In this document: positions 1 through 52,926 of the stretch, in pieces
Position numbering within the stretch: position 1 is the first letter of the stretch
Layout: every line of letters starts with the position of its first letter
Assembly (NCBI GenBank): GCA_016193195.1
Contig: JACPSQ010000035.1
Span: 2,435 to 55,360, forward strand
Source of the DNA: Candidatus Omnitrophota bacterium
Lineage (GTDB): Bacteria > Omnitrophota > Gorgyraeia > Aquiviventales > Aquiviventaceae
Length of the DNA stretch: 52,926 nt
Direction: 5' to 3'
The notes under the pieces: model-generated
What the model was told of the DNA's origin: nothing
The model's input: the letters and a program-made list of their open reading frames with translations, nothing else
The model's database searches: none
Program-made: the position numbers and the translations under genes

Positions 1-1
1 C

Positions 2-244
2 GTGGGGCTGGCGAACCTCATCCGCCGCACCCCGCTGCGGCTGCACCCGGACGAAGTGTCCAGGATCCCATCGTTCCCATGGATCCGGGGGCTCTTGGCG
101 AAGAATCGCTTCCGGGTGCTCGAGACCCGGTTCGGCTGGCGGGACCTGTTTACGTATGTCGTGGTGGTGGGTCAGCCCGAGGAAGCTGGAGGAAAGCCGT
201 CGGCGCGCCGGCCGCTCGCCGCCCCTGAGGAGGTCGCTGCCTAA
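2..244 (+). CDS. 3' end of an upstream gene, product not recognisable (partial at window edge)
   Basis: The frame is open from the window edge to TAA 242-244. Third codon positions are almost all G/C, like the recognisable genes downstream. The 80 aa seen carry no motif I can name. Confidence 0.4.
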   Translation: MGLANLIRRTPLRLHPDEVSRIPSFPWIRGLLAKNRFRVLETRFGWRDLFTYVVVVGQPEEAGGKPSARRPLAAPEEVAA

Positions 245-245
245 G

Positions 246-1559
246 ATGACCCGGCGTCCTCTGTGGATGACCCTGCTGCTCGTCCTCCTCGTGGCGTACA
301 GCCTCGCGCACGTCGGCTATTCGATCGCGCAGTACAATCCGATCTCCTATCCGTATGTGAGCGGGGATTTCGGGAGGGCGTTCGGTGAAATGCTCCACTG
401 GCGGGCAGGGGACGCCCTCGCGCCGCGCGAGATCTTGCACCCGCCCCTCTACTATGTCCTCTTGCGCCCGCTCGCCCCGCTGCCGTTCACCACCGTGGCG
501 AAGCTCCTCTATTTCTCCCAGTTCATCTTGTACGCCCTGGCGATCCGGTGGATGGTCCTGGCGGCCTCGGGCGCGTCCCGGCCCCGTGCCGTCGACTACC
601 TCCTGGCGGCCGTCCTGACGGTGAACTTCCAGCCGTTCTTGGAAACGGTCGCCCTGCACAAGGTGGAAGGTATCGAGTTTGTGCTCATCTGCCTGGCCAT
701 CTTCTCGTTCAGGAAGCGGCGGGACGCCCTCACCGGGGCGCTTGTGGTCTTGGCGGCGAACCTGAAGTACCTGCCAGGGATCTTGGGCCTCTACTTCCTG
801 GTGAAGCGCGAGCGACGGGTCATGGTGGGCATGCTCGTGGCCTCTGTCGTCGTGCTGGCGGTGAGCGTCGTGGCGATGGCCGGTCCTATGGGTGGGTGGG
901 TCGCGGTGCTGCGCTACCCGCTGGCCCTCCTTGCCGACCACCAACATGAGGGCAACCGTCCGGAGGCGAGCATCGAGTTCCAGACGTTGAGCGGCACGGT
1001 CAATCGATGGCTGGTTGGCCCGGAAGGCATGGTGAGGCATTTCGAGACCCAGGCCTACGCGGCCGTGAGCCAGCCGGGGCTGGCCCTGGCGATCGCTGCG
1101 GTCCTGAAGCTGGGGCTCGTGGGCCTCTACCTGTACGCGATGAGGAGGCGGTGGACGGCGCGCGCGCGGGAGACGCACTGGCCGGTGGTCCTGTGCGAGA
1201 TCTCGCTGACGCTCACCCTGATCTTCATCATTGCCCAGGCCTCGCGCGTCCATTACGCCGTCCTGCTGTTACCCGCGTTCGTGAGCGCGGCGCTCCTGCT
1301 CATGCGCTACCCTGACGTCCTCGGATGGTCTGAGCGGATCCTCTTCGCCGCGGCGTACGGGTTGACCGCCATGCTGATCCCCGGAGGTCTGCTGAACCGG
1401 CTCCCCCCGCACCACCTGTGGGGAGCGCATCCCTCCTTCGCGTATCTGTGGTTCTCGCTGCCGTTCTCCGGCTACCTCCTGCTGGGCGTGTGCCTGCTCC
1501 GGTGCCGCTCGCGGCTGCTGCGCGCAGGCGTCGTCGCGGGGGAGCAGGCGGGTGGGTAG
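246..1559 (+). CDS. Polytopic membrane protein, GT-C-like (DUF2029/GT87-type glycosyltransferase candidate)
   Basis: ORF track gives 156..1559. I prefer ATG 246 (MTRRPLWMTLLLVLLVAY...), which lies 1 nt after the upstream stop and is where the hydrophobic N-terminus begins. There are about 10 hydrophobic segments. 'LAANLKYLPGILGLYFLVKRERR' resembles the conserved loop of DUF2029-type proteins. Confidence 0.6.
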   Translation: MTRRPLWMTLLLVLLVAYSLAHVGYSIAQYNPISYPYVSGDFGRAFGEMLHWRAGDALAPREILHPPLYYVLLRPLAPLPFTTVAKLLYFSQFILYALAIRWMVLAASGASRPRAVDYLLAAVLTVNFQPFLETVALHKVEGIEFVLICLAIFSFRKRRDALTGALVVLAANLKYLPGILGLYFLVKRERRVMVGMLVASVVVLAVSVVAMAGPMGGWVAVLRYPLALLADHQHEGNRPEASIEFQTLSGTVNRWLVGPEGMVRHFETQAYAAVSQPGLALAIAAVLKLGLVGLYLYAMRRRWTARARETHWPVVLCEISLTLTLIFIIAQASRVHYAVLLLPAFVSAALLLMRYPDVLGWSERILFAAAYGLTAMLIPGGLLNRLPPHHLWGAHPSFAYLWFSLPFSGYLLLGVCLLRCRSRLLRAGVVAGEQAGG

Positions 1560-1568
1560 GGGAGCGCG

Positions 1569-2660
1569 ATGCGGATTCTGGCGTTGGCGACGCATGGGGA
1601 GGCCGGGCCCAGCACGCGGTTTCGCGTGTTGCAGTGGGCTCCTTATCTTCGCCAGATGGGATGCTTCCTCTCGCTCAAGGCGTTTTTCTCCGCCGAGATG
1701 ACGGTCGCCTTCTATCAGCCTGGGCGGGTCATGGCGAAAGCCGCCGAGATTGCAGCCGGCACGGCCCGACGCTGGGCGACGCTCGCCAGCCTCTCCAAGC
1801 AGGCGGACGCGCTGCTCATTCATCGCGAGCTCTTCCCGCTCGGCCGCAGGCCCTTCTGGGGGGCGCTGGAGCGGTTCCCCGGGCCGGTGATCTACGATTA
1901 CGACGACGCGATGTTCCTGCCGCAGCGCGCCGGCCGCGGGATCCTGGGTCGGCTGGAGAATGTCGAGACGCCCAAAGCGGTGATGAGGCGCAGCGATGTG
2001 GTGCTGGCGGGCAATCAGTTTTTGGCCGACTACGCAAGGCCCTATGCCCGGCGTGTCGTCGTGCTGCCGACCTGCATCGACACCGGCCGCTTCGTCCCTC
2101 GGCCTGCCTCCGTCGACGGCGGCGGGACGCCGGTGGTGGGCTGGATCGGCAGCTACACGGCTGCCAAGTACCTCCACAGCCTCGCTGGGGCGCTCAGGGA
2201 GGCGGCGCGCACGGCGCCGTTCCGCTTGTACGCGATCGGCTCCGACGCGCTGCCGGTGATCGAGGGGGTGCAGATTGAGCAGGTGGAGTGGGAGCTGGAG
2301 CGCGAGGTGGAAGATTTTCAGCGATGCGACATCGGGCTCTACCCCCTCTGGGACGACGCGTGGGCGAGGGGCAAATGCGCCTTCAAGGCGATCCAGTTCA
2401 TGGCCTGCGGCGTGCCCGTGCTGGCCTCGGCGATCGGGATGAACCTCGAGCTGATTCAGGACGGCGTCAACGGGTATCTCGCGTCGACGCGGGAGGAGTG
2501 GGTGGACAAATTGACCAGATTGTTTGAGGATCCGCAGTTGCGTCTGCGCCTGGGGCGCGCAGGGCGTCAGACGGTCGAAGCCCGCTACGCGGCGCACGTG
2601 CACGCGCCGACCCTCCTGGGGGTTCTGCGTGAAACGCTGAACGGGCGATCGGATGCCTGA
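1569..2660 (+). CDS. Glycosyltransferase, GT4 (group 1) family
   Basis: The C-terminal half is typical GT-B/GT4: 'VVGWIGSYTAAKYL', 'KCAFKAIQFMACGVPVLASAIGMNLELIQDGVNGYLA', 'EWVDKLTRLFEDPQLRLRLGRAGRQTVEARY'. Confidence 0.85.
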   Translation: MRILALATHGEAGPSTRFRVLQWAPYLRQMGCFLSLKAFFSAEMTVAFYQPGRVMAKAAEIAAGTARRWATLASLSKQADALLIHRELFPLGRRPFWGALERFPGPVIYDYDDAMFLPQRAGRGILGRLENVETPKAVMRRSDVVLAGNQFLADYARPYARRVVVLPTCIDTGRFVPRPASVDGGGTPVVGWIGSYTAAKYLHSLAGALREAARTAPFRLYAIGSDALPVIEGVQIEQVEWELEREVEDFQRCDIGLYPLWDDAWARGKCAFKAIQFMACGVPVLASAIGMNLELIQDGVNGYLASTREEWVDKLTRLFEDPQLRLRLGRAGRQTVEARYAAHVHAPTLLGVLRETLNGRSDA

Positions 2661-4368
2661 GATGGCGCTGCCGGTGTGGCTGGTCGTCCTGGCACTCTGT
2701 GCGTTGGGAGCCTGGCTCTTGTGGTGGTTGGTCGGTTGCGCCACCGATGACGGCTCTCCCATGCAGGCGGGGTCGGATCGACGGTTTCTGCGCCGCGTGC
2801 TGTTGTGGTCGTATGGCCTGCGGGCGGTGTTGGGGATCGCCTTGTACCTCATCTCGTATTGGGGCTTGCCGATTTTGCCCTCATTGCAATTCCCATCGGA
2901 ACCTGGGTTTTGGGTCTTTGGACTCGATTCGCATTTGTACCACCACTACGGCTACCTCATCGCCGAGGCGTGGAAGCATGGCACCGAGCTCCCCGTGCTG
3001 GAGCTGAGCCCTGAGTATTTTGCGGTTGTCGCGGTGATCTACCGTTTGCTGGGAGCCCATCTGCTCTATCCGATCCTGCTGAGCTGTTGGCTGGGCGCGA
3101 TCACGGGGCTGCTGGCCTTCCGGATCGGCCGGCGGCTCTTCAGCGTTCGCGCCGCGCGGCTGGGCGCTTTGCTGGTGAGCTGCTGGCCGTCTTCGATGCT
3201 CTGGTCCGCTCAGTTGTTGAAGGATTCGTTGAGCTCGTTTCTCGTGTTCAGTGCCCTCGCGCTCACGCTGCGGCTCGCCTTCGAAGAACGGCCGATCCGT
3301 CGCAGGGGATGGCACGCGATGCTCTTGTGGACAGGGCTGGTCGTCACCATCATGCTCGTCACCCGTCTGCGCTTCTATCTCGGCTCGGCGCTCTCGCTGA
3401 CAGCCGTACTCATCTTGGTGCCCAGTGGATGCGCATTGCTGATGCGGCGCAGCAGAGGCCCGGCCATTGCCGCGTTTGGCGTCGCGCTGATCGTCGTGGC
3501 CTCCACCGTGGTGGCCCGGACGCTCGATCCTCTCGCGTGGGTGTCCCCGCCTCATCCGGAGATCGGCCATCGACGACTGGCGAGATCCTACTGGCAACAA
3601 GGGAACTTCAAGGAGGCCAGCCGTGAGTTCAGCCGCGCGATCGTGCTGAACAAGGTGGACAAACCCAGCTATCTGGGTCTCGCCGGCCTGTACGCCCAAC
3701 AAGGTCGCTTTGACGAGGCGCTCGGGGTCTACGCCAGCTACGTGCAGGTCGCCGAGCCCGATGAGCAGAGCCTCATCCGGCGCACGATTGGCGGACTGTG
3801 CGTCGAGCGTGCGGACGAGGCCCTTGGGCACGGTCGCGCCGCAGAGGCGGTTGCCAACTATGAGCGGGCGCTGGCGTTCGATCCTGCGGCGCTGTCTCCG
3901 TTCACGTACCTCGGGCTGACGTTGCTTGAGCGCGGCGAGCTGGAACTGGCTGCGGAATTCCTGGAGAAGGCGCGATCGTTGAACTCGACCGCTGCTGACC
4001 AGCGTCGGGTTGGGCTCATCCAGGAGCGCCTGGCGGCAAAGCAGCACCTGCTCGATGAGGTGGCACGGTTAACGGCGTTGCGGGCTCGCTTCAAAGAAGA
4101 AGAGGTGCGGCTGATCGAAGCCCAGAAAAGCTTTCAAGCGGGGCGGCCTGATGTGGGGCAGCCGCCTGCCACCGCGGCCGCGCCGCCTGCCACCGCGGCC
4201 GCGCCGCCTGCCACCGCGGAGGCGCAGCTTAGGGCAGAGGAAGCGCAGTTGGCTGAGATGCTGCTCACGGTGAGGGGAACCATCCAGGAAGGTTGGCGGT
4301 GTGCCGCTCGGGGCGCTCATGAAGGGGCTGAGCGACGTGACCACGGCCGCGAGGCAAACGGTGTCTGA
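2653..4368 (+). CDS. Membrane protein: ~8-TM GT-C-like region + TPR repeats + coiled-coil + Ala/Pro repeat tail (possibly the 5' part of a split gene)
   Basis: ATG 2653 overlaps the GT4 stop by 8 nt. Hydrophobic segments run to about aa 290. TPR-like units are 'YWQQGNFKEASREFSRAIVLN', 'LAGLYAQQGRFDEALGVY', 'AEAVANYERALAFDP' and 'LLERGELELAAEFLEKARSLN'. A heptad-like stretch is 'LLDEVARLTALRARFKEEEVRLIEAQKSF', followed by PPATAAA x3. Confidence 0.7.
   Translation: MPEMALPVWLVVLALCALGAWLLWWLVGCATDDGSPMQAGSDRRFLRRVLLWSYGLRAVLGIALYLISYWGLPILPSLQFPSEPGFWVFGLDSHLYHHYGYLIAEAWKHGTELPVLELSPEYFAVVAVIYRLLGAHLLYPILLSCWLGAITGLLAFRIGRRLFSVRAARLGALLVSCWPSSMLWSAQLLKDSLSSFLVFSALALTLRLAFEERPIRRRGWHAMLLWTGLVVTIMLVTRLRFYLGSALSLTAVLILVPSGCALLMRRSRGPAIAAFGVALIVVASTVVARTLDPLAWVSPPHPEIGHRRLARSYWQQGNFKEASREFSRAIVLNKVDKPSYLGLAGLYAQQGRFDEALGVYASYVQVAEPDEQSLIRRTIGGLCVERADEALGHGRAAEAVANYERALAFDPAALSPFTYLGLTLLERGELELAAEFLEKARSLNSTAADQRRVGLIQERLAAKQHLLDEVARLTALRARFKEEEVRLIEAQKSFQAGRPDVGQPPATAAAPPATAAAPPATAEAQLRAEEAQLAEMLLTVRGTIQEGWRCAARGAHEGAERRDHGREANGV
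4162..4224 (+). repeat. In-frame 21-bp tandem repeat x3 (ccgcctgccaccgcggccgcg), encoding PPATAAA-PPATAAA-PPATAEA
   Basis: Read directly. Units 4162-4182 and 4183-4203 are identical. Unit 4204-4224 differs at 2 positions (gag for gcc). Confidence 0.9.
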
Positions 4369-4921
4369 GGCGCGGCCTCAGGAGCTGGCAGGTTGGCGTC
4401 ACGGGTTCGTGGAGCAACAAGGGCAGCATGCGCTGGTGGATGTCTGGGCACAGATCTCGACCCCTCGCGGGCTCCTGAGCTACCTGCCGAGGGCTCTCCT
4501 CATCGGCGTGTTCGCGCCATTTCCCTGGCAGTGGTTTTACACGGAAGGAAGCACCGGCGTCATGCGGGTGTTGTCCGGCGTGGAGATGCTCTTCTGGTAC
4601 TTCCTGGTTCCTGGGCTCCTGATTGGGAGTCGGAAGGTCATCACGTCCCGTCGGGCCGATCAGCTCTTCCTGCTGGCCTTCGGCGTGCTGGTTTTGGTGC
4701 CGATCGCGCTGGTGATTCCTAACCTCGGGACGCTCTACCGGCTCCGGCTGAGCGCGCTCCTGCCTCTGCTGATCATTGTAGCCGCAGGCGATCCACGCAG
4801 GTTCTACGAAGACCTCAGGCACTGGATGAAGGCTCATCGAGCAAGACGCGTGGCGCTGGCGTTTGAGCGGGATGTCACGGAGCCAGCGTCTGTAGAAATT
4901 TCGCTTCGCAAAATTTCCTAA
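4301..4921 (+). CDS. 4-TM membrane protein, probably the 3' part of the preceding gene in a different frame
   Basis: This frame opens at 4274, right after a TGA at 4271-4273. It overlaps the end of 2653..4368 by 68 nt. Possible starts are GTG 4301 or ATG 4319. Four hydrophobic segments are present ('LLIGVFAPFPWQWF', 'MLFWYFLVPGLLIG', 'LFLLAFGVLVLVPIALVIPNLG', 'LSALLPLLIIVAAG'). Confidence 0.55.
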   Translation: MPLGALMKGLSDVTTAARQTVSEARPQELAGWRHGFVEQQGQHALVDVWAQISTPRGLLSYLPRALLIGVFAPFPWQWFYTEGSTGVMRVLSGVEMLFWYFLVPGLLIGSRKVITSRRADQLFLLAFGVLVLVPIALVIPNLGTLYRLRLSALLPLLIIVAAGDPRRFYEDLRHWMKAHRARRVALAFERDVTEPASVEISLRKIS

Positions 4922-4926
4922 GCAGG

Positions 4927-6879
4927 ATGTGCGGGATCTTTGGGGTGATCCGCTTCGACGGACAGACGGTGGAGGGGAAGCTTCTCACCCAGATGGGCGA
5001 AACGTTGCGGCACAGGGGGCCGGAGGGGTTTGGTGTCCGGGCCTTCGCCTCAGCGCCTGTCCATGCGGGCCTTGGCCATACGCGCTTGCGGATCATTGAT
5101 CTGTCGGAGGCGGCCTCCCAGCCGATGGCCAACGACGACGGGACCGTCTGGGTGACGTTTAACGGGGAGATCTACAACTATCAGGCGTTGCGCGCCGAGC
5201 TGGAGACCCGCGGCGCGCGGTTTCGGACTCGCTCTGATACCGAGGTCGTGTTGCGCTCGTACGAAGCTTGGGGGCAGGCGTGCGTGAGGCGCCTGGATGG
5301 GATGTTCGCCGTTGCAGTGTGGGACGGGCGGGCCCGCCGACTGGTGCTCGCCAGGGACCGGGTGGGAAAGAAACCCCTCTTCTACCACCTGTCGCCGCGG
5401 AGGCTCGCCTTCGCTTCGGAGATCAAGGCGCTCCTCCGACATCCAGGGATTCCGGCCGAGGTGGATGAGGATGTGCTGCCGAGCTTCTTCCTCTTTGGGT
5501 ATGTGCCCACCCCGGCAACGCTCTACCGGGGGATTCGCAAGCTCCCACCGGGGCACCTCTTGGAAGTGGACGCCGGGGGCCAAGCCCGTCTTGAGGCCTA
5601 CTGGGATCTCAGGCAGCCGTTCGAACGCCTCGGCCGCGTCCCGTCGTGGGCTGAGGCAAGATCGACGGTCCGCGCCTTGGTGACTGAGGCGGTCCACAAG
5701 CGGCTCATCGCGGATGTGCCGCTGGGGGCGTTTTTGAGCGGCGGGATTGACTCCTCCATCGTCGTGGGGATCATGAGCCGTCTGATGCGCGAGCCGGTGC
5801 GGACCTTCAGCATCGGCTTTGCCAAGGACCCGCAGTTCGACGAAACGGCCTATGCCCGTCTGGTGGCGAGGCGATTCAAGACCCGTCATACGGAGTTTGT
5901 CGTGGAGCCCTCCTCAGTGGCGCTCGTGGAAGAGCTGGTCTGGCACCACGACGGCCCGTTCAGCGACTCCTCGGCGATCCCGACATATCTGCTCTCAAAG
6001 CTGACCCGGCAGCATGTCACCGTGGCCCTCAATGGGGATGGCGGCGATGAGCTCTTCGCGGGCTACCTGCGGTTTTACGCCGCCATCCTGTCTGAGCGCA
6101 TCCCCCTGCGCTTCCGCCGCGCAGCCGCAGGACTGCCGTCCGGCCTTCCGGCGTGGGGGAACCACCGCGGCCTGTTTCGCCGCCTGCAGAAATTCACCGC
6201 GAGCGCCTCGCTCCCATTTGCCGAGCGCTTCAGCCGGTGGATCGCCGTGTTCTACGACGACCTCGATCGCCTCTTGCCATCCGATGGCGATGGCCTGAGC
6301 GGTTCGGCCCCGCCGCCACTGGCCGCCTTGGAGCCCTATCTGGCGCGCGCGCAGCGGGCGAGTCCCCTGACGCAATTGCTGTACCTGAACTTGAAGACGT
6401 ATCTGCTGGATGACCTCCTGGTCAAGATGGATCGCTGCTCGATGGCACATGCGCTGGAAGCCCGCTCTCCTTTCCTGGATCACCACTTGATCGAGTACGT
6501 CTTCGGACTCCCCGATCAGATGAAGCTTCGGTGGGGACGGACCAAGGTCGTCCTGCGCCAGGCGTTTGCTGATCTGGTGCCGCCGCAGATCCTTCGACGC
6601 GGCAAAATGGGTTTTGGGGTTCCATTGCGGCTGTGGTTTCGAGAGGACCTGCGGGAGTACCTTCACGACGCGCTGCTAGCGCCGAGCGCTCGGCTGCGTC
6701 GCTACGTGGATCAGGCGTACGTCCGCGAGCTGGTTCAGCATCATCTCTCCGGGCGCGCCGATTACTCCGATCGGCTCTGGACGCTGCTGACCTTCGAGAT
6801 GTGGCTGCGCAATCTGGCGCTTCACCCGCCGGGCCAGGCGGCGCCGCCCCCAGCGGTGGAAGCGGCGCTGAGGAGCTGA
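4927..6879 (+). CDS. asnB: Asparagine synthase (glutamine-hydrolysing) family amidotransferase
   Basis: 'MCGIFGV' supplies the N-terminal Cys2 nucleophile. 'HRGPEG...GLGHTRLRIIDLS' is Ntn-type glutaminase sequence. The PP-loop is 'GAFLSGGIDSSIVVGIM'. The AsnB C-terminal region is present ('LYLNLKTYLLDDLLVKMDRCSMAHALEARSPFLD'). Confidence 0.9.
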   Translation: MCGIFGVIRFDGQTVEGKLLTQMGETLRHRGPEGFGVRAFASAPVHAGLGHTRLRIIDLSEAASQPMANDDGTVWVTFNGEIYNYQALRAELETRGARFRTRSDTEVVLRSYEAWGQACVRRLDGMFAVAVWDGRARRLVLARDRVGKKPLFYHLSPRRLAFASEIKALLRHPGIPAEVDEDVLPSFFLFGYVPTPATLYRGIRKLPPGHLLEVDAGGQARLEAYWDLRQPFERLGRVPSWAEARSTVRALVTEAVHKRLIADVPLGAFLSGGIDSSIVVGIMSRLMREPVRTFSIGFAKDPQFDETAYARLVARRFKTRHTEFVVEPSSVALVEELVWHHDGPFSDSSAIPTYLLSKLTRQHVTVALNGDGGDELFAGYLRFYAAILSERIPLRFRRAAAGLPSGLPAWGNHRGLFRRLQKFTASASLPFAERFSRWIAVFYDDLDRLLPSDGDGLSGSAPPPLAALEPYLARAQRASPLTQLLYLNLKTYLLDDLLVKMDRCSMAHALEARSPFLDHHLIEYVFGLPDQMKLRWGRTKVVLRQAFADLVPPQILRRGKMGFGVPLRLWFREDLREYLHDALLAPSARLRRYVDQAYVRELVQHHLSGRADYSDRLWTLLTFEMWLRNLALHPPGQAAPPPAVEAALRS

Positions 6880-6918
6880 GCAGCCGATGGCGTCCCGTTC
6901 GCCGGCCAGAGATTTTGG

Positions 6919-6947
6919 TTGCAGGGAGCCTGCGCTTTCTTTATACT
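6919..6947 (+). promoter_or_regulatory. Candidate sigma70-type promoter: TTGCAG (6919-6924), 17-nt spacer, TATACT (6942-6947)
   Basis: Read directly in the only AT-richer intergenic stretch (6880-6984). The spacing is canonical. It lies 38 nt upstream of ATG 6985. Confidence 0.5.
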
Positions 6948-6954
6948 CTCTTGA

Positions 6955-6973
6955 GTGTTCAGAATCTGAACAC
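6955..6973. promoter_or_regulatory. Perfect palindrome GTGTTCAG-AAT-CTGAACAC (8-3-8), candidate operator
   Basis: Read directly. It sits between the putative -10 and the regulator start codon, at or just after the expected transcription start. Confidence 0.6.
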
Positions 6974-6984
6974 TGGTCCTCATC

Positions 6985-7656
6985 ATGAAGATTGACGCCT
7001 ATCGTGATTTTCGGCTGCTGACCGAAATCTCCTCCGACGTCTCCGTCACCCAGCGGCAGCTGGCCAAGAAGTTCGGCCTGGCGCTGGGGTTGACCAACTT
7101 CCTGATGCGCCGGCTGGTGAGAAAAGGCCACATCAAGGCCGTCAACCTGGAACGCAAGCGCCTTCGGTATTTGCTCACGCCCAAGGGCGTGGCGGCCAAG
7201 GCCCGCCTGACTTACGACTATCTTGAGTACTCGCTCCACCTCTACCACGCCATCCGGACCTTTCTGGCGCACACGCTCTCCGTGATCGTGGAGTCGGGTC
7301 GCACCCAGACGGTCCTGGTGGGGACGGGCGAAGTGGCCGAGATCGCGTTTCTCATCCTGCAGCAGCACGGGGTGCAGGTCACCGCGGTCGCGGAGGAATC
7401 GCTCGACGGCCGAAGCCTCTTCTTTAACCAACAGGTGAGGACCCTGGAGGAGCTGTCCACCGTGTCCTATGATTGGGTCGTGATTGCCTCCTTCAAGGAT
7501 ACGCGGCCGATCCTCAACCGCCTGTCTCAGTGGGGGGTGCCGAAGGAGCGGATCATCAGGATTCCGGACCGGGAACCGGTGGACGCGGCTCACCCACTGC
7601 CGGTTGCGGCCATGCGCGATTCGTTGGAACCCGTCGTGGGGGCTCACCTCCTATGA
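6985..7656 (+). CDS. wHTH transcriptional regulator (MarR family, EPS-associated type) with an extra C-terminal Rossmann-like domain
   Basis: The N-terminus 'FRLLTEISSDVSVTQRQLAKKFGLALGLTNFLMRRLVRKGHIKAVNLERKRLRYLLTPKGVAAKARLTYDYLEYSL' fits the EPS-locus MarR pattern. The C-terminus 'TVLVGTGEVAEIAFLILQQHGVQVTAVAEE...YDWVVIASF' looks like a small nucleotide-binding/NeuD-N-terminal-like fold. Confidence 0.8.
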   Translation: MKIDAYRDFRLLTEISSDVSVTQRQLAKKFGLALGLTNFLMRRLVRKGHIKAVNLERKRLRYLLTPKGVAAKARLTYDYLEYSLHLYHAIRTFLAHTLSVIVESGRTQTVLVGTGEVAEIAFLILQQHGVQVTAVAEESLDGRSLFFNQQVRTLEELSTVSYDWVVIASFKDTRPILNRLSQWGVPKERIIRIPDREPVDAAHPLPVAAMRDSLEPVVGAHLL

Positions 7657-8378
7657 GGCCCAGACGCCGCATCCTGTGGACGTCCCTCTTTGCCGCGCTC
7701 GCTCTCGCGGGGCTCTGGGGCGTGGCCTCGTCTCCGGCCACGACGCGGCAGGGCGTCAACTTCGAGGTGTCGGCGAAGCGCATGCCCCTGTATGTGAAGA
7801 CGATCGACTTCCTCCATCGACACTCCCACTATCAATTGCTCGCCAACGAGATCACCCGGGGTCTTCGGTCAGACCGAGAGCGGGTCCTGGCCGTCTTTGA
7901 GTGGACGCGGCGGCATATCCGCCACACCCCAAAAGGCTGGCCGGTCGTCGATGACCATGTCCTGGACATCATCATCCGGGGGCACGGCCTGGACGACCAG
8001 ATGGCCGATGTCTTCACCACGCTGACGACCTACGCCGGCGTGCCGGCCTTCTGGTGGCCGGGCTCGGTGGTCGTGTCCTTTGCGCGCGTCGACGGACGAT
8101 GGCGGATGTTCGACGTCGCCAATGGGTTGATCTTCACCGATGCCCAGGGACAACTGGCAGATGTCCACGAGCTGCTGGATGAGCCTTCGCTGATCGACGC
8201 GGCTGCCGGCGGGCTGACTGCCGGAGGGCAGGTGTATGCCGAGTATGTGAGGAAGCGGCTGGGTTCGTTTGAGGTCCCCGCGGTGCTTCGGGCGGAGCAA
8301 CAGATGCCGCTGCCCAGGCTGACGTGTGAGATCCGCAGCGCAGTCCAGCACCTATGGGCAGCGCAGGATCACCCGTAA
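7653..8378 (+). CDS. Secreted/anchored transglutaminase-like protein, apparently lacking the catalytic Cys and His
   Basis: I prefer ATG 7653 (ATGA overlap with the regulator stop), giving signal-like 'MRPRRRILWTSLFAALALAGLWGVASS'. It is a clear paralogue of 45135..46250, but carries 'GHGLDDQMADVF' where the paralogue has 'GIGWCDYMAKVY', and 'SFARV' where it has 'HTVAEV'. Confidence 0.65.
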   Translation: MRPRRRILWTSLFAALALAGLWGVASSPATTRQGVNFEVSAKRMPLYVKTIDFLHRHSHYQLLANEITRGLRSDRERVLAVFEWTRRHIRHTPKGWPVVDDHVLDIIIRGHGLDDQMADVFTTLTTYAGVPAFWWPGSVVVSFARVDGRWRMFDVANGLIFTDAQGQLADVHELLDEPSLIDAAAGGLTAGGQVYAEYVRKRLGSFEVPAVLRAEQQMPLPRLTCEIRSAVQHLWAAQDHP

Positions 8379-8387
8379 GGAGGACGC

Positions 8388-9491
8388 GTGACAATCCCAT
8401 CAAGCCACTTTTTGGACGGCAAGACGATCTTGGTCACCGGGGGGACCGGGTCGTTTGGCCAGCAGTTCGTCGACACGGTCCTGAGACTCAGCCAGCCGGA
8501 AGCCATCCGTATCTACTCCCGTGACGAGCTCAAACAGCAGCAGATGCAGCGGCGCGTTCCGGATCAGCGGCTGCGGTTCCTCATCGGGGACGTACGCGAT
8601 AAGGAGCGGCTCTACCGGGCGATGCGAGGTGTGGAGATCGTGGTCCACGCGGCGGCGCTCAAGCAAGTTCCGGCGTGCGAATACAACCCCTTTGAAGCCG
8701 TCAAGACCAACGTGCTGGGGGCGGCCAATGTGATCGACGCGGCGATCGACTGTAGTGTTGACCGTGTGCTGGCGATCAGCACCGACAAGGCGGTCAACCC
8801 GATCAACCTCTATGGCGCGACGAAGCTCTGCGCCGAGAAGCTGTTCATCCAAGGCAATGCCTACTCAAGGGAGCGGAGGAAGCGGTTTAGCTGCGCGCGA
8901 TATGGCAACGTGGTCGCCAGTCGTGGCAGCGTGGTCCCCCTGTTCCTGCAACAACGGTCCAATGGGAGAATCACGGTGACGGATCGGCGGATGGCCCGGT
9001 TCTGGATGACCCTCGAGCAAGGGGTGGCATTCGTCTTGCGCTGCCTGGACCTCATGCATGGTGGTGAGATCTTTGTTCCGAAGATCCCAAGCATGAGCAT
9101 TATGGATTTGGCCAATGTGATCGCCCCTGGGTGCCGGATTACGTTCACAGGCATCCGGCCAGGGGAGAAGCTCCATGAGCTGCTCATTTCTCCTGATGAA
9201 GCCCAACATACCAGGGCGTTCCCAGACATGTTTGTCATCCAACCTGCCCACCCGTGGTGGACCACAGGTAGGTGGCGAGGAGGCACATCTCTGCCCGAAG
9301 GTTTTAGTTATAGCAGCGCCACGGCTCCGCGCCTGAGCGTGGAGGAGCTTGGCAGGATCGTCGCCCGGCTGGAGCAGCAGTCGGCCATCCCCGTCGTGCC
9401 AGATGGTGACGACGGCGACACGGCTCCCTTGACGCCTCCACAGCCCCGCGCACGGCCACGACGCACTCGGGTGTTGGTCAAACATGGCTGA
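8388..9491 (+). CDS. pseB: UDP-N-acetylglucosamine 4,6-dehydratase (inverting), PseB/FlaA1/CapD-type
   Basis: The start is GTG. Motifs: 'GKTILVTGGTGSFGQQFV', 'IRIYSRDELKQ', 'FLIGDVRDKERL', 'VVHAAALKQVPACEYNPFEAVKTNVLGAANV', 'ISTDKAVNPINLYGATKLCAEKLF'. A Pro/Arg-rich tail of about 35 aa extends beyond the usual length. Confidence 0.9.
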   Translation: MTIPSSHFLDGKTILVTGGTGSFGQQFVDTVLRLSQPEAIRIYSRDELKQQQMQRRVPDQRLRFLIGDVRDKERLYRAMRGVEIVVHAAALKQVPACEYNPFEAVKTNVLGAANVIDAAIDCSVDRVLAISTDKAVNPINLYGATKLCAEKLFIQGNAYSRERRKRFSCARYGNVVASRGSVVPLFLQQRSNGRITVTDRRMARFWMTLEQGVAFVLRCLDLMHGGEIFVPKIPSMSIMDLANVIAPGCRITFTGIRPGEKLHELLISPDEAQHTRAFPDMFVIQPAHPWWTTGRWRGGTSLPEGFSYSSATAPRLSVEELGRIVARLEQQSAIPVVPDGDDGDTAPLTPPQPRARPRRTRVLVKHG

Positions 9492-10710
9492 AGGAGAACC
9501 AAAGGCCGCTGCTCCCTTGGCATCCACCACGCTTGCGTTGGAGGCAAGCGTCCAGGCGCGGACGCCCATGCTGCCGTACGGCCGGCACACTGTGGTTGAG
9601 GCGGACATCCAAGCGGTGGTGGAGGTGTTGCGATCCGAGCGCCTGACGCAGGGTCCTGTGGTTGACGCGTTTGAGGCGGCGGTGGCCGAGGCCGTCGGGG
9701 CCCGCTACGCTGTGGCGTTCAGCTCGGGCACGGCCGCGCTCCATGCCGCGGTGTTTGCAGCCGGACTTGGGCCAGGGGATGAGGCGATTACAACGCCCCT
9801 GACCTTTTGCGCGACGGCCAACAGTGTGCTGTACCAGGGGGCCCAGCCGGTGTTTGCGGATGTGTGTCCTGATACGCTCAACCTCGATCCGAGCGAGGCC
9901 GCGAGGCGGGTCACCCCTCGCACGAAAGCGATCCTCCCGGTCGATTATGCGGGGCATCCAGCGGATCTTGACGCGTTCCTCGCGGTGGCCGATCGGCATG
10001 GCCTCGTCATCATCGAGGACGCCTGTCATGCCCTGGGCGCGACGTTCAAGGGTAAGCGGGTGGGGGGGCTGAGCCATATGACGGTGTTCAGCTTTCACCC
10101 CGTTAAGCACATCACGACCGGCGAGGGCGGGATGGTGACGACCGATCACCAGGGGTTCGCGCGTCGCCTGCGCGTGTTTCGCCAACACGGCATCGAGGAG
10201 GATGAGAGGCACCGGGATCCCCACCGGCCCTGGTACTACGAGATGACCGAGTTGGGGTACAACTACCGGCTGAGCGACATTGGCTGCGCGTTGGGACTCT
10301 CCCAATTGACGCGCCTCCAGGCGAACCTGGAGCGAAGGGCCGCCATCGCGCAGCGCTACCACGAGGCGTTTGGGAGTTTGCCAGGGCTGCGCTGTCCGGC
10401 GCAGAGATCCGGGGTCCGGCACGCGTGGCATCTCTATCCGATCCGCCTGGAGTCGCCAACGCACGGGATGGACAGGGCCAAGGTCATCCACGAGTTGCGG
10501 GCACGGGGGCTTGGGGTCAGCGTCCATTTCATTCCGGTGTACTGGCATCCCTATTACCGGCAGCGGCTTGGCATGCGGCCGGGGCTATGCCCTGTGGCGG
10601 AAGACGCCTATCACCAATTGATCAGCCTCCCGATGTTTCACGGCATGGGGCAGGACGAGGTTGAGCGGGTGATTGTAGCGGTGGCAGACGTCTTCAGGGC
10701 ACTGGCCTGA
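9484..10710 (+). CDS. pseC: DegT/DnrJ/EryC1-type aminotransferase, PseC-like (UDP-4-amino-4,6-dideoxy-N-acetyl-beta-L-altrosamine transaminase)
   Basis: 'LPYGRHTVVEADIQAVVEVLRSERLTQGPVVDAFE', 'FSFHPVKHITTGEGGMVTT' (PLP Lys) and 'NYRLSDIGCALGLSQL'. An alternative start at ATG 9568 (MLPYGRH) is equally plausible. Confidence 0.85.
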   Translation: MAEGEPKAAAPLASTTLALEASVQARTPMLPYGRHTVVEADIQAVVEVLRSERLTQGPVVDAFEAAVAEAVGARYAVAFSSGTAALHAAVFAAGLGPGDEAITTPLTFCATANSVLYQGAQPVFADVCPDTLNLDPSEAARRVTPRTKAILPVDYAGHPADLDAFLAVADRHGLVIIEDACHALGATFKGKRVGGLSHMTVFSFHPVKHITTGEGGMVTTDHQGFARRLRVFRQHGIEEDERHRDPHRPWYYEMTELGYNYRLSDIGCALGLSQLTRLQANLERRAAIAQRYHEAFGSLPGLRCPAQRSGVRHAWHLYPIRLESPTHGMDRAKVIHELRARGLGVSVHFIPVYWHPYYRQRLGMRPGLCPVAEDAYHQLISLPMFHGMGQDEVERVIVAVADVFRALA

Positions 10711-10717
10711 TTCCGAG

Positions 10718-12442
10718 ATGATGCAGGCGCGCTCCACAACCGATCAAGCGCCGGAGCGGTTCTATCAACGGTTTGGGCCGGACGGGCGAGTGCTGAACCC
10801 CACCTGGCCTCGGTTGACGACGGAAGCGTCCCTCCAGGCGTTCCCCTCGCGGCCGAGCGGCCGGCGGCTGCTGCTGATCAATGCGCCGATTCGGGAATGG
10901 TCCTATCCGAACATCATGCCCATCGGGCACGGGTATGTCGCTGCGGCGGCCATCATGGATGGCCATACGGTACGTGCCCTGGATCTGAATGCGGCGCGCC
11001 GAGGACCGATGCAGCTGGATGCCGAGGCCCTGGCCGCATGGGTTGAGCGACACGTGCTTGACGCGTTGGAAGAGGACAAGCCGGACGTCATTGGGCTGGG
11101 CGGCATTGTGACCCAGTACGCCCGGATCAAGCAGGTCGCCCGCCTCTGCAAGTCCGTGTATCCCGATGTCCCCATCGTGCTGGGCGGGGGTATTGCGTCC
11201 TCGATTCCGGAGTTCATGGTCCAACGCCTGCCGGTCGATGTGGCGGTGCAAGAAGAAGGCGAAGTGACGTTCTCTGAGTTGCTTCATCGGCTGGAGGAGG
11301 GGGCGTCCCTTGAAGGACTGAGGGGCACGGTGTCTCGACGGACCATTCGTCCAGGTGAGTGGGACATCCGCAATCACGGCTTGCGTCCCTCCGTCAAGAG
11401 TCGAACCCTTGGGCTGGATGCGCTGCCTTGGCCGCTGAGGACGCTCTGGCCGATTGACGGGGTCTACAAGCGCAACCCTGTCGGACACCTCAACTGGAAG
11501 ACGAAGTGGATTGATGGCGCGCCCACCGGGCCGGATCAGTATTCGGAGTCCATGATCGCTTCCAGGGGATGCCCTTATGCGGCGCGTGCGTGCGACTACT
11601 GCTACGCGGCCTATCTGGGCAAGCAGTATCGGCTCCGGAGCCCTCAGGATATAGTGGATGAAATGGAATTCCTCAAGCGGCGCTACGGGCTGTGCTACAT
11701 CCATTTCCTGGATGACCTCATGATGACGGATTTTCGGTGGGCCCTGGAGTTCTGCGCGGAGCTGCGCCAGCGCCGCCAACGGACGGGATTTGCCATCATG
11801 TGGGGCGGAACGTGTCGAACCAACATCGTGGCCGATGACGTCATTCGGGCTCGACAGGAAGGCCGGCCGCACATGCTGGAACAGGCGTTTGAGGTCGGGA
11901 TGCGGCAGGCAGGCTATGGGGTGGAATCCGCGAGCCCCACGATCCTCAAGGCCATTGATAAGAGCGGACAGACTGTGGAGAAGATGGAGCTGGCGATTCG
12001 GGAGACTCGGCGCATTATGGGCTACGCGGACTGCTCCTTCATGATCGGTTCTCCAAGCGAGTCTCGAGAGACCGTTCAGGAGACGGTGGACTTTTGCCGG
12101 CGCGTGGGGCTCAAGCCGGAGGTGTTCTTCTTCACGACGGCCTATCCGGCGACGACCTTTTGGGCCCTGGCGCTGGAGAAGGGCCTGATCGCCAAAGCCG
12201 TCACCGGCAAGCCCGGTCCGGCTGATGAGGACATCATTGAGGAGTACCTGATCCGGCTGGGTGAGCAGGGGGAGGCGATTCGGACGAACTTCAGCGACCT
12301 GCCGGATGAGGAAGTGGTGGACCTCTCGTGGTGGGCGATTCAGGAGCTGGGGGCCCAGAACACCGTGCGGCATCCCCACACGGGTGATGAGCAGGTGTTG
12401 AGGAAGAGCGCGGTTCGTGGCGCGACGCGGGCGGACCTCTAG
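10718..12442 (+). CDS. B12-binding-domain radical SAM protein (class B-like)
   Basis: The N-terminal B12-binding-like region is 'RLLLINAPIREWSYPNIMPIGHGYVAAAAIMDGHTVRALDLN...VIGLGGIVTQY...VPIVLGGGIAS'. The radical SAM core is 'IASRGCPYAARACDYCYAAY' followed by 'IHFLDDLMM'. Confidence 0.85.
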   Translation: MMQARSTTDQAPERFYQRFGPDGRVLNPTWPRLTTEASLQAFPSRPSGRRLLLINAPIREWSYPNIMPIGHGYVAAAAIMDGHTVRALDLNAARRGPMQLDAEALAAWVERHVLDALEEDKPDVIGLGGIVTQYARIKQVARLCKSVYPDVPIVLGGGIASSIPEFMVQRLPVDVAVQEEGEVTFSELLHRLEEGASLEGLRGTVSRRTIRPGEWDIRNHGLRPSVKSRTLGLDALPWPLRTLWPIDGVYKRNPVGHLNWKTKWIDGAPTGPDQYSESMIASRGCPYAARACDYCYAAYLGKQYRLRSPQDIVDEMEFLKRRYGLCYIHFLDDLMMTDFRWALEFCAELRQRRQRTGFAIMWGGTCRTNIVADDVIRARQEGRPHMLEQAFEVGMRQAGYGVESASPTILKAIDKSGQTVEKMELAIRETRRIMGYADCSFMIGSPSESRETVQETVDFCRRVGLKPEVFFFTTAYPATTFWALALEKGLIAKAVTGKPGPADEDIIEEYLIRLGEQGEAIRTNFSDLPDEEVVDLSWWAIQELGAQNTVRHPHTGDEQVLRKSAVRGATRADL

Positions 12443-12461
12443 GGTGATGGATGAAGGAAGG

Positions 12462-12857
12462 ATGCGATTGATTCTCCTGGGTGCTGGCTCAATCGGGCGG
12501 CGTCACCTCCAGAATGCCCTGGCGTTGGGGCATGAGGTGGTGGCCGTCGCTGATCCCGATCCCTCGAGCCTGGGGCTGGTCCGACGCCAGTGGCACATCC
12601 CCGTGCTGACGGCAGACGTCTCGGAGGCGTTTCGACAGCGGGCCGAGGCGGCGGTGATCTGTTCGCCGACCGTAGAGCATGTGTCGCAGGCTCGGTGGGC
12701 GGTGCGCGAGGGCCTCCATGTGCTTGTTGAGAAACCCCTTTCGCACACGCTGGATCAGGTGGATGAACTGATTGCGGAAGCGGCTGCCGCCCAGCGGGTT
12801 GTCCTCATCGGATGTAACCTGCGGTTCTTCCCAAGCTTGCAGGGGAGTGCTCCTTGA
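12462..12857 (+). pseudogene. Gfo/Idh/MocA oxidoreductase, N-terminal Rossmann fragment ending at a frameshift/deletion
   Basis: ATG 12462 is preceded by 'gaaggaagg'. The sequence reads 'MRLILLGAGSIGRRHLQNALALGHEVVAVADP...VICSPTVEHVSQARWAVREGLHVLVEKPLS...LIGCNLRFFPSLQ', then GSAP-stop. The matching C-terminal domain continues in another frame (next feature). Confidence 0.7.
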
Positions 12858-14931
12858 CTGGATCCACGAGTTTGATTATCTGCGCTGGTTCTTTGGGCAG
12901 GTCGGGGAGGTGTTCTGCTATACCGGGACCACGGGGACGCTGGATGTGGAGGTCGAGGACTACGCGGAAGTCCTCTTGCGATTTGACGCCGGCGTCGTCG
13001 CGAATGTCCATCTGGACTACCTGCAGCGGACCTACCGTCGCTCATGCGAGATTATCGGCGCTGAGGGCGTGCTCATCTGGGACTACATCGCCCAGACCGT
13101 GACGTGCTACGGCAGGACGGATCGCCAGGTCGAAGTCTTCACAGAGCAGATCGATACAGAACGGAATCAGATGTTCCTTGAAGAAAGGATGAACGGTGAG
13201 GGGGTCTTTCGCTCGGTCAGCGTGATTGCCGACATGGCCCTGTCGTATGAGGGATCGTATGATCTGGCCTTGGCGACCGTGGAGGCCGCCGCGGAGGCCC
13301 ATGCAGGCGCCATCAATTTTCAGATTTTCCTCGCGGATGAGTTGGCCGTGCCAGGCTACCACTATTACCCCTTGTATACCCGGCTGGAATTGCCGCCCGA
13401 ACGCTGGGCGAGCCTCATCACTCATGCACATCAGCGTGGCCTGAAGGTTACCGCGAATGTCTTCGGAGCCGCGACGGCCATGTGGCTTGCCGAGGCCGGC
13501 GTCGACGCCTTCAAGGTTCACGCGGCCGATGTCGGCAACCGCCCCTTCCTGCAGCGGATCGGTGCGCTCGGCAAGCCGGTCCTCCTGTCGGCTGGCGGCA
13601 GTACGCTCGGAGAAATCAGCCATGCCCTCCGCGTCCTCCAACAACACGGCGCCCCTGAGGTGGCCCTCCTGGCGGGCGTGCAGAACACCCCGACGGCAGT
13701 GGACGACACCCACCTCGCCCGCATCCGGTTGTTGAAAGAACGCTTCGGCCTACCCGTGGGCTATGCCGATCACCTGGATGCCGACGCCCCTCTGGCTCCC
13801 GTCGTGCCGCTCCTGGCGATTGCAGCCGGTGCTGACTTCGTGGAAAAACACATCACCCTGGCCCGGGCGCTCAAGCGCGGGGACTATGTCTCTGCGCTGA
13901 ACCCGGATGAGTTTGCGGAGTTTGTCTTGCGTCTCCATGAGGCTCGCCGGTGCGTGGGGGTGCCGGGAGGGGATTTGGGAGAAGGGGAGCTCTCCTACCG
14001 AGAGGGCATGAAGAAGCGCGTCGTGGCAAGGCGGAGCCTCGAAGCCGGCCACGCGCTGCGTGAAGAGGATCTGACGCTGCTCAGGACGGACGAACCGAGC
14101 GATCTGTGGACGCTGGAACACGCCGTGGGTCGGGCCGTTTCACGAACGATTTCCCAATACGGCTCGATCGGCGAGCGCGATCTCTCGGCTCGTCCTGACG
14201 CTCTCAAACGGCTCGTGGCGGTGCTGTTGTGCCGGGCGAGTTCCTCCCGGCTGTATGCCAAACCGCTTCAGCGCGTCGGGGACAAGACGATCCTCGAGCA
14301 TCTCATTGGCCAGATCCGCTTGATCCCACGCCTTGACGAGATCATCCTGGCTATCAGTGAAGGGCCGGCGAATGCAGGATTTGTCAAACTGGCCAACCAG
14401 TTGGATCTGGACTATGTCATCGGGGACGAAGAAGACGGGCTGAGCCGCATGCTTCGCGCTGCGGAGTTTGCGCGTGCGGACACCGTGTTTCGCGTCACCA
14501 CAGAGAATCCGTTCTTGCACATCGAGAACATCAACCAGCTCATCGAGACGCATGCGGAGCGCCAATCGGATTTGACCTATTGCGACCGGCTGCCGGAAGG
14601 GACGTTTTCGGAGCTGGTGGAGCTGTCCGCCTTGCGGCGGTCCTATGAGCGGGGAACCAGACGCCACCGCAGCGCCTGGGTCAATCTCTATATCCGGGAG
14701 CACCCGGAGCAGTTCCGCATCGCGACCCTGCTGCCGCCTGAGGAACTGCAGCGTCCGGAGATCAGGCTGACCGTGGATTATCCGGAGGACCTGATCGTCG
14801 CGCGCAAGGTCTATGAGGCCTTCGACGGCCGGATGCCGATCCCCATCCGCTCGATCATCAGGTTTCTGGACGAGCATCCGGAGATCAAGGCGATCAACCA
14901 AGGCCTGGAAGTTGGGGCGCTGCCCGTCTGA
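12772..14931 (+). CDS. Fusion ORF: Gfo/Idh/MocA C-terminal remnant + NeuB/SpsE-like synthase with SAF domain + SpsF/PseF-type cytidylyltransferase
   Basis: 'GVLLDWIHEFDYLRWFFG...EDYAEVLLRFDAGVVANVHLDY' is the Gfo C-terminal domain. 'VIADMALSYEG...AINFQIF...LLSAGGSTLGEI...VGYADHLD...FVEKHITL' plus the SAF-like 'RVVARRSLEAGHALREEDL' is NeuB-like. 'VAVLLCRASSSRLYAKPLQRVGDKTILEHLI...VIGDEEDGLSRML...FRVTTENPF...RLTVDYPEDL' is the cytidylyltransferase. The functional start is uncertain: TTG 12772 per the ORF track, and the internal ATG 13189 would give a NeuB-like+CT protein. Confidence 0.75.
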   Translation: MRKRLPPSGLSSSDVTCGSSQACRGVLLDWIHEFDYLRWFFGQVGEVFCYTGTTGTLDVEVEDYAEVLLRFDAGVVANVHLDYLQRTYRRSCEIIGAEGVLIWDYIAQTVTCYGRTDRQVEVFTEQIDTERNQMFLEERMNGEGVFRSVSVIADMALSYEGSYDLALATVEAAAEAHAGAINFQIFLADELAVPGYHYYPLYTRLELPPERWASLITHAHQRGLKVTANVFGAATAMWLAEAGVDAFKVHAADVGNRPFLQRIGALGKPVLLSAGGSTLGEISHALRVLQQHGAPEVALLAGVQNTPTAVDDTHLARIRLLKERFGLPVGYADHLDADAPLAPVVPLLAIAAGADFVEKHITLARALKRGDYVSALNPDEFAEFVLRLHEARRCVGVPGGDLGEGELSYREGMKKRVVARRSLEAGHALREEDLTLLRTDEPSDLWTLEHAVGRAVSRTISQYGSIGERDLSARPDALKRLVAVLLCRASSSRLYAKPLQRVGDKTILEHLIGQIRLIPRLDEIILAISEGPANAGFVKLANQLDLDYVIGDEEDGLSRMLRAAEFARADTVFRVTTENPFLHIENINQLIETHAERQSDLTYCDRLPEGTFSELVELSALRRSYERGTRRHRSAWVNLYIREHPEQFRIATLLPPEELQRPEIRLTVDYPEDLIVARKVYEAFDGRMPIPIRSIIRFLDEHPEIKAINQGLEVGALPV

Positions 14932-14933
14932 CG

Positions 14934-16217
14934 ATGCGCGACTCGCATTCGCAGGAGTGGCTCGCCCGCAGCCGCCAGGTGATTCCCGGTTGCACACAAA
15001 CGTTCAGCAAAGGTCCTACGCAGTTCGTGCAGGGCGCCTCGCCAGCCTTCCTCGTCCGCGGGCGCGGCAGTCACGTCTGGGACGTGGATGGCCAGGAGTA
15101 TCTCGATTACTCGATGGCCCTAGGGCCGGTCATTCTGGGATATCGCGATCCGGTCGTCACCAAGGCGGTGAAACGGCAACTAGAGTCTGGGACGATCTTT
15201 TCACTGCCACATCCACTTGAAGTCGAGGTCGCCGAACTGCTCACCCAGGTTGTCCCATGCGCCCAGATGGTGCGATTCGCCAAGAACGGCTCTGATGCGA
15301 CCGCGGGCGCGGTGAGACTCGCCAGGGCCGTGACAGGACGGGATCTCATCGCGTGCTGTGGCTACCATGGGAATCAGGACTGGTACATTGGGACGACCAC
15401 GCGCAATCGGGGCGTGCCCGAATCGGTTCGACGCTTGACCATCCCGTTTGTCTATAACGACATTGACAGTCTTGCGCGGATCTTCGCCGAGCATCCCCAC
15501 CAGGTTGCTGCGGTGATCATGGAACCGGTAGGCCTTGAGCCGCCGCGCGAGCAGTTTTTGGAACAGGTACGCGACCTGACGCATCGGGAAGGCGCGGTCC
15601 TCATCTTTGATGAAGTGCTGACAGGATTCCGCGTGGCGCTGGGTGGGGCGCAGGAGTACTTCGGCGTCACACCTGACCTGGCCTGCTTCGGCAAGGCCAT
15701 GGCGAACGGCTACCCCCTGTCAGCCGTGGTCGGACGACGGGAGATCATGGAAGCGTTTGAAGAGGTCTTCTTCTCGTTTACGTTCGGGGGGGAAGCGCTC
15801 TCGCTGGCCGCGGCGAAGGCGACGATCACAACGCTGCGCAGCCACGCGATCATTCCGCAGTTGTGGGAACATGGTCGTCGCCTTCAAGACGGATTCAACC
15901 GACTGGCGGCTCAGTTCGGTCTTGCGCAGCGCGTCGTCTGTGAGGGACTGCCGCCGCGGACGATGGTGAGCTTCACCGATGGGACCGGAGCTGAGTCGCT
16001 GCCAGTGAAGAGCTTGTTTCAACAGGAGTGTCTGACGCGCGGCGTGCTGTTTTCAGGAAGCCACAACCTGTGCGCCAGCCACACTCGGGAAGACGTGGAA
16101 CAGACCCTCCGGGTGTATCGGGAAGCGATGGCGGTCGTGGCAGAGGCCGTGGCGGCTGGCGATGTCCTGGAGCGGCTGCAGGGTACGCCGGTGCAGCCGG
16201 TCTTCCGTCGCGCCTAG
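14934..16217 (+). CDS. Class III (HemL/glutamate-1-semialdehyde aminomutase-like) PLP aminotransferase
   Basis: 'RGRGSHVWDVDGQEYLDYSMALGPVILGY', 'FDEVLTGFRVALGGAQEYFGVTPDLACFGKAMANGYPLSAVVGRREIM' (Lys in FGKAM). Confidence 0.9.
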   Translation: MRDSHSQEWLARSRQVIPGCTQTFSKGPTQFVQGASPAFLVRGRGSHVWDVDGQEYLDYSMALGPVILGYRDPVVTKAVKRQLESGTIFSLPHPLEVEVAELLTQVVPCAQMVRFAKNGSDATAGAVRLARAVTGRDLIACCGYHGNQDWYIGTTTRNRGVPESVRRLTIPFVYNDIDSLARIFAEHPHQVAAVIMEPVGLEPPREQFLEQVRDLTHREGAVLIFDEVLTGFRVALGGAQEYFGVTPDLACFGKAMANGYPLSAVVGRREIMEAFEEVFFSFTFGGEALSLAAAKATITTLRSHAIIPQLWEHGRRLQDGFNRLAAQFGLAQRVVCEGLPPRTMVSFTDGTGAESLPVKSLFQQECLTRGVLFSGSHNLCASHTREDVEQTLRVYREAMAVVAEAVAAGDVLERLQGTPVQPVFRRA

Positions 16218-16230
16218 CATCAGGTCATCC

Positions 16231-18102
16231 ATGCGGATCGTATTCCTGGGAAATAACTGGGTCGCGTGGCAGGCGCTTCGCTGGTTGAAGGCCCAAGGCG
16301 AATTGATCGTGGGATTAGTGGTGCATCCGCCCCACAAGCAGCGCTATGGCGAGGAGCTGCTCAGCACCGTGGCAGGTGATGCGACGAAGTGCTTTGACGG
16401 CTCGCGGCTGCGGGAGCCGGGAACGATTGCGGCCATTCGGGATCTTCAGGTTGAGATGGCCGTGTCCGTCTCGTTTGGTTACCGCTTGGATCCGTCGTTC
16501 CTGGCGCTGTTCCCGCGCGGGGTCATCAACCTCCATGCAGGCTACCTCCCGTACAACCGGGGCACGCATCCCAACATCTGGAGCATTGTCGAAGGGACCC
16601 CGGCTGGCGCGACGCTCCATTACGTCGATGCCGGGATCGACACGGGAGACATTATTGCACAACGAGCGATTCCAGTGGAGCCAACGGACACGGGTGAGAC
16701 GCTGTATCGAAAGCTTGAACGAGTCTGCATGGAGCTGTTGATGGCAACGTGGCCGTCAATTCGCGACGGCACGGCACCTCGGCACCCACAGCCGTCAGGA
16801 GGCACGGCGCATCAGCGGCGGGATGTGGAGCGCATCGATGAGATCGCACCCGAGCGCCGGTATACAGCTAGGGAATTGATCGACATCCTTCGCGCACGGA
16901 CCTTCCCTCCCTACCCCGGAGCCTATCTCCGGCATGGGGGGCAGAAGATCTCCCTGCGTCTTTCTGCCGCCAAGGAAGACCACCCCGCCCCATGGCTTCA
17001 GCCAACGATTGATATCGGGTGCCGGCGTATTGGTGCTGGCTATCCAACCTACATCGTTGCGGAGATTTCAGCGAATCACAACCAGGACTTTGAGCTGGCC
17101 GTGAAACTGCTTCAGGCGGCCAAGGCTGCCGGGGCGGATGCGGTGAAGCTGCAAACCTACACCCCAGAGACCATGACGATTCCTTGTCACCGCGAGCCGT
17201 TTCAGATCAAGGGCACCCTGTGGGATGGACAGACCCTCTACGATCTCTACCGCCGAGCGTACACGCCGTGGGAGTGGCACCCAAAGCTGAAAGCGGTCGC
17301 GAACGAGATGGGTCTCGATCTGTTTTCGACCGCCTTTGACGCCACGGCTGTGGATTTCCTGGAATCCCTGGGGGTGCCGGTTCATAAGGTCGCTTCGTTT
17401 GAGATGGTGGATCTGGCTTTGTTGGCGAAGATGGCCCTGACCGGCAAGCCGGTGATCCTCTCGACAGGGATGGCAACCTTCCAGGAGATCGCTGAAGCGG
17501 TGCAGACCGTTCGCGGGGTGGGTGCGACGACACAAGTCGCGCTGCTCAAGTGCACAAGTGCCTATCCCGCACTTCCTGAAGAGATGAACCTGCGTGCCAT
17601 CCCGCACTTGACCGAGCAGTTTCAGGTACCCGTCGGCCTCTCGGATCACACCCTGGGCACGTCCGTTGCACTTGCCGCAGTCGCGCTTGGCGCCTGCATG
17701 GTGGAGAAGCATTTGACCCTCTCTCGCTCTGTTGCCACGCCGGATGCGGCCTTTTCCCTTGAGCCCGACGAGTTCAAGGCGATGGTGAAAGGGGTTCGGG
17801 AGGTGGAGCGGGCCCTGGGAGAGGTGCGTTATGGAGTCAGTCGTGGGGAGACCCAGAGCCAGGTCTTCCGGCGTTCCCTGTTCGTGGTGAGAGGGATGAA
17901 AGCCGGAGAGGTGTTTTCAGAGCGGAATGTCCGGTCGATCCGGCCGGGTTATGGGCTCCACCCCCGATACCTGAAGGACGTGTTGGGGCGGCAGGCGAGG
18001 TGTGATATTGCTGGGGGGACACCCTTCGCGTGGAAACTGGTGGACCCAGCGGGAGCAGAGGCTGCCTCGCCGGAAGAACCGAGTGCCAAGCGTGTGACCT
18101 GA
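16231..18102 (+). CDS. pseI: Fusion: Fmt-like N-formyltransferase domain + pseudaminic acid synthase (PseI/NeuB family) with SAF domain
   Basis: I prefer ATG 16231 ('MRIVFLGNNWVAWQALRWL'). The formyltransferase triad context is 'INLHAGYLPYNRGTHPNIWSIVEGTPAGATLHYVDAGIDTGDII'. The synthase part starts around 17005: 'TYIVAEISANHNQDFELAVKLLQAAKAAGADAVKLQTY', 'VGLSDHTLG', 'MVEKHLTL', and SAF 'SLFVVRGMKAGEVFSERNVRSIRPG'. Confidence 0.85.
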   Translation: MRIVFLGNNWVAWQALRWLKAQGELIVGLVVHPPHKQRYGEELLSTVAGDATKCFDGSRLREPGTIAAIRDLQVEMAVSVSFGYRLDPSFLALFPRGVINLHAGYLPYNRGTHPNIWSIVEGTPAGATLHYVDAGIDTGDIIAQRAIPVEPTDTGETLYRKLERVCMELLMATWPSIRDGTAPRHPQPSGGTAHQRRDVERIDEIAPERRYTARELIDILRARTFPPYPGAYLRHGGQKISLRLSAAKEDHPAPWLQPTIDIGCRRIGAGYPTYIVAEISANHNQDFELAVKLLQAAKAAGADAVKLQTYTPETMTIPCHREPFQIKGTLWDGQTLYDLYRRAYTPWEWHPKLKAVANEMGLDLFSTAFDATAVDFLESLGVPVHKVASFEMVDLALLAKMALTGKPVILSTGMATFQEIAEAVQTVRGVGATTQVALLKCTSAYPALPEEMNLRAIPHLTEQFQVPVGLSDHTLGTSVALAAVALGACMVEKHLTLSRSVATPDAAFSLEPDEFKAMVKGVREVERALGEVRYGVSRGETQSQVFRRSLFVVRGMKAGEVFSERNVRSIRPGYGLHPRYLKDVLGRQARCDIAGGTPFAWKLVDPAGAEAASPEEPSAKRVT

Positions 18103-18115
18103 TCCGGTTGGTACG

Positions 18116-19234
18116 GTGATGGCGGTGGTGTTGTTTCGGACAGACGCTGCTCCTGCAGTTGGCCTCGGCCACCTGCGACGGTGCCTTTCGCTGGCGGCAG
18201 CGCTCCAACGGCAGGATGTGCGCAGTGTGTTTGTGGTCCCGGAGGATCGACAGGTTCGCCGGTGCGTCAGGGAGGCAGGGTGCAGCATCGAGATCGTGGA
18301 GCGTGTCACGGCGGGGGATGCCGTTGATCTGCAGCACGTGCTCCGTGCGGCAAGCCGCTCCGAGGCCGCCGCGGTGATCGTGGATTCCTACCAGATCGGT
18401 GCGGACTACCTGGAGGCGCTTCGGCAGGCAGGACTGTATGTCGCGGTCATTGATGATCTGGCAGCCATGGCCTTTCCGTGCCACGTGGTGGTCAACGGTG
18501 GGCCGCATGCGTGCCGGTTGCCGTACCGTTCGTCCTCCGGGGAAACCACGTTCTTGCTCGGTCCCTCCTATGCGTTGCTGGGTCCAGCATTCTGGAACGT
18601 TGGCCCTCGACCGGTGCGCCAGACCGTGCAGCATGTCCTGCTCACGCTGGGCGGGGCGGATCCTCATCACCTGATGCCGAGGCTGCTGGGCCTGCTCGAC
18701 GATCTCCCTGGCGAGTTTGGCGTCACGGCCGTGATTGGCCCATTCTTCCAGAACCGTCTTGAGGTTCAACATGTGGCCAAGCGGTGCCAACGAACGGTGA
18801 GGCTCGTTGATGCGCCGGCGTCCCTGCGTGACCTGATGCTCGAGGCGGACCTTGCTGTGTCGGCTGGCGGACAGACCTTGTTCGAGCTGGCGCGTGTGGG
18901 ATGTCCCGCCGTTGCCGTCAGGACCGCATCGAATCAGGTCGCTCAGCTACGGGCCTTTGTGGAGTCTGGAGCTATGCGCCTTGCAGGAGACGCCGGGGAT
19001 GCCCACGTGATGGCTGCCGTACGTGACAGCGTGGCCTCATTGGTGGGGGATCAGGGGGAACGAGGTCGCATGAGCCTGGCGGGCCGTCGGCTCGTCGACG
19101 GACGAGGCGCCCAACGGACCGCCGACGCGATTGCAGCGGGGATTCGGACGCGGCTGGCCGCGGCGATCAAGCGCAATGAGGTGGAGCACCGGCTCGAAGG
19201 GCGCATGGTCTCGCCGGTGTTTCGGACGGCGTGA
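18116..19234 (+). CDS. pseG: PseG-like UDP-2,4-diacetamido-2,4,6-trideoxy-beta-L-altropyranose hydrolase (GT28-C-like fold)
   Basis: 'VVLFRTDAAPAVGLGHLRRCLSLAAALQRQDV', 'VLLTLGGADPHHL', 'ADLAVSAGGQTLFELARVGCPAVAV'. The start is GTG 18116 or ATG 18119. Confidence 0.8.
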   Translation: MMAVVLFRTDAAPAVGLGHLRRCLSLAAALQRQDVRSVFVVPEDRQVRRCVREAGCSIEIVERVTAGDAVDLQHVLRAASRSEAAAVIVDSYQIGADYLEALRQAGLYVAVIDDLAAMAFPCHVVVNGGPHACRLPYRSSSGETTFLLGPSYALLGPAFWNVGPRPVRQTVQHVLLTLGGADPHHLMPRLLGLLDDLPGEFGVTAVIGPFFQNRLEVQHVAKRCQRTVRLVDAPASLRDLMLEADLAVSAGGQTLFELARVGCPAVAVRTASNQVAQLRAFVESGAMRLAGDAGDAHVMAAVRDSVASLVGDQGERGRMSLAGRRLVDGRGAQRTADAIAAGIRTRLAAAIKRNEVEHRLEGRMVSPVFRTA

Positions 19235-19264
19235 CCACGCAGGGTGTGGGGTGAGGGCTGCTCG

Positions 19265-20182
19265 ATGCGTCGGGTCCTGGTGACGGGGAGCAGTGGATTG
19301 CTGGGGGCGCATGTGGCCCGGCAGGCGTCAGGAGGCTACGACGTCACGGCCCTCCACCATACACACCCGGTCGAGCTCGCCGGCTGCGACAACCGGCCGT
19401 GCGACCTGACCGATGACGCAGAGGTGGCGAGCTGCCTTGGCGCGGCGCGGCCGGAGGTCATCATTCACTGCGCGGCGCTGACCGATGTGGAGTTGTGCGA
19501 GCGACGGCCTGATCTGGCGGAGCGCCTCAATGTTGAGGCCACCGCGACCCTCGTCGAGTGGGCACGACGCCGGAACGCTCAGTTCGTGCATCTCTCGACC
19601 GACGCGGTCTTTGGTGGGAGCGCTGGGGCGTATCGTGAAGACCAGTCCCCCGAGCCGGTGAATTGGTATGGCCGCACGAAGGCCAAGGCCGAGGGCGTGG
19701 TGAGCGCGGCCGTGCCCGACGCCATGATCATCCGGACGAACTTCTATGGATGGAACGTCCAGCCCAAGCTGAGCCTCGGCGAATGGATCATTGACCGGCT
19801 GGTTCAGGGCGAGCGTTGCCCGGCGTTTGTCGATGTGTTCTTCAATCCGCTGGTGGCGGATCAACTCGCCGAAGTCGTCCTGTCCCTCATCGCGCAAGGC
19901 GCCAGCGGGATCTACCACGTCGCCGCGCGCGATCGCTGCTCAAAGCACAAATTCGCCGTCCGTCTGGCGAAGACCTTTGGGCTCTCCGCAGCCGGCATCG
20001 TGCCGACCTGTGTCGATCAGTCTCCGTTGCTGGCCCGGCGGCCCAAGCGCAGCACGCTGGCGGTTGACAAGGTGTGCCGGGATCTTGGTCGGCCGATGCC
20101 GTCCATCCAGGAGGGTCTGGAGCGGTTCAAGGCGTCCCAGCGCGCCGCGGCGTCGCGAGTCGGCGTGGGGGACATCCGGTGA
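19265..20182 (+). CDS. SDR-family sugar-nucleotide reductase, dTDP-4-dehydrorhamnose reductase (RfbD)-like
   Basis: Start at ATG 19265, 'MRRVLVTGSSGLLGAHV'. Also 'IIHCAALTDVELCE', 'STDAVFGG....YREDQSPEPVNWYGRTKAKAEG' (YxxxK). Confidence 0.8.
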   Translation: MRRVLVTGSSGLLGAHVARQASGGYDVTALHHTHPVELAGCDNRPCDLTDDAEVASCLGAARPEVIIHCAALTDVELCERRPDLAERLNVEATATLVEWARRRNAQFVHLSTDAVFGGSAGAYREDQSPEPVNWYGRTKAKAEGVVSAAVPDAMIIRTNFYGWNVQPKLSLGEWIIDRLVQGERCPAFVDVFFNPLVADQLAEVVLSLIAQGASGIYHVAARDRCSKHKFAVRLAKTFGLSAAGIVPTCVDQSPLLARRPKRSTLAVDKVCRDLGRPMPSIQEGLERFKASQRAAASRVGVGDIR

Positions 20183-20346
20183 GGGATGCCCGTCTCCTCT
20201 ATGTCTCGGCGGGCTACACGGCCCATGACCGCAAGTTCCTGGAGCAGCTTGCTGGTTCCGCCCACGAGCTGTGGTTCTGCCGTGCATGGTGGATGGGACG
20301 GCGCCTGCCGATGCGATTCCGCCCTACCGCATCGGCGAGGTGGTGA
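20179..20346 (+). pseudogene. Probable remnant of a group-1 glycosyltransferase N-terminus (55 codons)
   Basis: GTG 20179 overlaps the RfbD-like stop (GTGA). 'RLLYVSAGYTAHDRKFLEQLAGSAHELWF' resembles the N-termini of a GT4 subfamily. The frame then runs into an Arg/Trp-rich tail and stops. It is followed by 169 nt without a convincing ORF. Confidence 0.35.
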
Positions 20347-20515
20347 GCCGTCGTCTCCGACGGGCGATGCGGCGGGGGGAGCATGTCACCTGGGAGGCGC
20401 TTGAGTGACCATGGCGCGGCAGGTTCGGCATGTGTCGCTGGTCCCAGCTCGGGGAAGGAACGCGACTAGCAGCGTGGAGCGGCGGGTCCCTCGAGGGATG
20501 CGAGGTCGCGTGCTC

Positions 20516-21061
20516 ATGGGATCACGGCTGTGCCTGCGACCACTGACGGAGGCTGACGTGACCACGGAGTACCTGAGGTGGCTGAACGATCCCGAGGTCA
20601 CGCGGTTCCTCGAGGTCGGTCGGCAGCGCTCCACGCGCCAGACGGTGCGCAGGTACCTCACGCGGTTCCACGGCAGCCGAACGGACTTCATCTTTGCGAT
20701 GATCGAGAGGGAGACCGGACGCCACATCGGCAACGTCACCCTCAATCGGATACATCGAGTTGACCGCACGGCCGATACGGGCCTGATGATCGGACGGAAG
20801 GACCTGTGGGGAAAAGGATATGCCAGCGAGGCCTGGAGTCTTGTGCTGGCGCATGCGTTCCGGGATCTTGGGGTGCGGAAGGTGGTAGCGGGGGTGGTAG
20901 TGGACAACGTCCGGAGCCTCCAGGCCCTGAAGAAAGTTGGTTTTCGCGTTGAAGGGGTCCTTCGCCAAGAGTGGTTCGTCAACGGGACCTACAAGGATAT
21001 CGTGCGGCTCGGCCTGTTCAGCCATGAGTTCGAGCCTAAGAGCGCTCTAAAGGGTGGATGA
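20516..21061 (+). CDS. GNAT-family N-acetyltransferase (RimJ/RimL-like; candidate PseH-type step)
   Basis: I prefer ATG 20516 ('MGSRLCLRPLTEADVTTEYLRWLNDPEV'). Also 'IGNVTLNRIHRVDRTADTGLMIG...WGKGYASEAWSLVLAHAF..LGVRKVVAGVVVDNVRSLQALKKVGFRVEG'. Confidence 0.8.
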   Translation: MGSRLCLRPLTEADVTTEYLRWLNDPEVTRFLEVGRQRSTRQTVRRYLTRFHGSRTDFIFAMIERETGRHIGNVTLNRIHRVDRTADTGLMIGRKDLWGKGYASEAWSLVLAHAFRDLGVRKVVAGVVVDNVRSLQALKKVGFRVEGVLRQEWFVNGTYKDIVRLGLFSHEFEPKSALKGG

Positions 21062-23046
21062 TGAGCGGGGAGCGATTGCGGGTCATTGTGGGTCGGCTGG
21101 CGGAGGGCGCCGTCCTCCCCGACGGAGGCCTGACGACGCTGTACGAGGCGGGTCGCCTTACGATCCAAGGCGACACCGACACGGTGCGGCTCGCCCAGGG
21201 GAACCGCGAGCTCGCCCTCCTGGTCGGAGAGGTCGTGGGGGTGCGCCATGGGGCGGGGGCTTTGCGCAGGCCATCGTCGGCCCAGGAGGCGGTGGGGGTG
21301 GCCCTCCGGGCGGATCACGCCCGCTGGCGGGAGGAGCTGGAGGGACGGTTCATCCTTCTGCGAGTGGACGGCGAGCGAGCGGTGATCGAGAGCGACCGGT
21401 TCGGCCAGAAGGAGCTGTATCTTCAGCGCGACCGCGGCGCCACCGTGCTCGCCACAGACCTCAGCCTGCTCTCGATCGCCCCGGGGGCGGCGGGCTACGA
21501 TCAGGCGGCGCTTGCGCACACGCTGTGCATCTACGGCTATCGCCCCCCGAAACGGCATACCCTCTATCGGGATGTCCGACGTCTCGGCGTCGGGGAATGG
21601 GTGGAGATCGCCGAGGGGGCTGTGCGCGTCGCAGAGCACCCCTTTCAACCCCTGGCGATGGGGGCGTACGGGGAACGGGAGCTGCAGGCGTACGCCAAGA
21701 CGCTGCTGGATGCCGTGGCGCTGCGCGGCTCCCGCCACGGGAACGTCGTGTATCTCTCCTCCGGATGGGATTCGACGGCCCTCCTGGCCTGCCTGGTGAA
21801 GGTCTTCGGGCCCCGCAAGGTCCGGGCAGTCATCGGGCGGATGCAGTATGCCGAGCGTAGCGGGGTGATCAACCAGTTTGAGATTGACCGGGCCCGGGCC
21901 GTCGCCGACTACTTTGGCGTGCGGCTCGACGTCGTGGAGTTTGATTACCGGGCTGAGGGGCCTGCGGTGGCGGAGCGGTTGCAGCCGCTCCTGCGATCCC
22001 ACCAGTTCCACAGCCTGGCCGCCCTCAACGAGGCGCTCCTCGCCGAGGGCGTGGCGCGCACGGCCGATCGCCCGGAGGTCGTCTTCGCCGGGGAGATCAG
22101 CGATGGGGCGCACAACCTCGGCTTCAGCCAATTCACGACGATCTTCCACCCGATGCTGGAGTTTCGGGAGTATAGCGACAAGATGGCCAGCTATCTCTTC
22201 GGCCCGACGTTCTTGGGGCTCCTGGAGCGCGGCCAGGGGGTCCACGATGTGGTGTATCAGTTGCTGCGAGGCCGCTGCGGCGAGGCGAGCTTCGATGAGC
22301 CGTCGCCGGACCGCGTGACGCGGCGGATGCAGCTGCTCGCCGGCTTTTTCCTCCGGGCGCATCGGATCCCGCTGTGGTCGGTGCGCAACCATCGGCTGCT
22401 CACCGCGGCCGGACAGGACCTGTACAGCCATGAGATGGAGGAGACGTACCTTCGCGCCGCCGCCGAGGCGCTCACCCCAGAGACCGTGTACGCGTGGCTG
22501 CTCCATCTGTACAACTCGTTCCATTGGCAGGGATCGACCGTGGCGCCGATGGCCATTACGGCACGAGCCCAGGGATTGCGGCTGGTGCTCCCGTTTTGGG
22601 ACAGCTGGCTCCAGGCTTTTCTGTCCGCCATGCCGGAATCCTGGGGCAGGAGCCTTGATCTGAACCCCACCAAATATCCGCTCAAATGGATGTTGAAGCA
22701 CCGGATTGACTATCCGTTGCATCTCCAGACGGGTCCGCATTCCTACCTCTATGACGTGGATCCCAATTTCAGCCATGGAGCGGAGATCCTCTACGGCTCC
22801 GCCTTCACGCCGTATTTCAGGACCCTGCTCAAGGGGCGCCCATACGACGAGGTCTTATCTCATCGGGTCTTTGACCGTGCGTACATCGAGGCGATCGTGG
22901 AGCGGTATCTTCAGGGAACCGAGGTGCGGGGCGCGGAGATGAACGACCTCCTCGCGCTGGCCTTCCTCTCGATGGTGGGATGGTACGGCGGGAGCGGTCT
23001 CTCGGAGACCGCTGACTCTGCGGTGGCCCTGCGTGCCAGGGACTAA
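21058..23046 (+). CDS. Asparagine-synthase-family ATP-dependent amidoligase homologue lacking the N-terminal Cys nucleophile
   Basis: It starts MMSGERLRV, with no Cys2. An AsnB N-domain trace remains ('DRFGQKELYL...VLATDLSLL'). The PP-loop is a variant, 'VVYLSSGWDSTALLACLV'. The start overlaps the GNAT stop (ATGA). Confidence 0.8.
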   Translation: MMSGERLRVIVGRLAEGAVLPDGGLTTLYEAGRLTIQGDTDTVRLAQGNRELALLVGEVVGVRHGAGALRRPSSAQEAVGVALRADHARWREELEGRFILLRVDGERAVIESDRFGQKELYLQRDRGATVLATDLSLLSIAPGAAGYDQAALAHTLCIYGYRPPKRHTLYRDVRRLGVGEWVEIAEGAVRVAEHPFQPLAMGAYGERELQAYAKTLLDAVALRGSRHGNVVYLSSGWDSTALLACLVKVFGPRKVRAVIGRMQYAERSGVINQFEIDRARAVADYFGVRLDVVEFDYRAEGPAVAERLQPLLRSHQFHSLAALNEALLAEGVARTADRPEVVFAGEISDGAHNLGFSQFTTIFHPMLEFREYSDKMASYLFGPTFLGLLERGQGVHDVVYQLLRGRCGEASFDEPSPDRVTRRMQLLAGFFLRAHRIPLWSVRNHRLLTAAGQDLYSHEMEETYLRAAAEALTPETVYAWLLHLYNSFHWQGSTVAPMAITARAQGLRLVLPFWDSWLQAFLSAMPESWGRSLDLNPTKYPLKWMLKHRIDYPLHLQTGPHSYLYDVDPNFSHGAEILYGSAFTPYFRTLLKGRPYDEVLSHRVFDRAYIEAIVERYLQGTEVRGAEMNDLLALAFLSMVGWYGGSGLSETADSAVALRARD

Positions 23047-23057
23047 GAAGTTCCGTC

Positions 23058-25034
23058 ATGAGGCCGGAGATCTTCATTGAGCGGTTGACCCACGCGCACC
23101 GACCCCTCATCGCGTGGTGGGTCCGGCGCGGGCATCGGGTCTGTGTCTTTGACTTTGACCACTGTGCGCGGCTGCGATCATTCGGGTGGCTGCGCAGGCT
23201 GCTGGACCAGGGCAAGGTCGAAACCATCTACGTGCCTTCGAGCTCGGTAGCCGACTCGCTGGCCATTGACACGGCCGAGCGGTTCTTTCCCGCTTTCTCG
23301 TCCCACCCGTTGGTTCGAGCGATGGGAAGGATCTTTGGGGAGCACGAAGCGGCCCCCGTGCTGAAGAAGGCGCTAGTGGAGAGTCTCTTTCGGTATTTCT
23401 ATATCAAGCAGTCCCTCACAGATCGGGCTCGAGGGGCATCGGGTCGGCAGGCGGCGATCGTCGTCTCATCCCTCTATTGGGCCTGGGAGGTGCGCCTGCG
23501 CGAGGTGGCCCGCGACGTGCCGACCCCAGCGCCCACGAGTTGCCCCTGGTGGGCTCGTGGGTATGACGCGGTGGCCAGAAGGATCCAGGACGTCCTGTGG
23601 TCTCTCGCCGTATGCGGGGGGATCCTGCTCCATGCGGGCTCGATCATCGTGGGGAGGATGCTGGCGAGATCCCAGCCGGCTCTGCAGCAGGCCGATCACG
23701 TCTTCGCGGTGGATTCGCCCTTCCAGGTGAAGTTCCAGGGGCCGCGGCGAGCCGACTTCTTGCTCGACCACCAGCAGGTGACGAAGCAGAACACGGTCTT
23801 TGTCGTGCACCGGCTTGGCGAGGGGCCCTGGATCCAGCAGGCCCGGTGCGCCGGCTATCGGCTGATTCGCCAGGCGGAGTTCGCCGATGTGCGGCATCCG
23901 TGGCGGCACATGCGTCAGCCGCCCCGCAGCGTGCGCCTGGGGCCCGCCCTGCGAGCCGGAGGCTGCCTGGCGGCGCACCCGTGGGCCGCCGGGTGGCTGG
24001 TGGACGCGGCCGGGCGTGGCCTGGTCGCCTACCTCACGAAGTCCGCCCTGCTGGAGCGGGTCAACTTTGTCAACTACGTCTATATGGACCAGGATCACCT
24101 GTCGCAGCAATGCCTGAATATCCTCATTCGAAAGCAGGGAGGTCAGAGCTGGAACTTCGCTTACGCGATCGGAGGCGGTTACCTCTATGGGAATGGGCAG
24201 GTACCGGGGCATCGCCAGCGGCGGCTCGCGTACCAGAACCCGGATCACTTTGTCGGCACGAGTCAGCGGATGACGCGCTACCATCAGGAGCACCGCCAGG
24301 GGGTCCGCGCATACCACGCCGTCGGGAACCTCTGGTCGCAGTCGGTGTCGCTTGCGGCGAGCGCGACGGACATCCGGCGGCTTCGGTCGGCCTGGTTTGG
24401 CGCTGCGGCCGATCAGGGCAGGGTGGTGGCGTGGTTTGACACCACCTTCATCGAAGGGGCCGGCTCCCCCAGCACCTATCATGAGGCGGTCGCCTGGTAC
24501 CGGGACATCTGGCGGATAGTGAGCGAGGACGAACGGTTGCTCGCGGTGATCAAGCCGTCAAAGGACGACGCCTGCTTCGTGGACGGCCGTTCCCAGCTCA
24601 TGCACCCGCTGGGCCAGTCGGTGATCGGGGAATGGGCGCGACTGAAGCAGCATCCGCGGGTGCATTTTGCGGGACATGCCATCGATCCTTCCCTCGTAAT
24701 TGCCGCCAGCGACCTGACCGTGACCTTTTGCTTTTCCTCGCCGACTGCCGAGGCGCTGGGGGCAGGCAAGCGGGCGATGTGGTATGAACCGGGCGAGCGC
24801 TGGCGGGATACCCTCTACGGGGCCGAGCCGCTGTTGGTCGCCCATGGGTATCCTGAGCTGCGCCGGCTCGTGGGCACGCTCCTCAACGACATGGACGATG
24901 AGGCGTATCGGCAGTTCCTTGAGAGGCGCGTTCGGGGTTTGGTCGAAGACTTCCTGGATGGGAACGGGCTCTCCAGGTTCCGTGAGCTGCTCGCCGACGC
25001 CGCGCGGCCGGCGGCCTGGAGCCCCCGCGCATGA
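23058..25034 (+). CDS. Hypothetical 658-aa protein, possible GT-B-like C-terminal domain
   Basis: A long ORF with the local codon bias. The only family-like feature I recognise is the C-terminal 'HPRVHFAGHAIDPSLVIAASDLTVTFCFSSPTAEALGAGKRAMWYEP', reminiscent of GT-B/capsule-type transferases. Confidence 0.7.
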   Translation: MRPEIFIERLTHAHRPLIAWWVRRGHRVCVFDFDHCARLRSFGWLRRLLDQGKVETIYVPSSSVADSLAIDTAERFFPAFSSHPLVRAMGRIFGEHEAAPVLKKALVESLFRYFYIKQSLTDRARGASGRQAAIVVSSLYWAWEVRLREVARDVPTPAPTSCPWWARGYDAVARRIQDVLWSLAVCGGILLHAGSIIVGRMLARSQPALQQADHVFAVDSPFQVKFQGPRRADFLLDHQQVTKQNTVFVVHRLGEGPWIQQARCAGYRLIRQAEFADVRHPWRHMRQPPRSVRLGPALRAGGCLAAHPWAAGWLVDAAGRGLVAYLTKSALLERVNFVNYVYMDQDHLSQQCLNILIRKQGGQSWNFAYAIGGGYLYGNGQVPGHRQRRLAYQNPDHFVGTSQRMTRYHQEHRQGVRAYHAVGNLWSQSVSLAASATDIRRLRSAWFGAAADQGRVVAWFDTTFIEGAGSPSTYHEAVAWYRDIWRIVSEDERLLAVIKPSKDDACFVDGRSQLMHPLGQSVIGEWARLKQHPRVHFAGHAIDPSLVIAASDLTVTFCFSSPTAEALGAGKRAMWYEPGERWRDTLYGAEPLLVAHGYPELRRLVGTLLNDMDDEAYRQFLERRVRGLVEDFLDGNGLSRFRELLADAARPAAWSPRA

Positions 25035-26512
25035 TGGGCAAGGCGCTTGCCTACCTGCTGGCCTTTGGGGTCAACATGGCCGTGCCGGTGTTTGCCCTGC
25101 CCATCCTGACTCGATGGCTGAGCCCTGCGGACTACGGGGTCCTCGCGATCGGCCAGGTGGTCGCGCTGCTGTTTGCGGCCGTGGTGAACCTCGGGATCGG
25201 CACCGGATTTGAGCGGAACTTCTTCACGCACGAGCGCCACCCAGGGCAACTCGACAGCCTGCTGTACACCACCTCGGCATTTCTCATCGGCGGCCTCATT
25301 GCGTGGGGTGCTCTCCTCTATGCGGCCCGAGCGTGGCTCTCCCTGGTCCTCACAGGGTCTCGGTCGTTCGGCCTGGTGATGTGGATCCAGTGCCTGACGG
25401 TGGGCGTGGGGCTGCTGGGCCTGCTGCAATTGACCGGCTTTCGCAACGGTGGCCGGACCCGAGCGTATGTGGCCTACAGCGTTGGAGGCGTCGTCCTGGA
25501 ACACGCGCTGGCGATTGGTCTGGTGGTGGCGGGCCACATGGGTGTGCTTGGTGTCGTGGTGGGACAGTTGGGAGGGAAGCTCATCGTGTTGGGGCTCATG
25601 TGGCGGCAGGCGTTTTGCGGGCGTCGAGCCCGCCTTGACCCTTCCCTGGTGAGGCCGCTCCTGGCCATTGGCTGGCCGGTGTTGCCGAAGGCCTGCGTGG
25701 GGGTGGCCGAGATGCTCCTGGATCGCGTCCTGGTCAGATGGTTGGGCTCCCTCAGCCAGGTGGGGGTGTTTGGGCTGGCCCACGCGGCCGGCTACGCGGT
25801 GTTTTCCTTCCTGACCAGCCTCGAGCAGGCGTATATCCCGCAGGTGTATCGCTCCATGTTTCAAGCCGATCACGATGGCGGCAGGCGGATCGGCACGTAT
25901 CTGACGCCGTACCTGTACGGCTCCCTGGCCGTCCCGGTGCTCCTGGTCCTGTTTGCCGAGGAGGCGCTGCGGATCTTGGTGCCGCCGGCCTATTATGCGA
26001 TCAAGGATCCGCTCGCCCTCCTTGCGGTGTACTACGGCCAGATGGTGTTTGGCAAGATCGTCGGCGCGCAGCTGCTCTACCGCAAGAAGGTCTGGTACAC
26101 CATCCCGTTTGGTGTGGCGCGGGTCCTGGTCCACCTGGGGCTCGCCCTCCTGTGGATTCCCCGCCATGGGGCCTTCGGGGCTGCGGCTTCGCTGTGGGTG
26201 AGCGGGGTGCTCATGGAGTGGCTGGCGGTCGTCGTGGCCCAGCGGGAATATCCCATCCACTATGAACGTCGGGTGGTGCTGCCTCTCGTGGCCCTGTTGT
26301 ACGCCTCGATGGGCTGGGTCTTGCTGCCGCGGGTTGCGCCCCTGTCCTACGACGCCTTGCTGTGTGGCAAGATCGTGCTGCTGGGCGCGGTGGGGCTCAT
26401 CGGGATGCGATGGATTCCGCAGCTCCGCGAGTCACTTGGCAGGTTCCACCGGCAGCGGCATGGCCTGGCGGCGAGCCTTCCGCTCGCCGACGCGGTGGAA
26501 ACTCGAGCGTAA
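25031..26512 (+). CDS. wzx: Polysaccharide/oligosaccharide flippase, MOP superfamily (Wzx-like)
   Basis: 'LAYLLAFGVNMAVPVFALPILTRWLSPADYGVLAIGQVVALLFAAVVNLGIGTGFERNFF'. About 12-14 hydrophobic segments. ATGA overlap with the preceding gene. Confidence 0.8.
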   Translation: MMGKALAYLLAFGVNMAVPVFALPILTRWLSPADYGVLAIGQVVALLFAAVVNLGIGTGFERNFFTHERHPGQLDSLLYTTSAFLIGGLIAWGALLYAARAWLSLVLTGSRSFGLVMWIQCLTVGVGLLGLLQLTGFRNGGRTRAYVAYSVGGVVLEHALAIGLVVAGHMGVLGVVVGQLGGKLIVLGLMWRQAFCGRRARLDPSLVRPLLAIGWPVLPKACVGVAEMLLDRVLVRWLGSLSQVGVFGLAHAAGYAVFSFLTSLEQAYIPQVYRSMFQADHDGGRRIGTYLTPYLYGSLAVPVLLVLFAEEALRILVPPAYYAIKDPLALLAVYYGQMVFGKIVGAQLLYRKKVWYTIPFGVARVLVHLGLALLWIPRHGAFGAAASLWVSGVLMEWLAVVVAQREYPIHYERRVVLPLVALLYASMGWVLLPRVAPLSYDALLCGKIVLLGAVGLIGMRWIPQLRESLGRFHRQRHGLAASLPLADAVETRA

Positions 26513-26522
26513 CAGCAGGCGG

Positions 26523-27449
26523 ATGCCCGAGTTCTCGCATAAGCTGGCCTTTGTCATTCCGACCATGAACCGGCCGGGGCCGCTGCGGCGCCTGTTGCGC
26601 AGCCTCGAGGCACAGACGGTTCGGCCGCATCAGCTCATCTTGGTGGATGCCGGGGAGCAGCCGGTGGACGACGTCATCGGCGAGTTTCCGGCGCTGCGCA
26701 TCGACTATCGCCGCGTGCTGCCGCCGTCGCTCTCCAAGCAGCGCAACGTGGGCATGGCCGCGGTGGACCCCGCCATGACGCTGGCCGGCTATTTGGATGA
26801 CGACCTGGTCTTTGAGCCCAATGCGATGGACATGATGCTGCGGTTCTGGGAGGCGGCGGCGCCTGATGTGGGCGGCGCCAACTTCCACGTCACCAACGCC
26901 GAAGCCTACCGGCACCGCTGGGCGCTGACCTTCTTTGGCCTGGAGAGCGCCGAACGGGGGCTGCTCTTACCCTCCGGATTCCAGACCCCGCTGTGGCCGG
27001 TCGACGAGGCGCCGCGGGAAAGACAGTGGCTCTGCGGTGGGGCGACGGTGTGGCGCCGCGAGGTCATCGAGCGCTTTCGCTACGATGAGTGGTACATCGG
27101 CACCGGCTACCTGGAGGACGTTGACTACAGTTATCGCGTCAGCAAGGCGTACCGGCTGCTCCTCGTGCCGGACGCCCGCGTCTGGCATGACTTCCAGCCC
27201 ATCAAGACCGACCGCAATGAGCTCATGGGCATCTGGGAGATCATCAACCGGCTGTACTTCGTGAAGAAGCACCCGGAGTTCTCGCTCCTCCGGTGCTACT
27301 GGGCGCTCACCGGCCGCTTCCTGCTCAATCTTGGGATGGGTCTGCAGCGCGCCGACCGGGGGTATCTCTTGCGGGCGCGCGGCAACCTGACCGGCTTTGC
27401 CAGGGTGTTGGCCGGCCGGTTCGATACGTTAGGCGGCACTGTCAAATGA
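26523..27449 (+). CDS. Glycosyltransferase family 2
   Basis: I prefer ATG 26523 ('MPEFSHKLAFVIPTMNRPGPLRRLLRSLEAQTVRPHQLILVDAGE'). The ORF-track start 26262 lies inside wzx. Also 'YLDDDLVFEP', 'GGATVWRREV'. Confidence 0.85.
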   Translation: MPEFSHKLAFVIPTMNRPGPLRRLLRSLEAQTVRPHQLILVDAGEQPVDDVIGEFPALRIDYRRVLPPSLSKQRNVGMAAVDPAMTLAGYLDDDLVFEPNAMDMMLRFWEAAAPDVGGANFHVTNAEAYRHRWALTFFGLESAERGLLLPSGFQTPLWPVDEAPRERQWLCGGATVWRREVIERFRYDEWYIGTGYLEDVDYSYRVSKAYRLLLVPDARVWHDFQPIKTDRNELMGIWEIINRLYFVKKHPEFSLLRCYWALTGRFLLNLGMGLQRADRGYLLRARGNLTGFARVLAGRFDTLGGTVK

Positions 27450-28441
27450 TGCTGCCAAACCCAGAGCTCGTGCAGCAGCTCTTTCAGGCGTACTATGCGA
27501 CTGAGCCAGCCCGTCAGGAGGCCTACGTCTCATCCCATTGGGCCGACTACAGCGGCCAGTTCGACGTCATCATGGACTCCGAGGGCAGCATCCGCAAGTT
27601 GGTGGGCAGAGGGTTTGGGGGCATGACCACGCGCAATCCGCTGGAGGTCCTGGTTCAGTATGCCGGCCACCTCTCGTATCTCTCCTGGCTCCCGAATCGC
27701 CGGGAGATCCTGGCCTTGATGCGGGTCGCTCAACCGGTCTGCCTGGCGATGGGGTTTTTCCTCTCCTTCGATGCCTTCAGGCAATTGTGTGCCTTGGCGC
27801 TCATCCGAGGGTGGATGAGTCCTGCGGTGCGTGCAAAACGTTTAACCGTCCTGATGATCGGGGACGGGTACGGATTCCTCTCGTCCATGGTGAAGACCCT
27901 CTACCCCAGGGCAACGCTCGTGCTGGTGGATATCGGCCGAACCCTCTTGTTCCAGAGCATCTACTGTCAGCGGGCGCACCCGACCGCCAGGCATTACGGG
28001 ATGACTGGGGATCGGCTCAACGAGGCCGCAACGCTGGCCGACCACGATTTCATCTATTGTCCGACGGAATACCTCGATGCCGTGCGGCCCTTGCGCTACG
28101 ACCTCGCGGTGGCGATCGCCTCCCTGCAGGAAATGAACGCCGCGACCGTGGAGCGCTACTTTCGGTTCTTGAGGGACCGTCTGCACGAGGACCATCTCTT
28201 CTACTGCTGCAACCGGGAATCCAAGGTCCTGCGGGGAGGCGAGGTCTCGACGTTCGCCGGGTATCCGTGGGATCCGCGCGATCGCCACCTTGTGGATGAG
28301 CGTTGTCCGTGGTACCAGTATGCCTGTTCCTGGCGGACGTGCGGCCCGGGGCCTCGCCTCTTCGGTCTGAGGGTTCCGTTCATCAACGCCTTTGACGGGC
28401 CGTTTCGGCATCGTCTTTCGATCCTAGCTCGGAGGTCGTGA
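27446..28441 (+). CDS. Putative SAM-dependent (sugar O-) methyltransferase
   Basis: ATG 27446 makes an ATGA overlap with the GT2 stop. The class I motif-I-like stretch is 'LTVLMIGDGYGFLSSMVKTLYPRATLVLVDIG'. The remainder is not confidently assignable. Confidence 0.55.
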   Translation: MMLPNPELVQQLFQAYYATEPARQEAYVSSHWADYSGQFDVIMDSEGSIRKLVGRGFGGMTTRNPLEVLVQYAGHLSYLSWLPNRREILALMRVAQPVCLAMGFFLSFDAFRQLCALALIRGWMSPAVRAKRLTVLMIGDGYGFLSSMVKTLYPRATLVLVDIGRTLLFQSIYCQRAHPTARHYGMTGDRLNEAATLADHDFIYCPTEYLDAVRPLRYDLAVAIASLQEMNAATVERYFRFLRDRLHEDHLFYCCNRESKVLRGGEVSTFAGYPWDPRDRHLVDERCPWYQYACSWRTCGPGPRLFGLRVPFINAFDGPFRHRLSILARRS

Positions 28442-30291
28442 TGGGGTCTTCGGGATTGATGATCGGCTCCCGTCTCGTTGACGAGCAGCACCCGCTCCTC
28501 ATCGCCGAGATCGCCTCGGCGCACGACGGTCAGGTGGAGCAGGCCTGTGCGCTGGTCCGGGCGGCGGCCGATGGGGCAGGCGAGGCCGTCAAATTTCAAC
28601 TGGTGATCGCGGAGGAATTGCTCACGCCCTCCCACCCGGACTTCGAGATGTTCCATCGCCTGGAACTCAAGCTGCAGGACTGGCAGACAGTGGTGGGGGA
28701 AGCGCGCCAACGGGGATTGATCTCGAGTGCCGATGTGTTCGGGGAGCAGAGCCTTCGGCTCGCCCAAGACCTCGGGATCCAGCTGCTGAAGATCCCCTCG
28801 TCCAGCTTGACGGATCCGGTCCTGGTTCCCCTCGTGGCCTCGCGGGGTGTGCCCACCCTGCTCTCTGTTGCGGGGGCGACGGAGGAGGAAATCGCGTGGG
28901 TGGTTGAGCAATTCCGGCAGGCCGGGCATCGCGCGTTTGTCCTGATCCACGGCTTTCAAGGCTTTCCGACCCCGCTGGCGGCGACGCACCTCAACAGGCT
29001 GTCTTGGTTGCGTCAGCGCTTTGCATGCCCTGTGGGACTTTCCGATCACCTCCCGGCCGACACGGCGGTCGCGCGACACCTGCCGCTTGTCGCGGTGGGG
29101 TTGGGCGCATCGGTGATTGAGAAGCACCTGACGCAAAGCCGCAGCCGGCGAGGTCCTGACTGGGTGTCCGCGCTCGAACCGGCTGAATTTGGGCAGCTTC
29201 AGGAGGCGCTGCGACACATAAGTGCGGCGTTCGGTCCTGAGGAGGGAGCGTGCTGGATGGAGGGGGAAGCGCGGTACCGCCGGCAGATGCGTCGGCAGCT
29301 CGTGGCTGGGCGGACCCTTCAGGCCGGCGAGATCCTCACCGCCGACAAGATCACTCAACGTCGCGCCATCGCGCCGGGCAGCATGGATCCCTGGTTTTTC
29401 CCTCGGCGGGTGGCGGGCAAGACCTTGCGGCGGTCGTTGTCACCGGATGAGGCGATCACGTGGGACTCGCTGAGCGATCCCCTCGTGGCGGTCCTGATCG
29501 CCGTCCGCATGAAGTCGGCCCGGCTTCCTCGCAAGGCGCTGGCGGATCTTGCCGGAAAGCCCGTCATCGAACGATTGGTGGAGCGGATGAAAACCGCCCG
29601 CCATCCCCAGCGGCTGGTGCTCTGCACGTCCACCCATGCCGATGACCGGGTCTTGGTGGAGCTGGCCAGGCGGTTGGGGATCGAGTGGGTCTGCGGGGAG
29701 GAAGAGGATGTCATGGCGCGATTCCTCCGCGCCGCCGAACAGACGCAGGCCGAGCTCATCGTGCGCGTGACAGGGGATAACCCGCTGACGGACGCCGAGA
29801 CGATGGATCGGATGATCGTCAGCCACCTCGAGCGCGACGTGGAGTACACCTACACGGACGACCTCCCCTTCGGCACCCGCCCCGAGATCATCTCCGTGGA
29901 AGCCCTGCGGCGCGTCCAGGCCTTGGCGGAAGATCCTGGGCAGACCGAGTACATGACCGCCTACCTCAAGCAGCCCGAGGCCGTGAAGTCCTACCGGTAT
30001 GTCGTGCAGGACGCGCAGCTGGTTCGACCCCACTACCGGCTCACCCTGGACACCCCTGAGGATCTCGCAGTGTTGCAGCAGATCTACGCGCGGTTCGGCC
30101 CCGACGGATCAACCGTGTCGTTGCGGGAGGTGATTCGGCTGCTGGATCAATCGCCGGAGCTGGTGGCGATGAATGCCGCCGTGCAGCAGCGTCAGGTCGC
30201 CGGCGTGATCAATGCGCGTCTGCGGGCTCCACGCGCGCCTGCGGAGGCAGGCGTCGTGGACATTGCAGGAGGGGATGAGGATGCTCGGTAG
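28438..30291 (+). CDS. Fusion: NeuB/SpsE-like synthase with SAF domain + SpsF/PseF-type cytidylyltransferase
   Basis: 'PLLIAEIASAHDGQVEQACALVRAAADGAGEAVKFQLV', 'LLSVAGATEEEI', 'VGLSDHLPAD', 'VIEKHLTQ', and SAF 'QLVAGRTLQAGEILTADKI'. From about 29480: 'VAVLIAVRMKSARLPRKALADLAGKPVIERLV', 'VCGEEEDVMARFL', 'VRVTGDNPL', 'RLTLDTPEDL'. Confidence 0.85.
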   Translation: MMGSSGLMIGSRLVDEQHPLLIAEIASAHDGQVEQACALVRAAADGAGEAVKFQLVIAEELLTPSHPDFEMFHRLELKLQDWQTVVGEARQRGLISSADVFGEQSLRLAQDLGIQLLKIPSSSLTDPVLVPLVASRGVPTLLSVAGATEEEIAWVVEQFRQAGHRAFVLIHGFQGFPTPLAATHLNRLSWLRQRFACPVGLSDHLPADTAVARHLPLVAVGLGASVIEKHLTQSRSRRGPDWVSALEPAEFGQLQEALRHISAAFGPEEGACWMEGEARYRRQMRRQLVAGRTLQAGEILTADKITQRRAIAPGSMDPWFFPRRVAGKTLRRSLSPDEAITWDSLSDPLVAVLIAVRMKSARLPRKALADLAGKPVIERLVERMKTARHPQRLVLCTSTHADDRVLVELARRLGIEWVCGEEEDVMARFLRAAEQTQAELIVRVTGDNPLTDAETMDRMIVSHLERDVEYTYTDDLPFGTRPEIISVEALRRVQALAEDPGQTEYMTAYLKQPEAVKSYRYVVQDAQLVRPHYRLTLDTPEDLAVLQQIYARFGPDGSTVSLREVIRLLDQSPELVAMNAAVQQRQVAGVINARLRAPRAPAEAGVVDIAGGDEDAR

Positions 30292-31351
30292 GTATTATCA
30301 AGAAGTGGGATGGCTCAGGCGCAGGGTCGCCGCGGCGAGAGAGTTGTGGAAGCGCCGATTCGAGTGGCGGTTTCTCCTGTACCGGGCGAAGTTTCATTGG
30401 TCGCATCGGCTGGATCTGCCCAGCGCCTTTCCCGCCCACCTCGATATCGAGACCACCGACGCGTGCAATCTCCGTTGCATCATGTGCGTGCAGGGCATCG
30501 GGGAAGGAGTCAAGGATACCGGCATGATCGAGATGGACTTTGCGAAACGGCTCATTGATGAAGGGGCTCGCAATGGCCTCTACTCGATCAAGTTCAACTG
30601 GCGGGGCGAACCCGCCCTTCATTCGGGATTGGCGGAGCTGGTGCGCTATGCCAAAGCGCGGGGGATCCTGGAGGTGCAATTCAACACCAACGGGATTCCC
30701 TACACGGAGTCCAAAATCAGGGAGCTGGTGTTGTCCGGCCTTGATCGGGTGATCTTCTCCATGGATGGCGCGTCGAAGGACACGTATGAGCGCATCCGCG
30801 TGGGAAGCAGCTACGACAAGCTCGTCGAGAACGTGAAGTTCTTTCATGCCATCCGGGAGGCCCTGGGCCGGGAACGGCCGTTCATCCGCATTCAGATGGT
30901 TCGGATGAAAGCCAACCAGCACGAGGTCGACCAGTTCGTGGAGATGTGGAAGCCCTTCGTGGACGACATTCGGATTGAGGATGTGTCGGACCGCGGCCAA
31001 GGTGAGCAACTCTCCGTGGGGGACTGGGTCACGACAGGCCGGAAGCGCTGCCCGCAACCCTGGCAGCGCATGGTCGTCTCTCGAGATGGGAAGGTCCTGC
31101 CGTGCTGTGCGGACTGGCATCGCGAGTTCATCATCGGGGACGCGACCCAGGAATCCCTGAAGGCGATCTGGCGTGGCAAGCGGATGGAGATGATGCGCCA
31201 GGTGCAGCGGGAGGTCCGGTTGGATCAGGTCAGCCCCTGTCGCCAGTGCTACGTCAAGGAGAGTTTTGTGTGGAAGCGGCGTCCCACGCCGGCGGCGAGC
31301 GAGCCGCCCGAGACCCCGCAGCCGCATGAGGACGCCGACGTCACGGTGTAA
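30275..31351 (+). CDS. Radical SAM enzyme with a partial SPASM/Twitch-like C-terminal Cys domain
   Basis: The CX3CX2C motif is 'ETTDACNLRCIMCVQG'. 'IKFNWRGEPAL' is the GGEP-like element. The C-terminus reads 'CPQPWQRMVVSRDGKVLPCCADW...SPCRQCY'. Start is ATG 30275 or 30281, the latter after 'ggagggga'. It overlaps the upstream stop. Confidence 0.85.
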   Translation: MRMLGRYYQEVGWLRRRVAAARELWKRRFEWRFLLYRAKFHWSHRLDLPSAFPAHLDIETTDACNLRCIMCVQGIGEGVKDTGMIEMDFAKRLIDEGARNGLYSIKFNWRGEPALHSGLAELVRYAKARGILEVQFNTNGIPYTESKIRELVLSGLDRVIFSMDGASKDTYERIRVGSSYDKLVENVKFFHAIREALGRERPFIRIQMVRMKANQHEVDQFVEMWKPFVDDIRIEDVSDRGQGEQLSVGDWVTTGRKRCPQPWQRMVVSRDGKVLPCCADWHREFIIGDATQESLKAIWRGKRMEMMRQVQREVRLDQVSPCRQCYVKESFVWKRRPTPAASEPPETPQPHEDADVTV

Positions 31352-31355
31352 CCCG

Positions 31356-32492
31356 ATGCCGACGGTGAGGATTGGACAGAAGCTGATCGGCCCCGGCCAA
31401 CCGGTGTTCGTCATTGCGGAGGCCGGGTGTAATCACGGATGCAATCTCCAGGTGGCGAAACGGATGGTCCGTCAGGCGGCGTGGGCCGGGGTGGATGCGA
31501 TCAAATTCCAGACCTACAAAGCCGAGCTGCTGGCGACGCGGACCGCCCCGACGTACTGGAAGCGGACGCCGGGTGCCCCGCGAACCCAATTTGAATTCTT
31601 CAAGCAGTTGGATCATTTCGATCGTGCGGACTACGCGGCGTTGGCGGCGGAGTGCCGCCGCGCCGGTCTGCTCTTTTTATCGACGCCGTGGGATTTCCAC
31701 AGCGCGGATATGCTTGATGAGCTCGGGGTGCCGGCCTTCAAGATCGGTTCCGCCGATCTGACCTACCTGCCGCTCATCCGACACTGCGCTAGCAAGGGAA
31801 AGCCCATCCTGCTCTCAACCGGCGCGGCGACGATCGAAGAGATTGAGGAGGCGGTCCGGACGGTCCGAGCCGTCGGGAACCGCCAGGTGATCCTGTTACA
31901 CTGCATCCTGGCCTATCATACGCTGCCTCACGATGTGCATCTCGCGATGATCGGAGAGCTGCAGCGCCGGTTTCCGGACTATCCGGTGGGATTTTCGGAT
32001 CATACGATTGCGGATGAACACCTGACGATCCAGACCGCTGCGGTCGCGCTGGGGGCCTGCGTGGTTGAGAAGCACTATACCTTAAACAAGCGTGCCCCTG
32101 GAAACGACCACTGGCACTCCCTGGAGCCGCGTGAGTTCAGACAGATGATCGCTAACGCTCAGCTCGTGCAAGCGGCGATGGGGCGCAGTGGTCCACGGGT
32201 GCCGCTGCCGTGCGAGCGACCCGCGAGACGGTTTGCCCGTCGCAGTCTCGTGGCGCTGCATGACATCCCCAAAGGCTCCGTCATCACGGCCTCCGATCTG
32301 ACCTGCAAGCGGCCTGGGACCGGCATTTCACCAGGACAGCTCGACCGGGTGGTCGGAGCACGAGCCAAGCGAACGATTCTCGAGGACACGGTGATCACAT
32401 GGTCCATGGTGGATGGATGCCATCCCACACGCCTCCCGGTGCGTGGCGGGACATCTGAGGGAGCGAGGCGCCGTGAGCCCATTGCCGCTTGA
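31356..32492 (+). CDS. NeuB-family nonulosonic acid synthase with SAF domain
   Basis: I prefer ATG 31356 ('MPTVRIGQKLIGPGQPVFVIAEAGCNHGCNLQVAKRMVRQAAWAGVDAIKFQTY'). Also 'LLSTGAATIEEI', 'VGFSDHTIAD', 'VVEKHYTL', and SAF 'SLVALHDIPKGSVITASDLTCKRPG'. Confidence 0.85.
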   Translation: MPTVRIGQKLIGPGQPVFVIAEAGCNHGCNLQVAKRMVRQAAWAGVDAIKFQTYKAELLATRTAPTYWKRTPGAPRTQFEFFKQLDHFDRADYAALAAECRRAGLLFLSTPWDFHSADMLDELGVPAFKIGSADLTYLPLIRHCASKGKPILLSTGAATIEEIEEAVRTVRAVGNRQVILLHCILAYHTLPHDVHLAMIGELQRRFPDYPVGFSDHTIADEHLTIQTAAVALGACVVEKHYTLNKRAPGNDHWHSLEPREFRQMIANAQLVQAAMGRSGPRVPLPCERPARRFARRSLVALHDIPKGSVITASDLTCKRPGTGISPGQLDRVVGARAKRTILEDTVITWSMVDGCHPTRLPVRGGTSEGARRREPIAA

Positions 32493-35400
32493 GATCGATC
32501 CCCCGCACGTCACCATTCATCTCCAAGGCGGACGGCAGATCGGCATGGGGCATGTCGTCCGGATGCTCTGGCTGGCCCAGAGCCTCACGGCGCGGGGGCT
32601 GGCGGTGGAGATGCTCCTCCGAGGAGAGCCGGAAGCCGCCGCCATGATTCGGCAGGCGGGCTTCCCGGTGCAGGCCTATTCTGCCGGAGCGTCTGCCGTG
32701 GTCACGGTGGAGCGTTACCTCGACCAGCCGGGTCCGCAACCCTCGGTCTGGGTCAACGATTGTCTGACGGTGAGCCCCTCGGTGCACGCGGCGCTTCAGC
32801 GTCGAGCGATTCCCATCGTTTCGCTGGATGACGAGGGCCGAGGCCTGAGCCGTCTGGATCTTGTCGTCAATGCCATGCCCGCGTTCTGGCAAGAGGCGCT
32901 TCCCACAGGGGCGCAGATGTATCAAGGCCCCGAGTACATGATTCTCAATCCGCTGGTCAAGGTGTATCATGACCGGCCCAGACCAATCCGCACGCGGCCC
33001 AGCCAGGCCGTGGTGACGCTGGGGGGCAGCGATCCGCATGGGGTGATCTTCAACGTGCTCCGGGCTCTCGCGACCATGCCCTCCGCGCTTGAATGGCATG
33101 TGTTTGTCGGGCCGCTCTTTGCCCATCGTCGCGCGCTCGACCGGTGGCAGAAGCGCCTGGCTGGGCAGGTGTGTCTCCGCTGGCATGACGGGCAGTCCGA
33201 AGTGATCCCGACGTTTGCCCAAGCGGACGTGGCGATCTGCGCGAGCGGCCACACCCTCTTTGAAATGCTGAGTGTGGGCACGCCGGTCTTGGCAATCGCG
33301 AACGCCAGGCACGAAATCGTCAACGGCAGATATTTTGCCTCACTGGGTGCCTGCCATTTCCTTGGGCTGCATACCGCTGTGACCCCAGGTCGCATCGGGC
33401 AGGCGGTTCGTCAATTACTGGCGGATCCAACCCAGCGGGCGCGTCTCTCGCAGCGGGGCCAGTCCTACATCGATGGACGTGGGGCTGAGCGGGTGACGGA
33501 GCTGCTCGAACGTCTCGCCAGGCGTCCCGTGTCGGCCAGACGCGTGGTGGAGGCGGTGGAGCAACAGGCTCACGCGGCAGCTCCGACTGGACCGACGGCC
33601 CGGGAAGACGGACACCCCGGCGTGTTGCTGTGCGATCGGTTGGAGCCTCTGATGAGGCTCTCGAGGCGGCATGGGCTCTCGCAGGCGCGATTCATTGTGC
33701 TGTCAGAGACTTCGGAACACGCTGCCATCCGCGGATGGCTTCGTGAGCGGCTCGGGGCGGAGGAACTGCCCTATGTGGAATTGTCGCGGGCGCGCCGGCA
33801 GGCATTCCAGCCTCGGTATATCGAGTTCATTGGGCGGTTCAACCGGACGCACCGCTCGCCGTTTTGGTTGGCGATGCCGTTTACGGCCAAGAGCATGCTC
33901 TCAACGGGGTTGTGCCGCAATACGTTCCAGTTCCTCCTCATCGTGGAGTTGCTCCAGACCAGCGACCGGCCACTGATCGTGATCACTCATAACCGGACCA
34001 TGGCTGACCAGGTGGTGTTATGGGCACGGGTCCAGCCCCGATGGGTGTGCAATGCGGTCCGTGGCCGTTCGGTCCTGAAACGCCTCTTCAAACGTTTCAC
34101 CCCGCTGGCGATCCTTGTGGCGATGATTCGGACCTCGGTGGTGTGGGTCCTGAGCAGGCGATTCCGGCTGGACGGGGACCGGTGGCGTGATGCCACCATC
34201 GTGGTGACGACATTTCCGAATTCGTCCATCCAGCTTCCGGTCTACCGAGAAGCCTATTTTGGGTCCCTGCCGGCCTCCTTGACTCAACACGGCCAGCGGG
34301 TGGTGCTGTTTGCCTTGTATGCGGAGCGCGCGCTGTCGCACATCCTGGCGCTGCGCCGTGTCAGCCAAGGCCTGCCGGTGGTCCCGCAGGAGGCCTACCT
34401 GACCTGGCCAGATCTCTTGGCCTGTGGCGTTCGGGCCCTCATACAGTGGATGAAGCGGTTTCCGTATCGTGAGCCGGTGCAGATCGATGGGATCAGCGTG
34501 GACGTCTTGGTCGAGCGGGAAATCGCTGAGAGCTGCCAGTCGAGGAGCCTCTTCTGGCATTTGTGCATCGCCGCGGCGGCTCGACGGCTGGGTCAGCGCC
34601 TTGCCCCTGCCAGGTGCTTGTATCCGTTCGAGAACCGCGCGTGGGAGAAAATGTTCCTGATCGGCCTGCGGGAAGCCTCGCCCCATACCGAGACGATTGG
34701 CTATCAACATACCGTCTTTACCTTCGCGCATACGAACCTGTTCTTCGGGGAAGGCGAGGCGAGACTCACGCCGCTCCCCAATTGCATTCTCACGGCTGGA
34801 GAGGTCACGAAGCAGCGTCTTGAAGAGCATGGTCGGTATCCGGACGGTTTGTTGAGGCTGGGGTGTGCCTTGTATCAACGGCAACCGCAATCGCTGGAGC
34901 GCCGGACGTCCCGTCCGGTTCAGCTCACGAATCTCTTGGTCGCGCTCAGCAACGACCGAGAGGAGTATGTCCGCGTGTTGCAGTTTTTGCGGGAAGCGCT
35001 GGCGGACCTCCACGGCTATCAGATTCGGCTCCGCCCGAACCCGGGGCTTGGCGTCCGGCTCCTGGAGGAGGCCCTGGCGACGGTCCGCCACCCCGCAGGG
35101 GGCCGCTACGATGTCAGCCGGACATCCTTGCCTGAAGACCTGCGCTGGGCTCACGTCGTGCTCTACGCCTCCTCCTCGGTCGCCCTCGCTGCGCTCAGCC
35201 ATGGGATCCCGGTCATCTTTGTGGATGTCGGGAAATTCCTCGATCCTGATCCGTGCCTGGCGATGCACGATCTCAAGTGGGCGGTGGACGAGCCTTCAGC
35301 GTTGCATCCGACCCTCCGCCGGATCGCGGCCCTCCCCGATGAGATGTTTGAGCTCCAACAACGGCGCGCCCTCGCGTATGTTGAGCGCTATTTCCCTGCG

Positions 35401-35514
35401 CCCACCGAGGCGCGGCTCCAGGCCTTCAGGCAGGCGGAGGACGCACGCGACCCCGACGTGGCTGAGGCGGCGGCTGACGCGCGACCGGAAGCTGGGCTGA
35501 CCACGGTTGCATAA
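32473..35514 (+). CDS. Fusion: PseG-like (GT28-C-type) domain + ~650-aa region of unknown function
   Basis: GTG 32473 is in frame with the ORF-track start 32413, which lies deep inside neuB. The PseG-like part is 'VTIHLQGGRQIGMGHVVRMLWLAQSL', 'VVTLGGSDPHGV', 'ADVAICASGHTLFEMLSVGTPVLAI'. After about aa 400 I see no motif I can assign, except the GT-B-like 'HVVLYASSSVALAALSHGIPVIFVD'. Confidence 0.75.
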   Translation: MSPLPLEIDPPHVTIHLQGGRQIGMGHVVRMLWLAQSLTARGLAVEMLLRGEPEAAAMIRQAGFPVQAYSAGASAVVTVERYLDQPGPQPSVWVNDCLTVSPSVHAALQRRAIPIVSLDDEGRGLSRLDLVVNAMPAFWQEALPTGAQMYQGPEYMILNPLVKVYHDRPRPIRTRPSQAVVTLGGSDPHGVIFNVLRALATMPSALEWHVFVGPLFAHRRALDRWQKRLAGQVCLRWHDGQSEVIPTFAQADVAICASGHTLFEMLSVGTPVLAIANARHEIVNGRYFASLGACHFLGLHTAVTPGRIGQAVRQLLADPTQRARLSQRGQSYIDGRGAERVTELLERLARRPVSARRVVEAVEQQAHAAAPTGPTAREDGHPGVLLCDRLEPLMRLSRRHGLSQARFIVLSETSEHAAIRGWLRERLGAEELPYVELSRARRQAFQPRYIEFIGRFNRTHRSPFWLAMPFTAKSMLSTGLCRNTFQFLLIVELLQTSDRPLIVITHNRTMADQVVLWARVQPRWVCNAVRGRSVLKRLFKRFTPLAILVAMIRTSVVWVLSRRFRLDGDRWRDATIVVTTFPNSSIQLPVYREAYFGSLPASLTQHGQRVVLFALYAERALSHILALRRVSQGLPVVPQEAYLTWPDLLACGVRALIQWMKRFPYREPVQIDGISVDVLVEREIAESCQSRSLFWHLCIAAAARRLGQRLAPARCLYPFENRAWEKMFLIGLREASPHTETIGYQHTVFTFAHTNLFFGEGEARLTPLPNCILTAGEVTKQRLEEHGRYPDGLLRLGCALYQRQPQSLERRTSRPVQLTNLLVALSNDREEYVRVLQFLREALADLHGYQIRLRPNPGLGVRLLEEALATVRHPAGGRYDVSRTSLPEDLRWAHVVLYASSSVALAALSHGIPVIFVDVGKFLDPDPCLAMHDLKWAVDEPSALHPTLRRIAALPDEMFELQQRRALAYVERYFPAPTEARLQAFRQAEDARDPDVAEAAADARPEAGLTTVA

Positions 35515-35517
35515 CTC

Positions 35518-36267
35518 ATGCAGGACCTGCACGACAGAGCCAAGGTGGAAATCCAGGCCCGCTACGATCGGATGGCCAAGGCCGAACTGACCGGCGCAGG
35601 GTCGTTTGAGCCGGTGGGCCGAGCCAAACACTACTTCCGGGCCCGCAAGCTCCAGGCCGCCCTCGCCTTGGGGTCGTTTCCCGCAGGGGGGCGGCTCCTG
35701 GAGATTGGCTGCTCCGTGGGCCAGTTTTCGTTTCCGCTGGCCAGGTTGGGCTATCAGGTCTGCGGGATGGACTTGTCTTCGAACTCGGTCGAGGTGGCCA
35801 CGCAGCGGGCCCAGGCCCAAGAGCTGACCGGGCTGACGTTCGTGGTCGGCGATGCCGAGCTCCTGAGCCGGTTTCCCACGGACGGATTTGACGGGATCGT
35901 GTCGTTTTCCACCCTGCGCTATGTCAACAATCTCTCGAACGCCCTCGTTGAGGTGTACCGGGTGCTGAAGCCGGGCGCCAGAGCGGTCATCGACTTCCCG
36001 AACCGGTGGTGCCCGTGGTTCTACCTGAAGCCGTGGCTGGGCAGCGAGCCTCACCCGCACGACCACTGGTTCTCGGAGGGCGCCCTGCGGAAGCTGTTCG
36101 CGCAGGCGGGCTTCCGCGACGTGCAGGTGCGGCACCTGCTCTTCACCCCCACGGTGGCGCCCGACCGCGCGCTCCGTGTCTTTCAAGGGATGGACTGGAT
36201 CGGTGAACGGCTCCCCCTCGTCCGGCGGCTGGCGGGCATCATCATGGTGGGCGCGAGGAAGCCATGA
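35518..36267 (+). CDS. Class I SAM-dependent methyltransferase
   Basis: 'GRLLEIGCSVGQFSFPLARLGYQVCGMDLS', 'FDGIVSFSTLRYV', 'VYRVLKPGARAVIDFPN'. Confidence 0.85.
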   Translation: MQDLHDRAKVEIQARYDRMAKAELTGAGSFEPVGRAKHYFRARKLQAALALGSFPAGGRLLEIGCSVGQFSFPLARLGYQVCGMDLSSNSVEVATQRAQAQELTGLTFVVGDAELLSRFPTDGFDGIVSFSTLRYVNNLSNALVEVYRVLKPGARAVIDFPNRWCPWFYLKPWLGSEPHPHDHWFSEGALRKLFAQAGFRDVQVRHLLFTPTVAPDRALRVFQGMDWIGERLPLVRRLAGIIMVGARKP

Positions 36268-39104
36268 GACCGGTGGACGTGCTCCTGACCTGTGATATCC
36301 ACACCCACATGTCTGGGAGCGAGCCGGTCCGGCGTGACCTGGTGGAGGCCCGCCGGCTCCTGCAGGCCGTGGGGGTGCGGTGCACCTTTTTCTTTCCCGC
36401 GCGGTCGGCGGAGCTGCTGCGGGATCAAGTGGAGGCCCTGCGCGCGGAAGGGCATGAGATCGGCTGCCACGGCTTGACGCATGACCCGTCGGAGAACTAC
36501 GGCCGGCTGCCGCGTCAGGCCCAAGAGACGCTGCTGACGGAGGCCACAAGGCGGTTGACCGGCGTGCTAGGGCAGCCGCCCGTCAGCTTCCGAGCGCCGG
36601 TGTTCAAGCTCTCGCGCGACACTATCCGCGTGCTCGAGGCGCTGGGGTACCGCACCGATTTGTCGGTGACCGCGCAGCGGCTCGGCGTCTTCGGCTCAGA
36701 CCTCTATGACATGAAGCCGTTCTTCGCCCCACGGCGACCGTATCATCCGACCCTCTCCAATCCCTTCAGGAAAGGCGCGGCGCAGATCTGGGAGATTCCG
36801 GTGTCGGCCTGGCTGCTGCCCTTCCTGTCCAACACGGAGCGGTTGTGCGGCCTGCGATTCATGCAATGGTTCTTTCGAGCGCTGTATATCGAGGCGCGGA
36901 CGACGGGCAAGCCCATCGTCTTCATGTTCCATGCGGAGGACTTGAACGCGGCGCGCGGGGCGCAGGAACCGTGGCGCTTATCCTGGCGGGATTTCATCCC
37001 GTCGAGGACCTTCGGGTTCCAGTTCCGCCATGCGCTCTTGGAGCGCGACTGGCGTCGGGTCCAACAAGACCTGGTGGCCCTGCTGCGGTTCATGGCCGGA
37101 TTTCCGGCGGTGCGATTTCTGACGGTGAACGAGTACCTCCCCCTGCTCGAAGACGGACACGCGGTTCCGGAGGCGACCCCGACACCCGCGGCTGTGGCCG
37201 TGGCGGCGGCGTCAGCCGCGGCGCCTGCGGCGCGCCGCGAGGAGCCGCGGAAGGACATCCTCTGCATCTCCTCCATTGATTGGGACTTTATCTGGCAGGG
37301 CCACCAGGAGGTCATGGCGACCTTGGCGGCGCAGGGGAACCGGGTGCTCTTCATCGAGAACACCGGGGTCCGCGCCCCCACCCTGCACGATCTTCCACGC
37401 CTGACACATCGCGTCGTGAACTGGGTGCGCAGCGTCAAGGGATTCCGCCAGGAGCGGGAGCGCCTGTTCATCTACTCGCCCCTGGTCCTCCCGTTTCCCT
37501 ATTCCACCCCAGCCCGGTGGCTCAATCGCAGCCTGATGCTCCGGGCGCTCCAGCGGTGGATGCGCGCCACGGGGTTTCACCGGCCGCTCCTCTGGACGTT
37601 TCTGCCGACCCCGCTCACCATTGATCTGATCCACGAGCTGGATCCTGAGCTGACCGTCTATTACTGTATTGATGACCTCGCCTCAAGCTCCTCAGCCGCC
37701 CGCCGGATCAGCCGGAGCGAAACCCGCCTCTTCAAGATGGCGGACGTGGTGTTCGTGACCTCTGAGAAGCTCCAGCAGCACGCCGCGCGCTTCAACGACC
37801 GTGTCTCCCTGTTCCCCTTCGGCGTGGATTTTGAGGCCTTCGAGCGGGTTCGCGAGGAGGCCGATGAGATCCCGCCAGATCTGCGCGTGCTGCCGCGGCC
37901 TGTCATCGGGTACGTCGGGGGCATCCACCAATGGGTGGATCAAGACCTGCTGGTCGCCGTCGCCAAGGCGATGCCACAGGCCAGCGTGGCGCTCGTCGGG
38001 CCGCTGCAGACCGACGTGTCGAAGCTGGCGAGGCAGCCCAACATCCACCTGCTCCGCGGGCGTCCTCATGCGGAGCTGCCGCGGTACATCAAGGGGTTCG
38101 ATGTCGGGATCATCTCCTACCGGTTGAGCGACTACACGGCCCATGTCTACCCGACCAAGCTCAATGAATACCTCGCCATGGGCATTCCCGTGGTGGCGAC
38201 CGACCTGCCGGAGATCCGTCGCTTCAATGCGGAGCACGGGGGGATTGTCAGCGTTGCACGGGATGCCAAGGAGTTCGTGCACGCAATCCGCCATGTCCTT
38301 GCCTCCAGTTCCCCTGAGCTCATCCGGCGGCGGATCGATGTCGCGCGGCAGAATAGCTGGCAGTCGAGGATCGCCCAGATGTCAGCCCTCATCAACGAGG
38401 CGATGGAGCGGCGGCGCGCCGAACCGGAGGCGTGGGAGCAGAAGCTCCGCCGGGTCTATCGGGCGGCCCGGCGCCGGATCCTGAAGGCGGCCATCGCCGC
38501 CACCCTGGCCTACCTGGTGGTGTTCCAAAGCCCCGTGGTGTGGTGGATGGCGGAGCCGCTGCGATTGGCGGCGCCCGCCAGGCCCGCGGATGCCATCGTC
38601 GTGCTGGGGGGCGGGGTGGGGGAGTCAGGCAAAGCCGGCCAGGGCTATCAGGAGCGCGTCAAGCACGCCGTGGACCTGTACCGGGCGGGGCAGGCACCGA
38701 GCCTCATCTTCTCCTCCGGCTATACCTTCATCTTCCAGGAGACGGAGGTGATGCGGGAGCTTGCGATCGCCGAGGGCGTGCCCGCCTCGGCAATCAGCCT
38801 GGAGACCCGCGCGGCGAACACCTTCGAGCAGGCGCGTGCGGTGTCGCGGATGCTCCAGGGGGAGCCACGCGGGTCGATCCTCCTGGTGAGCTCGCCCTTC
38901 CACATGCGGCGCGCCGTGTGGACCTTTCGCAGGGTCGCCCCCTCGATCGAGGTGATTCCCGCCCCCATTCCTGAGAGCCAGTTTTACGCGCATGCCCGCG
39001 GCGCCAGCCTCCGGCAGATGTGGGGCATCTTCCACGAGTATGTCGGCATCGTCTATTACTGGGTGAAGGGGTGGATCCGGTTGACGCCGGCGGCCGGAGG
39101 ATGA
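36264..39104 (+). CDS. Triple-domain protein: polysaccharide deacetylase-like + group-1 glycosyltransferase + DUF218 (YdcF/ElyC-like)
   Basis: Deacetylase-like: 'VRCTFFFPARSAELL...EGHEIGCHGLTHD'. An Ala-rich linker sits around 37190-37240. GT: 'ILCISSIDWDFIWQGHQEVMATLAAQGNRVLFIENTG', 'IGYVGGIHQWVDQDLL', 'PTKLNEYLAMGIPVVATDLPE'. One TM segment is 'AIAATLAYLVVF'. DUF218: 'ADAIVVLGGGV...LIFSSGY...ETRAANTFEQA...ILLVSSPFHMRRA'. Confidence 0.85.
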   Translation: MRPVDVLLTCDIHTHMSGSEPVRRDLVEARRLLQAVGVRCTFFFPARSAELLRDQVEALRAEGHEIGCHGLTHDPSENYGRLPRQAQETLLTEATRRLTGVLGQPPVSFRAPVFKLSRDTIRVLEALGYRTDLSVTAQRLGVFGSDLYDMKPFFAPRRPYHPTLSNPFRKGAAQIWEIPVSAWLLPFLSNTERLCGLRFMQWFFRALYIEARTTGKPIVFMFHAEDLNAARGAQEPWRLSWRDFIPSRTFGFQFRHALLERDWRRVQQDLVALLRFMAGFPAVRFLTVNEYLPLLEDGHAVPEATPTPAAVAVAAASAAAPAARREEPRKDILCISSIDWDFIWQGHQEVMATLAAQGNRVLFIENTGVRAPTLHDLPRLTHRVVNWVRSVKGFRQERERLFIYSPLVLPFPYSTPARWLNRSLMLRALQRWMRATGFHRPLLWTFLPTPLTIDLIHELDPELTVYYCIDDLASSSSAARRISRSETRLFKMADVVFVTSEKLQQHAARFNDRVSLFPFGVDFEAFERVREEADEIPPDLRVLPRPVIGYVGGIHQWVDQDLLVAVAKAMPQASVALVGPLQTDVSKLARQPNIHLLRGRPHAELPRYIKGFDVGIISYRLSDYTAHVYPTKLNEYLAMGIPVVATDLPEIRRFNAEHGGIVSVARDAKEFVHAIRHVLASSSPELIRRRIDVARQNSWQSRIAQMSALINEAMERRRAEPEAWEQKLRRVYRAARRRILKAAIAATLAYLVVFQSPVVWWMAEPLRLAAPARPADAIVVLGGGVGESGKAGQGYQERVKHAVDLYRAGQAPSLIFSSGYTFIFQETEVMRELAIAEGVPASAISLETRAANTFEQARAVSRMLQGEPRGSILLVSSPFHMRRAVWTFRRVAPSIEVIPAPIPESQFYAHARGASLRQMWGIFHEYVGIVYYWVKGWIRLTPAAGG

Positions 39105-39907
39105 GCGGCGATGGCTGTTCGGCCGACTACTACGCCCGCTACATCGAAGCCGCGCAGTCGCACTGGTGGTTCCGGGGGCGGGCGCGGGTGATCCGGTCGC
39201 TGGGGCGGGGGCTGGCCATGCCGCTCTACCCCGTGGTGGTCGTGGATGTCGGCAGCGGGCCAGGCGGACCGGCGCGCGCGGTGTTTCCGAATCACCATCT
39301 CGTGGCGATGGACCTGAGCCCGCTTCCCCTGCGGGCCTACGCCGCGGCGGAGAGCCGGGTGGTGGCGGACGCCGACTGGTTGCCCTGTCGGGAGGCGAGC
39401 GTGGCGGCGGTCTGCGCCTTCGACGTGCTGGAACACCTGGGCGACGATCGGCGCGCGCTCCTGGAGTGGCGCCGGGCGCTGGTAGGCGGCGGCTATCTCC
39501 TGCTGACCGTGCCTGCCTATCGGTGGTTATGGGGATCGCATGACGTCGCCAATGGCCACCGGCGGCGCTACTCGGCGGCCGCCCTGTTGGGCCTCTTGAC
39601 TGACGCCGGGTTTATCGTGGAGCGGCTGACATATTTCAATATGCTCATGCTGCCCGCAGTGGCTGTCGTGCGCTGGACCGAGCGGTGGTTCCGTTCTCAC
39701 CAGGAGGGAAACAGCCAGCCAGTGCAGCTGGACTGCCAACGGCGGTTCCCAGCGTGGATCGAACGCTGTTGTGAAGGGGCGATGGCGCTCGAGGCCTGGT
39801 GGCTCCGGCGCCGTCGCTTGGGGGCTGGCGTGTCGCTCGGCGTGATCGCGAGAAAAGCCGGGGACGCGTCGCAGACATGCGCGCAGGCACGGAGCGCTCA
39901 CGGATAA
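39101..39907 (+). CDS. Class I SAM-dependent methyltransferase
   Basis: ATG 39101 makes an ATGA overlap. 'HWWFRGR', 'VVVDVGSGPGG', 'VCAFDVLEHLGDDRRALLEWRRALVGGGYLLLTVPA'. Confidence 0.8.
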   Translation: MSGDGCSADYYARYIEAAQSHWWFRGRARVIRSLGRGLAMPLYPVVVVDVGSGPGGPARAVFPNHHLVAMDLSPLPLRAYAAAESRVVADADWLPCREASVAAVCAFDVLEHLGDDRRALLEWRRALVGGGYLLLTVPAYRWLWGSHDVANGHRRRYSAAALLGLLTDAGFIVERLTYFNMLMLPAVAVVRWTERWFRSHQEGNSQPVQLDCQRRFPAWIERCCEGAMALEAWWLRRRRLGAGVSLGVIARKAGDASQTCAQARSAHG

Positions 39908-41143
39908 ATGCGGGAGAACGGGGGAAAGGCAAAACTGATCGAAGGCGTCGCCCCTGTTGATGAGCGTGCGTCAGGCCGGCCGCCGGACGCGCACGGGGCA
40001 AGGGGCGAGGTGACCGTTCCCTTTCACGTGCCGTTTCTTGACGAGGAAGAGACGCGGGCTGTGATCGCGGCGCTGCGAGCGGGAAGTTTGGGAGGGGGGG
40101 GAGCGTACAGCCGGCAAGTTGAAGCGCATCTCCGGGCCGTGCTGAAGAGTCCTGCCGCGTTCTTTGTGACCTCATGCACGCATGCGCTGGAGCTGGCGTT
40201 GATGGCTCTCAGGATCGGGCGAGGCGATGAGGTGATTCTGCCGAGCTTTACATTCCCGAGCACGGCGACCTGTGTCCTGCGCCAGGGAGCGATCCCTGTC
40301 TTTGCCGATGTCGCATCCGACACGTGGATCATGGGCGCCGAGGAGGTGAGCCGGTGCCTGAGTGCGAAGACGCGGGCGACGATTCTCGTCCATTATGCGG
40401 GCCATCCGGCTCCGGCGAAGGAGATTGCCGCCCGCCTCCCTGCGGGCTGCCTGATCATTGAGGACGCCGCGCATGCCTTTGGAGCGATGACTGATCAAGG
40501 ACGACCGGTCGGTATGCTGGGAGACGCAGGGTGTTTTAGTTTCCATGCCACGAAGAACCTCACCTGCGGCGAAGGCGGGGCGCTGGTTCTGAAAGACCCT
40601 GAGATCGCTCAGCGGGCGGAGCGCATCCGGGAGAAGGGCACGAACCGTTCGGAATTCCTCAGGGGAGAGGTCGATCGGTATTCCTGGGTGTCGGAGGGCT
40701 CGAGTTATGTCGCGTCGGATCTTCTGGCCGCCGTCTTAGTGGAGCAACTCAAAAAGAGCCCGCTCATTTACGAACGGCGTCGAGCGATTTGGCATCGGTA
40801 CGCCCAGCGCCTGGCCCCGTTGGCGGCGCGGGGAGGACTCCAGCTGCCGATCCTTCAGCCAGGCGTCCAGTCCAGTTACCATATTTTTGCGATTCTCGTT
40901 GCGCCCGATCGCCGGGATGGGCTCAGACAGCAGCTGCTGAGGCGTGGCGTTGAGACGACATCGCACTATGTCCCTCTGCACACCTCTCCGTATTGGCGGC
41001 ACGCGACCCGGAACGCGCAACGACCGCTTCCTGTGACGGAGCACATCGGCCGATCGCTGTTGCGCTTGCCGATCTACCCCAGTTTGGAGCCGGCGCAGCA
41101 GGATCTGGTCATCGATACGTTGTACGAGCTCTTGTCCGCCTAA
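39908..41143 (+). CDS. DegT-family aminotransferase, WecE-like (dTDP-4-amino-4,6-dideoxyhexose transaminase type)
   Basis: 'ILPSFTFPSTATCVLRQGAIPVFADV', 'GCFSFHATKNLTCGEGGALVL', 'IREKGTNRSEFLRGEVDRYSWVSEGSSYVASDLLAAVL'. The last closely parallels the E. coli WecE segment as I remember it. An alternative in-frame start is GTG 40010 (VTVPFHVPF). Confidence 0.85.
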   Translation: MRENGGKAKLIEGVAPVDERASGRPPDAHGARGEVTVPFHVPFLDEEETRAVIAALRAGSLGGGGAYSRQVEAHLRAVLKSPAAFFVTSCTHALELALMALRIGRGDEVILPSFTFPSTATCVLRQGAIPVFADVASDTWIMGAEEVSRCLSAKTRATILVHYAGHPAPAKEIAARLPAGCLIIEDAAHAFGAMTDQGRPVGMLGDAGCFSFHATKNLTCGEGGALVLKDPEIAQRAERIREKGTNRSEFLRGEVDRYSWVSEGSSYVASDLLAAVLVEQLKKSPLIYERRRAIWHRYAQRLAPLAARGGLQLPILQPGVQSSYHIFAILVAPDRRDGLRQQLLRRGVETTSHYVPLHTSPYWRHATRNAQRPLPVTEHIGRSLLRLPIYPSLEPAQQDLVIDTLYELLSA

Positions 41144-41144
41144 G

Positions 41145-41930
41145 ATGGCCCGGATCGCCGGCGTCAGCGGTGGAGGAGGGGCTGAGAGCCTTGATTTGAG
41201 CTTGGTGCTGGCGTGCTACAACGAAGAGCCGCTGCTCGTTCAGAGCGTGAAGGACATCGTCGCCGTGCTCGAGGCCAGTCGGCTGTCCTATGAAATCATC
41301 TTCGTTGATGATGCGAGCAGGGATCGAACGAGATCGCTAATTGACATGATCCTGAGGGAGTACCAGGGGCGGACAACCATGCGGGCCCTCTTTCATGACC
41401 GGAACATTGGCCGGGGCGGAGCCGTGCAGGATGGTTTCCGAGCCGCGCGGGGTGAGATTATCGGGTATCTGGACGTCGACCTGGAAATCCAGGCCTTGGC
41501 GATCCTCGCCTGCGTGCTCGCGATTCGGCGCGGGTGCGATGTCGCGGTGGCAAAGCGCCTGTACGCCTTTACCTGGCGGTCGGTGGATCGGAATATCCTC
41601 AGCAAGGGGTATGCGTGGCTCGTTCGGAGGGTCCTGGGGATTCGGGAGCTGACCGACACGGAATCGGGCTGCAAATTTTTTCGCCGCGATACGCTCGGGC
41701 CCGTGCTTCAGCAGTGTGAACATATGGGCTGGTTTTGGGATACGGAGATCATGGTGCGCTGCCATGCGGCAGGGCTGCGGATGACGGAAGTGCCGTTGCT
41801 GTATCTGCGTCGTTTTGATAAACCCTCCTCGGTTCGGCCCTGGAAGGACGCGATGGACTATTTCGTCCAGCTCCTTCGATTTCGGACGAAGATGGCGCAG
41901 GCTCACACGAAAGAGCCGGTGTCGTCATGA
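41145..41930 (+). CDS. GT2 glycosyltransferase, polyprenyl-phosphate sugar synthase-like (DPM1/ArnC/GtrB type)
   Basis: 'LSLVLACYNEEPLLVQSVKDIVAVLEASRLSYEIIFVDDASRDRT', 'GYLDVDLE', 'ESGCKFFRR'. Confidence 0.8.
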   Translation: MARIAGVSGGGGAESLDLSLVLACYNEEPLLVQSVKDIVAVLEASRLSYEIIFVDDASRDRTRSLIDMILREYQGRTTMRALFHDRNIGRGGAVQDGFRAARGEIIGYLDVDLEIQALAILACVLAIRRGCDVAVAKRLYAFTWRSVDRNILSKGYAWLVRRVLGIRELTDTESGCKFFRRDTLGPVLQQCEHMGWFWDTEIMVRCHAAGLRMTEVPLLYLRRFDKPSSVRPWKDAMDYFVQLLRFRTKMAQAHTKEPVSS

Positions 41931-42487
41931 GAGCGATCCGTGAAATTGGTTGGCGCCGGACGCTGAAATTTGCGCTGTTCACGTGCGCGCATGCGGTCTA
42001 TGAGGCCGCCCTGTTTCCCCCATTGCGAGCGGCGATGCTGACGCTCTTCGGCGCACACGTCGGCCGGGGTGCCGTCGTGCAGCGCGTCCGGTTCTGCAAT
42101 ATGGATCGGACGGGCTTCCGGGGGCTGTGCATCGGTGATTCCTGTTTCCTGGGTGATGAATGCCTGATTGATTTGGCGGACGAGGTGACGATGGAAGCGC
42201 AGACGACGCTCGCGGAGCGCGTCACGATCCTGACGCATACGAATGTCGGGTATCGCGATCACCCGTTGCGGGCGTTCATCCCCTCGATGACGGCTCCTGT
42301 GGTGCTGCGACGAGGAGCGTTCGTCGGGGCGAATGTCACGGTGCTGCCTGGCGTGGAGATCGGGGAGTGCGCGGTGGTGGCGGCGGGCGCCGTTGTGCGC
42401 GAGTCTGTGCCGCCGTGGACTGTGGTGGGCGGCGTGCCGGCGCACGTCCTCAAGCGCCTGCGCGACACCTCGGCGGCCTCGGCATGA
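41927..42487 (+). CDS. Left-handed beta-helix (hexapeptide-repeat) acetyltransferase, WbbJ/WcaF-like
   Basis: 'VVLRRGAFVGANVTVLPGVEIGECAVVAAGAVVRESVPPWTVVGGVPAHVLKRL'. ATGA overlaps at both ends. Confidence 0.8.
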   Translation: MRAIREIGWRRTLKFALFTCAHAVYEAALFPPLRAAMLTLFGAHVGRGAVVQRVRFCNMDRTGFRGLCIGDSCFLGDECLIDLADEVTMEAQTTLAERVTILTHTNVGYRDHPLRAFIPSMTAPVVLRRGAFVGANVTVLPGVEIGECAVVAAGAVVRESVPPWTVVGGVPAHVLKRLRDTSAASA

Positions 42488-43743
42488 CGCCGGCGCTGTC
42501 ATCCCGCGAACGCCGGGCGCTGATCGGCGTGGTGCTGTTGAGCGTGATCGTGCGCGTGGCGGTTCGGCTGGCCTGCCACGGGCAGGCGGTAGAGACGTTC
42601 GAGCATGAGGACATCGCGCAGCACCTGCTGGAAGGCCGGGGGTTTGGGCTGGAGAGCTACGGGGGTGCGTGGTACCGCACGTTCGGCAGCCCGCCCTTTG
42701 CCTACCTATGCGCGGCGGTGTATGCCCTGACCGGGCATTCGCACGCAGCGATGCTGGGCGTGCAGTGGCTGTTCTCGGCGGTGACGGTGGCGGCCTGTTA
42801 TCTCCTCGGCCGCCGGCTGTTCTCCGCGCGCGCGGGACTGGCGGCGGCTCTGCTGACGGCGTGCCACCCCGGGTTCGTGTTCTATGACACGCAGAAGATC
42901 AATGCCCTGAGCCTGGATGCGATGCTGGCGGTACTGGGGATCGCCAGCGTGTTCGCGCTGAAGGTGGGGCGCTCGCTGAAGACGGCGGTGGCCACCGGCG
43001 TGGTGCACGGGCTGGCGCTCTTTGAGCGGAGCACGCAAGTGGCGTTGGCGCCGCTGGCGGCGCTGTCTCTGTGGCAGTCGCGGCGCGCCGGCGGGTTCGT
43101 CCGCCGCGCGGCGGTGTACGGGATCGCGATCCTGGCCGTGATGGGCCCGTGGATCGTGCGGAACCTTCTGCTCTATCACCGGCCCGTGCTCGTCACCACG
43201 ACGAGCGCGGACGTCTTCTGGCGGGGCAACAACCCACTTGCCAGCGGCGGCGCGTACGCGAACGGGCGGCCCGGCGTCTCCGTGTTTGAGGCCAGCCCGC
43301 CCGAGTTTCAGCGCCAGATGGTGGGGAAGGGCGAGCTCGCCCAAAGCGACATCTTCCGGCGGGAAGGGATGGCGTACGTGCGGAGCCATCCGAGGGAAGC
43401 GCTGAAACTCTACGCGCTTAAGCTAAAGATTTTTTGGTGGTTCGCTCCAGCCACCGGGTTCCTGTATCCGCCCGCGTACCTGACGGTCTACAAAGTCTAT
43501 TACGGGTTCCTGCTTGGGCTGGCGGCCTTGGGGCTGTGGGCCGCCGTCCAGGCCTCGACGGCGCAGCAGCGGCAGGAGCAGGCCATGCTGGCCGGGTTTC
43601 TCCTGTCCGTGTCCCTCGTGCAGGCGGCATTTTACGTGGAGATTCGGCATCGGTGGGGCGTCGAGCCGCTGCTCTTGCTGTGGTCGGCGGCCGGCGGCGT
43701 CGCGCTTTGCGAAGCGGCCGGGCGCCGCCTGCGTACGAGCTGA
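42484..43743 (+). CDS. GT-C membrane glycosyltransferase, ArnT/PMT_2-like
   Basis: ATG 42484 makes an ATGA overlap. 'LIGVVLLSVIVRVAV', first loop 'FEHEDIAQHLLEGRGFG'. More than 9 hydrophobic segments. Confidence 0.75.
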   Translation: MTPALSSRERRALIGVVLLSVIVRVAVRLACHGQAVETFEHEDIAQHLLEGRGFGLESYGGAWYRTFGSPPFAYLCAAVYALTGHSHAAMLGVQWLFSAVTVAACYLLGRRLFSARAGLAAALLTACHPGFVFYDTQKINALSLDAMLAVLGIASVFALKVGRSLKTAVATGVVHGLALFERSTQVALAPLAALSLWQSRRAGGFVRRAAVYGIAILAVMGPWIVRNLLLYHRPVLVTTTSADVFWRGNNPLASGGAYANGRPGVSVFEASPPEFQRQMVGKGELAQSDIFRREGMAYVRSHPREALKLYALKLKIFWWFAPATGFLYPPAYLTVYKVYYGFLLGLAALGLWAAVQASTAQQRQEQAMLAGFLLSVSLVQAAFYVEIRHRWGVEPLLLLWSAAGGVALCEAAGRRLRTS

Positions 43744-43744
43744 C

Positions 43745-43921
43745 ATGGCCCCGGCACGGCCTTTGCGCGTCGCGCTGTTCATTTCCGCCAATTCGTATGG
43801 CGGGATCAACTGCGTCGGGGATTCGCCCTGGGAGCTCAAGCGGACCCGGATCGGGTGGGAAGATCGGTTATGGCGGTTCCGCTTGAAAATGGCGGGAGCC
43901 TACGATTGGATCGATCGATGA
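43745..43921 (+). CDS. Candidate 58-aa small ORF (or gene remnant), Trp/Arg-rich
   Basis: ATG 43745 lies 2 nt after the upstream stop. Its TGA 43919-43921 overlaps ATG 43918 of the next gene (ATGA). The sequence is MAPARPLRVALFISANSYGGINCVGDSPWELKRTRIGWEDRLWRFRLKMAGAYDWIDR. No family is recognised. Confidence 0.35.
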   Translation: MAPARPLRVALFISANSYGGINCVGDSPWELKRTRIGWEDRLWRFRLKMAGAYDWIDR

Positions 43922-45138
43922 GAGTGCTGCGCGTCCTCACGCGCCTGAATATCGGGGGGCCCGCCATCCATGCGGCTCTGCTCTCCACGAGACTGGATCC
44001 TGCGCGCTTCGCCACCTGGCTGGTGGTCGGTGAGCCGGAGGCGACCGAAGGCGACTTGAGCGCGCTCGTCCGCGATTCACCGGCGCGTCTCATTCACTTG
44101 CGGACGCTCAAGCGCCCGATTCGTCCGTGGGCGGATCTCGTATCACTCATCCGCCTTATCCGGATCCTCTGGGACGTCCGTCCGCAGCTCATCCATACCC
44201 ATATGGCCAAGGCTGGGGCCTTGGGTCGGCTGGCTGGTCTGATCTATAATCGGTTCGGGGATGGCCGAAGACCAGGTCAGCGTGCCGTGCTCATCCACAT
44301 CTTCCATGGCCATGTGCTTGATGGCTACTTCCCGGGGTGGCTCTCACAGGTGTTCGTGATGATCGAGCGATGGCTGGCCCGACACACCGATGTGCTAATT
44401 GCGGTCAGTGGGGCGATTCGGGATGAGCTCCTGCAAAAAGGCGTGGGTCGTCACGACCGGTGGCGCGTCGTCCCGCTTGGGGTGGATCTCTCAGGATTGG
44501 TGCAGTTGCCCTTTCCTCAGGGGACGAGCCCGCTCCGGGTCGGCGTGGTGGGCCGGTTGGTTCCGATCAAGAACACCAGTCTCTTTCTGCAGGCCTTCGC
44601 GAGTCTTGCGCGAGAGCCCTCCAGTCCTGCCATGCGAGGCGTCGTCGTCGGCAATGGCCCGCTGCGCGAGACCCTTGAGCGCGAAGCAAGACGCCTTGGC
44701 CTGGAGCAGGTCGTCCACTTTACCGGGTGGCAGCGGGATCTGCGCGCCGTCTACGAGGACCTGGACGTGGCCTGCCTGACCTCCTGGAACGAGGGCACGC
44801 CGGTCTCGCTCATCGAGGCGATGGCGGCCGGCCGCGCGGTCGTGGCCACGGATGTCGGGGGCGTTCGGGATGTGCTTGAGCCGGAAGGCGGCTCGAACGG
44901 GCCGATCCAACCGGGTGGGTTCCGCCGGGCCGCCCTCGGGCTCCTCGTTCGGCCCGGGGATGTGGAGGGATTGGCCGAGGCGCTTCGGGTGATGGCCGCG
45001 GATTCGGCGTTGCGCGCTCGGATCGGCCAAGCTGCGCGGGCCTCCGTGACGCAGCGCTTCTCGGCGGAACGGCTGATTCGAGAGATGACGCAACTCTATG
45101 ATTCGCTGCGGCCGCTGGAGGGCACACAGAGGGCATGA
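43918..45138 (+). CDS. Glycosyltransferase, GT4 family
   Basis: I prefer ATG 43918 ('MRVLRVLTRLNIGGPAIHAALLSTRL'). Also 'HTHMAKAGALG', 'VGVVGRLVPIKN', 'LTSWNEGTPVSLIEAMAAGRAVVATDVGGVRDVL'. Confidence 0.85.
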   Translation: MRVLRVLTRLNIGGPAIHAALLSTRLDPARFATWLVVGEPEATEGDLSALVRDSPARLIHLRTLKRPIRPWADLVSLIRLIRILWDVRPQLIHTHMAKAGALGRLAGLIYNRFGDGRRPGQRAVLIHIFHGHVLDGYFPGWLSQVFVMIERWLARHTDVLIAVSGAIRDELLQKGVGRHDRWRVVPLGVDLSGLVQLPFPQGTSPLRVGVVGRLVPIKNTSLFLQAFASLAREPSSPAMRGVVVGNGPLRETLEREARRLGLEQVVHFTGWQRDLRAVYEDLDVACLTSWNEGTPVSLIEAMAAGRAVVATDVGGVRDVLEPEGGSNGPIQPGGFRRAALGLLVRPGDVEGLAEALRVMAADSALRARIGQAARASVTQRFSAERLIREMTQLYDSLRPLEGTQRA

Positions 45139-46250
45139 GCCGGCGGCGGGTGTGCCTTAGGGTTGTGGGTGGAGTGGTTGCGCTGGGCTTGCTGGCGGCG
45201 CTGGCGCCCATCGGGATCCTGTGGTGTCCTGGTGCAGCGTCCTGGCGCGCGCACAGCTACCGGCGAGTGCTGTATACCCATCTCGCAACGCGCATCGCGC
45301 AGGGATGTCGTTCGACCCCAGAGGTGATCGACGCCACCGGCGAATACGTCCAGACACATCTCTGGCCGGCGGTTGACGTCGTGCCGTACGACGGCAAGCC
45401 GCTCAGTTACTTGGTGAATGGCATCGGCTGGTGCGACTACATGGCGAAAGTCTACATGCGGCTGCTGGCGGTCCATCATATCCCGGCGCGCTACGCGATG
45501 CTGCGGGAGGCCGGTGGCGGCTCTCCCCACACCGTCGCGGAAGTCTGGTATCGCAACCGGTGGGGGGTGCACGATGTCCTGTTTGGCATCCGCTTTACCG
45601 ATGCCCAGGGCGAGCCGCTGACGCTGGAGGAACTGTCTCGTTCGCCTGAGTTACTTGAGGCGCAGTCCCCGATGAGGTGGTTACGTCAAGAAGCGGTTGG
45701 CAGGACCGAGGAGATCCGCGAACTCTACGGACGCGTCCTGCCCGTCCCCATGCCGCCTCGTCGATCACATGCCGGGACCGCGCGCCTGACGCCGTTCGAT
45801 CGTGTGCTCATGCGCTACGTGGCATGGGGCGGGCAGCCGTTTGTGGACTGGTATCAAGACCGGTATCTGGCTTCCAGCGGAGTGGCGCGACCATCGACTC
45901 CTGAGGAACGCTTGACGCTCGCCCGTCACTGGCATATGGCGGGGCGGAGGGCGATCGCGCGGCGCGCCTACGAGCGTTGCCTCCGCGAAGGAACCGGCTC
46001 CCCCGCCGCTTCCGATGCGCGGTTCTGGCTCGGGCTCCTGCACTGGGAACTCGAGGCGGACGCCGTCGCCGCCCTCCAGACTTTTGAGACCTTGTTGGCC
46101 GACAATCCCAACTCCCACTGGCGCGCGTTGGCGTGGTATTATATGGGCCGCTGCGAGGAGGCGCTGGGACGTGCCGGTCAGGCCCAGGTGTGGTATACCA
46201 AGGCGCTCGGTGGGGGGGTCGTGACAGCCCGTCAGGGGATAGGAGGTTGA
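45135..46250 (+). CDS. Membrane-anchored transglutaminase-like protein (Cys/His/Asp candidates present) with C-terminal TPR-like repeats
   Basis: The anchor is 'VVGGVVALGLLAALAPIGILW'. The core is 'GIGWCDYMAKVYMRLLAVHHIPARYAML....SPHTVAEVWYRNRWGVHDVLFG'. The TPR-like part is 'HWHMAGRRAIARRAYERCL', 'WRALAWYYMGRCEEALGRAGQAQVWYTKAL'. Confidence 0.7.
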   Translation: MSRRRVCLRVVGGVVALGLLAALAPIGILWCPGAASWRAHSYRRVLYTHLATRIAQGCRSTPEVIDATGEYVQTHLWPAVDVVPYDGKPLSYLVNGIGWCDYMAKVYMRLLAVHHIPARYAMLREAGGGSPHTVAEVWYRNRWGVHDVLFGIRFTDAQGEPLTLEELSRSPELLEAQSPMRWLRQEAVGRTEEIRELYGRVLPVPMPPRRSHAGTARLTPFDRVLMRYVAWGGQPFVDWYQDRYLASSGVARPSTPEERLTLARHWHMAGRRAIARRAYERCLREGTGSPAASDARFWLGLLHWELEADAVAALQTFETLLADNPNSHWRALAWYYMGRCEEALGRAGQAQVWYTKALGGGVVTARQGIGG

Positions 46251-47237
46251 ATGCGGGTGTTGGTGACAGGGGGAGCGGGGTTCATCGGTTCGCACCTCGC
46301 GGAGGCCCTGGTGGCGCGGGGCGATCAGGTGACGATTCTTGACAACCTCTCCACCGGCCGCTACGAGCATGTCGCGCATCTGGACGGCCGACCGGGATTC
46401 CAGATCGTCACCGGGACCATCCTCAACGAACCGCTGGTCGATAAGCTGGTGGAACGCTGCGACGTGGTCTTTCACCTGGCGGCGGCGGTGGGGGTGGAGC
46501 TCATCATTAAGAAGCCCTTGGAGTCCTTGATGACGAATATCCGGGGCAGCGAAGTGGTCTTGGAGATGGCCCACCGCTACCGCAAGAAAGTGCTGATTGC
46601 CTCGACCTCGGAGATCTACGGCAAGAATACCAACGGGCCGCTGCGCGAAGACACCGACCGGATCCTCGGCTCGCCGCTCAAAAGCCGATGGAGCTACTCG
46701 ACGTCCAAGGCGGTCGACGAAATCCTCGCGTATATCTACTGGAAGGAGAAGGGCGTGCCGACGGTCATCGTCCGGCTCTTCAACACGGTCGGCCCCCGCC
46801 AGAGCGGGGCGTATGGCATGGTGATCCCGCGGTTCGTGGCCAACGCCCTGGCGGGCACGCCGCTGCAGGTGCACGGGACGGGCAAGCAGTCGCGGTGCTT
46901 CCTGCATGTGAGGGATGTGGTGGAGGCCGTGCTGAAACTCGCGGACCATCCGGCGGCGGTCGGAGAGGTCTTCAACCTCGGAAGCCAAGAAGAAGTGACG
47001 ATTGAGGAGCTAGCCCGGCGGGTGATCCGCCTGACGAAGAGCGCCTCGACGATCGAGCGCATTCCCTACGAACAGGCCTATGAGGAGGGCTTCGAGGATA
47101 TGCCTCGCCGCGTTCCCGATATCAGCAAGATCCGATCGCTGATTGGATTTACACCGACCATGAACCTTGATCAGATCATCGCTAGCGTGGTGGACAGCCT
47201 GCGTCCCTCCGTGCCGTCGAACGCCCTGCCCGTGTAG
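46251..47237 (+). CDS. NAD-dependent sugar-nucleotide epimerase/dehydratase, UDP-glucuronate decarboxylase (ArnA C-terminal/UXS)-like
   Basis: 'MRVLVTGGAGFIGSHLAEAL', 'VFHLAAAVGV', 'SRWSYSTSKAVDEILAYIYW' (compare the ArnA 'RWIYSVSKQLLDRVIWAY' segment as I remember it), 'RLFNTVGPRQ'. Confidence 0.8.
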   Translation: MRVLVTGGAGFIGSHLAEALVARGDQVTILDNLSTGRYEHVAHLDGRPGFQIVTGTILNEPLVDKLVERCDVVFHLAAAVGVELIIKKPLESLMTNIRGSEVVLEMAHRYRKKVLIASTSEIYGKNTNGPLREDTDRILGSPLKSRWSYSTSKAVDEILAYIYWKEKGVPTVIVRLFNTVGPRQSGAYGMVIPRFVANALAGTPLQVHGTGKQSRCFLHVRDVVEAVLKLADHPAAVGEVFNLGSQEEVTIEELARRVIRLTKSASTIERIPYEQAYEEGFEDMPRRVPDISKIRSLIGFTPTMNLDQIIASVVDSLRPSVPSNALPV

Positions 47238-47239
47238 CA

Positions 47240-49054
47240 ATGGAGCTCCTGCGACCCGTGAGCCTGGTCGGCGCCGCAGGCGCCTCGGCGTTTTGCCTGG
47301 CATTCCTTCTGACTCCCCTCGTCCGCCGCATTGCGGTCCGCGTGGGATGGATCGTCCGCCCCGCCGAGGACCGCTGGGGCAGGCGGGCGACGGCCCGCTC
47401 GGGCGGGATCGCGATGTTCCTCGGATTTCTGGGGGCGTTGCTGGTCTGGGTATCGCTGGAGTCGGTCTCCGTGTGGCTGCTCGGCGGCGCGGCGCTCGTC
47501 TTTGCGTTGGGCTTGTTGGACGACCTGCGCCGGCTCCCGCCGTACACGAAGCTGATCGCTCAGCTCCTTGTGGGATGCCTGATGGTCATTGGAGGCATCC
47601 GGATTGAGCTGGCGCAGTGGACCTGGGTGTCGATCCCGCTGTCGGTCCTCTGGTTCGTCCTGATCATGAACGCGTTCAATCTGCTGGATAACATGGACGG
47701 GCTGGCGGCGGGGATCGGGGCCATCGCGTCTGGATTCTGCATGCTCCATGCGATGCTGGTGGGCCAGGGGACCGTCGCCGTCGTGGCCGCCATGCTGCTG
47801 GGGGTGTGCGTGGGATTTCTCTGGTACAACTTTCCACCCGCGAAAATCTACATGGGCGACTCCGGCAGTCATTTTCTCGGGTTGATGTTGGCGGCCCTGG
47901 CCCTCCTCCTGGGCAGCCCCCCGCACTCCACCTCGCTGCTGAGCGTCTTGGCCGTGCCCTCGCTCGTGCTGGCCGTCCCCCTCTTCGACACCTGTTTTGT
48001 GACCCTGCAGCGTCTCGCCCACCGGCAGCATCCCTTTCTGGGAGGGACGGATCACGTGTCGCATCGCCTGGCCATTCTCGGCTTGTCCGTTCGGCAGACG
48101 GTCTGCGCGCTGTACGGCCTGAGCCTTCTCTTAGGGGTGGTGAGCCTGCTCTCGGCGCAGGTGAAGCCGTTTCAAGCCGCCGTCCTGTGGCTGCTCATCG
48201 GCGCGGTGCTGGTGGTGGTGGGCCGCTACCTCGCGCGGGTCAACGTGTATCGCGTGGGGCCTAAGCCCGCGCAGGCGGCGGTCGAGGACACCGCACGACG
48301 CGCCACGGTGATCGACACGATGCTGTTGCACAAGCGCCGGCTGCTCGAGATCTTAGTCGATTTCGCGCTGCTCAGCAGCACCTACGTGGTGGCCTGGCTG
48401 TTGCGATTCGAGGGGACCCTGCCTCCCTTCTTGCAGCAGTTGATCCTGACGTCGCTGCCGATCATCCTGGTCGTCAAGCTCTCCTGCTTCGCGGGCTGCG
48501 GCGTCTACCGCGGCGTCTGGCGGTACTGGGGGCTCTCAGACGCCGTCACCGTGTTCAAAGCGGTCACGTTGGGCTCGGTGCTGTCCTCCTTGGTGCTGCT
48601 GTTCCTGTGGCGGTTTGAGGGCTATTCCCGTGCCGTGCTGATCATTGATTGGGCGCTGTCGTTCCTCGCCGTCGGTGGCTCGCGCGTGCTGGAGCGGGTC
48701 CTGGACGAGTGGATCGGCACGGTGACCGAACGGGGCGAGCCGGTGATCATTCTCGGAGCGGGCGATACCGGCGAGCGGGTGCTGCGATACCTCAAATATG
48801 ACAGCAAGTCCACGCGCCGGGTCGTGGGGTTTCTCGACGATGACGCGCGAACCCATGGGAACCACATCCATGGCTGCGTGGTGCTTGGCGGGCGGGGACG
48901 GCTCGTCGAGCTGCTCAAGCGGCACCACATCCGTGAGGTGCTGATTGCCATCAGCGATCCGCCGGGGGTCCTGCTCGAGTATGTCCGAGCCTGTTGCGAG
49001 CCGAGCGGGGTCGCCTGGAAGGTGGTCAGTGCAGGGCTCGTGAACACGTTATGA
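47240..49054 (+). CDS. Fusion: WecA/MraY-family polyprenyl-phosphate hexosamine-1-phosphate transferase + 4-TM/Rossmann-like region resembling the N-terminal half of CapD/WbpM/PglF, without the dehydratase domain
   Basis: PNPT motifs: 'LGLLDDLRRLPPYTKL', 'MNAFNLLDNMDGLAAG', 'YNFPPAKIYMGDSGSHFLG'. The C-terminal half has 4 hydrophobic segments, then 'VIILGAGDTGERVLRYLKYDSKSTRRVVGFLDDDARTHGNHIHGCVVLGG...IREVLIAIS'. Confidence 0.8.
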   Translation: MELLRPVSLVGAAGASAFCLAFLLTPLVRRIAVRVGWIVRPAEDRWGRRATARSGGIAMFLGFLGALLVWVSLESVSVWLLGGAALVFALGLLDDLRRLPPYTKLIAQLLVGCLMVIGGIRIELAQWTWVSIPLSVLWFVLIMNAFNLLDNMDGLAAGIGAIASGFCMLHAMLVGQGTVAVVAAMLLGVCVGFLWYNFPPAKIYMGDSGSHFLGLMLAALALLLGSPPHSTSLLSVLAVPSLVLAVPLFDTCFVTLQRLAHRQHPFLGGTDHVSHRLAILGLSVRQTVCALYGLSLLLGVVSLLSAQVKPFQAAVLWLLIGAVLVVVGRYLARVNVYRVGPKPAQAAVEDTARRATVIDTMLLHKRRLLEILVDFALLSSTYVVAWLLRFEGTLPPFLQQLILTSLPIILVVKLSCFAGCGVYRGVWRYWGLSDAVTVFKAVTLGSVLSSLVLLFLWRFEGYSRAVLIIDWALSFLAVGGSRVLERVLDEWIGTVTERGEPVIILGAGDTGERVLRYLKYDSKSTRRVVGFLDDDARTHGNHIHGCVVLGGRGRLVELLKRHHIREVLIAISDPPGVLLEYVRACCEPSGVAWKVVSAGLVNTL

Positions 49055-50292
49055 CGTCGGCGCGGCCGTGGCGCCTGGCCTGTCGCATGCAAGAAGCAGG
49101 CCTGTATGTCCTCTGCGGGTTGCTCCCCTTCTCGAAAGCCGCGATTGAAATCGCCTTCGGCGTCCTCCTGATCGGGTGGCTTGCGGAGCGACTCAACCCC
49201 GCGACCCGGTGGCAGACGGTGTGGCTGGATGGGCGGCTCCGCTCGCTGGCATGGGCGCTGGGAGCCTATCTGGCGGCCTGCGCGCTCTCCATCCCCCTGA
49301 GCGATGCCCCGTCGTTAAGCGTCCGAGGCTTTGTGCGGAAATGGCTGGAATACGCGCTGCTGTTTGTGATGATGGCCGAGCTGGGCGCGCGTCCCACGCT
49401 CGTCAGGCGCGCCATGGCGCTGTTGGCCTGCTCCTCGCTCCTCGTCTTGATCCAGGCGATCTCCCAGGAGATCACCATCTGGCGCACCATCTCTCACTAT
49501 GACAGCCGATTCGTCTACGGACGCATGATGGGGCCCTATGAAAACCCGATTGATCTGGCCACCTACCTGATGGTAGTCGTTCCGGTTCTCCTGATGTTCG
49601 CCCCAGCCTGCCGACCGCCCCTGCGAAGGGCGATCTGGACCTTGGCGACGCTCCTGATCGTCTGTGTGGGGCGGACCCAGGCGCAGGGGGCCTGGGTCGG
49701 CCTGGGGGTTGGGCTGGTGTTGCTCGCCATGTGGGAGCGGCGCATCCGGAAGGCGGTGCTGATGACCGCGCTGGTGGCGCTGTCCCTCATCGGGCTTTGG
49801 CTGCATGCCGGGGGACGGCTCCAGCAGGCCGTGACGACGTTTGATCGGGGGTTCCAGGACCGGCTCTACATGTGGCAGGCGGCCTGGGGGATGATCCGGG
49901 ACCGACCCGTCGTCGGCCACGGCCTCAACACGTTTATGGCCAGGTATCTTGACTACTGGGTGGGCGGCGAGCGGGCGCCGCGGTACGCCCACAACGGCTA
50001 TCTCCAGATCTGGGCGGAGACCGGGCTCATCGGGCTCGGCACGTTCCTCTGGTTGCTCTGGCGGATGTGGACCGGGTGGCTCGCCGGGGCGCGCAGCGCG
50101 TTGGACGATCGTCACCGCATGTTTCTGCTCGGGATGGTGGCGGGGTTGCTGGCCTTCTTGGTCCAGTCTGCCGTCGACACGAATTTTTACTCGTTGCGGC
50201 AGGCCACGCTCTTTTGGGCCCTGGCCGGCCTGGCGACAGGGCTTGCCGTCGTCATAGGGCAGCGGGGGGTTCAGCAGACTCGGACCCCGTGA
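49051..50292 (+). CDS. O-antigen ligase/polymerase family (Wzy_C-type) membrane protein
   Basis: ATG 49051 makes an ATGA overlap. 'GHGLNTFMARY...RYAHNGYLQIWAETGLIGLGTFLWLLW'. About 10 hydrophobic segments. Confidence 0.8.
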   Translation: MTSARPWRLACRMQEAGLYVLCGLLPFSKAAIEIAFGVLLIGWLAERLNPATRWQTVWLDGRLRSLAWALGAYLAACALSIPLSDAPSLSVRGFVRKWLEYALLFVMMAELGARPTLVRRAMALLACSSLLVLIQAISQEITIWRTISHYDSRFVYGRMMGPYENPIDLATYLMVVVPVLLMFAPACRPPLRRAIWTLATLLIVCVGRTQAQGAWVGLGVGLVLLAMWERRIRKAVLMTALVALSLIGLWLHAGGRLQQAVTTFDRGFQDRLYMWQAAWGMIRDRPVVGHGLNTFMARYLDYWVGGERAPRYAHNGYLQIWAETGLIGLGTFLWLLWRMWTGWLAGARSALDDRHRMFLLGMVAGLLAFLVQSAVDTNFYSLRQATLFWALAGLATGLAVVIGQRGVQQTRTP

Positions 50293-50346
50293 GCGAGTCC
50301 CGTCACCCCCTTCCAGCCCTTCATCGTGAGCTGAACGATCCCTGCC

Positions 50347-51360
50347 ATGTTGAGGCCGATCCTGCAGCGGATGCTCTTTATCCGGACAGACCGGCTGGGG
50401 GATGTGCTGTTGAACCTCCCCGCCGTCTTCGCTCTTCGGGCCGTGTATCCGACAGCCCATCTCGCGATGCTGGTGCAGCCTGGGCTCGTGGAGCTCTTCG
50501 ATCGGCGGTGCGGTGTTGACCAGTGCCTCCCGGATGAAGCCGCTGTCAGGATACCCTGGTGGCTGGAGGCAATCCGCCTGGCTCATCGGTTGCGCGCTGG
50601 GCGCTTCGACGTCGTGATCGTGTCCAACCCCCATAAGACGTTCCACCTCGCGACCTTCCTGGCAGGGATCCCGGTGCGCGTGGGGTACGATCGAAAGTGG
50701 GGATGGCTGTTGACCCACCGGATCCCAGATCGGAAAGGTAGCGGTCAGCGCCATGAGGTGGAATATAACCTCGAGCTCCTGAAGCCCCTGGGGATCGCGG
50801 TCCCGGAGCGCCCGCAGTGCGAGTTGCCTCTTGACGAAGAGGCCAACGCCCAATGTGACCGGCTGATACAGGGCAGGGGCATCACGCTGACCGAGCCTCT
50901 GGTGGCTGTTCATCCGTGGAGCTCAAGCGCCAACAAACAGTGGGCGATGGAGCGATTTCGGCGGCTCGTGCAACAGCTCGCGCAGAGGCCGGACGTGAAG
51001 GTCGTGGTGATCGGGGGACAGGAAGAGCGGGATCGAGCGTCTGAGGTTATTCCCGGAGAGGAGCGCGAGCTCATCGTCAACCTGGTCGGGTGTCTTTCTC
51101 TCCGCGAGCTGGCAGCGCTCCTCCGACGGGTCCAGGTGCTGGTGACCAACGATTCCGGGCCCATGCACATCGCGGCGGCGGTGGGGACACCGGTTGTCGC
51201 GCTGTTTGGGACCGGCGACCCCGGCTCGCATCCAACCCGATGGGGGCCGTGGGGATTGCGGCACACCGTCATTCACAGGCCGCTGTCCGAGATCGCGGTG
51301 GATGAGGTGCTGAGGGCTGCGCTGCGCTACGTGACCGCCCCTAACGGGGTGCGGCGATGA
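50347..51360 (+). CDS. Glycosyltransferase family 9 (LPS heptosyltransferase-like)
   Basis: 'MLFIRTDRLGDVLLNLPAVFALRAVYPTAHLAMLV', 'VAVHPWSS...KQWAMERF', 'LVTNDSGPMHIAAAVGTPVVALFG'. Confidence 0.85.
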   Translation: MLRPILQRMLFIRTDRLGDVLLNLPAVFALRAVYPTAHLAMLVQPGLVELFDRRCGVDQCLPDEAAVRIPWWLEAIRLAHRLRAGRFDVVIVSNPHKTFHLATFLAGIPVRVGYDRKWGWLLTHRIPDRKGSGQRHEVEYNLELLKPLGIAVPERPQCELPLDEEANAQCDRLIQGRGITLTEPLVAVHPWSSSANKQWAMERFRRLVQQLAQRPDVKVVVIGGQEERDRASEVIPGEERELIVNLVGCLSLRELAALLRRVQVLVTNDSGPMHIAAAVGTPVVALFGTGDPGSHPTRWGPWGLRHTVIHRPLSEIAVDEVLRAALRYVTAPNGVRR

Positions 51361-52496
51361 CGATCGCTGATGACCACTCCCGACATCCTCGCCTGCTCAT
51401 CGTGAATCCCTTCGGGATCGGGGATGTGCTGTTCTCCACCCCGCTGGTCCGTGCGATCCGGCAGGCGTTCCCCCGCGCCTACCTGGCGTACCTGTGCAAC
51501 CGGCGGACGGAAAGGATTCTCCACCGCAACCCGCACCTCGATGAGTTGTTCGTCTACGAGAAAGACGAGCTCATGCAGTTCTGTCGCACGGCCCCGATCC
51601 GGTGCCTGTGGCAGCTCAGCGGCCTGATCCGACGCATCTGGCGTCGGCGCTTGGACCTCGTCATCGATCTCTCCTTGGGCGAGCGCTACAGCTTCCTCCT
51701 GGCCCTGCTGCGGGTCCCACGACGCATCGGCTTCAACTACCGAAACCGGGGACGCTTCCTGACGCATGCCCTGGCCATTGACGGCTATCATGAAGGCCAC
51801 GTCGTTGAGTACTACCGGCGCCTCCTGCATGGCTTCGGCATCCGGCTCCTCGACGGCTCGTTGGAGTTGCCAGTCGCTGGCGAGGATCAGCGCTGGGCGC
51901 AGCGGTGGCTTGAAGAGCACCGCCTCCTTGGGCGTGAGCGGCTGCTGGTTGGCATCCTCCCGGCAGGAGGGGTGAGCTGGGGGGTGGACGCGGCGTTTCG
52001 GCGGTGGAGCTTCAAGGGGTTTGCGGCGGTTGGGGATGCGCTCGTCGAGCGCTACGGGGCCCAGATCATCCTCTTTGGAGAGGCCTCGGATACGGCGGTC
52101 TGCAGGACCGTGACGCACCTCATGCGGCAGCCGACGATCGACGTGAGCGGCCATACCACCTTGGGGCAGTTCGTCAGTCTGTTGAGCCACCTCAGCCTGG
52201 TCCTCTGCAACGACGGGGGGCCGTTACATCTTGCCGTGAGCCAGGGGGTGAAGACGGTGTCCGTCTTTGGGCCCGTGGACCCCGATGTGTACGGCCCGTA
52301 CCCGCCAGCCTCTTCATCCCATCAGGTGGTAGTCCACGAAGGCCTGCCGTGCCGGCCTTGCTACCACCACTTTAAGCTCCCGCCATGCCCATATGAGCGC
52401 GCGTGCCTCATGACGATTGAGCCTGATGAGGTCATTGCAGCGTGCGCGGCGCTGCTGGATGGGGAGCGCCATGGGGAGGCGACCACCGCCGAATGA
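51357..52496 (+). CDS. Glycosyltransferase family 9 (LPS heptosyltransferase-like), second tandem copy
   Basis: 'LLIVNPFGIGDVLFSTPLVRAIRQAFPRAYLAYLC', 'VLCNDGGPLHLAVSQGVKTVSVFGP'. ATGA overlaps at both ends. Confidence 0.85.
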   Translation: MTIADDHSRHPRLLIVNPFGIGDVLFSTPLVRAIRQAFPRAYLAYLCNRRTERILHRNPHLDELFVYEKDELMQFCRTAPIRCLWQLSGLIRRIWRRRLDLVIDLSLGERYSFLLALLRVPRRIGFNYRNRGRFLTHALAIDGYHEGHVVEYYRRLLHGFGIRLLDGSLELPVAGEDQRWAQRWLEEHRLLGRERLLVGILPAGGVSWGVDAAFRRWSFKGFAAVGDALVERYGAQIILFGEASDTAVCRTVTHLMRQPTIDVSGHTTLGQFVSLLSHLSLVLCNDGGPLHLAVSQGVKTVSVFGPVDPDVYGPYPPASSSHQVVVHEGLPCRPCYHHFKLPPCPYERACLMTIEPDEVIAACAALLDGERHGEATTAE

Positions 52497-52926
52497 GGGT
52501 CGCGGCGGTCTACTGCGTCTACAACGAAGATGAGTACATCGAGTACTCCATTCGGTCGGTGGCGGGGTTGGTCGATCGCCTCTATGTGTTGCTCGGCGAC
52601 GGCCCCTACATCGCCTATAACCGGCTGGCCCGCAGCGAGTTCCGGGCGGCTGACCAGACGGAAGCCATCGTGCAGCGGCTGGCCGCCACCTTCCCGCACA
52701 TCCGGCTTGTGAAGGGACGGTGGGACTCTGAGCTGGACCACCGCAACGCGGGCATCAGGCTCTGCCGTGAAGACGGTATGGATTACTACTTCCTGGTGGA
52801 CGGCGATGAGGTGTACCGCCGCGATCACCTCGAGCGCCTCCGACAGGAGATCCAGGCACGCCCGCACGTGGGCCAATTCATCATCAAGTGTGATACGTTC
52901 TGGAGGAGCTTCCGCTACCGGATCCC
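52493..52926 (+). CDS. Glycosyltransferase family 2-like, 5' partial (runs off the window)
   Basis: This ORF is not in the ORF track because it has no stop. My own translation from ATG 52493 is MRVAAVYCVYNEDEYIEYSIRSVAGLVDRLYVLLGDGP...YYFLVDGDEVYRRDHL (GT2-like N-terminus and DxD). The frame stays open to the window end. Confidence 0.6.
   Translation, partial: MRVAAVYCVYNEDEYIEYSIRSVAGLVDRLYVLLGDGPYIAYNRLARSEFRAADQTEAIVQRLAATFPHIRLVKGRWDSELDHRNAGIRLCREDGMDYYFLVDGDEVYRRDHLERLRQEIQARPHVGQFIIKCDTFWRSFRYRI

Follow-up and report, generated by a model that had tools for sequence, protein, structure and literature searches.

The region at positions 8388-35514 of the window (the whole 52,926-nucleotide stretch of Candidatus Omnitrophota DNA analysed here) belongs to an uncultured bacterium and forms the nonulosonic-acid (NulO) section of a large O-antigen/LPS locus. 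It comprises two independent, evolutionarily conserved cassettes whose gene orders recur elsewhere. Cassette A (8388 to about 25034) has the order PseB, PseC, B12 radical SAM enzyme, Gfo oxidoreductase, fusion, class III aminotransferase, PseI and PseG, and cassette B (28438-35514) has the order fusion, radical SAM/SPASM enzyme, NeuB, PseG-like domain and TIGR04326-type domain. To judge from sequence, each cassette pairs one ordinary synthase with one uncharacterised fusion enzyme of synthase-like and activating domains.

All of the NulO genes described are encoded on the plus strand, inside the larger locus. Domains were called with Pfam, and equivalog status was judged by comparing NCBIfam scores with family cut-offs. 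Profile searches of 8388-35514 yielded four NeuB-family, two PseG-type and two CTP_transf_3 domains, two radical SAM enzymes, PseB, PseC, one GNAT and one formyltransferase. Every domain proposed in an earlier sequence-only reading was recovered where that reading had placed it or close by, with E-values far below chance. A Wzx-type flippase (Polysacc_synt_3), a GT2 glycosyltransferase (Glycos_transf_2) and a NanM-like sugar O-methyltransferase (TIGR04371, 67.9 bits; cut-off 44) lie between the cassettes, at 25031-28441.

Two kinds of NeuB-family domain

Although four NeuB-family synthase domains are present, as first read, they are not four equivalents but two canonical synthases and two members of a fusion clade. 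Domain (i) occupies residues 170-396 of ORF 12772-14931 (PF03102, 150.9 bits), domain (ii) residues 317-555 of ORF 16162-18102 (301.7 bits) and domain (iii) residues 39-267 of ORF 28438-30291 (148.8 bits), while domain (iv) lies in ORF 31266-32492, whose real start is 31356 (264 bits). Domains (i), (iii) and (iv) reach neither the NeuB_NnaB nor the PseI equivalog cut-off. We classify (ii) as an equivalog-level PseI and (iv) as a predicted canonical NeuB nearest to Bacillus subtilis SpsE. Domains (i) and (iii) are classified as paralogues in a distinct, uncharacterised family in which NeuB-like, SAF and SpsF-type cytidylyltransferase domains are fused. The two fusions share 34% identity over 575 aa spanning both domains, and a phylogenetic tree places them, with every fusion-type sequence, in a single block separate from the canonical synthases. 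That tree puts (ii) with Campylobacter jejuni PseI, and (iv) with an Omnitrophota group (L001) near SpsE and Neisseria meningitidis NeuB.

A survey of 83 loci carrying a fusion-type domain, in which neighbors were counted within 10 kb, revealed a canonical NeuB in 73 of them, at a median distance of 3.2 kb. Since a cassette normally contains one canonical synthase and one fusion, the four domains represent two cassettes rather than four parallel synthases. The canonical synthase is the sole near-universal neighbor of the fusion; no other accessory enzyme co-occurs universally in the 83 loci, and tailoring partners proposed below are therefore guesses.

Cassette A

The cassette opens with PseB, the inverting UDP-GlcNAc 4,6-dehydratase (8388-9491; TIGR03589, 463.7 bits; cut-off 407.75), which shares 63% identity with the syntenic gene of four other loci (L003-L006), and the aminotransferase PseC (9484-10710; TIGR03588, 465.3; cut-off 423.5). 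These are followed by a class B type, B12-binding radical SAM enzyme (10718-12442; PF02310 and PF04055; 71% identity to the syntenic gene of L003-L005) with a CX7CX2C cluster motif, not CX3CX2C, that is conserved in L003. The Gfo/Idh/MocA oxidoreductase gene (12417-13176) is a real pseudogene here. Its N-domain is read at 12417-12857 and the C-domain remnant in another frame from about 12847; relative to the intact 332-aa L003 orthologue, residues about 128-172 and the last 45 or so are missing. The same broken sequence recurs at 100% identity in an independent assembly (L090).

Fusion (i) (13177-14931; NeuB, SAF and CTP_transf_3 domains, the last 63.4 bits) probably starts at the ATG of MNGEGVF, the point at which its relatives of about 580 aa (P0122-P0135) begin. 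Downstream is a class III, glutamate-1-semialdehyde aminomutase-like aminotransferase (14934-16217; PF00202, 188 bits; PRK06209, 445.7; cut-off 486; 67% identity to the syntenic L003 gene). In ORF 16162-18102, sugar N-formyltransferase domains (Formyl_trans_N, N_formyltrans_C) sit N-terminal to PseI (TIGR03586, 473.3; cut-off 340.25), which matches the C. jejuni enzyme (PDB 8h2c) with 302.7 bits. Next come the nucleotide-sugar hydrolase PseG (18116-19234; TIGR03590, 185.4; cut-off 153.55; GLGHLRR motif), an RmlD-like 4-keto-sugar reductase (19244-20182; RmlD_sub_bind, 198.9 bits; TIGR01214, 190.8; cut-off 224) and a GNAT acetyltransferase (20405-21061; Acetyltransf_3, 112 bits). A PseH assignment for the GNAT was ruled out at 38.1 bits (cut-off 93.1). 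Two large proteins (21058-25034) end the cassette, one of 662 aa with weak asparagine-synthase-like similarity (TIGR01536, 34 bits) and a PFTS-motif protein of 658 aa (TIGR04417, 42 bits); sequence searches found no PDB relatives of either. Uncharacterised proteins of 697 and 676 aa hold the matching position in L003-L005, and BLAST at E<=1e-8 gave no link between the two pairs. The gene order of cassette A matches that of L003-L005, and L006 has a variant order.

The proposal of a complete Pse set stands for PseB, PseC, PseG and PseI, all at equivalog level, but not for PseF and PseH. No PseF/NeuA-type equivalog occurs among the NCBIfam matches, which leaves the fusion, with its SpsF-type domain, as the predicted source of activation in cassette A. 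Likewise, as no PseH equivalog is present, N-acylation must come from the formyltransferase, the non-PseH GNAT or both.

Cassette B

Fusion (iii) (28438-30291; NeuB, SAF and CTP_transf_3 domains, the last 83 bits) shares 61-62% identity with two relatives (P0001 and P0002), and its cytidylyltransferase domain matches PDB 6oew with 75.7 bits. The adjacent radical SAM/SPASM enzyme (30281-31351; PF04055 and PF13186), with CX3CX2C at residues 62-69 and just five other cysteines, accompanies the fusion as a conserved partner. Its orthologues in different phyla share 50-82% identity, and the gene lies within 10 kb of a fusion in 36 of the 83 loci. Synthase (iv) (31356-32492; NeuB_NnaB, 336.7; cut-off 399.65), which is SpsE/Leg/Neu-like, has B. 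subtilis SpsE (1vli, 196 bits) as its top PDB match. The last ORF (32413-35514) begins with a PseG-like hydrolase domain that scores below the PseG cut-off (101.6 against 153.55) yet keeps the GxGH(V/L)xR motif as GMGHVVR. This domain is fused to a TIGR04326-type surface-carbohydrate biosynthesis domain (about 61-63 bits), which is possibly a transferase.

The same order is conserved in the Omnitrophota locus L001, where the first four genes are 54-76% identical to those of cassette B (fusion domains 57/65%, radical SAM/SPASM 76%, NeuB 73%, PseG-like 54%) and the TIGR04326-type region 36%. There the last two domains are separate genes of 367 and 605 aa.

A second synthase/hydrolase/activation set, as originally suggested, is indeed present in the form of NeuB (iv), the PseG-like domain and the CTP_transf_3 domain of fusion (iii). 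That this set has no dehydratase or aminotransferase of its own is true inside 8388-35514 only. Neither adjoins cassette B in this window, but elsewhere in the same locus are a DegT aminotransferase (39908-41143) and an SDR (46251-47237), and homologues of the latter (53-60% identity) adjoin cassette B in L040.

Conservation and remodelling of the fusion active site

The fusion family spans Bacteria and Archaea and is widespread in environmental members. Among 143 fusion-type sequences with a median identity of 32%, H215, E234, H236, D247 and Q184 are invariant, and K129 (99%) and E25 (98%) nearly so. In both (i) and (iii) the metal ligands H215 and H236 are intact, as are E234, D247, K129 and Q55. 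The pocket, however, is remodelled at three ligand-contacting positions (PMC6795526): T110 is replaced by D in 89% of sequences, N184 by Q in all and S213 by A in 66%. Residues 53 and 110 covary, with 127 K/D pairs, eight N/N pairs that arose twice, and no K/N or N/D pairs, which suggests that K53 may pair with D110 instead of binding PEP. Position 134 is most commonly Asp in place of Glu, but 25% of the family have a hydrophobic residue there, and (iii) has Ser. Given these states of E134, and Asn at position 53 in (i), some NeuB-like domains may not catalyze PEP condensation.

Sugar activation

Fusions (i) and (iii) hold the only CTP_transf_3 domains among the plus-strand ORFs of the window. 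A similar situation exists in Paenibacillus (L053), where a fusion lies inside a full Pen-Pal-PseC-PseG-PseH-PseI cluster and no other cytidylyltransferase was found in the ten genes scanned. Four further loci (L047, L081, L002 and L067) encode another cytidylyltransferase apart from the fusion, which means that a pathway's CMP-synthetase is not necessarily the fusion in every case. SpsF is needed after Leg synthesis in B. subtilis (PMC7439481), and Caulobacter FlmC, which is cytidylyltransferase-like without homology to PseF, is the proposed activating step for CMP-Pse (PMC7591256).

A two-cassette scheme and its alternatives

These data are consistent with a scheme in which each fusion is a CMP-NulO synthetase joined to a NeuB-like tailoring module; as a whole, we consider its chances evenly balanced. 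In cassette A, UDP-GlcNAc would enter through PseB and then PseC, the 4-amino group would be N-formylated by the formyltransferase domain of the PseI fusion and/or acetylated by the GNAT, and PseG would remove UDP. PseI and PEP would then give a Pse-type sugar, most simply Pse5Ac7Fo. In cassette B, the nucleotide sugar used by the PseG/SpsG-like hydrolase would lead, through the SpsE-like synthase, to a second NulO of the Leg/Neu type, as in the B. subtilis SpsG/SpsE/SpsF route. We infer the formylated product, the Leg/Neu-type product and the role of each fusion C-terminal domain as the CMP-NulO synthetase of its own cassette. More speculatively, the NeuB-like domain, with its metal site intact and its pocket changed, would be a conserved partner of the canonical synthase and most likely act on a variant aldose or the new keto-acid, so that a tailored NulO is activated. 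Equally speculative are the reactions of the two radical SAM enzymes; redox partners would be Gfo (broken here) and the class III aminotransferase in A, and the radical SAM/SPASM enzyme in B. The routes may also branch from a common precursor, as the sequence-only reading envisaged; this could be a UDP-4-amino or a 4-keto intermediate.

A less probable but serious alternative, which refines that reading, is that the NeuB-like domains are themselves fully active synthases, each taking a different aldose from the same nucleotide-sugar intermediates, with its fused cytidylyltransferase activating that product only. Such an aldose could be a 4-keto product reduced by the RmlD-like enzyme, a type of reductase present near the fusion in 12 of 83 loci, or an extra-aminated sugar made by Gfo and the class III aminotransferase. 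The products would then be two different CMP-ulosonates per cassette and as many as four for the window. The near-invariance of E25, E234, H215, H236 and K129 agrees with full activity, as does the prevalence of E134D, the state in archaeal and eukaryotic synthases (PMC8208679). Furthermore, R314, a substrate-contacting residue of N. meningitidis NeuB, is kept in 94% of the fusions, and position 184, which varies with substrate class among canonical synthases, is always Gln. A stand-alone fusion gene in B. subtilis-group genomes (L038), with no sugar genes nearby, also suggests a self-sufficient synthase-plus-activation unit. However, this arrangement would leave the product of the canonical synthase without a cytidylyltransferase, both in the window and among the ten L053 genes. 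The near-universal neighbor is that synthase and no branch-specific enzyme, and single-chain proteins comprising canonical NeuB, NeuB-like and CTP domains (P0262, L035) favor cooperation over independence.

It is also conceivable, though unlikely, that the NeuB-like and SAF domains no longer make sugar; their role would instead be to associate with the canonical synthase, or to hold its open-chain product, and to deliver the NulO directly to the fused cytidylyltransferase. The remodelled ligand contacts, the 53/110 covariation and the hydrophobic residues at position 134 fit such a scaffold, the pairing rule and triple fusions are consistent with it, and N. meningitidis NeuB dimerizes by domain swapping (PMC7591256). 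Yet a pure scaffold would have no need of invariant metal ligands, E25, E234, D247 and K129 at only about 30% identity.

That the extra copies are decaying, functionless duplicates in a degenerating locus is highly improbable and already largely refuted by conservation: the neighboring Gfo gene is truly broken and fusion (i) carries E25D, K53N and H30Y, but these substitutions are shared with intact, full-length relatives (P0122-P0127 and L003; 60-77% identity), the active-site residues are conserved across Bacteria and Archaea, and both fusion ORFs are uninterrupted.

Comparison with known systems

The fusions, both radical SAM enzymes and the pair of Gfo and class III aminotransferase fit no described pathway, in agreement with the initial view that the gene content is unmappable. 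The Campylobacter/Helicobacter CMP-Pse pathway (PseB/C/H/G/I/F) shares with cassette A the UDP-GlcNAc start, PEP condensation and the four equivalog-level enzymes, here in one operon-like block. Unlike that pathway, the window lacks PseF and PseH equivalogs, has PseI fused to a sugar N-formyltransferase and carries four added genes between PseC and PseI (B12 radical SAM, Gfo, fusion and class III aminotransferase). In Firmicute clusters of the B. thuringiensis type (Pen-Pal-PseC-PseF-PseG-PseH-PseI), Paenibacillus and related loci (L053 and others) hold the same fusion family between PseC and PseG. Those are Gram-positive flagellin or surface-glycan clusters, however, and the fusion lies beside an aldo-keto reductase and an SDR rather than Gfo and an aminotransferase or a radical SAM/SPASM enzyme.

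The spiro-SPASM family (TIGR04321) likewise combines a radical SAM/SPASM region and a cytidylyltransferase region of the SpsF-like type; the window instead encodes the two in neighboring genes, as separate polypeptides, with a NeuB-like domain on the cytidylyltransferase. Membership of TIGR04321 was rejected at 41 and 90 bits (cut-off 250). The Legionella pneumophila non-Sg1 O-antigen cluster runs PseG, class III aminotransferase, cytidylyltransferase (annotated 'acylneuraminate cytidylyltransferase / putative glycosyltransferase'), HisF/H and AKR (PMC3694923). Compared by annotation only, it resembles the window: both keep a GSA-aminomutase-like aminotransferase and a cytidylyltransferase together with a PseG-like gene inside a NulO O-antigen locus, but a NeuB-like fusion is not reported there.

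A parallel to the content of cassette B is the sps route of B. subtilis, in which SpsM/C/D/G/E/F make Leg from UDP-sugars without a NeuC-type epimerase (PMC7439481). This route contradicts the earlier premise that Leg pathways need a NeuC/LegG-type 2-epimerase. Cassette B similarly combines an SpsE-like synthase, a PseG/SpsG-like hydrolase and an SpsF-type cytidylyltransferase, again with no NeuC-type epimerase. It differs in having a second, divergent NeuB-like domain fused to the cytidylyltransferase, an inserted radical SAM/SPASM gene and a TIGR04326 domain joined to the hydrolase, and in having no equivalents of SpsM/C/D next to it. B. subtilis SpsG also provides a comparator for the domain first described as PseG-like.

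Two fusion proteins in a nonulosonic acid gene block

Pfam and NCBIfam scans of the ORFs of the window (G+C ~65%), all of whose plausible genes lie on the + strand, reveal one large surface-polysaccharide/LPS locus, in which 8388-35514 is the nonulosonic acid (NulO) part. Further genes of the locus encode GT87, GT4, GT2 and PMT_2 transferases, an AsnB-type amidotransferase, a Wzx-type flippase, a WecA-like initiating transferase, an O-antigen ligase and two GT9 heptosyltransferases. A sequence-only reading had listed four NeuB, two PseG-type, two cytidylyltransferase, two radical SAM, formyltransferase and GNAT domains in the NulO part, and the profile scans recover every one of them. NeuB domains (i) to (iv) reside in ORFs 12772-14931, 16162-18102, 28438-30291 and 31266-32492, with PF03102 scores of 150.9, 301.7, 148.8 and 264 bits, respectively. 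One radical SAM enzyme carries a B12-binding domain (10718-12442) and the other a SPASM domain (30281-31351), an RmlD-like reductase is encoded at 19244-20182, the GNAT gene spans 20405-21061, and the sugar N-formyltransferase domain is fused upstream of PseI, the protein of domain (ii). The cytidylyltransferase domains (CTP_transf_3) form the C-terminal halves of the proteins bearing NeuB (i) and (iii).

NulOs are displayed on LPS, capsules, flagella and S-layers, where they influence recognition by the immune system and by phages, and to our knowledge the understood routes to these sugars comprise only Neu, Pse, Leg and a few variants. The accessory enzymes of this block match no described pathway, as the sequence-only reading had held. 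The lasting interest of the block lies in the uncharacterized fusion family to which (i) and (iii) belong and in its radical SAM partner, no description of which was found in the literature on NeuB/cytidylyltransferase fusions or on radical SAM enzymes in NulO clusters.

A widespread family of NeuB-like fusion proteins

The NeuB TIM-barrel and SAF domains (PF03102 and PF08666) are present in all four proteins. The proteins of (i) and (iii) share 34% identity along ~575 residues that span the NeuB-like as well as the cytidylyltransferase part; in comparison with (ii) and (iv), which extends over the NeuB part only, the figure is 29-34%. Only (ii) passes a curated synthase model; the NeuB_NnaB scores of (i), (iii) and (iv) (175.5, 183.1 and 336.7) all fall below the cut-off of 399.65. 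The best PDB match of (iv) is SpsE of Bacillus subtilis (1vli, 196 bits). When 227 NeuB-type domains are ordered by neighbour joining, the fusion-type sequences form one block and the canonical synthases stand separately, with (ii) placed among the PseI proteins of Campylobacter jejuni and Firmicutes, and (iv) beside an Omnitrophota orthologue near Neisseria meningitidis NeuB and SpsE.

Homology searches assign (i) and (iii) to a family of 570-620-residue proteins with NeuB-like, SAF and CTP_transf_3 domains, whose members come almost entirely from metagenomes and metagenome-assembled genomes (MAGs). When 1.84 billion cluster representatives were searched exhaustively, 926 matched at E<=1e-30, and ~100 of the best 150 of these (representatives of 50%-identity clusters) are full-length fusions. 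The nearest single-domain relatives of the cytidylyltransferase half carry the source name SpsF. A profile scan of species-representative genomes, for which a narrower alignment was used, that of the whole family being too diverse, identified 291 relatives, among them Omnitrophota, Nitrospira, Acidobacteriota, Planctomycetota, Pelagibacteraceae, ammonia-oxidising and DPANN archaea, Bacillus, Cytobacillus and Paenibacillus; the closest (61%) is from an Omnitrophota MAG.

Some relatives have more elaborate architectures, including canonical NeuB + NeuB-like + SAF + CTP (P0262 and locus L035), CTP + NeuB-like + CTP, and GNAT + NeuB-like + CTP. Five cluster representatives (P0304, P0324, P0351, P0353 and P0367) join NeuB-like and CTP domains to a GT2 domain, which comes last; the window has a GT2 gene (26262-27449) two genes upstream of fusion (iii). 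Members of the B. subtilis group carry a stand-alone gene for a 598-aa fusion without nearby sugar genes (Bacillus stercoris L038, 9959-11755; also L043 and L048). In L038 this gene is flanked by a small acetyltransferase/membrane-protein pair and a phospholipase-D/cardiolipin-synthase-like gene, both named by eye from translations.

Active site of the NeuB-like domain

Conservation was surveyed in 143 fusion-type sequences, including (i) and (iii), with a median pairwise identity of 32% (residues are numbered as in N. meningitidis NeuB). H215, E234 (tabulated for this family only), H236, D247 and Q184 are invariant, and E25 (98%), K129 (99%), Q55 (97%) and R314 (94%) nearly so. E25, E134 and E234 are the proposed catalytic residues of the synthases, with E134D a frequent variant among environmental, archaeal and eukaryotic enzymes (PMC8208679); in the fusion family, 63% of sequences have D at position 134 and 25% have a hydrophobic residue there. 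All three of the ligand contacts T110, N184 and S213 of NeuB (PMC6795526) are altered in the family, to D (89%), Q (100%) and A (66%), respectively. From this alignment, the predicted fusion-family pocket is clearly unlike that of a standard synthase.

Positions 53 and 110 covary in the alignment that includes 13177-14190 and 28438-29469, with 127 K/D and 8 N/N sequences and zero K/N or N/D. That the two states are never mixed suggests that K53 directly contacts D110 instead of taking its normal part in binding PEP. The N/N state has at least two origins, one in DPANN archaea and one in the clade of (i).

Individually, (ii) has the metal ligands H215 and H236 along with E25 and E134, and (iv), compared for the same metal-ligand and catalytic positions, has the E134D change common in environmental synthases. 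Domain (iii) keeps E25, H215 and H236 and has S at 134, and domain (i) has D25, D134, H215, H236 and N53. The extra domains might be decayed paralogues, and the residues of (i) are indeed odd. This reading is rejected in view of the conservation of the family active site and of the intact relatives P0122-P0127 and L003, a contig with a related cassette, which share the E25D, H30Y, K53N and T110N substitutions of (i) at 60-77% identity. Judged by these shared residues, domain (i) is lineage-typical rather than decayed. The sequence-only reading, which was to fail if the extra domains lacked metal- or PEP-binding residues through decay, thus withstands that check as far as decay is concerned.

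Canonical and fusion synthases occur in pairs

Of 83 non-redundant loci that encode a fusion-type domain, 73 also encode a canonical NeuB no more than 10 kb away, the starts of the two genes being a median of 3.2 kb apart. The unit is therefore one canonical synthase plus one fusion, and by this pairing rule the four NeuB domains of the window are two units. Cassette A comprises genes for PseB, PseC, the B12 radical SAM enzyme, a Gfo/Idh/MocA protein, fusion (i), a class III aminotransferase, PseI and PseG; cassette B encodes fusion (iii), the radical SAM/SPASM enzyme, NeuB (iv), a PseG-like protein and a TIGR04326 domain. The sequence-only reading was right that a second set exists, and its count of four synthases is now explained by two cassettes, each with a canonical enzyme and a fusion.

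The radical SAM/SPASM enzyme is present in 36 of the 83 loci, and its orthologues are 50-82% identical across phyla, making it far more conserved than the fusion itself. Full SPASM domains with two auxiliary clusters usually have more than five cysteines beyond the CX3CX2C motif. The enzyme at 30281-31351 has only five, and so may bind a single auxiliary cluster.

Cassette A and its pseudaminic acid enzymes

Four enzymes of cassette A exceed the equivalog cut-offs for pseudaminic acid synthesis: PseB (TIGR03589, 463.7 versus 407.75), PseC (TIGR03588, 465.3 versus 423.5), PseG (TIGR03590, 185.4 versus 153.55) and PseI (TIGR03586, 473.3 versus 340.25). PseI, domain (ii), also matches the C. jejuni enzyme (PDB 8h2c) with 302.7 bits. 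The set had been read as complete, which holds for these four steps but not for the other two. The GNAT protein (20405-21061) scores 38.1 against the PseH cut-off of 93.1, no PseF-named model matched the two fusion proteins or the other ORFs of 8388-39104 in the NCBIfam scans, and CTP_transf_3 was found among the + strand ORFs only in the SpsF-type halves of the two fusions. A formyltransferase domain stands instead of, or alongside, a PseH-type acetyltransferase. The enzymes of cassette A can make a Pse-type sugar, and because the formyltransferase domain is of the nucleotide-sugar N-formyltransferase type, we infer a 7-N-formyl derivative as the simplest product.

Three further contigs (L003-L005) share the gene order of cassette A at 45-71% identity, and L006 carries a variant. 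L003-L005 encode PseB, PseC, the B12 radical SAM enzyme, Gfo/Idh/MocA, the fusion, class III aminotransferase, NeuB, GNAT, PseG, a second GNAT and two large proteins of unknown function. The aminotransferase block is similar to part of the Legionella pneumophila serogroup 6/12 O-antigen clusters, where genes for PseG, a class III aminotransferase and a cytidylyltransferase are followed, some genes later, by one for an aldo-keto reductase (PMC3694923); it is likewise unexplained there. The B12 radical SAM protein (PF02310, 61.9 bits; PF04055, 48.2 bits) lacks a CX3CX2C motif and has CPYAARACDYC (CX7CX2C) at residues ~285-296, which the L003 orthologue keeps.

The Gfo/Idh/MocA gene of cassette A (12417-13176) is disrupted relative to the intact 332-residue L003 orthologue. 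An out-of-frame internal deletion of ~45 codons has removed residues ~128-172, and the last ~45 residues are also gone, so that the remnant continues in frame into fusion (i). An assembly error as the source of the frameshift is ruled out by an independent assembly from another sequencing run (L090), which is 100% identical over 12355-15710, junction included; the gene is therefore a real pseudogene. Cassette B is reproduced in three other sequencing runs.

Cassette B resembles part of a legionaminic acid route

Cassette B has its nearest relatives in a groundwater Omnitrophota MAG with 65% G+C. An Omnitrophota MAG contig (L001) has the fusion, radical SAM/SPASM, NeuB, a 367-aa PseG-like and a 605-aa TIGR04326-like protein in the same order, at 54-76% identity to cassette B except for the TIGR04326-like protein (36%). 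The second PseG-like domain of the window, with which 32413-35514 begins, reaches 101.6, short of the cut-off of 153.55, and keeps the GxGH(V/L)xR motif, as do the PseG of the locus and one from Paenibacillus.

Cassette B thus brings together an SpsE-like synthase (iv), an SpsG-like hydrolase and an SpsF-type cytidylyltransferase. The UDP-sugar-based Leg route of B. subtilis uses the PseG-like SpsG and no NeuC-type enzyme (PMC7439481), contrary to the earlier premise that Leg routes need a NeuC/LegG-type enzyme. Because of the resemblance to the SpsG/SpsE/SpsF part of that route, a Leg/Neu-type sugar would be the simplest reading of the cassette B product. The precursor enzymes that the second set was reported to lack are indeed absent from 8388-35514, and none of SpsM, SpsC or SpsD type adjoins cassette B, but the locus encodes candidates farther downstream. 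The DegT aminotransferase of 39908-41143 scores just above the cut-off for dTDP-4-amino-4,6-dideoxygalactose transaminase (376.3 versus 375), and an SDR (46251-47237) is LegB-like (170.7 versus 475). Homologues of this SDR (53-60% identity) directly follow cassette B in an Acidobacteriota contig (L040).

The cytidylyltransferase half and possible reactions of the fusion

In B. subtilis, spsF is needed once Leg is made and is the predicted cytidylyltransferase of the route (PMC7439481), and Caulobacter FlmC, which is proposed to activate Pse as CMP-Pse, is not homologous to PseF (PMC7591256). In Paenibacillus silagei (L053), a fusion gene lies between PseC and PseG in a cluster that also encodes Pen-/Pal-like dehydratases, PseH and PseI; PseC, PseG, PseH and PseI score at equivalog level and the dehydratases do not. 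A profile scan of this cluster detected no cytidylyltransferase besides the fusion. These precedents, and the fact that the fusions hold the sole CTP_transf_3 domains of the window, lead us to infer that their C-terminal halves are probably the CMP-NulO synthetases of the two cassettes. The assignment stays provisional, because a separate cytidylyltransferase is also encoded in some fusion loci.

In L053, whose Pse cluster is otherwise standard, the fusion is directly followed by an aldo-keto reductase and a KduD/gluconate-5-dehydrogenase-like SDR (11776-13489). Locus L002 likewise has an aldo-keto reductase, beside its separate SpsF-like cytidylyltransferase and ~6 kb from the fusion, and another is listed in the Legionella Sg6 cluster.

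We tentatively propose, as a possibility that we rate somewhat below even, that the fusion and its partners (radical SAM/SPASM, or Gfo with class III aminotransferase) carry out an undescribed NulO step. This might be another PEP-dependent condensation, with a modified aldose as substrate, or else a metal-dependent reaction that tailors the new keto acid before CMP activation, and the products would be new CMP-ulosonic acids. If so, such compounds, for instance NulOs that are epimerised, C-modified or further aminated, would occur in many uncultured bacteria and archaea, and the window would contain the system in two neighbouring versions. Once worked out, the fusion reaction will probably provide a new NulO step or new sugars, plus a genomic marker for them, and the question is directly testable because the family is present in culturable Bacillus and Paenibacillus.

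A related combination of domains occurs in spiro-SPASM proteins (TIGR04321), single polypeptides with cytidylyltransferase-like sequence at the N-terminus and radical SAM/SPASM sequence at the C-terminus; in the window the two are split over two genes. The window proteins are not members of this family (41.2 and 90.2 versus a cut-off of 250), and no spirochaetal protein was among the 120 matches listed with a source name for the radical SAM/SPASM query. The Treponema denticola flagellin glycan is reported to be a Pse-type sugar with a 2-methoxy-4,5,6-trihydroxyhexanoyl group (PMC13439194). Such a group could in principle arise from a PEP-plus-triose condensation.

Other features of the locus

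Sequence searches gave no usable PDB match for a 662-aa protein, the PFTS protein or the TIGR04326 domain. The sole sizeable intergenic gap in the NulO block is 222 nt (20183-20404), which may hold an internal promoter; all other junctions overlap or have gaps of at most 13 nt. A single ORF at 47186-49054 encodes a WecA/MraY-type transferase (residues 35-349) and part of a WcaJ-type phosphoglycosyl transferase, namely its N-terminal half, which spans profile positions 1-226 of 453 and includes a CoA_binding_3 domain. The catalytic C-terminal half of the latter is absent, and the ORF may be a fusion or another remnant. A separate block at 39908-43743, encoding the DegT aminotransferase, an ArnC-like GT2, a hexapeptide O-acetyltransferase and an ArnT-like PMT_2, is reminiscent of systems for undecaprenyl-phosphate-linked amino-sugar modification.

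Follow-up and report, generated by a model that had tools for sequence, protein, structure and literature searches.

Pseudaminic and legionaminic acids are virulence factors and rank among the main sugars of cell surfaces and flagella; to our knowledge, no radical SAM step belongs to the pathways described for their synthesis. Class B radical SAM enzymes, characterized by a B12-binding domain, are mostly methyltransferases, as far as they have been studied, and include the sugar C-methylases GenK and GenD1, which act on aminoglycoside sugars; Fom3, a further C-methyltransferase of this type, acts on CMP-activated hydroxyethylphosphonate. Other enzymes of similar architecture carry out different chemistry: HpnJ contracts the ring of a glucosamine unit, and we know of no evidence characterizing HpnJ, BchE or BzaD as a methyltransferase. 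AprD4 (6fd2), a radical SAM diol dehydratase working on an aminosugar, carries a B12-like domain without using cobalamin, so that the domain alone is no proof of a cobalamin-dependent reaction.

In this work, we describe a class B radical SAM enzyme, composed of a B12-binding Rossmann domain and a radical SAM core, encoded in a stretch of 52,926 nucleotides (the window) from a Candidatus Omnitrophota bacterium (contig JACPSQ010000035.1). It is best explained as belonging to a close-knit orthologous family, not described before, that serves pseudaminic-acid-type nonulosonic acid (NulO) biosynthesis in an accessory role. To our preferred reading as a whole, a class B family dedicated to NulO synthesis and catalyzing cobalamin-dependent C-methylation, we assign a probability of about 0.45.

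The open reading frame is intact, and its 574-residue product represents the long form of its clade. Both Pfam domains score above their cutoffs (61.9 bits against 32.1 for PF02310, 48.2 against 29.5 for PF04055, the latter matched over model positions 2-166 of 166), and neither a SPASM nor a twitch domain was found in the protein. In the alignment of orthologues, the Gly-rich loops of the B12 domain (G126/G128/G129, G156-G158 and E179-G181) are invariant, as is the stretch Y400-G401-x-E403-S404-x-S406-P407 of the core. The AlphaFold model (pLDDT 82, pTM 0.87), of low confidence at residues 296-301, directly C-terminal of the cysteine motif, was matched by Foldseek to the cobalamin-type radical SAM structures TsrM (6wte), OxsB (5ul4), AprD4, MgmA (9ccb), CysS (9n1d) and TokK (7kdx), with E-values of 1e-22 to 1e-13 and TM-scores of about 0.5-0.6 for the class B structures. 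Membership in the superfamily is thus supported by the PF04055 core and the fold of solved structures, although the canonical CX3CX2C motif is missing; the assignment to class B follows from the N-terminal Rossmann-type PF02310 domain and from cobalamin-bound class B enzymes being the top structural matches. Domain models and predicted fold agree with what an earlier note on this DNA, made from the sequence alone, had proposed, a B12-type radical SAM enzyme, and they support the B12-binding fold that it had left to be confirmed. With TsrM, OxsB, TokK, CysS and MgmA the protein shares the Rossmann B12 domain and a partial TIM-barrel core, but identity is only 15-20%, CX6CX2C takes the place of their CX3CX2C, and the family is set apart by an N-terminal extension of about 50 residues, by internal insertions and by a C-terminal tail. 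Their substrates are a carbapenem, peptides, nucleosides or tryptophan, whereas the genomic context here is that of a nucleotide-sugar/NulO pathway.

The unusual motif lies in the peptide RGCPYAARACDYC, and a scan of the whole protein identified C285-x6-C292-x2-C295 as the sole triad, neither CX3CX2C nor CX2CX4C occurring anywhere in the 574 residues. Among 120 orthologues, CPYAxxACDYC was found in 119 and CX3CX2C in none; C285 and C295 are present in all of them and C292 in 119, and the three cysteines are invariant in the alignment of long and short forms. Sister proteins with 51-54% identity and relatives of about 455 residues, 34-41% identical, feature the canonical motif at this site, where CX6CX2C aligns column for column with their CFYRCDFC, CPYSCDYC and CPYxCxYC. 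Because the canonical motif occupies this position in relatives, the alignments show CX6CX2C to be, as far as sequence comparison goes, a normal triad with a three-residue A-x-x insertion between Cys1 and Cys2; the spacing is by the same token a trait of the family. In AprD4, by contrast, the spacing is altered between Cys2 and Cys3 (CX3CX3C).

Two other ways of reading the cysteines were considered and rejected. The ungapped HMMER alignment to TokK would make C292 the third ligand and C295 an extra cysteine, but C-x3-CD[FY]C stands at this site in the sister proteins of 51-54% identity, and the insertion model was therefore preferred. A hidden canonical triad or a second cluster would have to be built from the other invariant cysteines, C144, C366, C439 and C460, which are scattered; in the AlphaFold model C366 ends its strand while C439 begins its own (C-terminal and N-terminal ends, respectively), which places the two at opposite ends of the barrel, and C366, C439 and C460 are not conserved over the wider clade. 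The search for a canonical triad elsewhere, suggested by the earlier note, thus returned none, and its description of a single CX6CX2C cluster stands. In one orthologue, P0121, an intein is inserted directly before C295. Intein insertion sites typically mark catalytically essential residues, and the third cysteine is so marked here. Expanded spacing has precedents: radical SAM groups with CX4, CX5, CX6, CX7, CX8, CX9 and CX11 between Cys1 and Cys2 are listed at RadicalSAM.org (PMC9477430), indicating that insertions at this point are tolerated. The CX6CX2C group of that resource, Megacluster-5-2 (DUF5131), was discarded as kin, being unrelated; the B12-binding subgroup is Megacluster-2-1.

The features of the locus are reported in Table 1. 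The TGA stop of pseC, whose product passes its equivalog cutoff, is separated from the ATG of the radical SAM gene by just 7 nt (ttccgag), as the earlier note had stated. Its placement of the gene between pseC and the synthase genes holds in part: NeuB-type synthases do lie downstream, but the gene directly following is a disrupted GFO/IDH/MocA oxidoreductase, the disruption being read by tblastn of intact homologues from loci L010, L019 and L009. The C-terminal part of this oxidoreductase (Pfam GFO_IDH_MocA_C) opens the frame 12772-14931, which it shares with the synthase, SAF and cytidylyltransferase domains, and for which both NeuB and PseI equivalog scores remain under their cutoffs. All four of PseB, PseC, PseG and PseI exceed the NCBIfam cutoffs in the window, an extensive EPS-type locus that encodes numerous further enzymes. 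No similarity was found between the 574-residue protein and the six known Pse enzymes (PseB, C, H, G, I and F), beside which it is, from its sequence, an additional enzyme.

Table 1. Features of the pseudaminic-acid-type locus around the radical SAM gene (positions in the window)
Feature	Position	Strand	Evidence
pseB, UDP-GlcNAc 4,6-dehydratase (inverting)	8388..9491	+	TIGR03589, 463.7 bits vs 407.75
pseC, aminotransferase	9484..10710	+	TIGR03588, 465.3 bits vs 423.5
Radical SAM gene (B12-binding-domain protein, 574 aa)	10718..12442	+	ORF, Pfam, orthologues, AlphaFold
Rossmann-type B12-binding domain, residues 67-189	10916..11284	+	PF02310, invariant Gly-rich loops, Foldseek
Radical SAM core, residues 280-460	11555..12097	+	PF04055, invariant motif
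Cys motif C285-PYAARA-C292-DY-C295 (CX6CX2C)	11570..11602	+	Canonical triad with 3-residue insertion, alignments
GFO/IDH/MocA oxidoreductase, disrupted (two reading frames, about 38 residues missing)	12446..13185	+	tblastn, Pfam
NeuB-like synthase, SAF and CTP_transf_3 cytidylyltransferase domains	13219..14931	+	Pfam
Class-III aminotransferase resembling glutamate-1-semialdehyde aminomutase	14934..16217	+	PF00202, 188 bits; NF004856, 446 bits, below 486
N-formyltransferase-PseI (pseudaminic acid synthase) fusion	16162..18102	+	Formyl_trans_N, N_formyltrans_C, TIGR03586, 473 bits vs 340
pseG, UDP-sugar hydrolase	18116..19234	+	TIGR03590, 185 bits vs 153.55
GNAT acetyltransferase, PseH-like candidate	20405..21061	+	Acetyltransf_3, 112 bits; TIGR03585 (PseH), 38 bits, below 93

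More than 120 orthologues were found at 69-79% identity; altogether, the orthologues span over 12 bacterial phyla and DPANN archaea, with identities of 64-79%, and include one from a cultured organism, Lusitaniella coriacea LEGE 07167 (locus L019). The gene content of 25 orthologue loci was established by tblastn with the proteins of the window, automatic ORF clustering being confounded by antisense ORFs in high-GC DNA and by fusion proteins. Homologues of pseB, pseC, pseG or pseI lie within 10 kb in all 25, bearing out the co-occurrence with Pse-type glycan clusters; the order pseB-pseC-radical SAM gene recurs, and the radical SAM gene is usually found between pseC and a cytidylyltransferase or synthase gene. 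Over these loci the radical SAM protein is 64-78% identical, against about 45-66% for PseB, 41-63% for PseC and 23-46% for PseG. In about 12 of the 25 loci, and also in L035, the class-III aminotransferase is found next to the radical SAM gene and the oxidoreductase; 13 loci have the oxidoreductase, with or without the aminotransferase. One locus, L001, contains three B12 radical SAM genes. The canonical-motif clade, 34-41% identical, has the same neighbors, as in the arrangement DegT-rSAM-GFO-CTP_transf_3-Aminotran_3-NeuB, and canonical-motif relatives also occur in NulO clusters of flagellar and phage-like contigs. The presence of Pse genes in 25 of 25 loci, together with the location of these relatives in NulO clusters, indicates an enzyme dedicated to this sugar pathway, to which the protein very probably belongs.

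The opposite view is that the enzyme only travels with the cluster and acts on some other product of the locus, such as another polysaccharide sugar, a lipid carrier or a protein. It could draw on the many other enzymes of the window, on the three B12 radical SAM genes of L001 and on the occurrence of other such genes in glycan loci devoid of NulO genes. Phage and plasmid databases yielded no orthologues, their best matches being B12 radical SAM genes of 25-29% identity, and NulO genes are absent from the two Azospirillum plasmid loci inspected around genes of this kind. We nevertheless regard this view as very improbable, as the Pse/NulO core genes are the only ones common to loci of more than 12 phyla, CPR bacteria, DPANN archaea and phage-like contigs, and the gene has a usual place among them.

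For a family dedicated to NulO synthesis, the absence of a canonical triad elsewhere, the Pse genes of all 25 loci and the B12 fold together support well that radical chemistry takes place on a Pse-pathway sugar, which is one half of what the earlier note had suggested. The other half, C-methylation of the GenK/GenD1/Fom3 type, fared less well, no methyltransferase model coming near its cutoff: KedN5, HpnR, RiPP C-methyltransferase, MgmA, PhpK and TsrM models score 23-63 bits with the protein, against cutoffs of 282-700, and no family-level sequence relationship to GenK, GenD1 or Fom3 was detected, nothing related lying above cutoff. Methylation remains our leading guess for the reaction, although a tentative one, held at somewhat less than even odds; rearrangement, oxidation, deamination and epimerization are alternative candidate reactions. 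Use of cobalamin by the protein is suggested indirectly, by the invariant Gly-rich loops and by the sequence match of its B12 domain to that of the cobalamin-binding TokK, AprD4 matching only the core. No relevant paper connecting radical SAM enzymes with pseudaminic, legionaminic or nonulosonic acid was found in the literature searches, in line with the earlier note, whose author was not aware of such a modification of Pse/Leg-type sugars.

No curated family claims the 574-residue protein as a member above its cutoff. Its best curated matches, ApyD, the ladderane radical SAM protein, BchE (TIGR02026, 76.9 bits against 481.35), HpnJ (TIGR03471, 74.5 against 577.6) and BzaD, as well as OxsB among the best structural matches, would speak for a reaction of the same pathway not involving methylation: the amino sugar could undergo radical rearrangement, be cyclized or be oxidized without oxygen, as with HpnJ, OxsB or BchE, or it could be epimerized at a stereocenter to yield a Pse stereoisomer. 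HpnJ and BchE are also the best curated families for the short form, matched over nearly the full length (193 and 182 bits), and HpnJ, like the proposed enzyme, acts on an amino sugar. Moreover, many of the clusters already contain class-I SAM methyltransferases, and a cysteine conserved close to where the fourth core strand ends (C366 in the long form, two residues earlier in many short forms) could donate a hydrogen atom. Yet all of these scores are far under the family cutoffs (193 bits, for instance, against 578 for HpnJ; the cutoff for BchE is 481) and thus show no orthology to either enzyme; genomically, these two belong to the making of hopanoids or bacteriochlorophyll, not of NulOs. 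The retention of PseI and PseG in all clusters speaks for a normal hexose-type substrate still arriving at the synthase, and we are not aware of any NulO whose skeleton is rearranged. A reaction without methylation is, on balance, possible but rather unlikely.

A cobalamin-independent radical lyase of the AprD4/DesII kind is a further option. From UDP-4-amino-4,6-dideoxy-AltNAc, such an enzyme would take H-3 and expel the 4-amino group (or it would dehydrate a diol); the resulting keto sugar would pass to the neighboring oxidoreductase or class-III aminotransferase. DesII does act on an analogous substrate, TDP-4-amino-4,6-dideoxyglucose; AprD4, itself with a non-canonical motif, is among the best matches by both sequence and fold; the gene directly follows pseC, and a dehydrogenase and an aminotransferase lie downstream in about half of the loci. 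On the other hand, the AprD4 model NF033070 yields 38.8 bits against a cutoff of 500, its CX3CX3C motif is missing from the protein, and the similarity to AprD4 concerns the core, the B12 domain aligning instead with that of TokK. Loss of N-4 would also block formation of a 5,7-diamino NulO, while PseG, PseI and N-acyltransferases are kept throughout, and the radical SAM gene is often found without an aminotransferase. We therefore consider a lyase improbable.

C-methylation, the preferred reading, might proceed as follows. C285, C292 and C295 would hold a [4Fe-4S] cluster, binding SAM and cleaving it reductively; the 5'-deoxyadenosyl radical would then take a hydrogen atom from a Pse-pathway sugar, candidate substrates being the PseC product UDP-4-amino-4,6-dideoxy-L-AltNAc, its N-acylated form or CMP-Pse. 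The cobalamin of the N-terminal domain would deliver a methyl group to the substrate radical, resulting in a C-methylated sugar, extended, for example, at the 6-deoxy/C9 methyl. Where they are found downstream, the GFO-type dehydrogenase and the class-III aminotransferase could oxidize and transaminate this product and so add one more amino group. The scheme parallels that at C6' of gentamicin, where GenQ and GenB1 act after GenK; the two neighboring genes mirror GenQ and GenB1 by analogy. Against this full methylation and amination route, about half of the loci lack both the oxidoreductase and the aminotransferase, and the oxidoreductase of the window is disrupted.

Possible products of such a route have been reported. 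C10 'higher-carbon' CMP-ulosonic acids without assigned genes are described in PMC8157484 and in the SugarBase preprint, among them CMP-activated species of Magnetospirillum gryphiswaldense (m/z 679.198, 693.214 and 707.230). By our mass calculation, these values fit three-nitrogen formulas, C15-17H25-29N3O8. The family and its canonical-motif relatives might be the missing C10 ulosonic acid enzymes, C-methylating the terminal 6-deoxy/C9 methyl of a Pse/Leg-type sugar and producing triamino C10 sugars with the adjacent GFO dehydrogenase and class-III aminotransferase; this is a speculative and unlikely identification. If true, sialic-acid-like sugar chemistry would gain a new branch, one spread over uncultured phyla, CPR bacteria, DPANN archaea and phages. 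Mass spectrometry has detected C10 ulosonic acids since 2020, and their genetic origin could now be tested, a cultured carrier and candidate substrates being at hand.

Sister proteins differing by a three-residue insertion in the cluster-binding loop also provide a natural experiment for enzymology. The radical SAM enzymes of NulO clusters extend over more than 12 bacterial phyla, two archaeal lineages and phage-like contigs. A dedicated and extremely conserved B12-type enzyme implies an undescribed carbon-centered modification of pseudaminic and legionaminic acids, and these observations point to an undescribed radical step, possibly a carbon methylation, in the making of sialic-acid-like surface sugars.

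Domain architecture places the product of the radical SAM gene among the class B radical SAM enzymes, with cobalamin binding putative; the N-terminal region, described in an earlier note as cobalamin-binding-like, does match the Pfam B12-binding domain (see the table). An AlphaFold2 model, obtained from an input of 57 family members, features a mean pLDDT of 82 and a pTM of 0.87, low confidence being limited to the termini and to residues 256-268 and 296-301. Its top matches in a Foldseek search of the PDB are TsrM, OxsB, AprD4, MgmA, CysS and TokK (E-values 1e-22 to 1e-13, TM-scores about 0.5-0.6, identity 15-20%).

Features of the window and of two loci from other genomes; positions are nucleotides unless residues are indicated
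Feature	Position	Strand	Description
Radical SAM gene	10718-12442	+	intact ORF, 574 residues
B12-binding domain	residues 67-189		Pfam, 61.9 bits (cutoff 32.1)
Radical_SAM core	residues 280-460		Pfam, 48.2 bits (cutoff 29.5), whole model covered
Motif cysteines	11570-11602		C285, C292, C295
Disrupted GFO/IDH/MocA oxidoreductase gene	12446-13185		two reading frames, ORFs 12417-12857 and 12772-14931
Recurrent module, window copy	12446-16217		
NeuB-family synthase paralogues	12772-14931, 16162-18102, 28438-30291		
EPS-like system	4927-7656, 21058-25034		
Locus L001 (Omnitrophota, JACOVG010000006.1)	362-11740		three different B12-binding radical SAM genes
Locus L019 (Lusitaniella coriacea)	3040-5142		E1 dehydrogenase alpha and beta subunit genes

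The peptide RGCPYAARACDYC was confirmed, and a motif scan found no CX3CX2C in the entire protein, so that the CX6CX2C reading of the core cysteines stands. Among the 120 top-ranking database sequences (69-79% identity to the query), 119 carry CPYAxxACDYC and none the canonical triad, the sole exception featuring a Gly in place of C292. Seven cysteines are invariant in the family: C144, C285, C292, C295, C366, C439 and C460. Canonical spacing is found just outside it, as CFYRCDFC in a protein 51% identical to the query (P0122), as CPYSCDYC in two IMG/VR proteins (54%), and as C-x3-C-x2-C in every complete relative among 150 representatives at 26-41% identity. A second, larger family consists of shorter proteins (about 455 residues, 34-41% identical, canonical motif), which lack the N-terminal extension, internal insertions and C-terminal tail of the long form. 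In a joint alignment the columns of C285, C292 and C295 are invariant and the long form has three additional residues (A-x-x) behind 'CPY'; C292 and C295 are therefore assigned as Cys2 and Cys3, with a lengthened Cys1-Cys2 loop. A different register, proposed by an ungapped HMMER alignment to TokK, was rejected, being contradicted by the canonical triads of the relatives and by the joint alignment. In the long form, the CX6 spacing is a derived trait. Expanded Cys1-Cys2 spacings are on record in other radical SAM groups, and the CX6CX2C group of RadicalSAM.org is DUF5131, outside the B12-binding subgroup (PMC9477430). One orthologue of 931 residues from the representative library (P0121) contains a LAGLIDADG homing-endonuclease intein directly before C295 (query nt 11600-11602): the insertion, which begins with Ala and ends with SHN, falls between ...ACDY and CYAAYLG, so that the third cluster cysteine is the +1 residue of the intein. 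Intein insertion sites are typically essential catalytic residues.

No curated NCBIfam family claims the protein, the best scores (ApyD 95.7, ladderane-lipid radical SAM protein 94.5, BchE 76.9, HpnJ 74.5, BzaD 73.6) being far under the cutoffs of 360-750. Once the library is clustered at 50% identity, one or two representatives of the family are left, and beyond these identity drops to 41% or less. When one genome per GTDB species was scanned, 25 orthologue loci (64-78% identity) emerged, in Planctomycetia, Omnitrophota, Nitrospiria, Rokubacteria, Methylomirabilia, Terriglobia, Chloroflexota, Verrucomicrobiota, Pseudomonadales, Chromatiales, Sericytochromatia, the cultured cyanobacterium Lusitaniella coriacea LEGE 07167, two CPR lineages and one Pacearchaeota archaeon; named database matches add Cytophagales, Anaerolineae, Betaproteobacteria and Bathyarchaeia. 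In an alignment of 120 sequences, 235 of the 574 columns are at least 98% identical. Within the same 25 loci, identity to the copies in the window is lower for PseB (about 45-66%), PseC (41-63%) and PseG (23-46%), and the radical SAM gene is therefore the most conserved of the cluster. So far uncharacterised, this distinct family is widespread and has a conserved non-canonical cluster motif.

In the window, the two genes upstream encode PseB and PseC, both above NCBIfam equivalog cutoffs, and exactly 7 nt separate the pseC stop codon from the ATG of the radical SAM gene, as previously stated. NeuB-type synthase genes, PseG and acyltransferases lie downstream; the placement between pseC and the synthase genes thus holds in outline, but the direct 3' neighbour is a disrupted GFO gene, the one factual detail of the earlier note in need of correction. 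The latter is about 38 residues short in comparison with intact homologues in three other loci (L010, L019 and L009), and its C-terminal part continues in frame into a NeuB-like and CTP_transf_3 fusion; three readings fit, namely pseudogene, fusion or assembly error. Two of the three synthase paralogues are NeuB-like domains fused to CTP_transf_3, under both the NeuB and PseI cutoffs, and the remaining one is a genuine PseI joined to an N-formyltransferase. The EPS-like system of the window includes an XrtA/PEP-CTERM-type-like amidotransferase (590 bits) and an EPS-associated regulator of the MarR family (69 bits), neither reaching its cutoff (817 and 88), along with proteins of 662 and 658 residues weakly similar to asparagine synthase and to the PFTS-motif polysaccharide family, respectively.

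When the proteins of the window were compared by tblastn with the 25 loci, homologues of pseB, pseC, pseG and/or pseI were found within 10 kb in all of them, which bears out the co-occurrence looked for, and the order pseB-pseC-radical SAM in at least 9. Gene calls and Pfam labels on selected loci agree. An Omnitrophota locus reads PseB, PseC, radical SAM, CTP_transf_3, an unknown gene, NeuB and a PseG/GNAT fusion; in Cytophagales the radical SAM and CTP_transf_3 genes lie beside a divergent pseB/pseC/NeuB set; Lusitaniella features PseB, PseC, two class-I methyltransferases, radical SAM, GFO, CTP_transf_3, class-III aminotransferase, PseG, GNAT, formyltransferase, PIG-L and PseI. At the head of the Lusitaniella cluster, genes for a thiamine-diphosphate-dependent E1 dehydrogenase may provide an unusual N-acyl group. 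In L001, two of the three B12-binding radical SAM genes, which share one glycan locus with an interposed GHMP kinase and GT2 glycosyltransferase, encode proteins with just some 25% identity to the query. The family's only constant genomic partners are the core set of genes for making Pse-type nonulosonic acids. This context argument is strong, and a substrate outside the Pse pathway is very improbable.

Thirteen of the 25 loci have the GFO gene either before or behind radical SAM, and about 12 of these also carry a class-III aminotransferase. A recurrent module (loci L005, L008, L009, L010, L012, L013, L016, L018, L019, L022, L028, L029, L035 and L039) combines radical SAM and GFO-type dehydrogenase, usually with a cytidylyltransferase and, in most loci, with the aminotransferase, which resembles glutamate-1-semialdehyde aminomutase. 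The module recalls GenK, GenQ and GenB1 of gentamicin, an analogy suggesting that a third amino group may be installed on the sugar.

A 5'-deoxyadenosyl radical, derived from SAM at the [4Fe-4S] cluster, would abstract hydrogen from a sugar of the Pse pathway. Class B enzymes characterised so far are mostly methyltransferases, among them GenK and GenD1, which act on sugars; because of this precedent, of the intact, invariant B12-domain loops and of the gentamicin-like trio, we tentatively propose cobalamin-dependent C-methylation, with a probability of roughly 0.4. Against it, among curated families the wider clade most resembles HpnJ and BchE; a radical rearrangement, an oxidation or an epimerisation is possible, if doubtful. 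AprD4, whose sequence alignment with the query is confined to the core, whereas that of TokK reaches the B12 domain, shows that a B12-like domain need not use cobalamin and also counts against methylation; an AprD4/DesII-type elimination is unlikely.

For C-methylation, a possible product may be considered. [quoted passage not shown] 2020, PMC8157484; SugarBase preprint 10.64898/2026.04.20.719630). By our calculation these masses fit C15H25N3O8, C16H27N3O8 and C17H29N3O8, and the 693 species a C10 backbone with two N-acetyl groups, one O-acetyl group and a free amine. We only hypothesize that a C-methylating radical SAM enzyme, with an oxidation/transamination pair, would yield exactly such a triamino C10-type sugar.

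Short-form genes have the same surroundings: CTP_transf_3 follows in a flagellar locus; Margulisbacteria feature DegT, radical SAM, GFO, CTP_transf_3, Aminotran_3, an AP_endonuc_2-family gene and NeuB; Phycisphaerae feature NeuB, GNAT, radical SAM and CTP_transf_3; a phage-like contig carries DegT, a PseB-like gene, CTP_transf_3, GNAT, PIG-L and NeuB, and several IMG/VR contigs have neighbours of the same kind. Since both forms also share signature segments (PIREW-x2-PN after the first strand, NPVG-x2-N-x3-KW-x-DG and LGEQGE-x2-R-x-NF), they appear to serve one pathway. Canonical-motif relatives occur on viral-classed or phage-like contigs (L031, L033/L034, L039-L046; many small ORFs, HNH, HTH_17, adenylosuccinate synthase), adjoining, except on the short contig L031, PseB-like, DegT, CTP_transf_3, GNAT, PIG-L and NeuB genes; phages could therefore carry a modified pathway for nonulosonic acids.

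Full-text literature searches found no paper in which pseudaminic, legionaminic or nonulosonic acids are connected with a radical SAM enzyme. The pathway, so far without a known enzyme of this type, thus gains a class B radical SAM family, whose motif variant is new for the B12-binding subgroup.

Follow-up and report, generated by a model that had tools for sequence, protein, structure and literature searches.

The window, i.e., the whole stretch of 52,926 nucleotides of Candidatus Omnitrophota DNA that was analyzed, comes from an uncultivated groundwater bacterium and carries a surface-sugar cluster with pse genes, in which one ORF (16231..18102, + strand) encodes a 623 amino acid protein with four Pfam domains, predicted to combine a sugar N-formyltransferase with a pseudaminic acid (Pse) synthase, PseI. 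PseB, PseC and PseG, each scoring above its curated cut-off, are encoded on the same strand in one operon-like array: PseB (8388..9491; TIGR03589, 463.7 bits vs. 407.75) is the inverting UDP-GlcNAc 4,6-dehydratase of step 1; PseC (9484..10710; TIGR03588, 465.3 bits vs. 423.5) is the aminotransferase whose 4-amino sugar product is presumably what the formyltransferase domain acts on; and PseG (18116..19234; TIGR03590, 185.4 bits vs. 153.55) is a UDP-sugar hydrolase without a GNAT domain, in which a profile search gave no PseH match. PseG acts between the formylation and condensation steps. A class-III aminotransferase is encoded directly upstream of the fusion (14934-16217), a GFO-type oxidoreductase gene also lies just upstream, and a second aminotransferase of the cluster, of the DegT type, is found at 39908-41143. 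No PseF was identified at equivalog level in the window, where the cytidylyltransferase domains are SpsF/KdsB-like, and no protein over the PseH cut-off was found in the genome, which is 64% complete.

Translation of 16231-18102 gave 623 residues and zero stops. The longest possible ORF starts at 16162, where it overlaps the upstream gene (end at 16217), and MRI(L/V)F is the N-terminus of all relatives; for these two reasons, 16231 is taken as the real start. The formyltransferase gene (fmt) and pseI are separate in all 20 genome and metagenome loci inspected, often overlapping in different frames, so that a one-base error could fuse them. It is therefore conceivable that the fusion is unreal, either because an assembly or sequencing error has joined adjacent or overlapping genes or because separate proteins are made via an internal start, but we judge this extremely improbable. 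The independently built Logan contigs of four groundwater metagenome runs, which come from one study and possibly include the source sample, have the same unbroken sequence, gap-free over 16100-18200 and with zero indels; their sole difference is A>G at 16758 in one of the four runs. In addition, the identical fused protein sequence is on record from 4 contigs, the linkers of 10 further fused proteins are in frame and vary in length, and no ATG or GTG codon was seen in the junction DNA from 16963 to the conserved N-terminal strand of PseI. An indel artefact as the origin of ORF 16231-18102 is rejected, and the in-frame formyltransferase-PseI fusion proposed in a preliminary description of this DNA is confirmed by the 623 amino acid ORF without stop codon, the Pfam and TIGR03586 matches, and the gap-free contigs.

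The N-terminal part of the protein comprises a formyltransferase catalytic domain (residues 1-197; 16231..16821, + strand), delimited from Formyl_trans_N, the alignment with PseJ and an AF2 pLDDT >90, followed by an N_formyltrans_C beta-hairpin dimerisation subdomain (residues 198-244; 16822..16962, + strand), recognized by PF18216 and Foldseek. The corresponding Pfam matches are strong for both Formyl_trans_N (residues 53-170; E 8e-22; 78.3 bits vs. cut-off 26.1) and PF18216 (residues 198-244; E 3e-14; 52.7 bits vs. cut-off 25.8). The catalytic residues Asn100 (16528-16530), His102 (16534-16536) and Asp137 (16639-16641), all on the + strand, are invariant among 131 relatives and are aligned to the corresponding motifs of PseJ and LgrA, which bears out the Asn/His/Asp catalytic context noted previously; the two motifs cited for it, NLHAG (from residue 100) and DTGDII (from residue 137), are both present. 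All 28 family-invariant positions are retained, and the AF2 model of the domain has a pLDDT of 89.7 overall and >90 across the core. Position 103, following the catalytic His, is Ala in the window and Pro in 97% of the family, and the window branch on the formyltransferase tree is rather long (0.43); both observations would fit a domain that has lost its catalytic activity and persists as a structural or regulatory remnant in a protein that acts only as PseI. Such a remnant is nevertheless very unlikely given the intact triad and invariant positions, the confidently modeled core, and the Ile found at the Pro position in PseJ, an active enzyme; moreover, if the N-terminal domain is discounted, the window offers no N-acyltransferase of the PseH type with which the pathway could be completed. 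On sequence grounds, the N-terminal domain is a sugar N-formyltransferase of the VioF/WbtJ/Rv3404c class with a full catalytic triad and predicted activity.

The placement of this domain among characterized enzymes rests on ranked HMM, PDB and fold scores. Among the sequences of solved structures, its best match is PseJ (115 bits; E 3e-32; residues 74-201 only), followed by LgrA F domains and sugar 4-N-formyltransferases, with Fmt, ArnA and PurN ranking lower, so that the choice between sugar N-formyltransferases and Fmt/PurN raised in the preliminary description falls to the former. The top Foldseek neighbors, aligned over the whole domain (6v2t, 4pzu, 4nv1, 5vyt, and 4yfy; TM 0.76-0.81), are ~245-amino acid 4-N-formyltransferases acting on NDP-4-amino-4,6-dideoxyhexoses. 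Fmt shares the superfamily fold and the catalytic triad with the window domain, which differs in lacking the Formyl_trans_C tRNA-binding domain and in its sugar-pathway context. Identity as Fmt was rejected (TIGR00460, 95.7 bits vs. cut-off 201.5; no match to Formyl_trans_C, PF02911).

The closest functional precedent is provided by PseJ of Anoxybacillus kamchatkensis (PDB 6ci2, 6ci4, 6ci5, and 6edk), which is described here from PDB molecule names and PMC11040635, and which has been credited with completing the Pse5Ac7Fo pathway (Chem Sci 2024, PMC11040635). The core of the window domain shares with PseJ the NLH...LPxN(K/R)G and DTG(D/E)II motifs, orthologues of PseJ sit in the same slot upstream of pseI, and the two are presumed to share substrate and product. 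However, PseJ is a stand-alone protein of ~190-205 amino acids without the N_formyltrans_C hairpin, while the window domain spans ~250 amino acids, includes the hairpin together with a complete N-terminal half, and is fused to PseI. The window domain is 35-39% identical to the short PseJ orthologues and does not match PseJ over its full length, as the orthologue in locus L022 does (residues 2-190; 198 bits). Judged from these alignments, the window domain is a member of a longer, 255-amino acid subfamily distinct from PseJ. VioF, WbtJ, Rv3404c, WbkC and the enzymes of Shewanella and Pseudomonas congelans (4yfy, 4nv1, 5vyq, 5vyt, 6v2t, and 6v33) have the same Formyl_trans_N plus PF18216 architecture and a TM of ~0.8 to the whole domain, with an identity of only 20-26%. 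Enzymes of this type act on nucleotide-linked 4-amino-4,6-dideoxyhexoses and formylate their 4-amino group, the position proposed here, but their substrates according to PDB titles are dTDP- or GDP-linked Qui4N or perosamine rather than a UDP-linked L-altro sugar, and none is fused to a synthase.

The inter-domain linker and the beginning of the PseI part (residues 245-272; 16963..17046, + strand) have low pLDDT and vary among fused proteins. The linker itself spans ~15-25 amino acids of low confidence (AF2 pLDDT <50 at residues 251-255 or 251-260), and its length and sequence differ across the 11 fused proteins. The stop and start codons of split relatives have no equivalent in it; at the corresponding place in locus L001, a stop codon is immediately followed by an ATG in the same frame. 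The PseI domain, a NeuB TIM barrel plus SAF (residues 273-598; 17047..18024, + strand), was assigned with TIGR03586 (NCBIfam; 473.5 bits vs. cut-off 340) and falls under the cut-off of the NeuB_NnaB model (321.6 vs. 399.65). Pfam places NeuB at residues 294-532 (E 4e-90) and SAF at residues 547-602, and the domain is ~70% identical to standalone PseI proteins. Both modules fold in the full-length AF2 model (pTM 0.50), where a low-confidence linker joins them, and a complex prediction of the PseI domain with formyltransferase residues 1-250 gave a score of 0.00 and a mark of 0.32, which speaks neither for nor against contact between the two modules.

To place the fusion in a genomic context, we surveyed the pse loci of 80 species genomes and 80 metagenome loci. 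In 14/80 species-genome loci and 6/80 metagenome loci, pseI is directly preceded by a free-standing gene for the same formyltransferase, and the metagenome scan for the fusion returned split arrangements only. Six loci (L001, L002, L021, L043, L052, and L057) carry a separate homologue of 254-264 amino acids, 47-55% identical and directly upstream of pseI, preceded by a pseG that is GNAT-less. True short PseJ orthologues fill the same slot in four others (L022, L046, L062, and L079). In formyltransferase-free loci the slot holds a PseH-type GNAT, usually as a PseG-GNAT fusion and otherwise as a small GNAT. A strong PseH-type GNAT occurs in none of the 14 loci with the formyltransferase vs. 38 of the 66 without it (p=4e-5); by position and mutual exclusion, the formyltransferase replaces the PseH-type GNAT. 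This points to a genomic rule for the N7 substituent, predictable from the type of enzyme encoded in the pseG-pseI slot (GNAT, formyltransferase or other). Stand-alone members of the formyltransferase family (2654 matches at E <= 0.001) are labeled "methionyl-tRNA formyltransferase" by JGI, a name that looks like a misannotation of a large family of PseH-replacing sugar formyltransferases.

The separate GNAT mentioned in the preliminary description is present, although its start differs: the earlier position, 20516, corresponds to residue 38 of an ORF that spans 20405..21061 (+ strand). This protein is an accessory GNAT (Acetyltransf_3) that is not of the PseH type. Its PseH identity was rejected, since it scores below the TIGR03585 cut-off (38.1 bits vs. 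93.1), reaches 26.9 bits with the HMM for GNAT domains linked to PseG, whereas true members score 52-241, and has SpeG spermidine acetyltransferases as its nearest solved structures, with no PseH structure listed.

Comparison with the Campylobacter jejuni/Helicobacter pylori pathway (PseB, PseC, PseH, PseG, PseI, and PseF) shows that the window shares PseB, PseC, PseG and PseI at equivalog level, while it has a folate-dependent formyltransferase in place of PseH and no equivalog-level PseF. Because a triad-bearing formyltransferase is fused to PseI and accompanied by equivalog-level PseB, PseC and PseG, a 7-N-formyl Pse is the best reading of the locus. We therefore consider it likely that the fusion is a bifunctional Pse-pathway enzyme whose N-terminal domain replaces PseH, the product being Pse5Ac7Fo or a further modified form. 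PseB and PseC would yield UDP-4-amino-4,6-dideoxy-beta-L-AltNAc; the N-terminal domain, in the place of PseH, would use N10-formyl-tetrahydrofolate to formylate this sugar at its 4-amino group; the separately encoded PseG would remove UDP; and the C-terminal PseI domain would condense the resulting 2-acetamido-4-formamido sugar with phosphoenolpyruvate to give 5-acetamido-7-formamido pseudaminic acid (Pse5Ac7Fo). Other enzymes of the cluster may further modify the sugar before its entry into a surface polysaccharide. We infer the substrate and product named here, as well as any kinetic advantage that the fusion brings. FolD was found in the genome, which makes a supply of formyl-THF plausible; FTHFS was not found in this 64%-complete genome, which is no evidence of its absence. 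The suggestion that the locus produces an N-formylated Pse derivative is thus supported as the best reading by the PseJ match, the pse cluster and the PseH-slot exclusion. Counting against Pse5Ac7Fo are the match to PseJ over the catalytic core only, the Ala at position 103, the GNAT of the window, for which the same amine is in principle a possible acetylation site, the class-III and DegT aminotransferases, whose products might be formylated instead, the PseF result given above, and a gene order unlike that of relatives (fusion followed by pseG in the window; pseG-fmt-pseI in relatives).

It is less likely, and in our view improbable, that the formyltransferase acts on a different amine while the SpeG-like GNAT, or a PseH missing from the assembly of the incomplete genome, carries out the PseH acetylation. 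That amine could be supplied by the GFO-type oxidoreductase and class-III aminotransferase encoded upstream or by the second DegT aminotransferase, giving either a sugar of the Pse5Ac7Ac type that carries an additional formamido group or a formylated sugar unrelated to it. The class-III aminotransferase gene is indeed kept beside the fmt-pseI pair in five loci (L001, L002, L021, L022, and L043), and a GNAT is present in the window. However, six loci (L007, L031, L035, L045, L047, and L055) encode the class-III aminotransferase and a PseH-type GNAT but no formyltransferase, and 9/14 formyltransferase loci lack this aminotransferase, so it is not specifically coupled to the formyltransferase. 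The mutual exclusion of formyltransferase and PseH-type GNAT in one slot also argues against this explanation, as does the presence of homologues of the window GNAT alongside a PseH-type GNAT in L017, L049 and L058, which indicates that the two GNAT types are not equivalent.

Pse sugars with differing N-acyl groups decorate many bacterial surfaces, and access to defined variants is a bottleneck in glycobiology (PMC11040635). If the N-terminal domain formylates the PseC product as proposed, a natural bifunctional enzyme could shorten the chemo-enzymatic synthesis of Pse5Ac7Fo. The fusion reveals no new chemistry: the proposed reaction is already described for PseJ, and only the rare fused form appears undescribed. 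A formyltransferase-PseI fusion was not found in the literature searched, although an earlier description may still exist.

The fused form is rare, comprising the window protein and 10 other protein clusters that are 52-62% identical; among representatives at 50% identity, we found no full-length member of the fused family, only a junction-spanning fragment (P0295). Fused proteins are dispersed over the formyltransferase tree (5 changes, at least 2 of them forced), which indicates that the fusion arose at least twice. It probably formed from adjacent, translationally coupled fmt and pseI genes when the stop and start codons between them were lost, leaving a flexible linker to join the two modules. 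The pairing of steps 3 and 5 is explained by the pseG-fmt-pseI gene order of relatives, in which fmt and pseI abut or overlap. The preliminary description had called this step-skipping pairing odd; the fusion without PseG is real, but the oddness does not hold given this gene order and the PseH-type GNAT domain on 26/150 PseI cluster representatives. GNAT-PseI, PseI-GNAT and PseI-formyltransferase fusions are frequent among these representatives, and the many GNAT counterparts make the fusion of non-consecutive steps a recurring theme for PseI. Environmental PseG-GNAT fusions likewise join an N-acylating enzyme to a later pathway enzyme, with PseG rather than PseI as the partner.

Two more speculative proposals, together unlikely, go beyond a bifunctional enzyme for Pse5Ac7Fo. 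The repeated independent fusions of PseI with N7-acyl enzymes may reflect a physical, channeled complex with a co-adapted synthase, in which PseG is perhaps bracketed by the acyl-determining enzyme and the synthase; the acyl variant would then be channeled and inherited as a unit. Alternatively, an undescribed Pse derivative may be built by this long type of formyltransferase in combination with the conserved class-III aminotransferase and a B12 radical SAM enzyme. PseI was seen fused to formyltransferases and GNATs, both of which occur on either side of it, and to an ATP-grasp enzyme.

The ORF at positions 16231-18102 of the forward strand translates without a stop codon into 623 residues, in which four Pfam domains follow one another: Formyl_trans_N (residues 53-170; E = 8e-22), N_formyltrans_C (residues 198-244; E = 3e-14), which is the dimerisation hairpin of sugar N-formyltransferases, NeuB (residues 294-532; E = 4e-90) and SAF (residues 547-602). 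Among the NCBIfam models, the C-terminal part matches PseI, the pseudaminic acid (Pse) synthase (TIGR03586; 473.5 bits, cut-off 340), and falls below the cut-off of the sialic-acid synthase model. These results bear out the in-frame union of a formyltransferase domain with PseI that was put forward in the preliminary description. The longest possible ORF opens at 16162, a start that overlaps the upstream gene; MRI(L/V)F, the N-terminus of every relative, lies at the equivalent of 16231. That the fusion is an artefact is the least probable of the explanations considered. Four groundwater metagenome runs, all of one study that possibly includes the source sample, yielded Logan contigs that span 16100-18200; these are free of indels and differ by one substitution in one of the runs, so an assembly slip in the fused frame can be dismissed. 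The identical 623-aa protein is recorded on four contigs.

Among solved structures, the top sequence match of the N-terminal domain is PseJ (6ci2/6ci4; E = 3e-32, residues 74-201), followed by the linear gramicidin synthetase formylation domain and the small sugar 4-N-formyltransferases WbtJ and Rv3404c, with Fmt, ArnA and PurN ranking lower. An AlphaFold model of the domain (80 homologues; mean pLDDT 89.7, tail of low confidence from residue 251) has as whole-length structural neighbours (TM ~0.8) the Shewanella and P. congelans enzymes, Rv3404c, WbtJ, WbkC and VioF, proteins of ~245 aa that formylate NDP-4-amino-4,6-dideoxyhexoses at the 4-amino group. Because PseJ is closest by sequence and these 4-N-formyltransferases by structure, the domain is a PseJ-like core within a VioF-class sugar 4-N-formyltransferase architecture. 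This agrees with the sugar N-formyltransferase type, as opposed to Fmt or PurN, envisaged earlier, and the Asn/His/Asp catalytic residues named at that time are present as Asn100/His102/Asp137, with no variation across 131 aligned family members. Position 103 is Ala here, Pro in 97% of the same alignment and Ile in PseJ. We consider an inactive N-terminal domain very improbable. Identification as Fmt was rejected (equivalog model 95.7 bits, cut-off 201.5; no tRNA-binding C-domain). Many stand-alone members of the 255-aa family carry the JGI label "methionyl-tRNA formyltransferase"; their domain content and pse context show that they are sugar N-formyltransferases.

A comparison of 80 pse loci from species-representative genomes revealed a formyltransferase near pseI in 14. 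The formyltransferase and pseI are normally separate genes: in six loci, a homologue of 254-264 aa (47-55% identity to the domain in the window) is encoded immediately 5' of pseI. In one of them (L001), its stop codon abuts the in-frame ATG of pseI, and in four others its gene overlaps pseI in a different frame. Four further loci have a short protein of 188-204 aa in this slot, and one of these proteins is orthologous to PseJ along its full length (198 bits). The two genes are split as well in six additional metagenome loci. In formyltransferase-free loci, the ORF before pseI is typically a ~500-aa PseG with a C-terminal GNAT domain, or a small stand-alone GNAT, and these GNATs match the PseH model at 39-55 bits; PseG of formyltransferase-bearing loci is 351-361 aa long and GNAT-less. 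An HMM trained on the PseG-linked GNAT domains found a strong match in 38 of the 66 formyltransferase-free loci versus none of the 14 formyltransferase-bearing ones (Fisher p = 4e-5). By position and mutual exclusion, the formyltransferase replaces the PseH-type GNAT.

The window is a single long co-directional polysaccharide cluster with equivalog-level PseB (8388-9491; 463.7 bits, cut-off 407.75), PseC (9484-10710; 465.3 bits, cut-off 423.5) and PseG (18116-19234; 185.4 bits, cut-off 153.55), together with a flippase, an O-antigen-ligase-like protein, heptosyltransferases and numerous glycosyltransferases. No PseH above cut-off was found in the window or in the rest of the 1.04-Mb, 64%-complete genome. 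The genome encodes FolD, which makes a supply of formyl-THF plausible. It is quite likely that the N-terminal domain stands in for PseH, in a route whose substrate and product, like any benefit of the fusion, we infer: the domain would transfer a formyl group from N10-formyl-THF onto the PseC product, PseG would remove UDP from the formylated sugar, and the PseI domain would condense it with PEP to yield 5-acetamido-7-formamido Pse (Pse5Ac7Fo), which other cluster enzymes could modify further.

Formylation of a different amine is an unlikely alternative. The glutamate-1-semialdehyde-aminomutase-like class-III aminotransferase upstream of the fusion (14934-16217; NF004856, 445.7 bits, under the cut-off of 486) is kept in pse clusters of several phyla (at least seven loci), and it is an improbable source of the formylated amine because it occurs with either N7-acyl enzyme and 9 of the 14 formyltransferase-bearing loci lack it. 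The separate GNAT pointed out in the preliminary description is indeed present (20405-21061) and scores 38 bits against the PseH model (cut-off 93); spermidine acetyltransferases are its closest solved structures, and the matches listed include no PseH structure. Since it reaches only 26.9 bits on the HMM of PseG-linked GNAT domains and its homologues occur alongside a PseH-type GNAT in three loci, it is probably an accessory enzyme and not a PseH substitute.

The formyltransferase-then-PseI fusion was found only in the window and in ten other 90%-identity clusters (52-62% identity), set against 2654 matches (E <= 0.001) for stand-alone homologues of the formyltransferase domain. In a tree of the formyltransferase part, fused proteins are interspersed with stand-alone ones (five changes needed, at least two forced by starred branches), so the fusion arose more than once. 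Linker length and sequence vary among fused proteins. The spacing from the hairpin to the first PseI strand is 16 residues in the window and 15 positions, stop included, in L001, and this near-equality would fit simple loss of a stop codon. In a full-length model (pTM 0.50), both modules fold and the linker is of low confidence at residues 251-255.

Of the best 150 PseI cluster representatives, about a third (52) reach 440 aa or more. In 26 of these 52, PseI is preceded or followed by a PseH-type GNAT domain, in some cases within triple fusions of 739-970 aa; five have a formyltransferase domain, in either order (among them three with PseI first, and P0332 with an Fmt/ArnA-like domain before PseI), and one has an ATP-grasp domain. 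Another 23 long forms are not accounted for by these domains. As GNAT, formyltransferase and ATP-grasp domains are all found fused to PseI, such pairing is not peculiar to the formyltransferase, and the joining of step 3 to step 5 is a recurrent theme. The physical union of the two domains is real in this ORF, but it is not the oddity for which it was first taken. Gene adjacency at the least accounts for this joining, and co-inheritance of the acyl-determining enzyme with its matching synthase possibly lies behind it.

The chemistry of Pse-pathway formylation is already covered by PseJ (PDB names; PMC11040635). What is new is the long, hairpin-bearing formyltransferase subtype in pse clusters, for which we found no characterised member, together with its union with PseI in one polypeptide, of which no description was found in the searchable literature.

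Several additional features were observed. In fourteen loci that lack both a formyltransferase and a PseH-type GNAT, the ORF directly before pseI encodes a ~250-aa protein starting M(R/K)IA..QP.YLPW.GYFDL, which looks WbqC-like and might represent a third type of enzyme that modifies N7. Ten loci have a PIG-L/LmbE-type deacetylase (AHPDDE..GCGG, by eye) immediately 5' of pseI, and three of them also have a formyltransferase ~2.2 kb upstream, an arrangement that recalls the deacetylase and formyltransferase pair reported in a Kuenenia nonulosonate cluster. On C58 (58342-59217), another contig of the genome that holds the window, a 224-aa ORF encodes a second, short PseJ-like formyltransferase (33% identity to the domain in the window) that directly adjoins a GNAT. 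The same contig carries a PseF-like gene (137 bits, cut-off 205.7), and the window has no equivalog-level PseF.

The cluster contains four NeuB-family synthase domains (12772-14931, 16231-18102, 28438-30291 and 31266-32492), two of them fused to SpsF/KdsB-like cytidylyltransferase domains, and 16231-18102 alone passes the PseI cut-off. A GFO/IDH/MocA oxidoreductase is split between the ORF 12417-12857 (NAD-binding Rossmann half) and, in another frame, the start of the ORF 12772-14931 (C-terminal half), which continues as a NeuB, SAF and CTP_transf_3 fusion. The split reflects either a frameshift, whether genuine or caused by misassembly, or a gene that is broken within a multi-domain fusion. 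The 1033-aa protein at 32413-35514 has no Pfam match, and its first ~340 residues (~25% identity to PseG), which match the PseG regions of many loci, are a putative second PseG-like domain.

Follow-up and report, generated by a model that had tools for sequence, protein, structure and literature searches.

Gene organization of the fusions and their cassettes

We studied two fused genes, FA and FB, in a stretch of 52,926 nucleotides of Candidatus Omnitrophota DNA (the window). Both lie on the positive strand, and each belongs to its own nonulosonic-acid cassette (A and B, respectively) of an O-antigen-type locus. The ORFs and Pfam searches bore out the architecture proposed in an earlier sequence-only reading of this DNA: a NeuB-like TIM barrel, a SAF domain and an SpsF-type CTP_transf_3 cytidylyltransferase (CT), in this order in FA.

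28438..30291, + strand: FA fusion, 617 aa (ORF, Pfam, NCBIfam, AF2 model, Foldseek)
28495..29238, + strand: NeuB-like TIM barrel of FA (residues about 20-267)
29299..29472, + strand: SAF domain of FA (residues 288-345)
29488..30207, + strand: SpsF-type CTP_transf_3 domain of FA (residues about 351-590)
13189..14931, + strand: FB fusion, 580 aa, paralogue of FA (ORF, Pfam, alignment)

FA starts with a GTG codon that overlaps the stop codon of the preceding gene. The true start of FB is taken to be the ATG at 13189, as in the earlier reading, because its homologues share a length of about 580 aa. Pfam scores of FA and FB were 148.8 and 150.9 bits for NeuB (E-values 2.4e-43 and 5.3e-44; cut-off 22.1 bits), 28.8 and 25.8 bits for SAF (1.8e-06 and 1.6e-05; cut-off 21) and 83 and 63.4 bits for CTP_transf_3 (3.5e-23 and 3.5e-17; cut-off 22.6), the FB E-values being those of the ORF 12772..14931. 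Both proteins are members of the NeuB TIM barrel plus SAF group, and the fold was confirmed for FA: in Foldseek searches with its AF2 model (pLDDT 91.7), the N-terminal half matched NeuB, PseI and 3G8R (TM 0.74-0.83), and the C-terminal half matched the Leptospira CT 6OEW (TM 0.90) and next the CMP-Kdo synthetases (TM about 0.63). Neither protein reached the equivalog cut-offs for NeuB (TIGR03569, 399.65 bits; FA 183.1, FB 175.5) or PseI (TIGR03586, 340.25 bits; FA 151.5, FB 136.2). The full-length alignment of FA with FB (34% identity, E = 4e-95) upheld the paralogy noted earlier.

Cassette B is ordered PseB, PseC, B12 radical SAM, (broken) Gfo, FB, class-III aminotransferase, Fmt-PseI and PseG:

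8388..9491, + strand: PseB-like dehydratase, at the cassette front
9484..10710, + strand: PseC-like aminotransferase, at the cassette front
10718..12442, + strand: B12-binding radical SAM enzyme, at the cassette front
12417..13188, + strand: broken Gfo/Idh/MocA oxidoreductase gene (an intact gene of 332 aa in loci L002-L004)
14934..16217, + strand: class-III aminotransferase, GSA-aminomutase-like (NF004856, 446 bits)
16162..18102, + strand: formyltransferase domain plus canonical pseudaminic acid synthase (TIGR03586, 473.3 bits; cut-off 340)
18116..19234, + strand: PseG UDP-sugar hydrolase (185 bits, above its cut-off)

Cassette A is ordered FA, radical SAM/SPASM, canonical NeuB-type synthase and PseG-like hydrolase:

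30212..31351, + strand: radical SAM/SPASM enzyme, a conserved neighbour of FA-type modules (spiro-SPASM match)
31356..32492, + strand: canonical-type NeuB-family synthase (motif AEAGCNHGCN)
32413..35514, + strand: PseG-like hydrolase domain plus TIGR04326-type surface carbohydrate biosynthesis domain

The neighbour of FB at 16162..18102, previously called a canonical PseI, is indeed the canonical synthase of cassette B and carries in addition an N-terminal formyltransferase domain. The protein at 31356..32492, previously called NeuB, is a canonical-type NeuB-family synthase, but its 337 bits with TIGR03569 fall under the 400-bit cut-off for Neu5Ac synthases. PseG is the sole hydrolase in cassette B, and the class-III aminotransferase is conserved downstream of FB-type modules. 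Cassette A is conserved in the Omnitrophica relative L001, where the PseG-like and TIGR04326-type domains are two separate genes, and cassette B is conserved in L002-L004.

The Gfo gene consists of an N-terminal ORF of 146 aa (12417..12857), with about 46 codons deleted and a frameshift at 12842/12845, and a C-terminal remnant that has lost its last ~45 codons and the stop and reads in frame into FB. The ORF extension ahead of FB (12772..13188) is this remnant and lies outside the family architecture. With the Gfo gene broken, the function of cassette B may be impaired here.

Apart from the CT domains of FA and FB, no CTP_transf_3 was found in the 53-kb window, and each is the sole CT of its cassette. 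The remaining CTP_transf_3 genes in the genome were a NeuA beside a third NeuB (contig C58) and a KdsB-type gene (C77); this genome is 64% complete, and a PseF or NeuA may lie in the missing part.

Active-site residues of the NeuB-like domain

Residues are numbered here as in Neisseria meningitidis NeuB. In NeuB, PEP is held through its carboxylate by Lys53 and Lys129, with Thr/Ser110 nearby, and through its phosphate by Ser132, Ser154 and Ser213; the aldose and its N-acetyl group contact Gln55, Tyr186, Asp247 and the SAF residue Arg314, which completes the active site of the partner subunit (PMC11339185).

The opening motifs quoted in the earlier reading, AEIASAHDG in FA and ADMALSYEG in FB, are present, as are the metal-site motifs SDH/ADH and EKH. 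FA retains E25, K53, Q55, K129, S132, S154, S213, H215, E234, H236 and D247, as well as the Arg314 equivalent in its SAF domain (R309), and has the substitutions N29A, T110D, E134S, N184Q and Y186F. Substitutions in FB are E25D, N29S, H30Y, K53N, T110N, S132A, N184Q, Y186T and S213A; its metal ligands, K129, S154, E234, D247 and R314 are kept. Thus the metal site (His215, His236, Glu25, Glu234, Asp247) is whole in FA and differs in FB by E25D alone, and both proteins retain the aldose contacts Q55, D247 and R314. Tyr186, replaced by Phe in FA and Thr in FB, is variable among their relatives (see below). The PEP ligands are K53, K129, S132, S154 and S213 in FA, with D110 beside them, and only K129 and S154 in FB, where the other positions read N53, N110, A132 and A213; that is, FB keeps one serine of the phosphate triad and also carries K53N.

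The NeuB-like halves of FA and FB fall into a single well-supported clade with the signature D110/G182/Q184. The divergence of the opening motif, noted earlier in these copies, turned out to be a trait of the whole clade and not peculiar to the window. Among about 200 members, E25, Q55, K129, H215, E234, H236, D247 and R314 are each retained in 93-100%, which speaks for a functional metal and sugar site. Q184 is invariant, and Asp replaces the Thr/Ser beside the PEP carboxylate. The complete Ser132/154/213 triad was present in 7 of 198 clade members, FA among them, as against 123 of 136 canonical synthases, and was wholly absent in 35 of the 198. FB has all 19 residues that are invariant in an alignment of 35 family sequences, and it shares its E25D with a single other member, P0122, to which it is 77% identical. 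As judged from these residues, the pocket has diverged most tellingly around PEP and not around the aldose. The pockets do differ from those of the neighbouring PseI and NeuB, as had been argued in support of different aldose substrates, but the main change is at PEP and the residues Q55, D247 and R314 are unaltered. The loss of the triad, the D110 substitution and the absence of Lys53 in FB make an ordinary PEP-dependent condensation doubtful for FB and for much of the clade. Literature and structure comparisons revealed no assayed member and no solved structure of this clade.

The cytidylyltransferase domain

The CT motifs of FA are the P-loop AVRMKSARLPRKAL, VTGDNPL and LDTPEDL; those of FB are the P-loop CRASSSRLYAKPL, VTTENPF (with Asp changed to Glu, TTENPF versus TGDNPL in FA) and VDYPEDL. 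They align with those of KdsB and NeuA (P-loop R..S.R..K, GD(E/N)P and LDxPEDL), and S360, K366, D538 and D542 are invariant among 35 family sequences. By Pfam score and by catalytic motifs such as (L/V)DxPxD, both domains are assigned to CTP_transf_3, in keeping with the SpsF-type assignment made earlier. A B. subtilis spsF mutant still makes legionaminic acid but is blocked in its transfer, which placed SpsF after legionaminic acid synthesis (PMC7439481), and an SpsF-like domain has been proposed as a replacement for NeuA in a Vibrio Pse cluster (PMC7371886). Homology, motifs and the B. subtilis genetics suggest that the CT domains of FA and FB would perform CMP activation.

Spread of the module and its genomic coupling

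The database search called for earlier revealed that the fusion architecture is common: full-length fusions formed more than 100 clusters at 50% identity, in many bacterial and archaeal phyla, and no characterised protein was found among them. Carriers of the module include Pelagibacter, Prochlorococcus, Hadarchaeota and methanogens. In 53 species loci, 49 of 55 clade genes were fused to an SpsF-type CT (8) or directly adjacent to or overlapping one (41), and the state changed between fused and unfused at least nine times on the tree. The view that the synthase and the activating enzyme are normally separate proteins therefore fails for this branch. FA and FB are an anciently diverged pair within a widespread two-domain module, made of a NeuB-family domain of a distinct clade and an SpsF-type CT.

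A canonical synthase was located within 10 kb of the clade member in 33 of 36 well-flanked loci (92%). Were the divergent domain simply a second synthase, this co-location would lack an obvious cause. Of those 33 loci, 25 had no intact CT but the SpsF-type one within 10 kb, a pattern that the window matches. In the other eight an intact NeuA-type CT was present as well, and not every locus thus needs a shared activator. The typical genome had a single copy each of the canonical synthase, the clade member and the SpsF-type CT. The complete 10.2-Mb chromosome G006 had one of each plus KdsB, its only other CT being a degenerate CT-PseG. The divergent homologue occurred without a canonical synthase in 3 of 12 genomes checked, all three of them MAGs. 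The closest canonical-type rows of the tree (L050 and L056) adjoin SpsF-type genes.

Possible functions of the fused proteins

Sugars of the nonulosonic acid family (pseudaminic, legionaminic and sialic acids) are displayed on flagella, capsules, O-antigens and archaeal S-layers, and the routes by which they are made are regarded as well mapped. The reading that we prefer, tentatively and at somewhat under even chances, is that each fusion joins the CMP-activating enzyme of its cassette to a second, specialised condensing domain. The C-terminal domain would use CTP to form the CMP ester of the nonulosonic acid(s) of the cassette, and probably also serves the neighbouring canonical synthase because it is the only cytidylyltransferase there. 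The N-terminal domain would be a second, specialised metal-dependent condensing enzyme. Its substrate might be a variant form of the free 2-acetamido hexose that the one PseG-type hydrolase sets free, e.g., after oxidation and amination steps encoded alongside, and the domain would hand its product to the fused CT. This reaction and this substrate are a tentative proposal, more credible for FA, with all its PEP ligands, than for FB.

It is possible, though somewhat less likely, that the N-terminal domain performs no PEP-dependent condensation and the SpsF-type CT activates the product of the canonical synthase. The NeuB-like domain might then convert the sugar acid or its precursor in another metal-dependent reaction, pulled by the irreversible CMP activation (for instance a C4 epimerisation by retro-aldol/aldol steps, or a pyruvate-dependent aldol reaction), or it might be a paralogue with an adaptor role, which forms the domain-swapped NeuB dimer together with the canonical synthase and thereby fastens the CT to it. 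The clade-wide loss of the serine triad and the D110 beside the PEP carboxylate site agree with such a role, as does the co-occurrence of K53N and D110N in the FB subclade, which suggests that K53 pairs with D110 instead of contacting PEP. So do the one-to-one-to-one gene complement of typical genomes, the nearby canonical synthase (33/36 loci) with no other intact CT (25/33), and the L050 and L056 rows, which fit a duplicated SpsE/SpsF-like pair whose CT-linked copy diverged. The conserved SAF Arg314 fits too, as this residue completes the partner subunit's site in NeuB (PMC11339185). A pure adaptor is nevertheless unlikely given the strict conservation of the metal histidines, E25, Q55, K129, E234 and D247 in bacteria and archaea. 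Moreover, FA and its close relatives retain all the PEP ligands, three of the 12 genomes have the divergent homologue alone (though all are MAGs), and we found no precedent in the NeuB family for either activity.

The sequence-only reading had the fusion pass its own ulosonic acid straight to the CMP ester; we consider it possible but less likely still that each fusion condenses PEP with a different aldose and activates that product alone, with the canonical synthases using CTs elsewhere. Both FA domains look catalytically competent, 49 of 55 genes are adjacent or fused as Rosetta-stone logic would have it, some loci with a separate intact NeuA-type CT beside the pair (L020, L029, L033, L042, L044 and L046) would have two synthase/activator pairs, and a PseF or NeuA could be missing from the incomplete genome. 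However, this arrangement would leave the canonical synthase without a nearby activator in 25 of 33 loci, and likewise in the complete chromosome G006; no cassette has a second PseG/NeuC-type hydrolase to supply a separate aldose; and FB, like most of the clade, has a degraded PEP pocket. Neither fusion is a stand-alone pathway: each conserved cassette also includes a canonical synthase and one PseG-type hydrolase, with the fused CT as its sole CTP_transf_3, so that a private channel is only one of several readings. It is very improbable that one or both fusions, FB especially, are inactive relics of a degenerating cassette. The Gfo gene immediately upstream of FB has two deletions and a frameshift, and FB itself has the rare E25D together with K53N, S132A and S213A; yet its ORF is uninterrupted with 19 of 19 family-invariant residues, its closest relatives are in intact cassettes, and the Gfo lesion could be a MAG assembly artefact. 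K53N, D110N, H30Y and S213A are common to FB relatives at 60-77% identity and are thus subclade traits, not decay.

In the synthesis of nine-carbon surface sugars, the clade probably stands for a step or variant that has yet to be described. If the divergent NeuB-like protein is not an ordinary PEP-dependent synthase, it would make up a unit of three parts with the canonical synthase and the SpsF-type CT, and this unit would be a new step or organising principle in the way bacteria and archaea make sialic-acid-like sugars. Automatic annotation names the module 'N-acetylneuraminate synthase family protein' or 'legionaminate synthase', but the six-step pathways of the textbooks do not accommodate its active-site pattern or its constant association with both a canonical synthase and an SpsF-type activator. 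Knowing the function of the divergent domain would bring to light either a sugar acid or an enzymatic step that is new, correct a widespread annotation and show the sugar-activating enzyme in many clusters without NeuA or PseF. Within the window itself the gain is modest: FA and FB add two members to an unstudied family.

Comparison with known systems

We take B. subtilis SpsE to be a legionaminic acid synthase homologue and SpsF a putative CMP-Leg synthetase. This pair (SpsE structure 1VLI; PMC7439481) shares with FA and FB the same two families acting in consecutive steps, from adjacent genes, with a CT of SpsF type rather than NeuA type. SpsE, however, is canonical (Thr110, Cys182 and Ser213 in GFSDH) and the sole NeuB homologue of its pathway, whereas the synthase-like halves of FA and FB form the separate D110/G182/Q184 clade, are fused to the CT and occur alongside a canonical synthase. 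Campylobacter jejuni PseI (8H2C) and N. meningitidis NeuB (1XUZ) share the TIM barrel and SAF fold (Foldseek TM 0.74-0.81), the His215/His236 metal site, Lys129, Gln55, Asp247 and Arg314. Identity to the fusions is only 23-27%, the HMM scores of the fusions are far under the equivalog cut-offs, and the canonical pattern of Thr/Ser110, Cys182, Tyr186 and Ser132/154/213 is replaced or unconserved in the clade. The fused CT is KdsB/SpsF-like and lacks the 'ARGGSKG' P-loop of NeuA and PseF.

The solved structure nearest to the FA CT is 6OEW from Leptospira borgpetersenii, a structural genomics entry (E = 2.7e-20, TM 0.90). This protein and the NeuB-like 6NCS of Leptospira, both without a published function, are separate, unlike their fused counterparts in FA and FB; 6NCS has canonical residues (ATPF, HCVSSYP, GYSDH) and no SAF domain. 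In spiro-SPASM proteins (TIGR04321) an SpsF-like N-terminal domain is fused to a radical SAM/SPASM domain, and the NeuB domain is lacking. FA and FB were considered as members and rejected, their scores being far below the 250-bit cut-off and the radical SAM/SPASM enzyme being encoded by a separate gene. The CT domains match the N-terminal part of the model (FA 41.2 bits, FB 37.1 bits) and the radical SAM/SPASM part of the model picks up the separate gene that follows FA (90.2 bits); spiro-SPASM is an independent fusion that links the same two partners as the CT of FA and its downstream gene.

Two fused genes in a single glycan locus

The window is a single long glycan locus on the + strand, and corresponds to contig C80 of a metagenome-assembled genome (MAG) of 1.04 Mb, 64% complete and with a GC content of about 65%. 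Five NeuB-family domains are encoded in this MAG. A sequence-only reading had described two paralogous fusions of a NeuB-like domain, a SAF domain and a CTP_transf_3 cytidylyltransferase (CT), here named FA and FB. Both are real, as are the motifs quoted for them: the ORFs carry the three Pfam domains and the two proteins align end to end with 34% identity. The features are as follows:

28438..30291, + strand: FA, an ORF of 617 aa; Pfam NeuB (2.4e-43), SAF (1.8e-06) and CTP_transf_3 (3.5e-23)
12772..14931, + strand: the ORF within which FB lies; Pfam NeuB (5.3e-44), SAF (1.6e-05) and CTP_transf_3 (3.5e-17)
12417..13188, + strand: broken Gfo/Idh/MocA oxidoreductase gene of the FB cassette, compared with the 332-aa gene of relatives

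The nearest relatives of FB are about 580 aa long throughout; therefore its true start is the ATG at 13189, as had been guessed from the sequence. The 139 codons preceding FB are a C-terminal remnant of the Gfo gene, which has lost about 46 internal codons, is frameshifted at 12842/12845 and lacks its final ~45 codons and stop, the remnant being in frame with FB. The genome's own gene call across both is a 694-aa chimera. A triple Gfo, NeuB-like and CT fusion (the 719-aa ORF) was ruled out by the length of the homologues and by their own intact Gfo gene, which in three related loci (L002-L004) is separate, undamaged and 332 aa long. The lesions could be genuine decay or an artefact of MAG assembly.

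A divergent NeuB-like clade

ORFs of related loci from other species were assigned by BLAST against the window proteins; their NeuB homologues were sorted by comparison with the canonical and fused copies of the window and then aligned to Neisseria meningitidis NeuB, whose numbering is used here. In that enzyme His215 and His236 bind Mn2+; Lys53 and Lys129 hold the PEP carboxylate, with Thr/Ser110 beside it; Ser132, Ser154, Ser213 and position 184 contact the PEP phosphate; and Gln55, Tyr186, Asp247 and Arg314 bind the aldose (PMC11339185). Canonical synthases (n = 133) nearly always had Thr/Ser110, Cys182, Tyr186 and the three serines. The divergent type, of about 200 sequences, kept Glu25, Gln55, Lys129, His215, Glu234, His236, Asp247 and Arg314 in 93-100% of members, presented Asp110 in about 80% and Gly182 with Gln184 in more than 93%, and retained Tyr186 in less than half. 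Position 213 was Ala, Leu, Met or Gln, and positions 132 and 154 were variable. The full serine triad occurred in 123/136 canonical sequences versus 7/198 clade members, among them FA and its closest relatives; 35 members had none of the three serines. The FB subclade has Asn at both the Lys53 and Asp110 positions, and this joint change suggests that the two residues pair in the rest of the clade.

In the phylogeny, inferred with FastTree only, the divergent type formed a single clade (SH-like support 100) in which FA and FB fell in separate subclades. Fused and unfused members were intermixed, requiring at least nine changes of state. By Pfam, FA and FB fall in the NeuB and CTP_transf_3 superfamilies, and their scores stay below the NeuB and PseI equivalog thresholds. 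Among solved structures in the PDB, 3G8R excepted, the clade signature was absent: PseI 8H2C, SpsE 1VLI, NeuB 1XUZ and 6NCS are canonical. The PEP-ligand pattern is missing or only partly present in the FA/FB module. The metal and sugar site of the N domains is strongly constrained and the PEP side is remodelled, mildly in FA and strongly in FB.

Distribution of the fusion

When 1.84 billion representative proteins were searched with HMMER, most of the best 150 clusters at 50% identity proved to be fusions over the full length, about 570-620 aa, and some matches were longer and had additional domains. The named proteins came from MAGs of Omnitrophica, Elusimicrobiota and Nanoarchaeia, annotated as 'N-acetylneuraminate synthase family protein', 'N,N'-diacetyllegionaminate synthase' or 'SpsE/SpsF'. 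An 11-sequence alignment, run against a single genome of each species, recovered bacterial relatives in Desulfomonile, Nitrospira, Dehalococcoidales, Acidobacteria, Bacteroidota, Oligoflexia, Planctomycetes, Alphaproteobacteria (including the isolate Kiloniella laminariae), Prochlorococcus, Pelagibacteraceae and Verrucomicrobia, and archaeal ones in Hadarchaeota, Woesearchaeota and methanogens. The database search that the sequence-only reading had proposed for this architecture found it to be common and returned no characterised example, and a full-text literature search found no published work on the fusion or the clade. The fusion as such is ordinary for the divergent clade.

The cytidylyltransferase half

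The CT half of both proteins is of the SpsF type. Its closest solved relative is Leptospira 6OEW (E = 2.7e-20; TM 0.90, with a single-chain structural model), and CMP-Kdo synthetases rank next. Alignment with KdsB- and NeuA-type sequences showed three catalytic motifs kept in FA and FB: the P-loop Arg/Ser/Arg/Lys in both; the GD(E/N)P motif, which in FB reads TTENPF with Glu replacing Asp; and the C-terminal LDxPEDL. Both CT domains look active. A Bacillus subtilis spsF mutant makes legionaminic acid and does not transfer it to the spore (PMC7439481), and an SpsF-like domain has been suggested as a NeuA substitute in a Vibrio Pse cluster (PMC7371886). Because of the motifs and these two reports, a CMP-activating role for the CT half is the best-founded element of the interpretation.

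Two parts of spiro-SPASM (TIGR04321) have matches side by side here: the C-terminal part in the radical SAM/SPASM gene downstream of FA (30212..31351; 90 bits), and the SpsF-like N-terminal part in the FA CT domain (29488..30207; 41 bits). Since the neighbouring pair matches both parts, spiro-SPASM of spirochaetes is an independent fusion linking an SpsF-like CT with the type of radical SAM enzyme that adjoins FA.

Cassettes and gene neighborhoods

The FA-type cassette has the order fusion, radical SAM/SPASM, canonical NeuB-type synthase and PseG-like hydrolase, and is conserved in an Omnitrophica MAG (L001, 61% identical). The cassette around FB is likewise conserved, in L002-L004, where it runs PseB, PseC, B12 radical SAM, Gfo, fusion, class-III aminotransferase, canonical PseI-type synthase, GNAT and PseG. 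Common neighbors of clade genes are a class-III aminotransferase, a Gfo oxidoreductase or a radical SAM/SPASM enzyme.

Table. Neighborhoods of 55 clade genes in 53 species loci
8/55: clade gene and SpsF-type CT form a fusion
41/55: clade gene has an SpsF-type CT on the same strand, within 400 nt
36 of 53 loci: flanks of 6 kb or more on each side
33/36 well-flanked loci: canonical synthase within 10 kb
8/33 loci with canonical synthase: second intact CT close by
4/33: the sole extra CT-like domain is a GT2 or PseG fusion with a degenerate P-loop
21/33: no other CT

The large monophyletic NeuB-like clade to which FA and FB belong is tied in function to an SpsF-type CT. Whole-genome searches showed that the typical carrier has a single canonical synthase and a single clade member. 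The cultured Kiloniella laminariae (L068) has canonical synthase, clade member and SpsF-type CT as unfused genes. Twelve genomes had the pair without an adjoining canonical synthase; nine encode one elsewhere and the remaining three are MAGs. One complete 10.2-Mb chromosome encodes KdsB, the SpsF-type CT and otherwise just a degenerate CT-PseG. The window holds no nucleotidyltransferase besides the CT domains of FA and FB, and in the whole genome the CTP_transf_3 domains above the Pfam cut-off are these two, a NeuA beside the third canonical NeuB (contig C58) and a KdsB-type protein (contig C77).

What the module may do

From the neighborhoods we infer that the CT domain serves as activating enzyme for the whole cassette, in which a canonical synthase and a single PseG-type hydrolase are also encoded. 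The tally in the window's genome, three canonical synthases versus one NeuA and two fused CTs, fits such a shared activator. In some acidobacterial loci CT-like genes outnumber synthases, several being GT2- or PseG-fused domains with degenerate P-loops; overall, the counts support a shared activator and do not settle which CT serves which synthase. Our preferred but tentative reading is that the CT domain would activate the cassette's sugar acids and the N domain would be a second, specialised condensing enzyme acting on the same free hexose in modified form. In its mode of working the module might be likened to an SpsE/SpsF or PseI/PseF pair. The strict private channel of the sequence-only reading, in which each fusion serves its own product alone, seems unlikely, as most canonical synthases would then lack an activator.

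It is possible, if rather doubtful, that the N domain is no PEP-dependent synthase, and either catalyses a novel reaction that is coupled to CMP activation or is an adaptor paralogue tethering the CT to the canonical synthase. This would best account for two features, the missing phosphate-binding serines and the canonical synthase that almost always completes the trio, but a pure adaptor leaves the invariance of the metal site unexplained. Decay of the fusion copies is very improbable, because FB retains all 19 residues invariant in a 35-sequence family alignment and shares its odd residues with its relatives.

Other genes of the locus and the genome

NeuA-like CT domains fused to GT2 or PseG directly adjoin the divergent NeuB-like/SpsF pair in four related loci:

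L016, 5761..7293
L022, 11767..13152
L034, 12800..14509
L041, 12843..14552

Their P-loops are degenerate (e.g., 'PAMARQRDGQK' and 'ARGGDPEVPYLN' versus 'ARGGSKGxPxKN'), and these domains may be inactive.

A KdsB-like paralogue with the motif 'ARMxSSRFPGKPL...EHVRRRV' was found in the window's genome and in three others, where it lies 10-22 kb from the NeuB-like/SpsF pair:

G000 (the window's genome), contig C77, 11695..12507
G001, contig C59, 10218-10844
G009, contig C7, 231597-232223
G012, contig C2, 84267-84911

This paralogue was weighed as a candidate for the missing activator. The contig C77 gene passes a KdsB model cut-off and is accompanied by HAD, aldolase-like and 2-hydroxyacid-dehydrogenase-like genes. 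Contig C58 carries the third nonulosonic-acid cluster of the genome (about 59400..76500), with NeuA, SDR, canonical NeuB, NeuC-like epimerase, HisH/HisF-like and amidotransferase-like genes.

In the window, a sugar N-formyltransferase (Formyl_trans_N and N_formyltrans_C) is joined to the canonical PseI at 16162..18102, which points to a putative N-formylated pseudaminic acid. At 32413..35514 a PseG-like hydrolase is joined to a TIGR04326 'surface carbohydrate biosynthesis' domain; the counterparts in L001 are two neighboring genes of 367 and 605 aa. Two ~660-aa proteins with weak family matches only are encoded at 21058..25034, one AsnB-like without clear domains and the other a polysaccharide protein with the PFTS motif (TIGR04417, 42 bits); in L002-L004 the FB-type cassette is followed by equivalents of about 690 aa.
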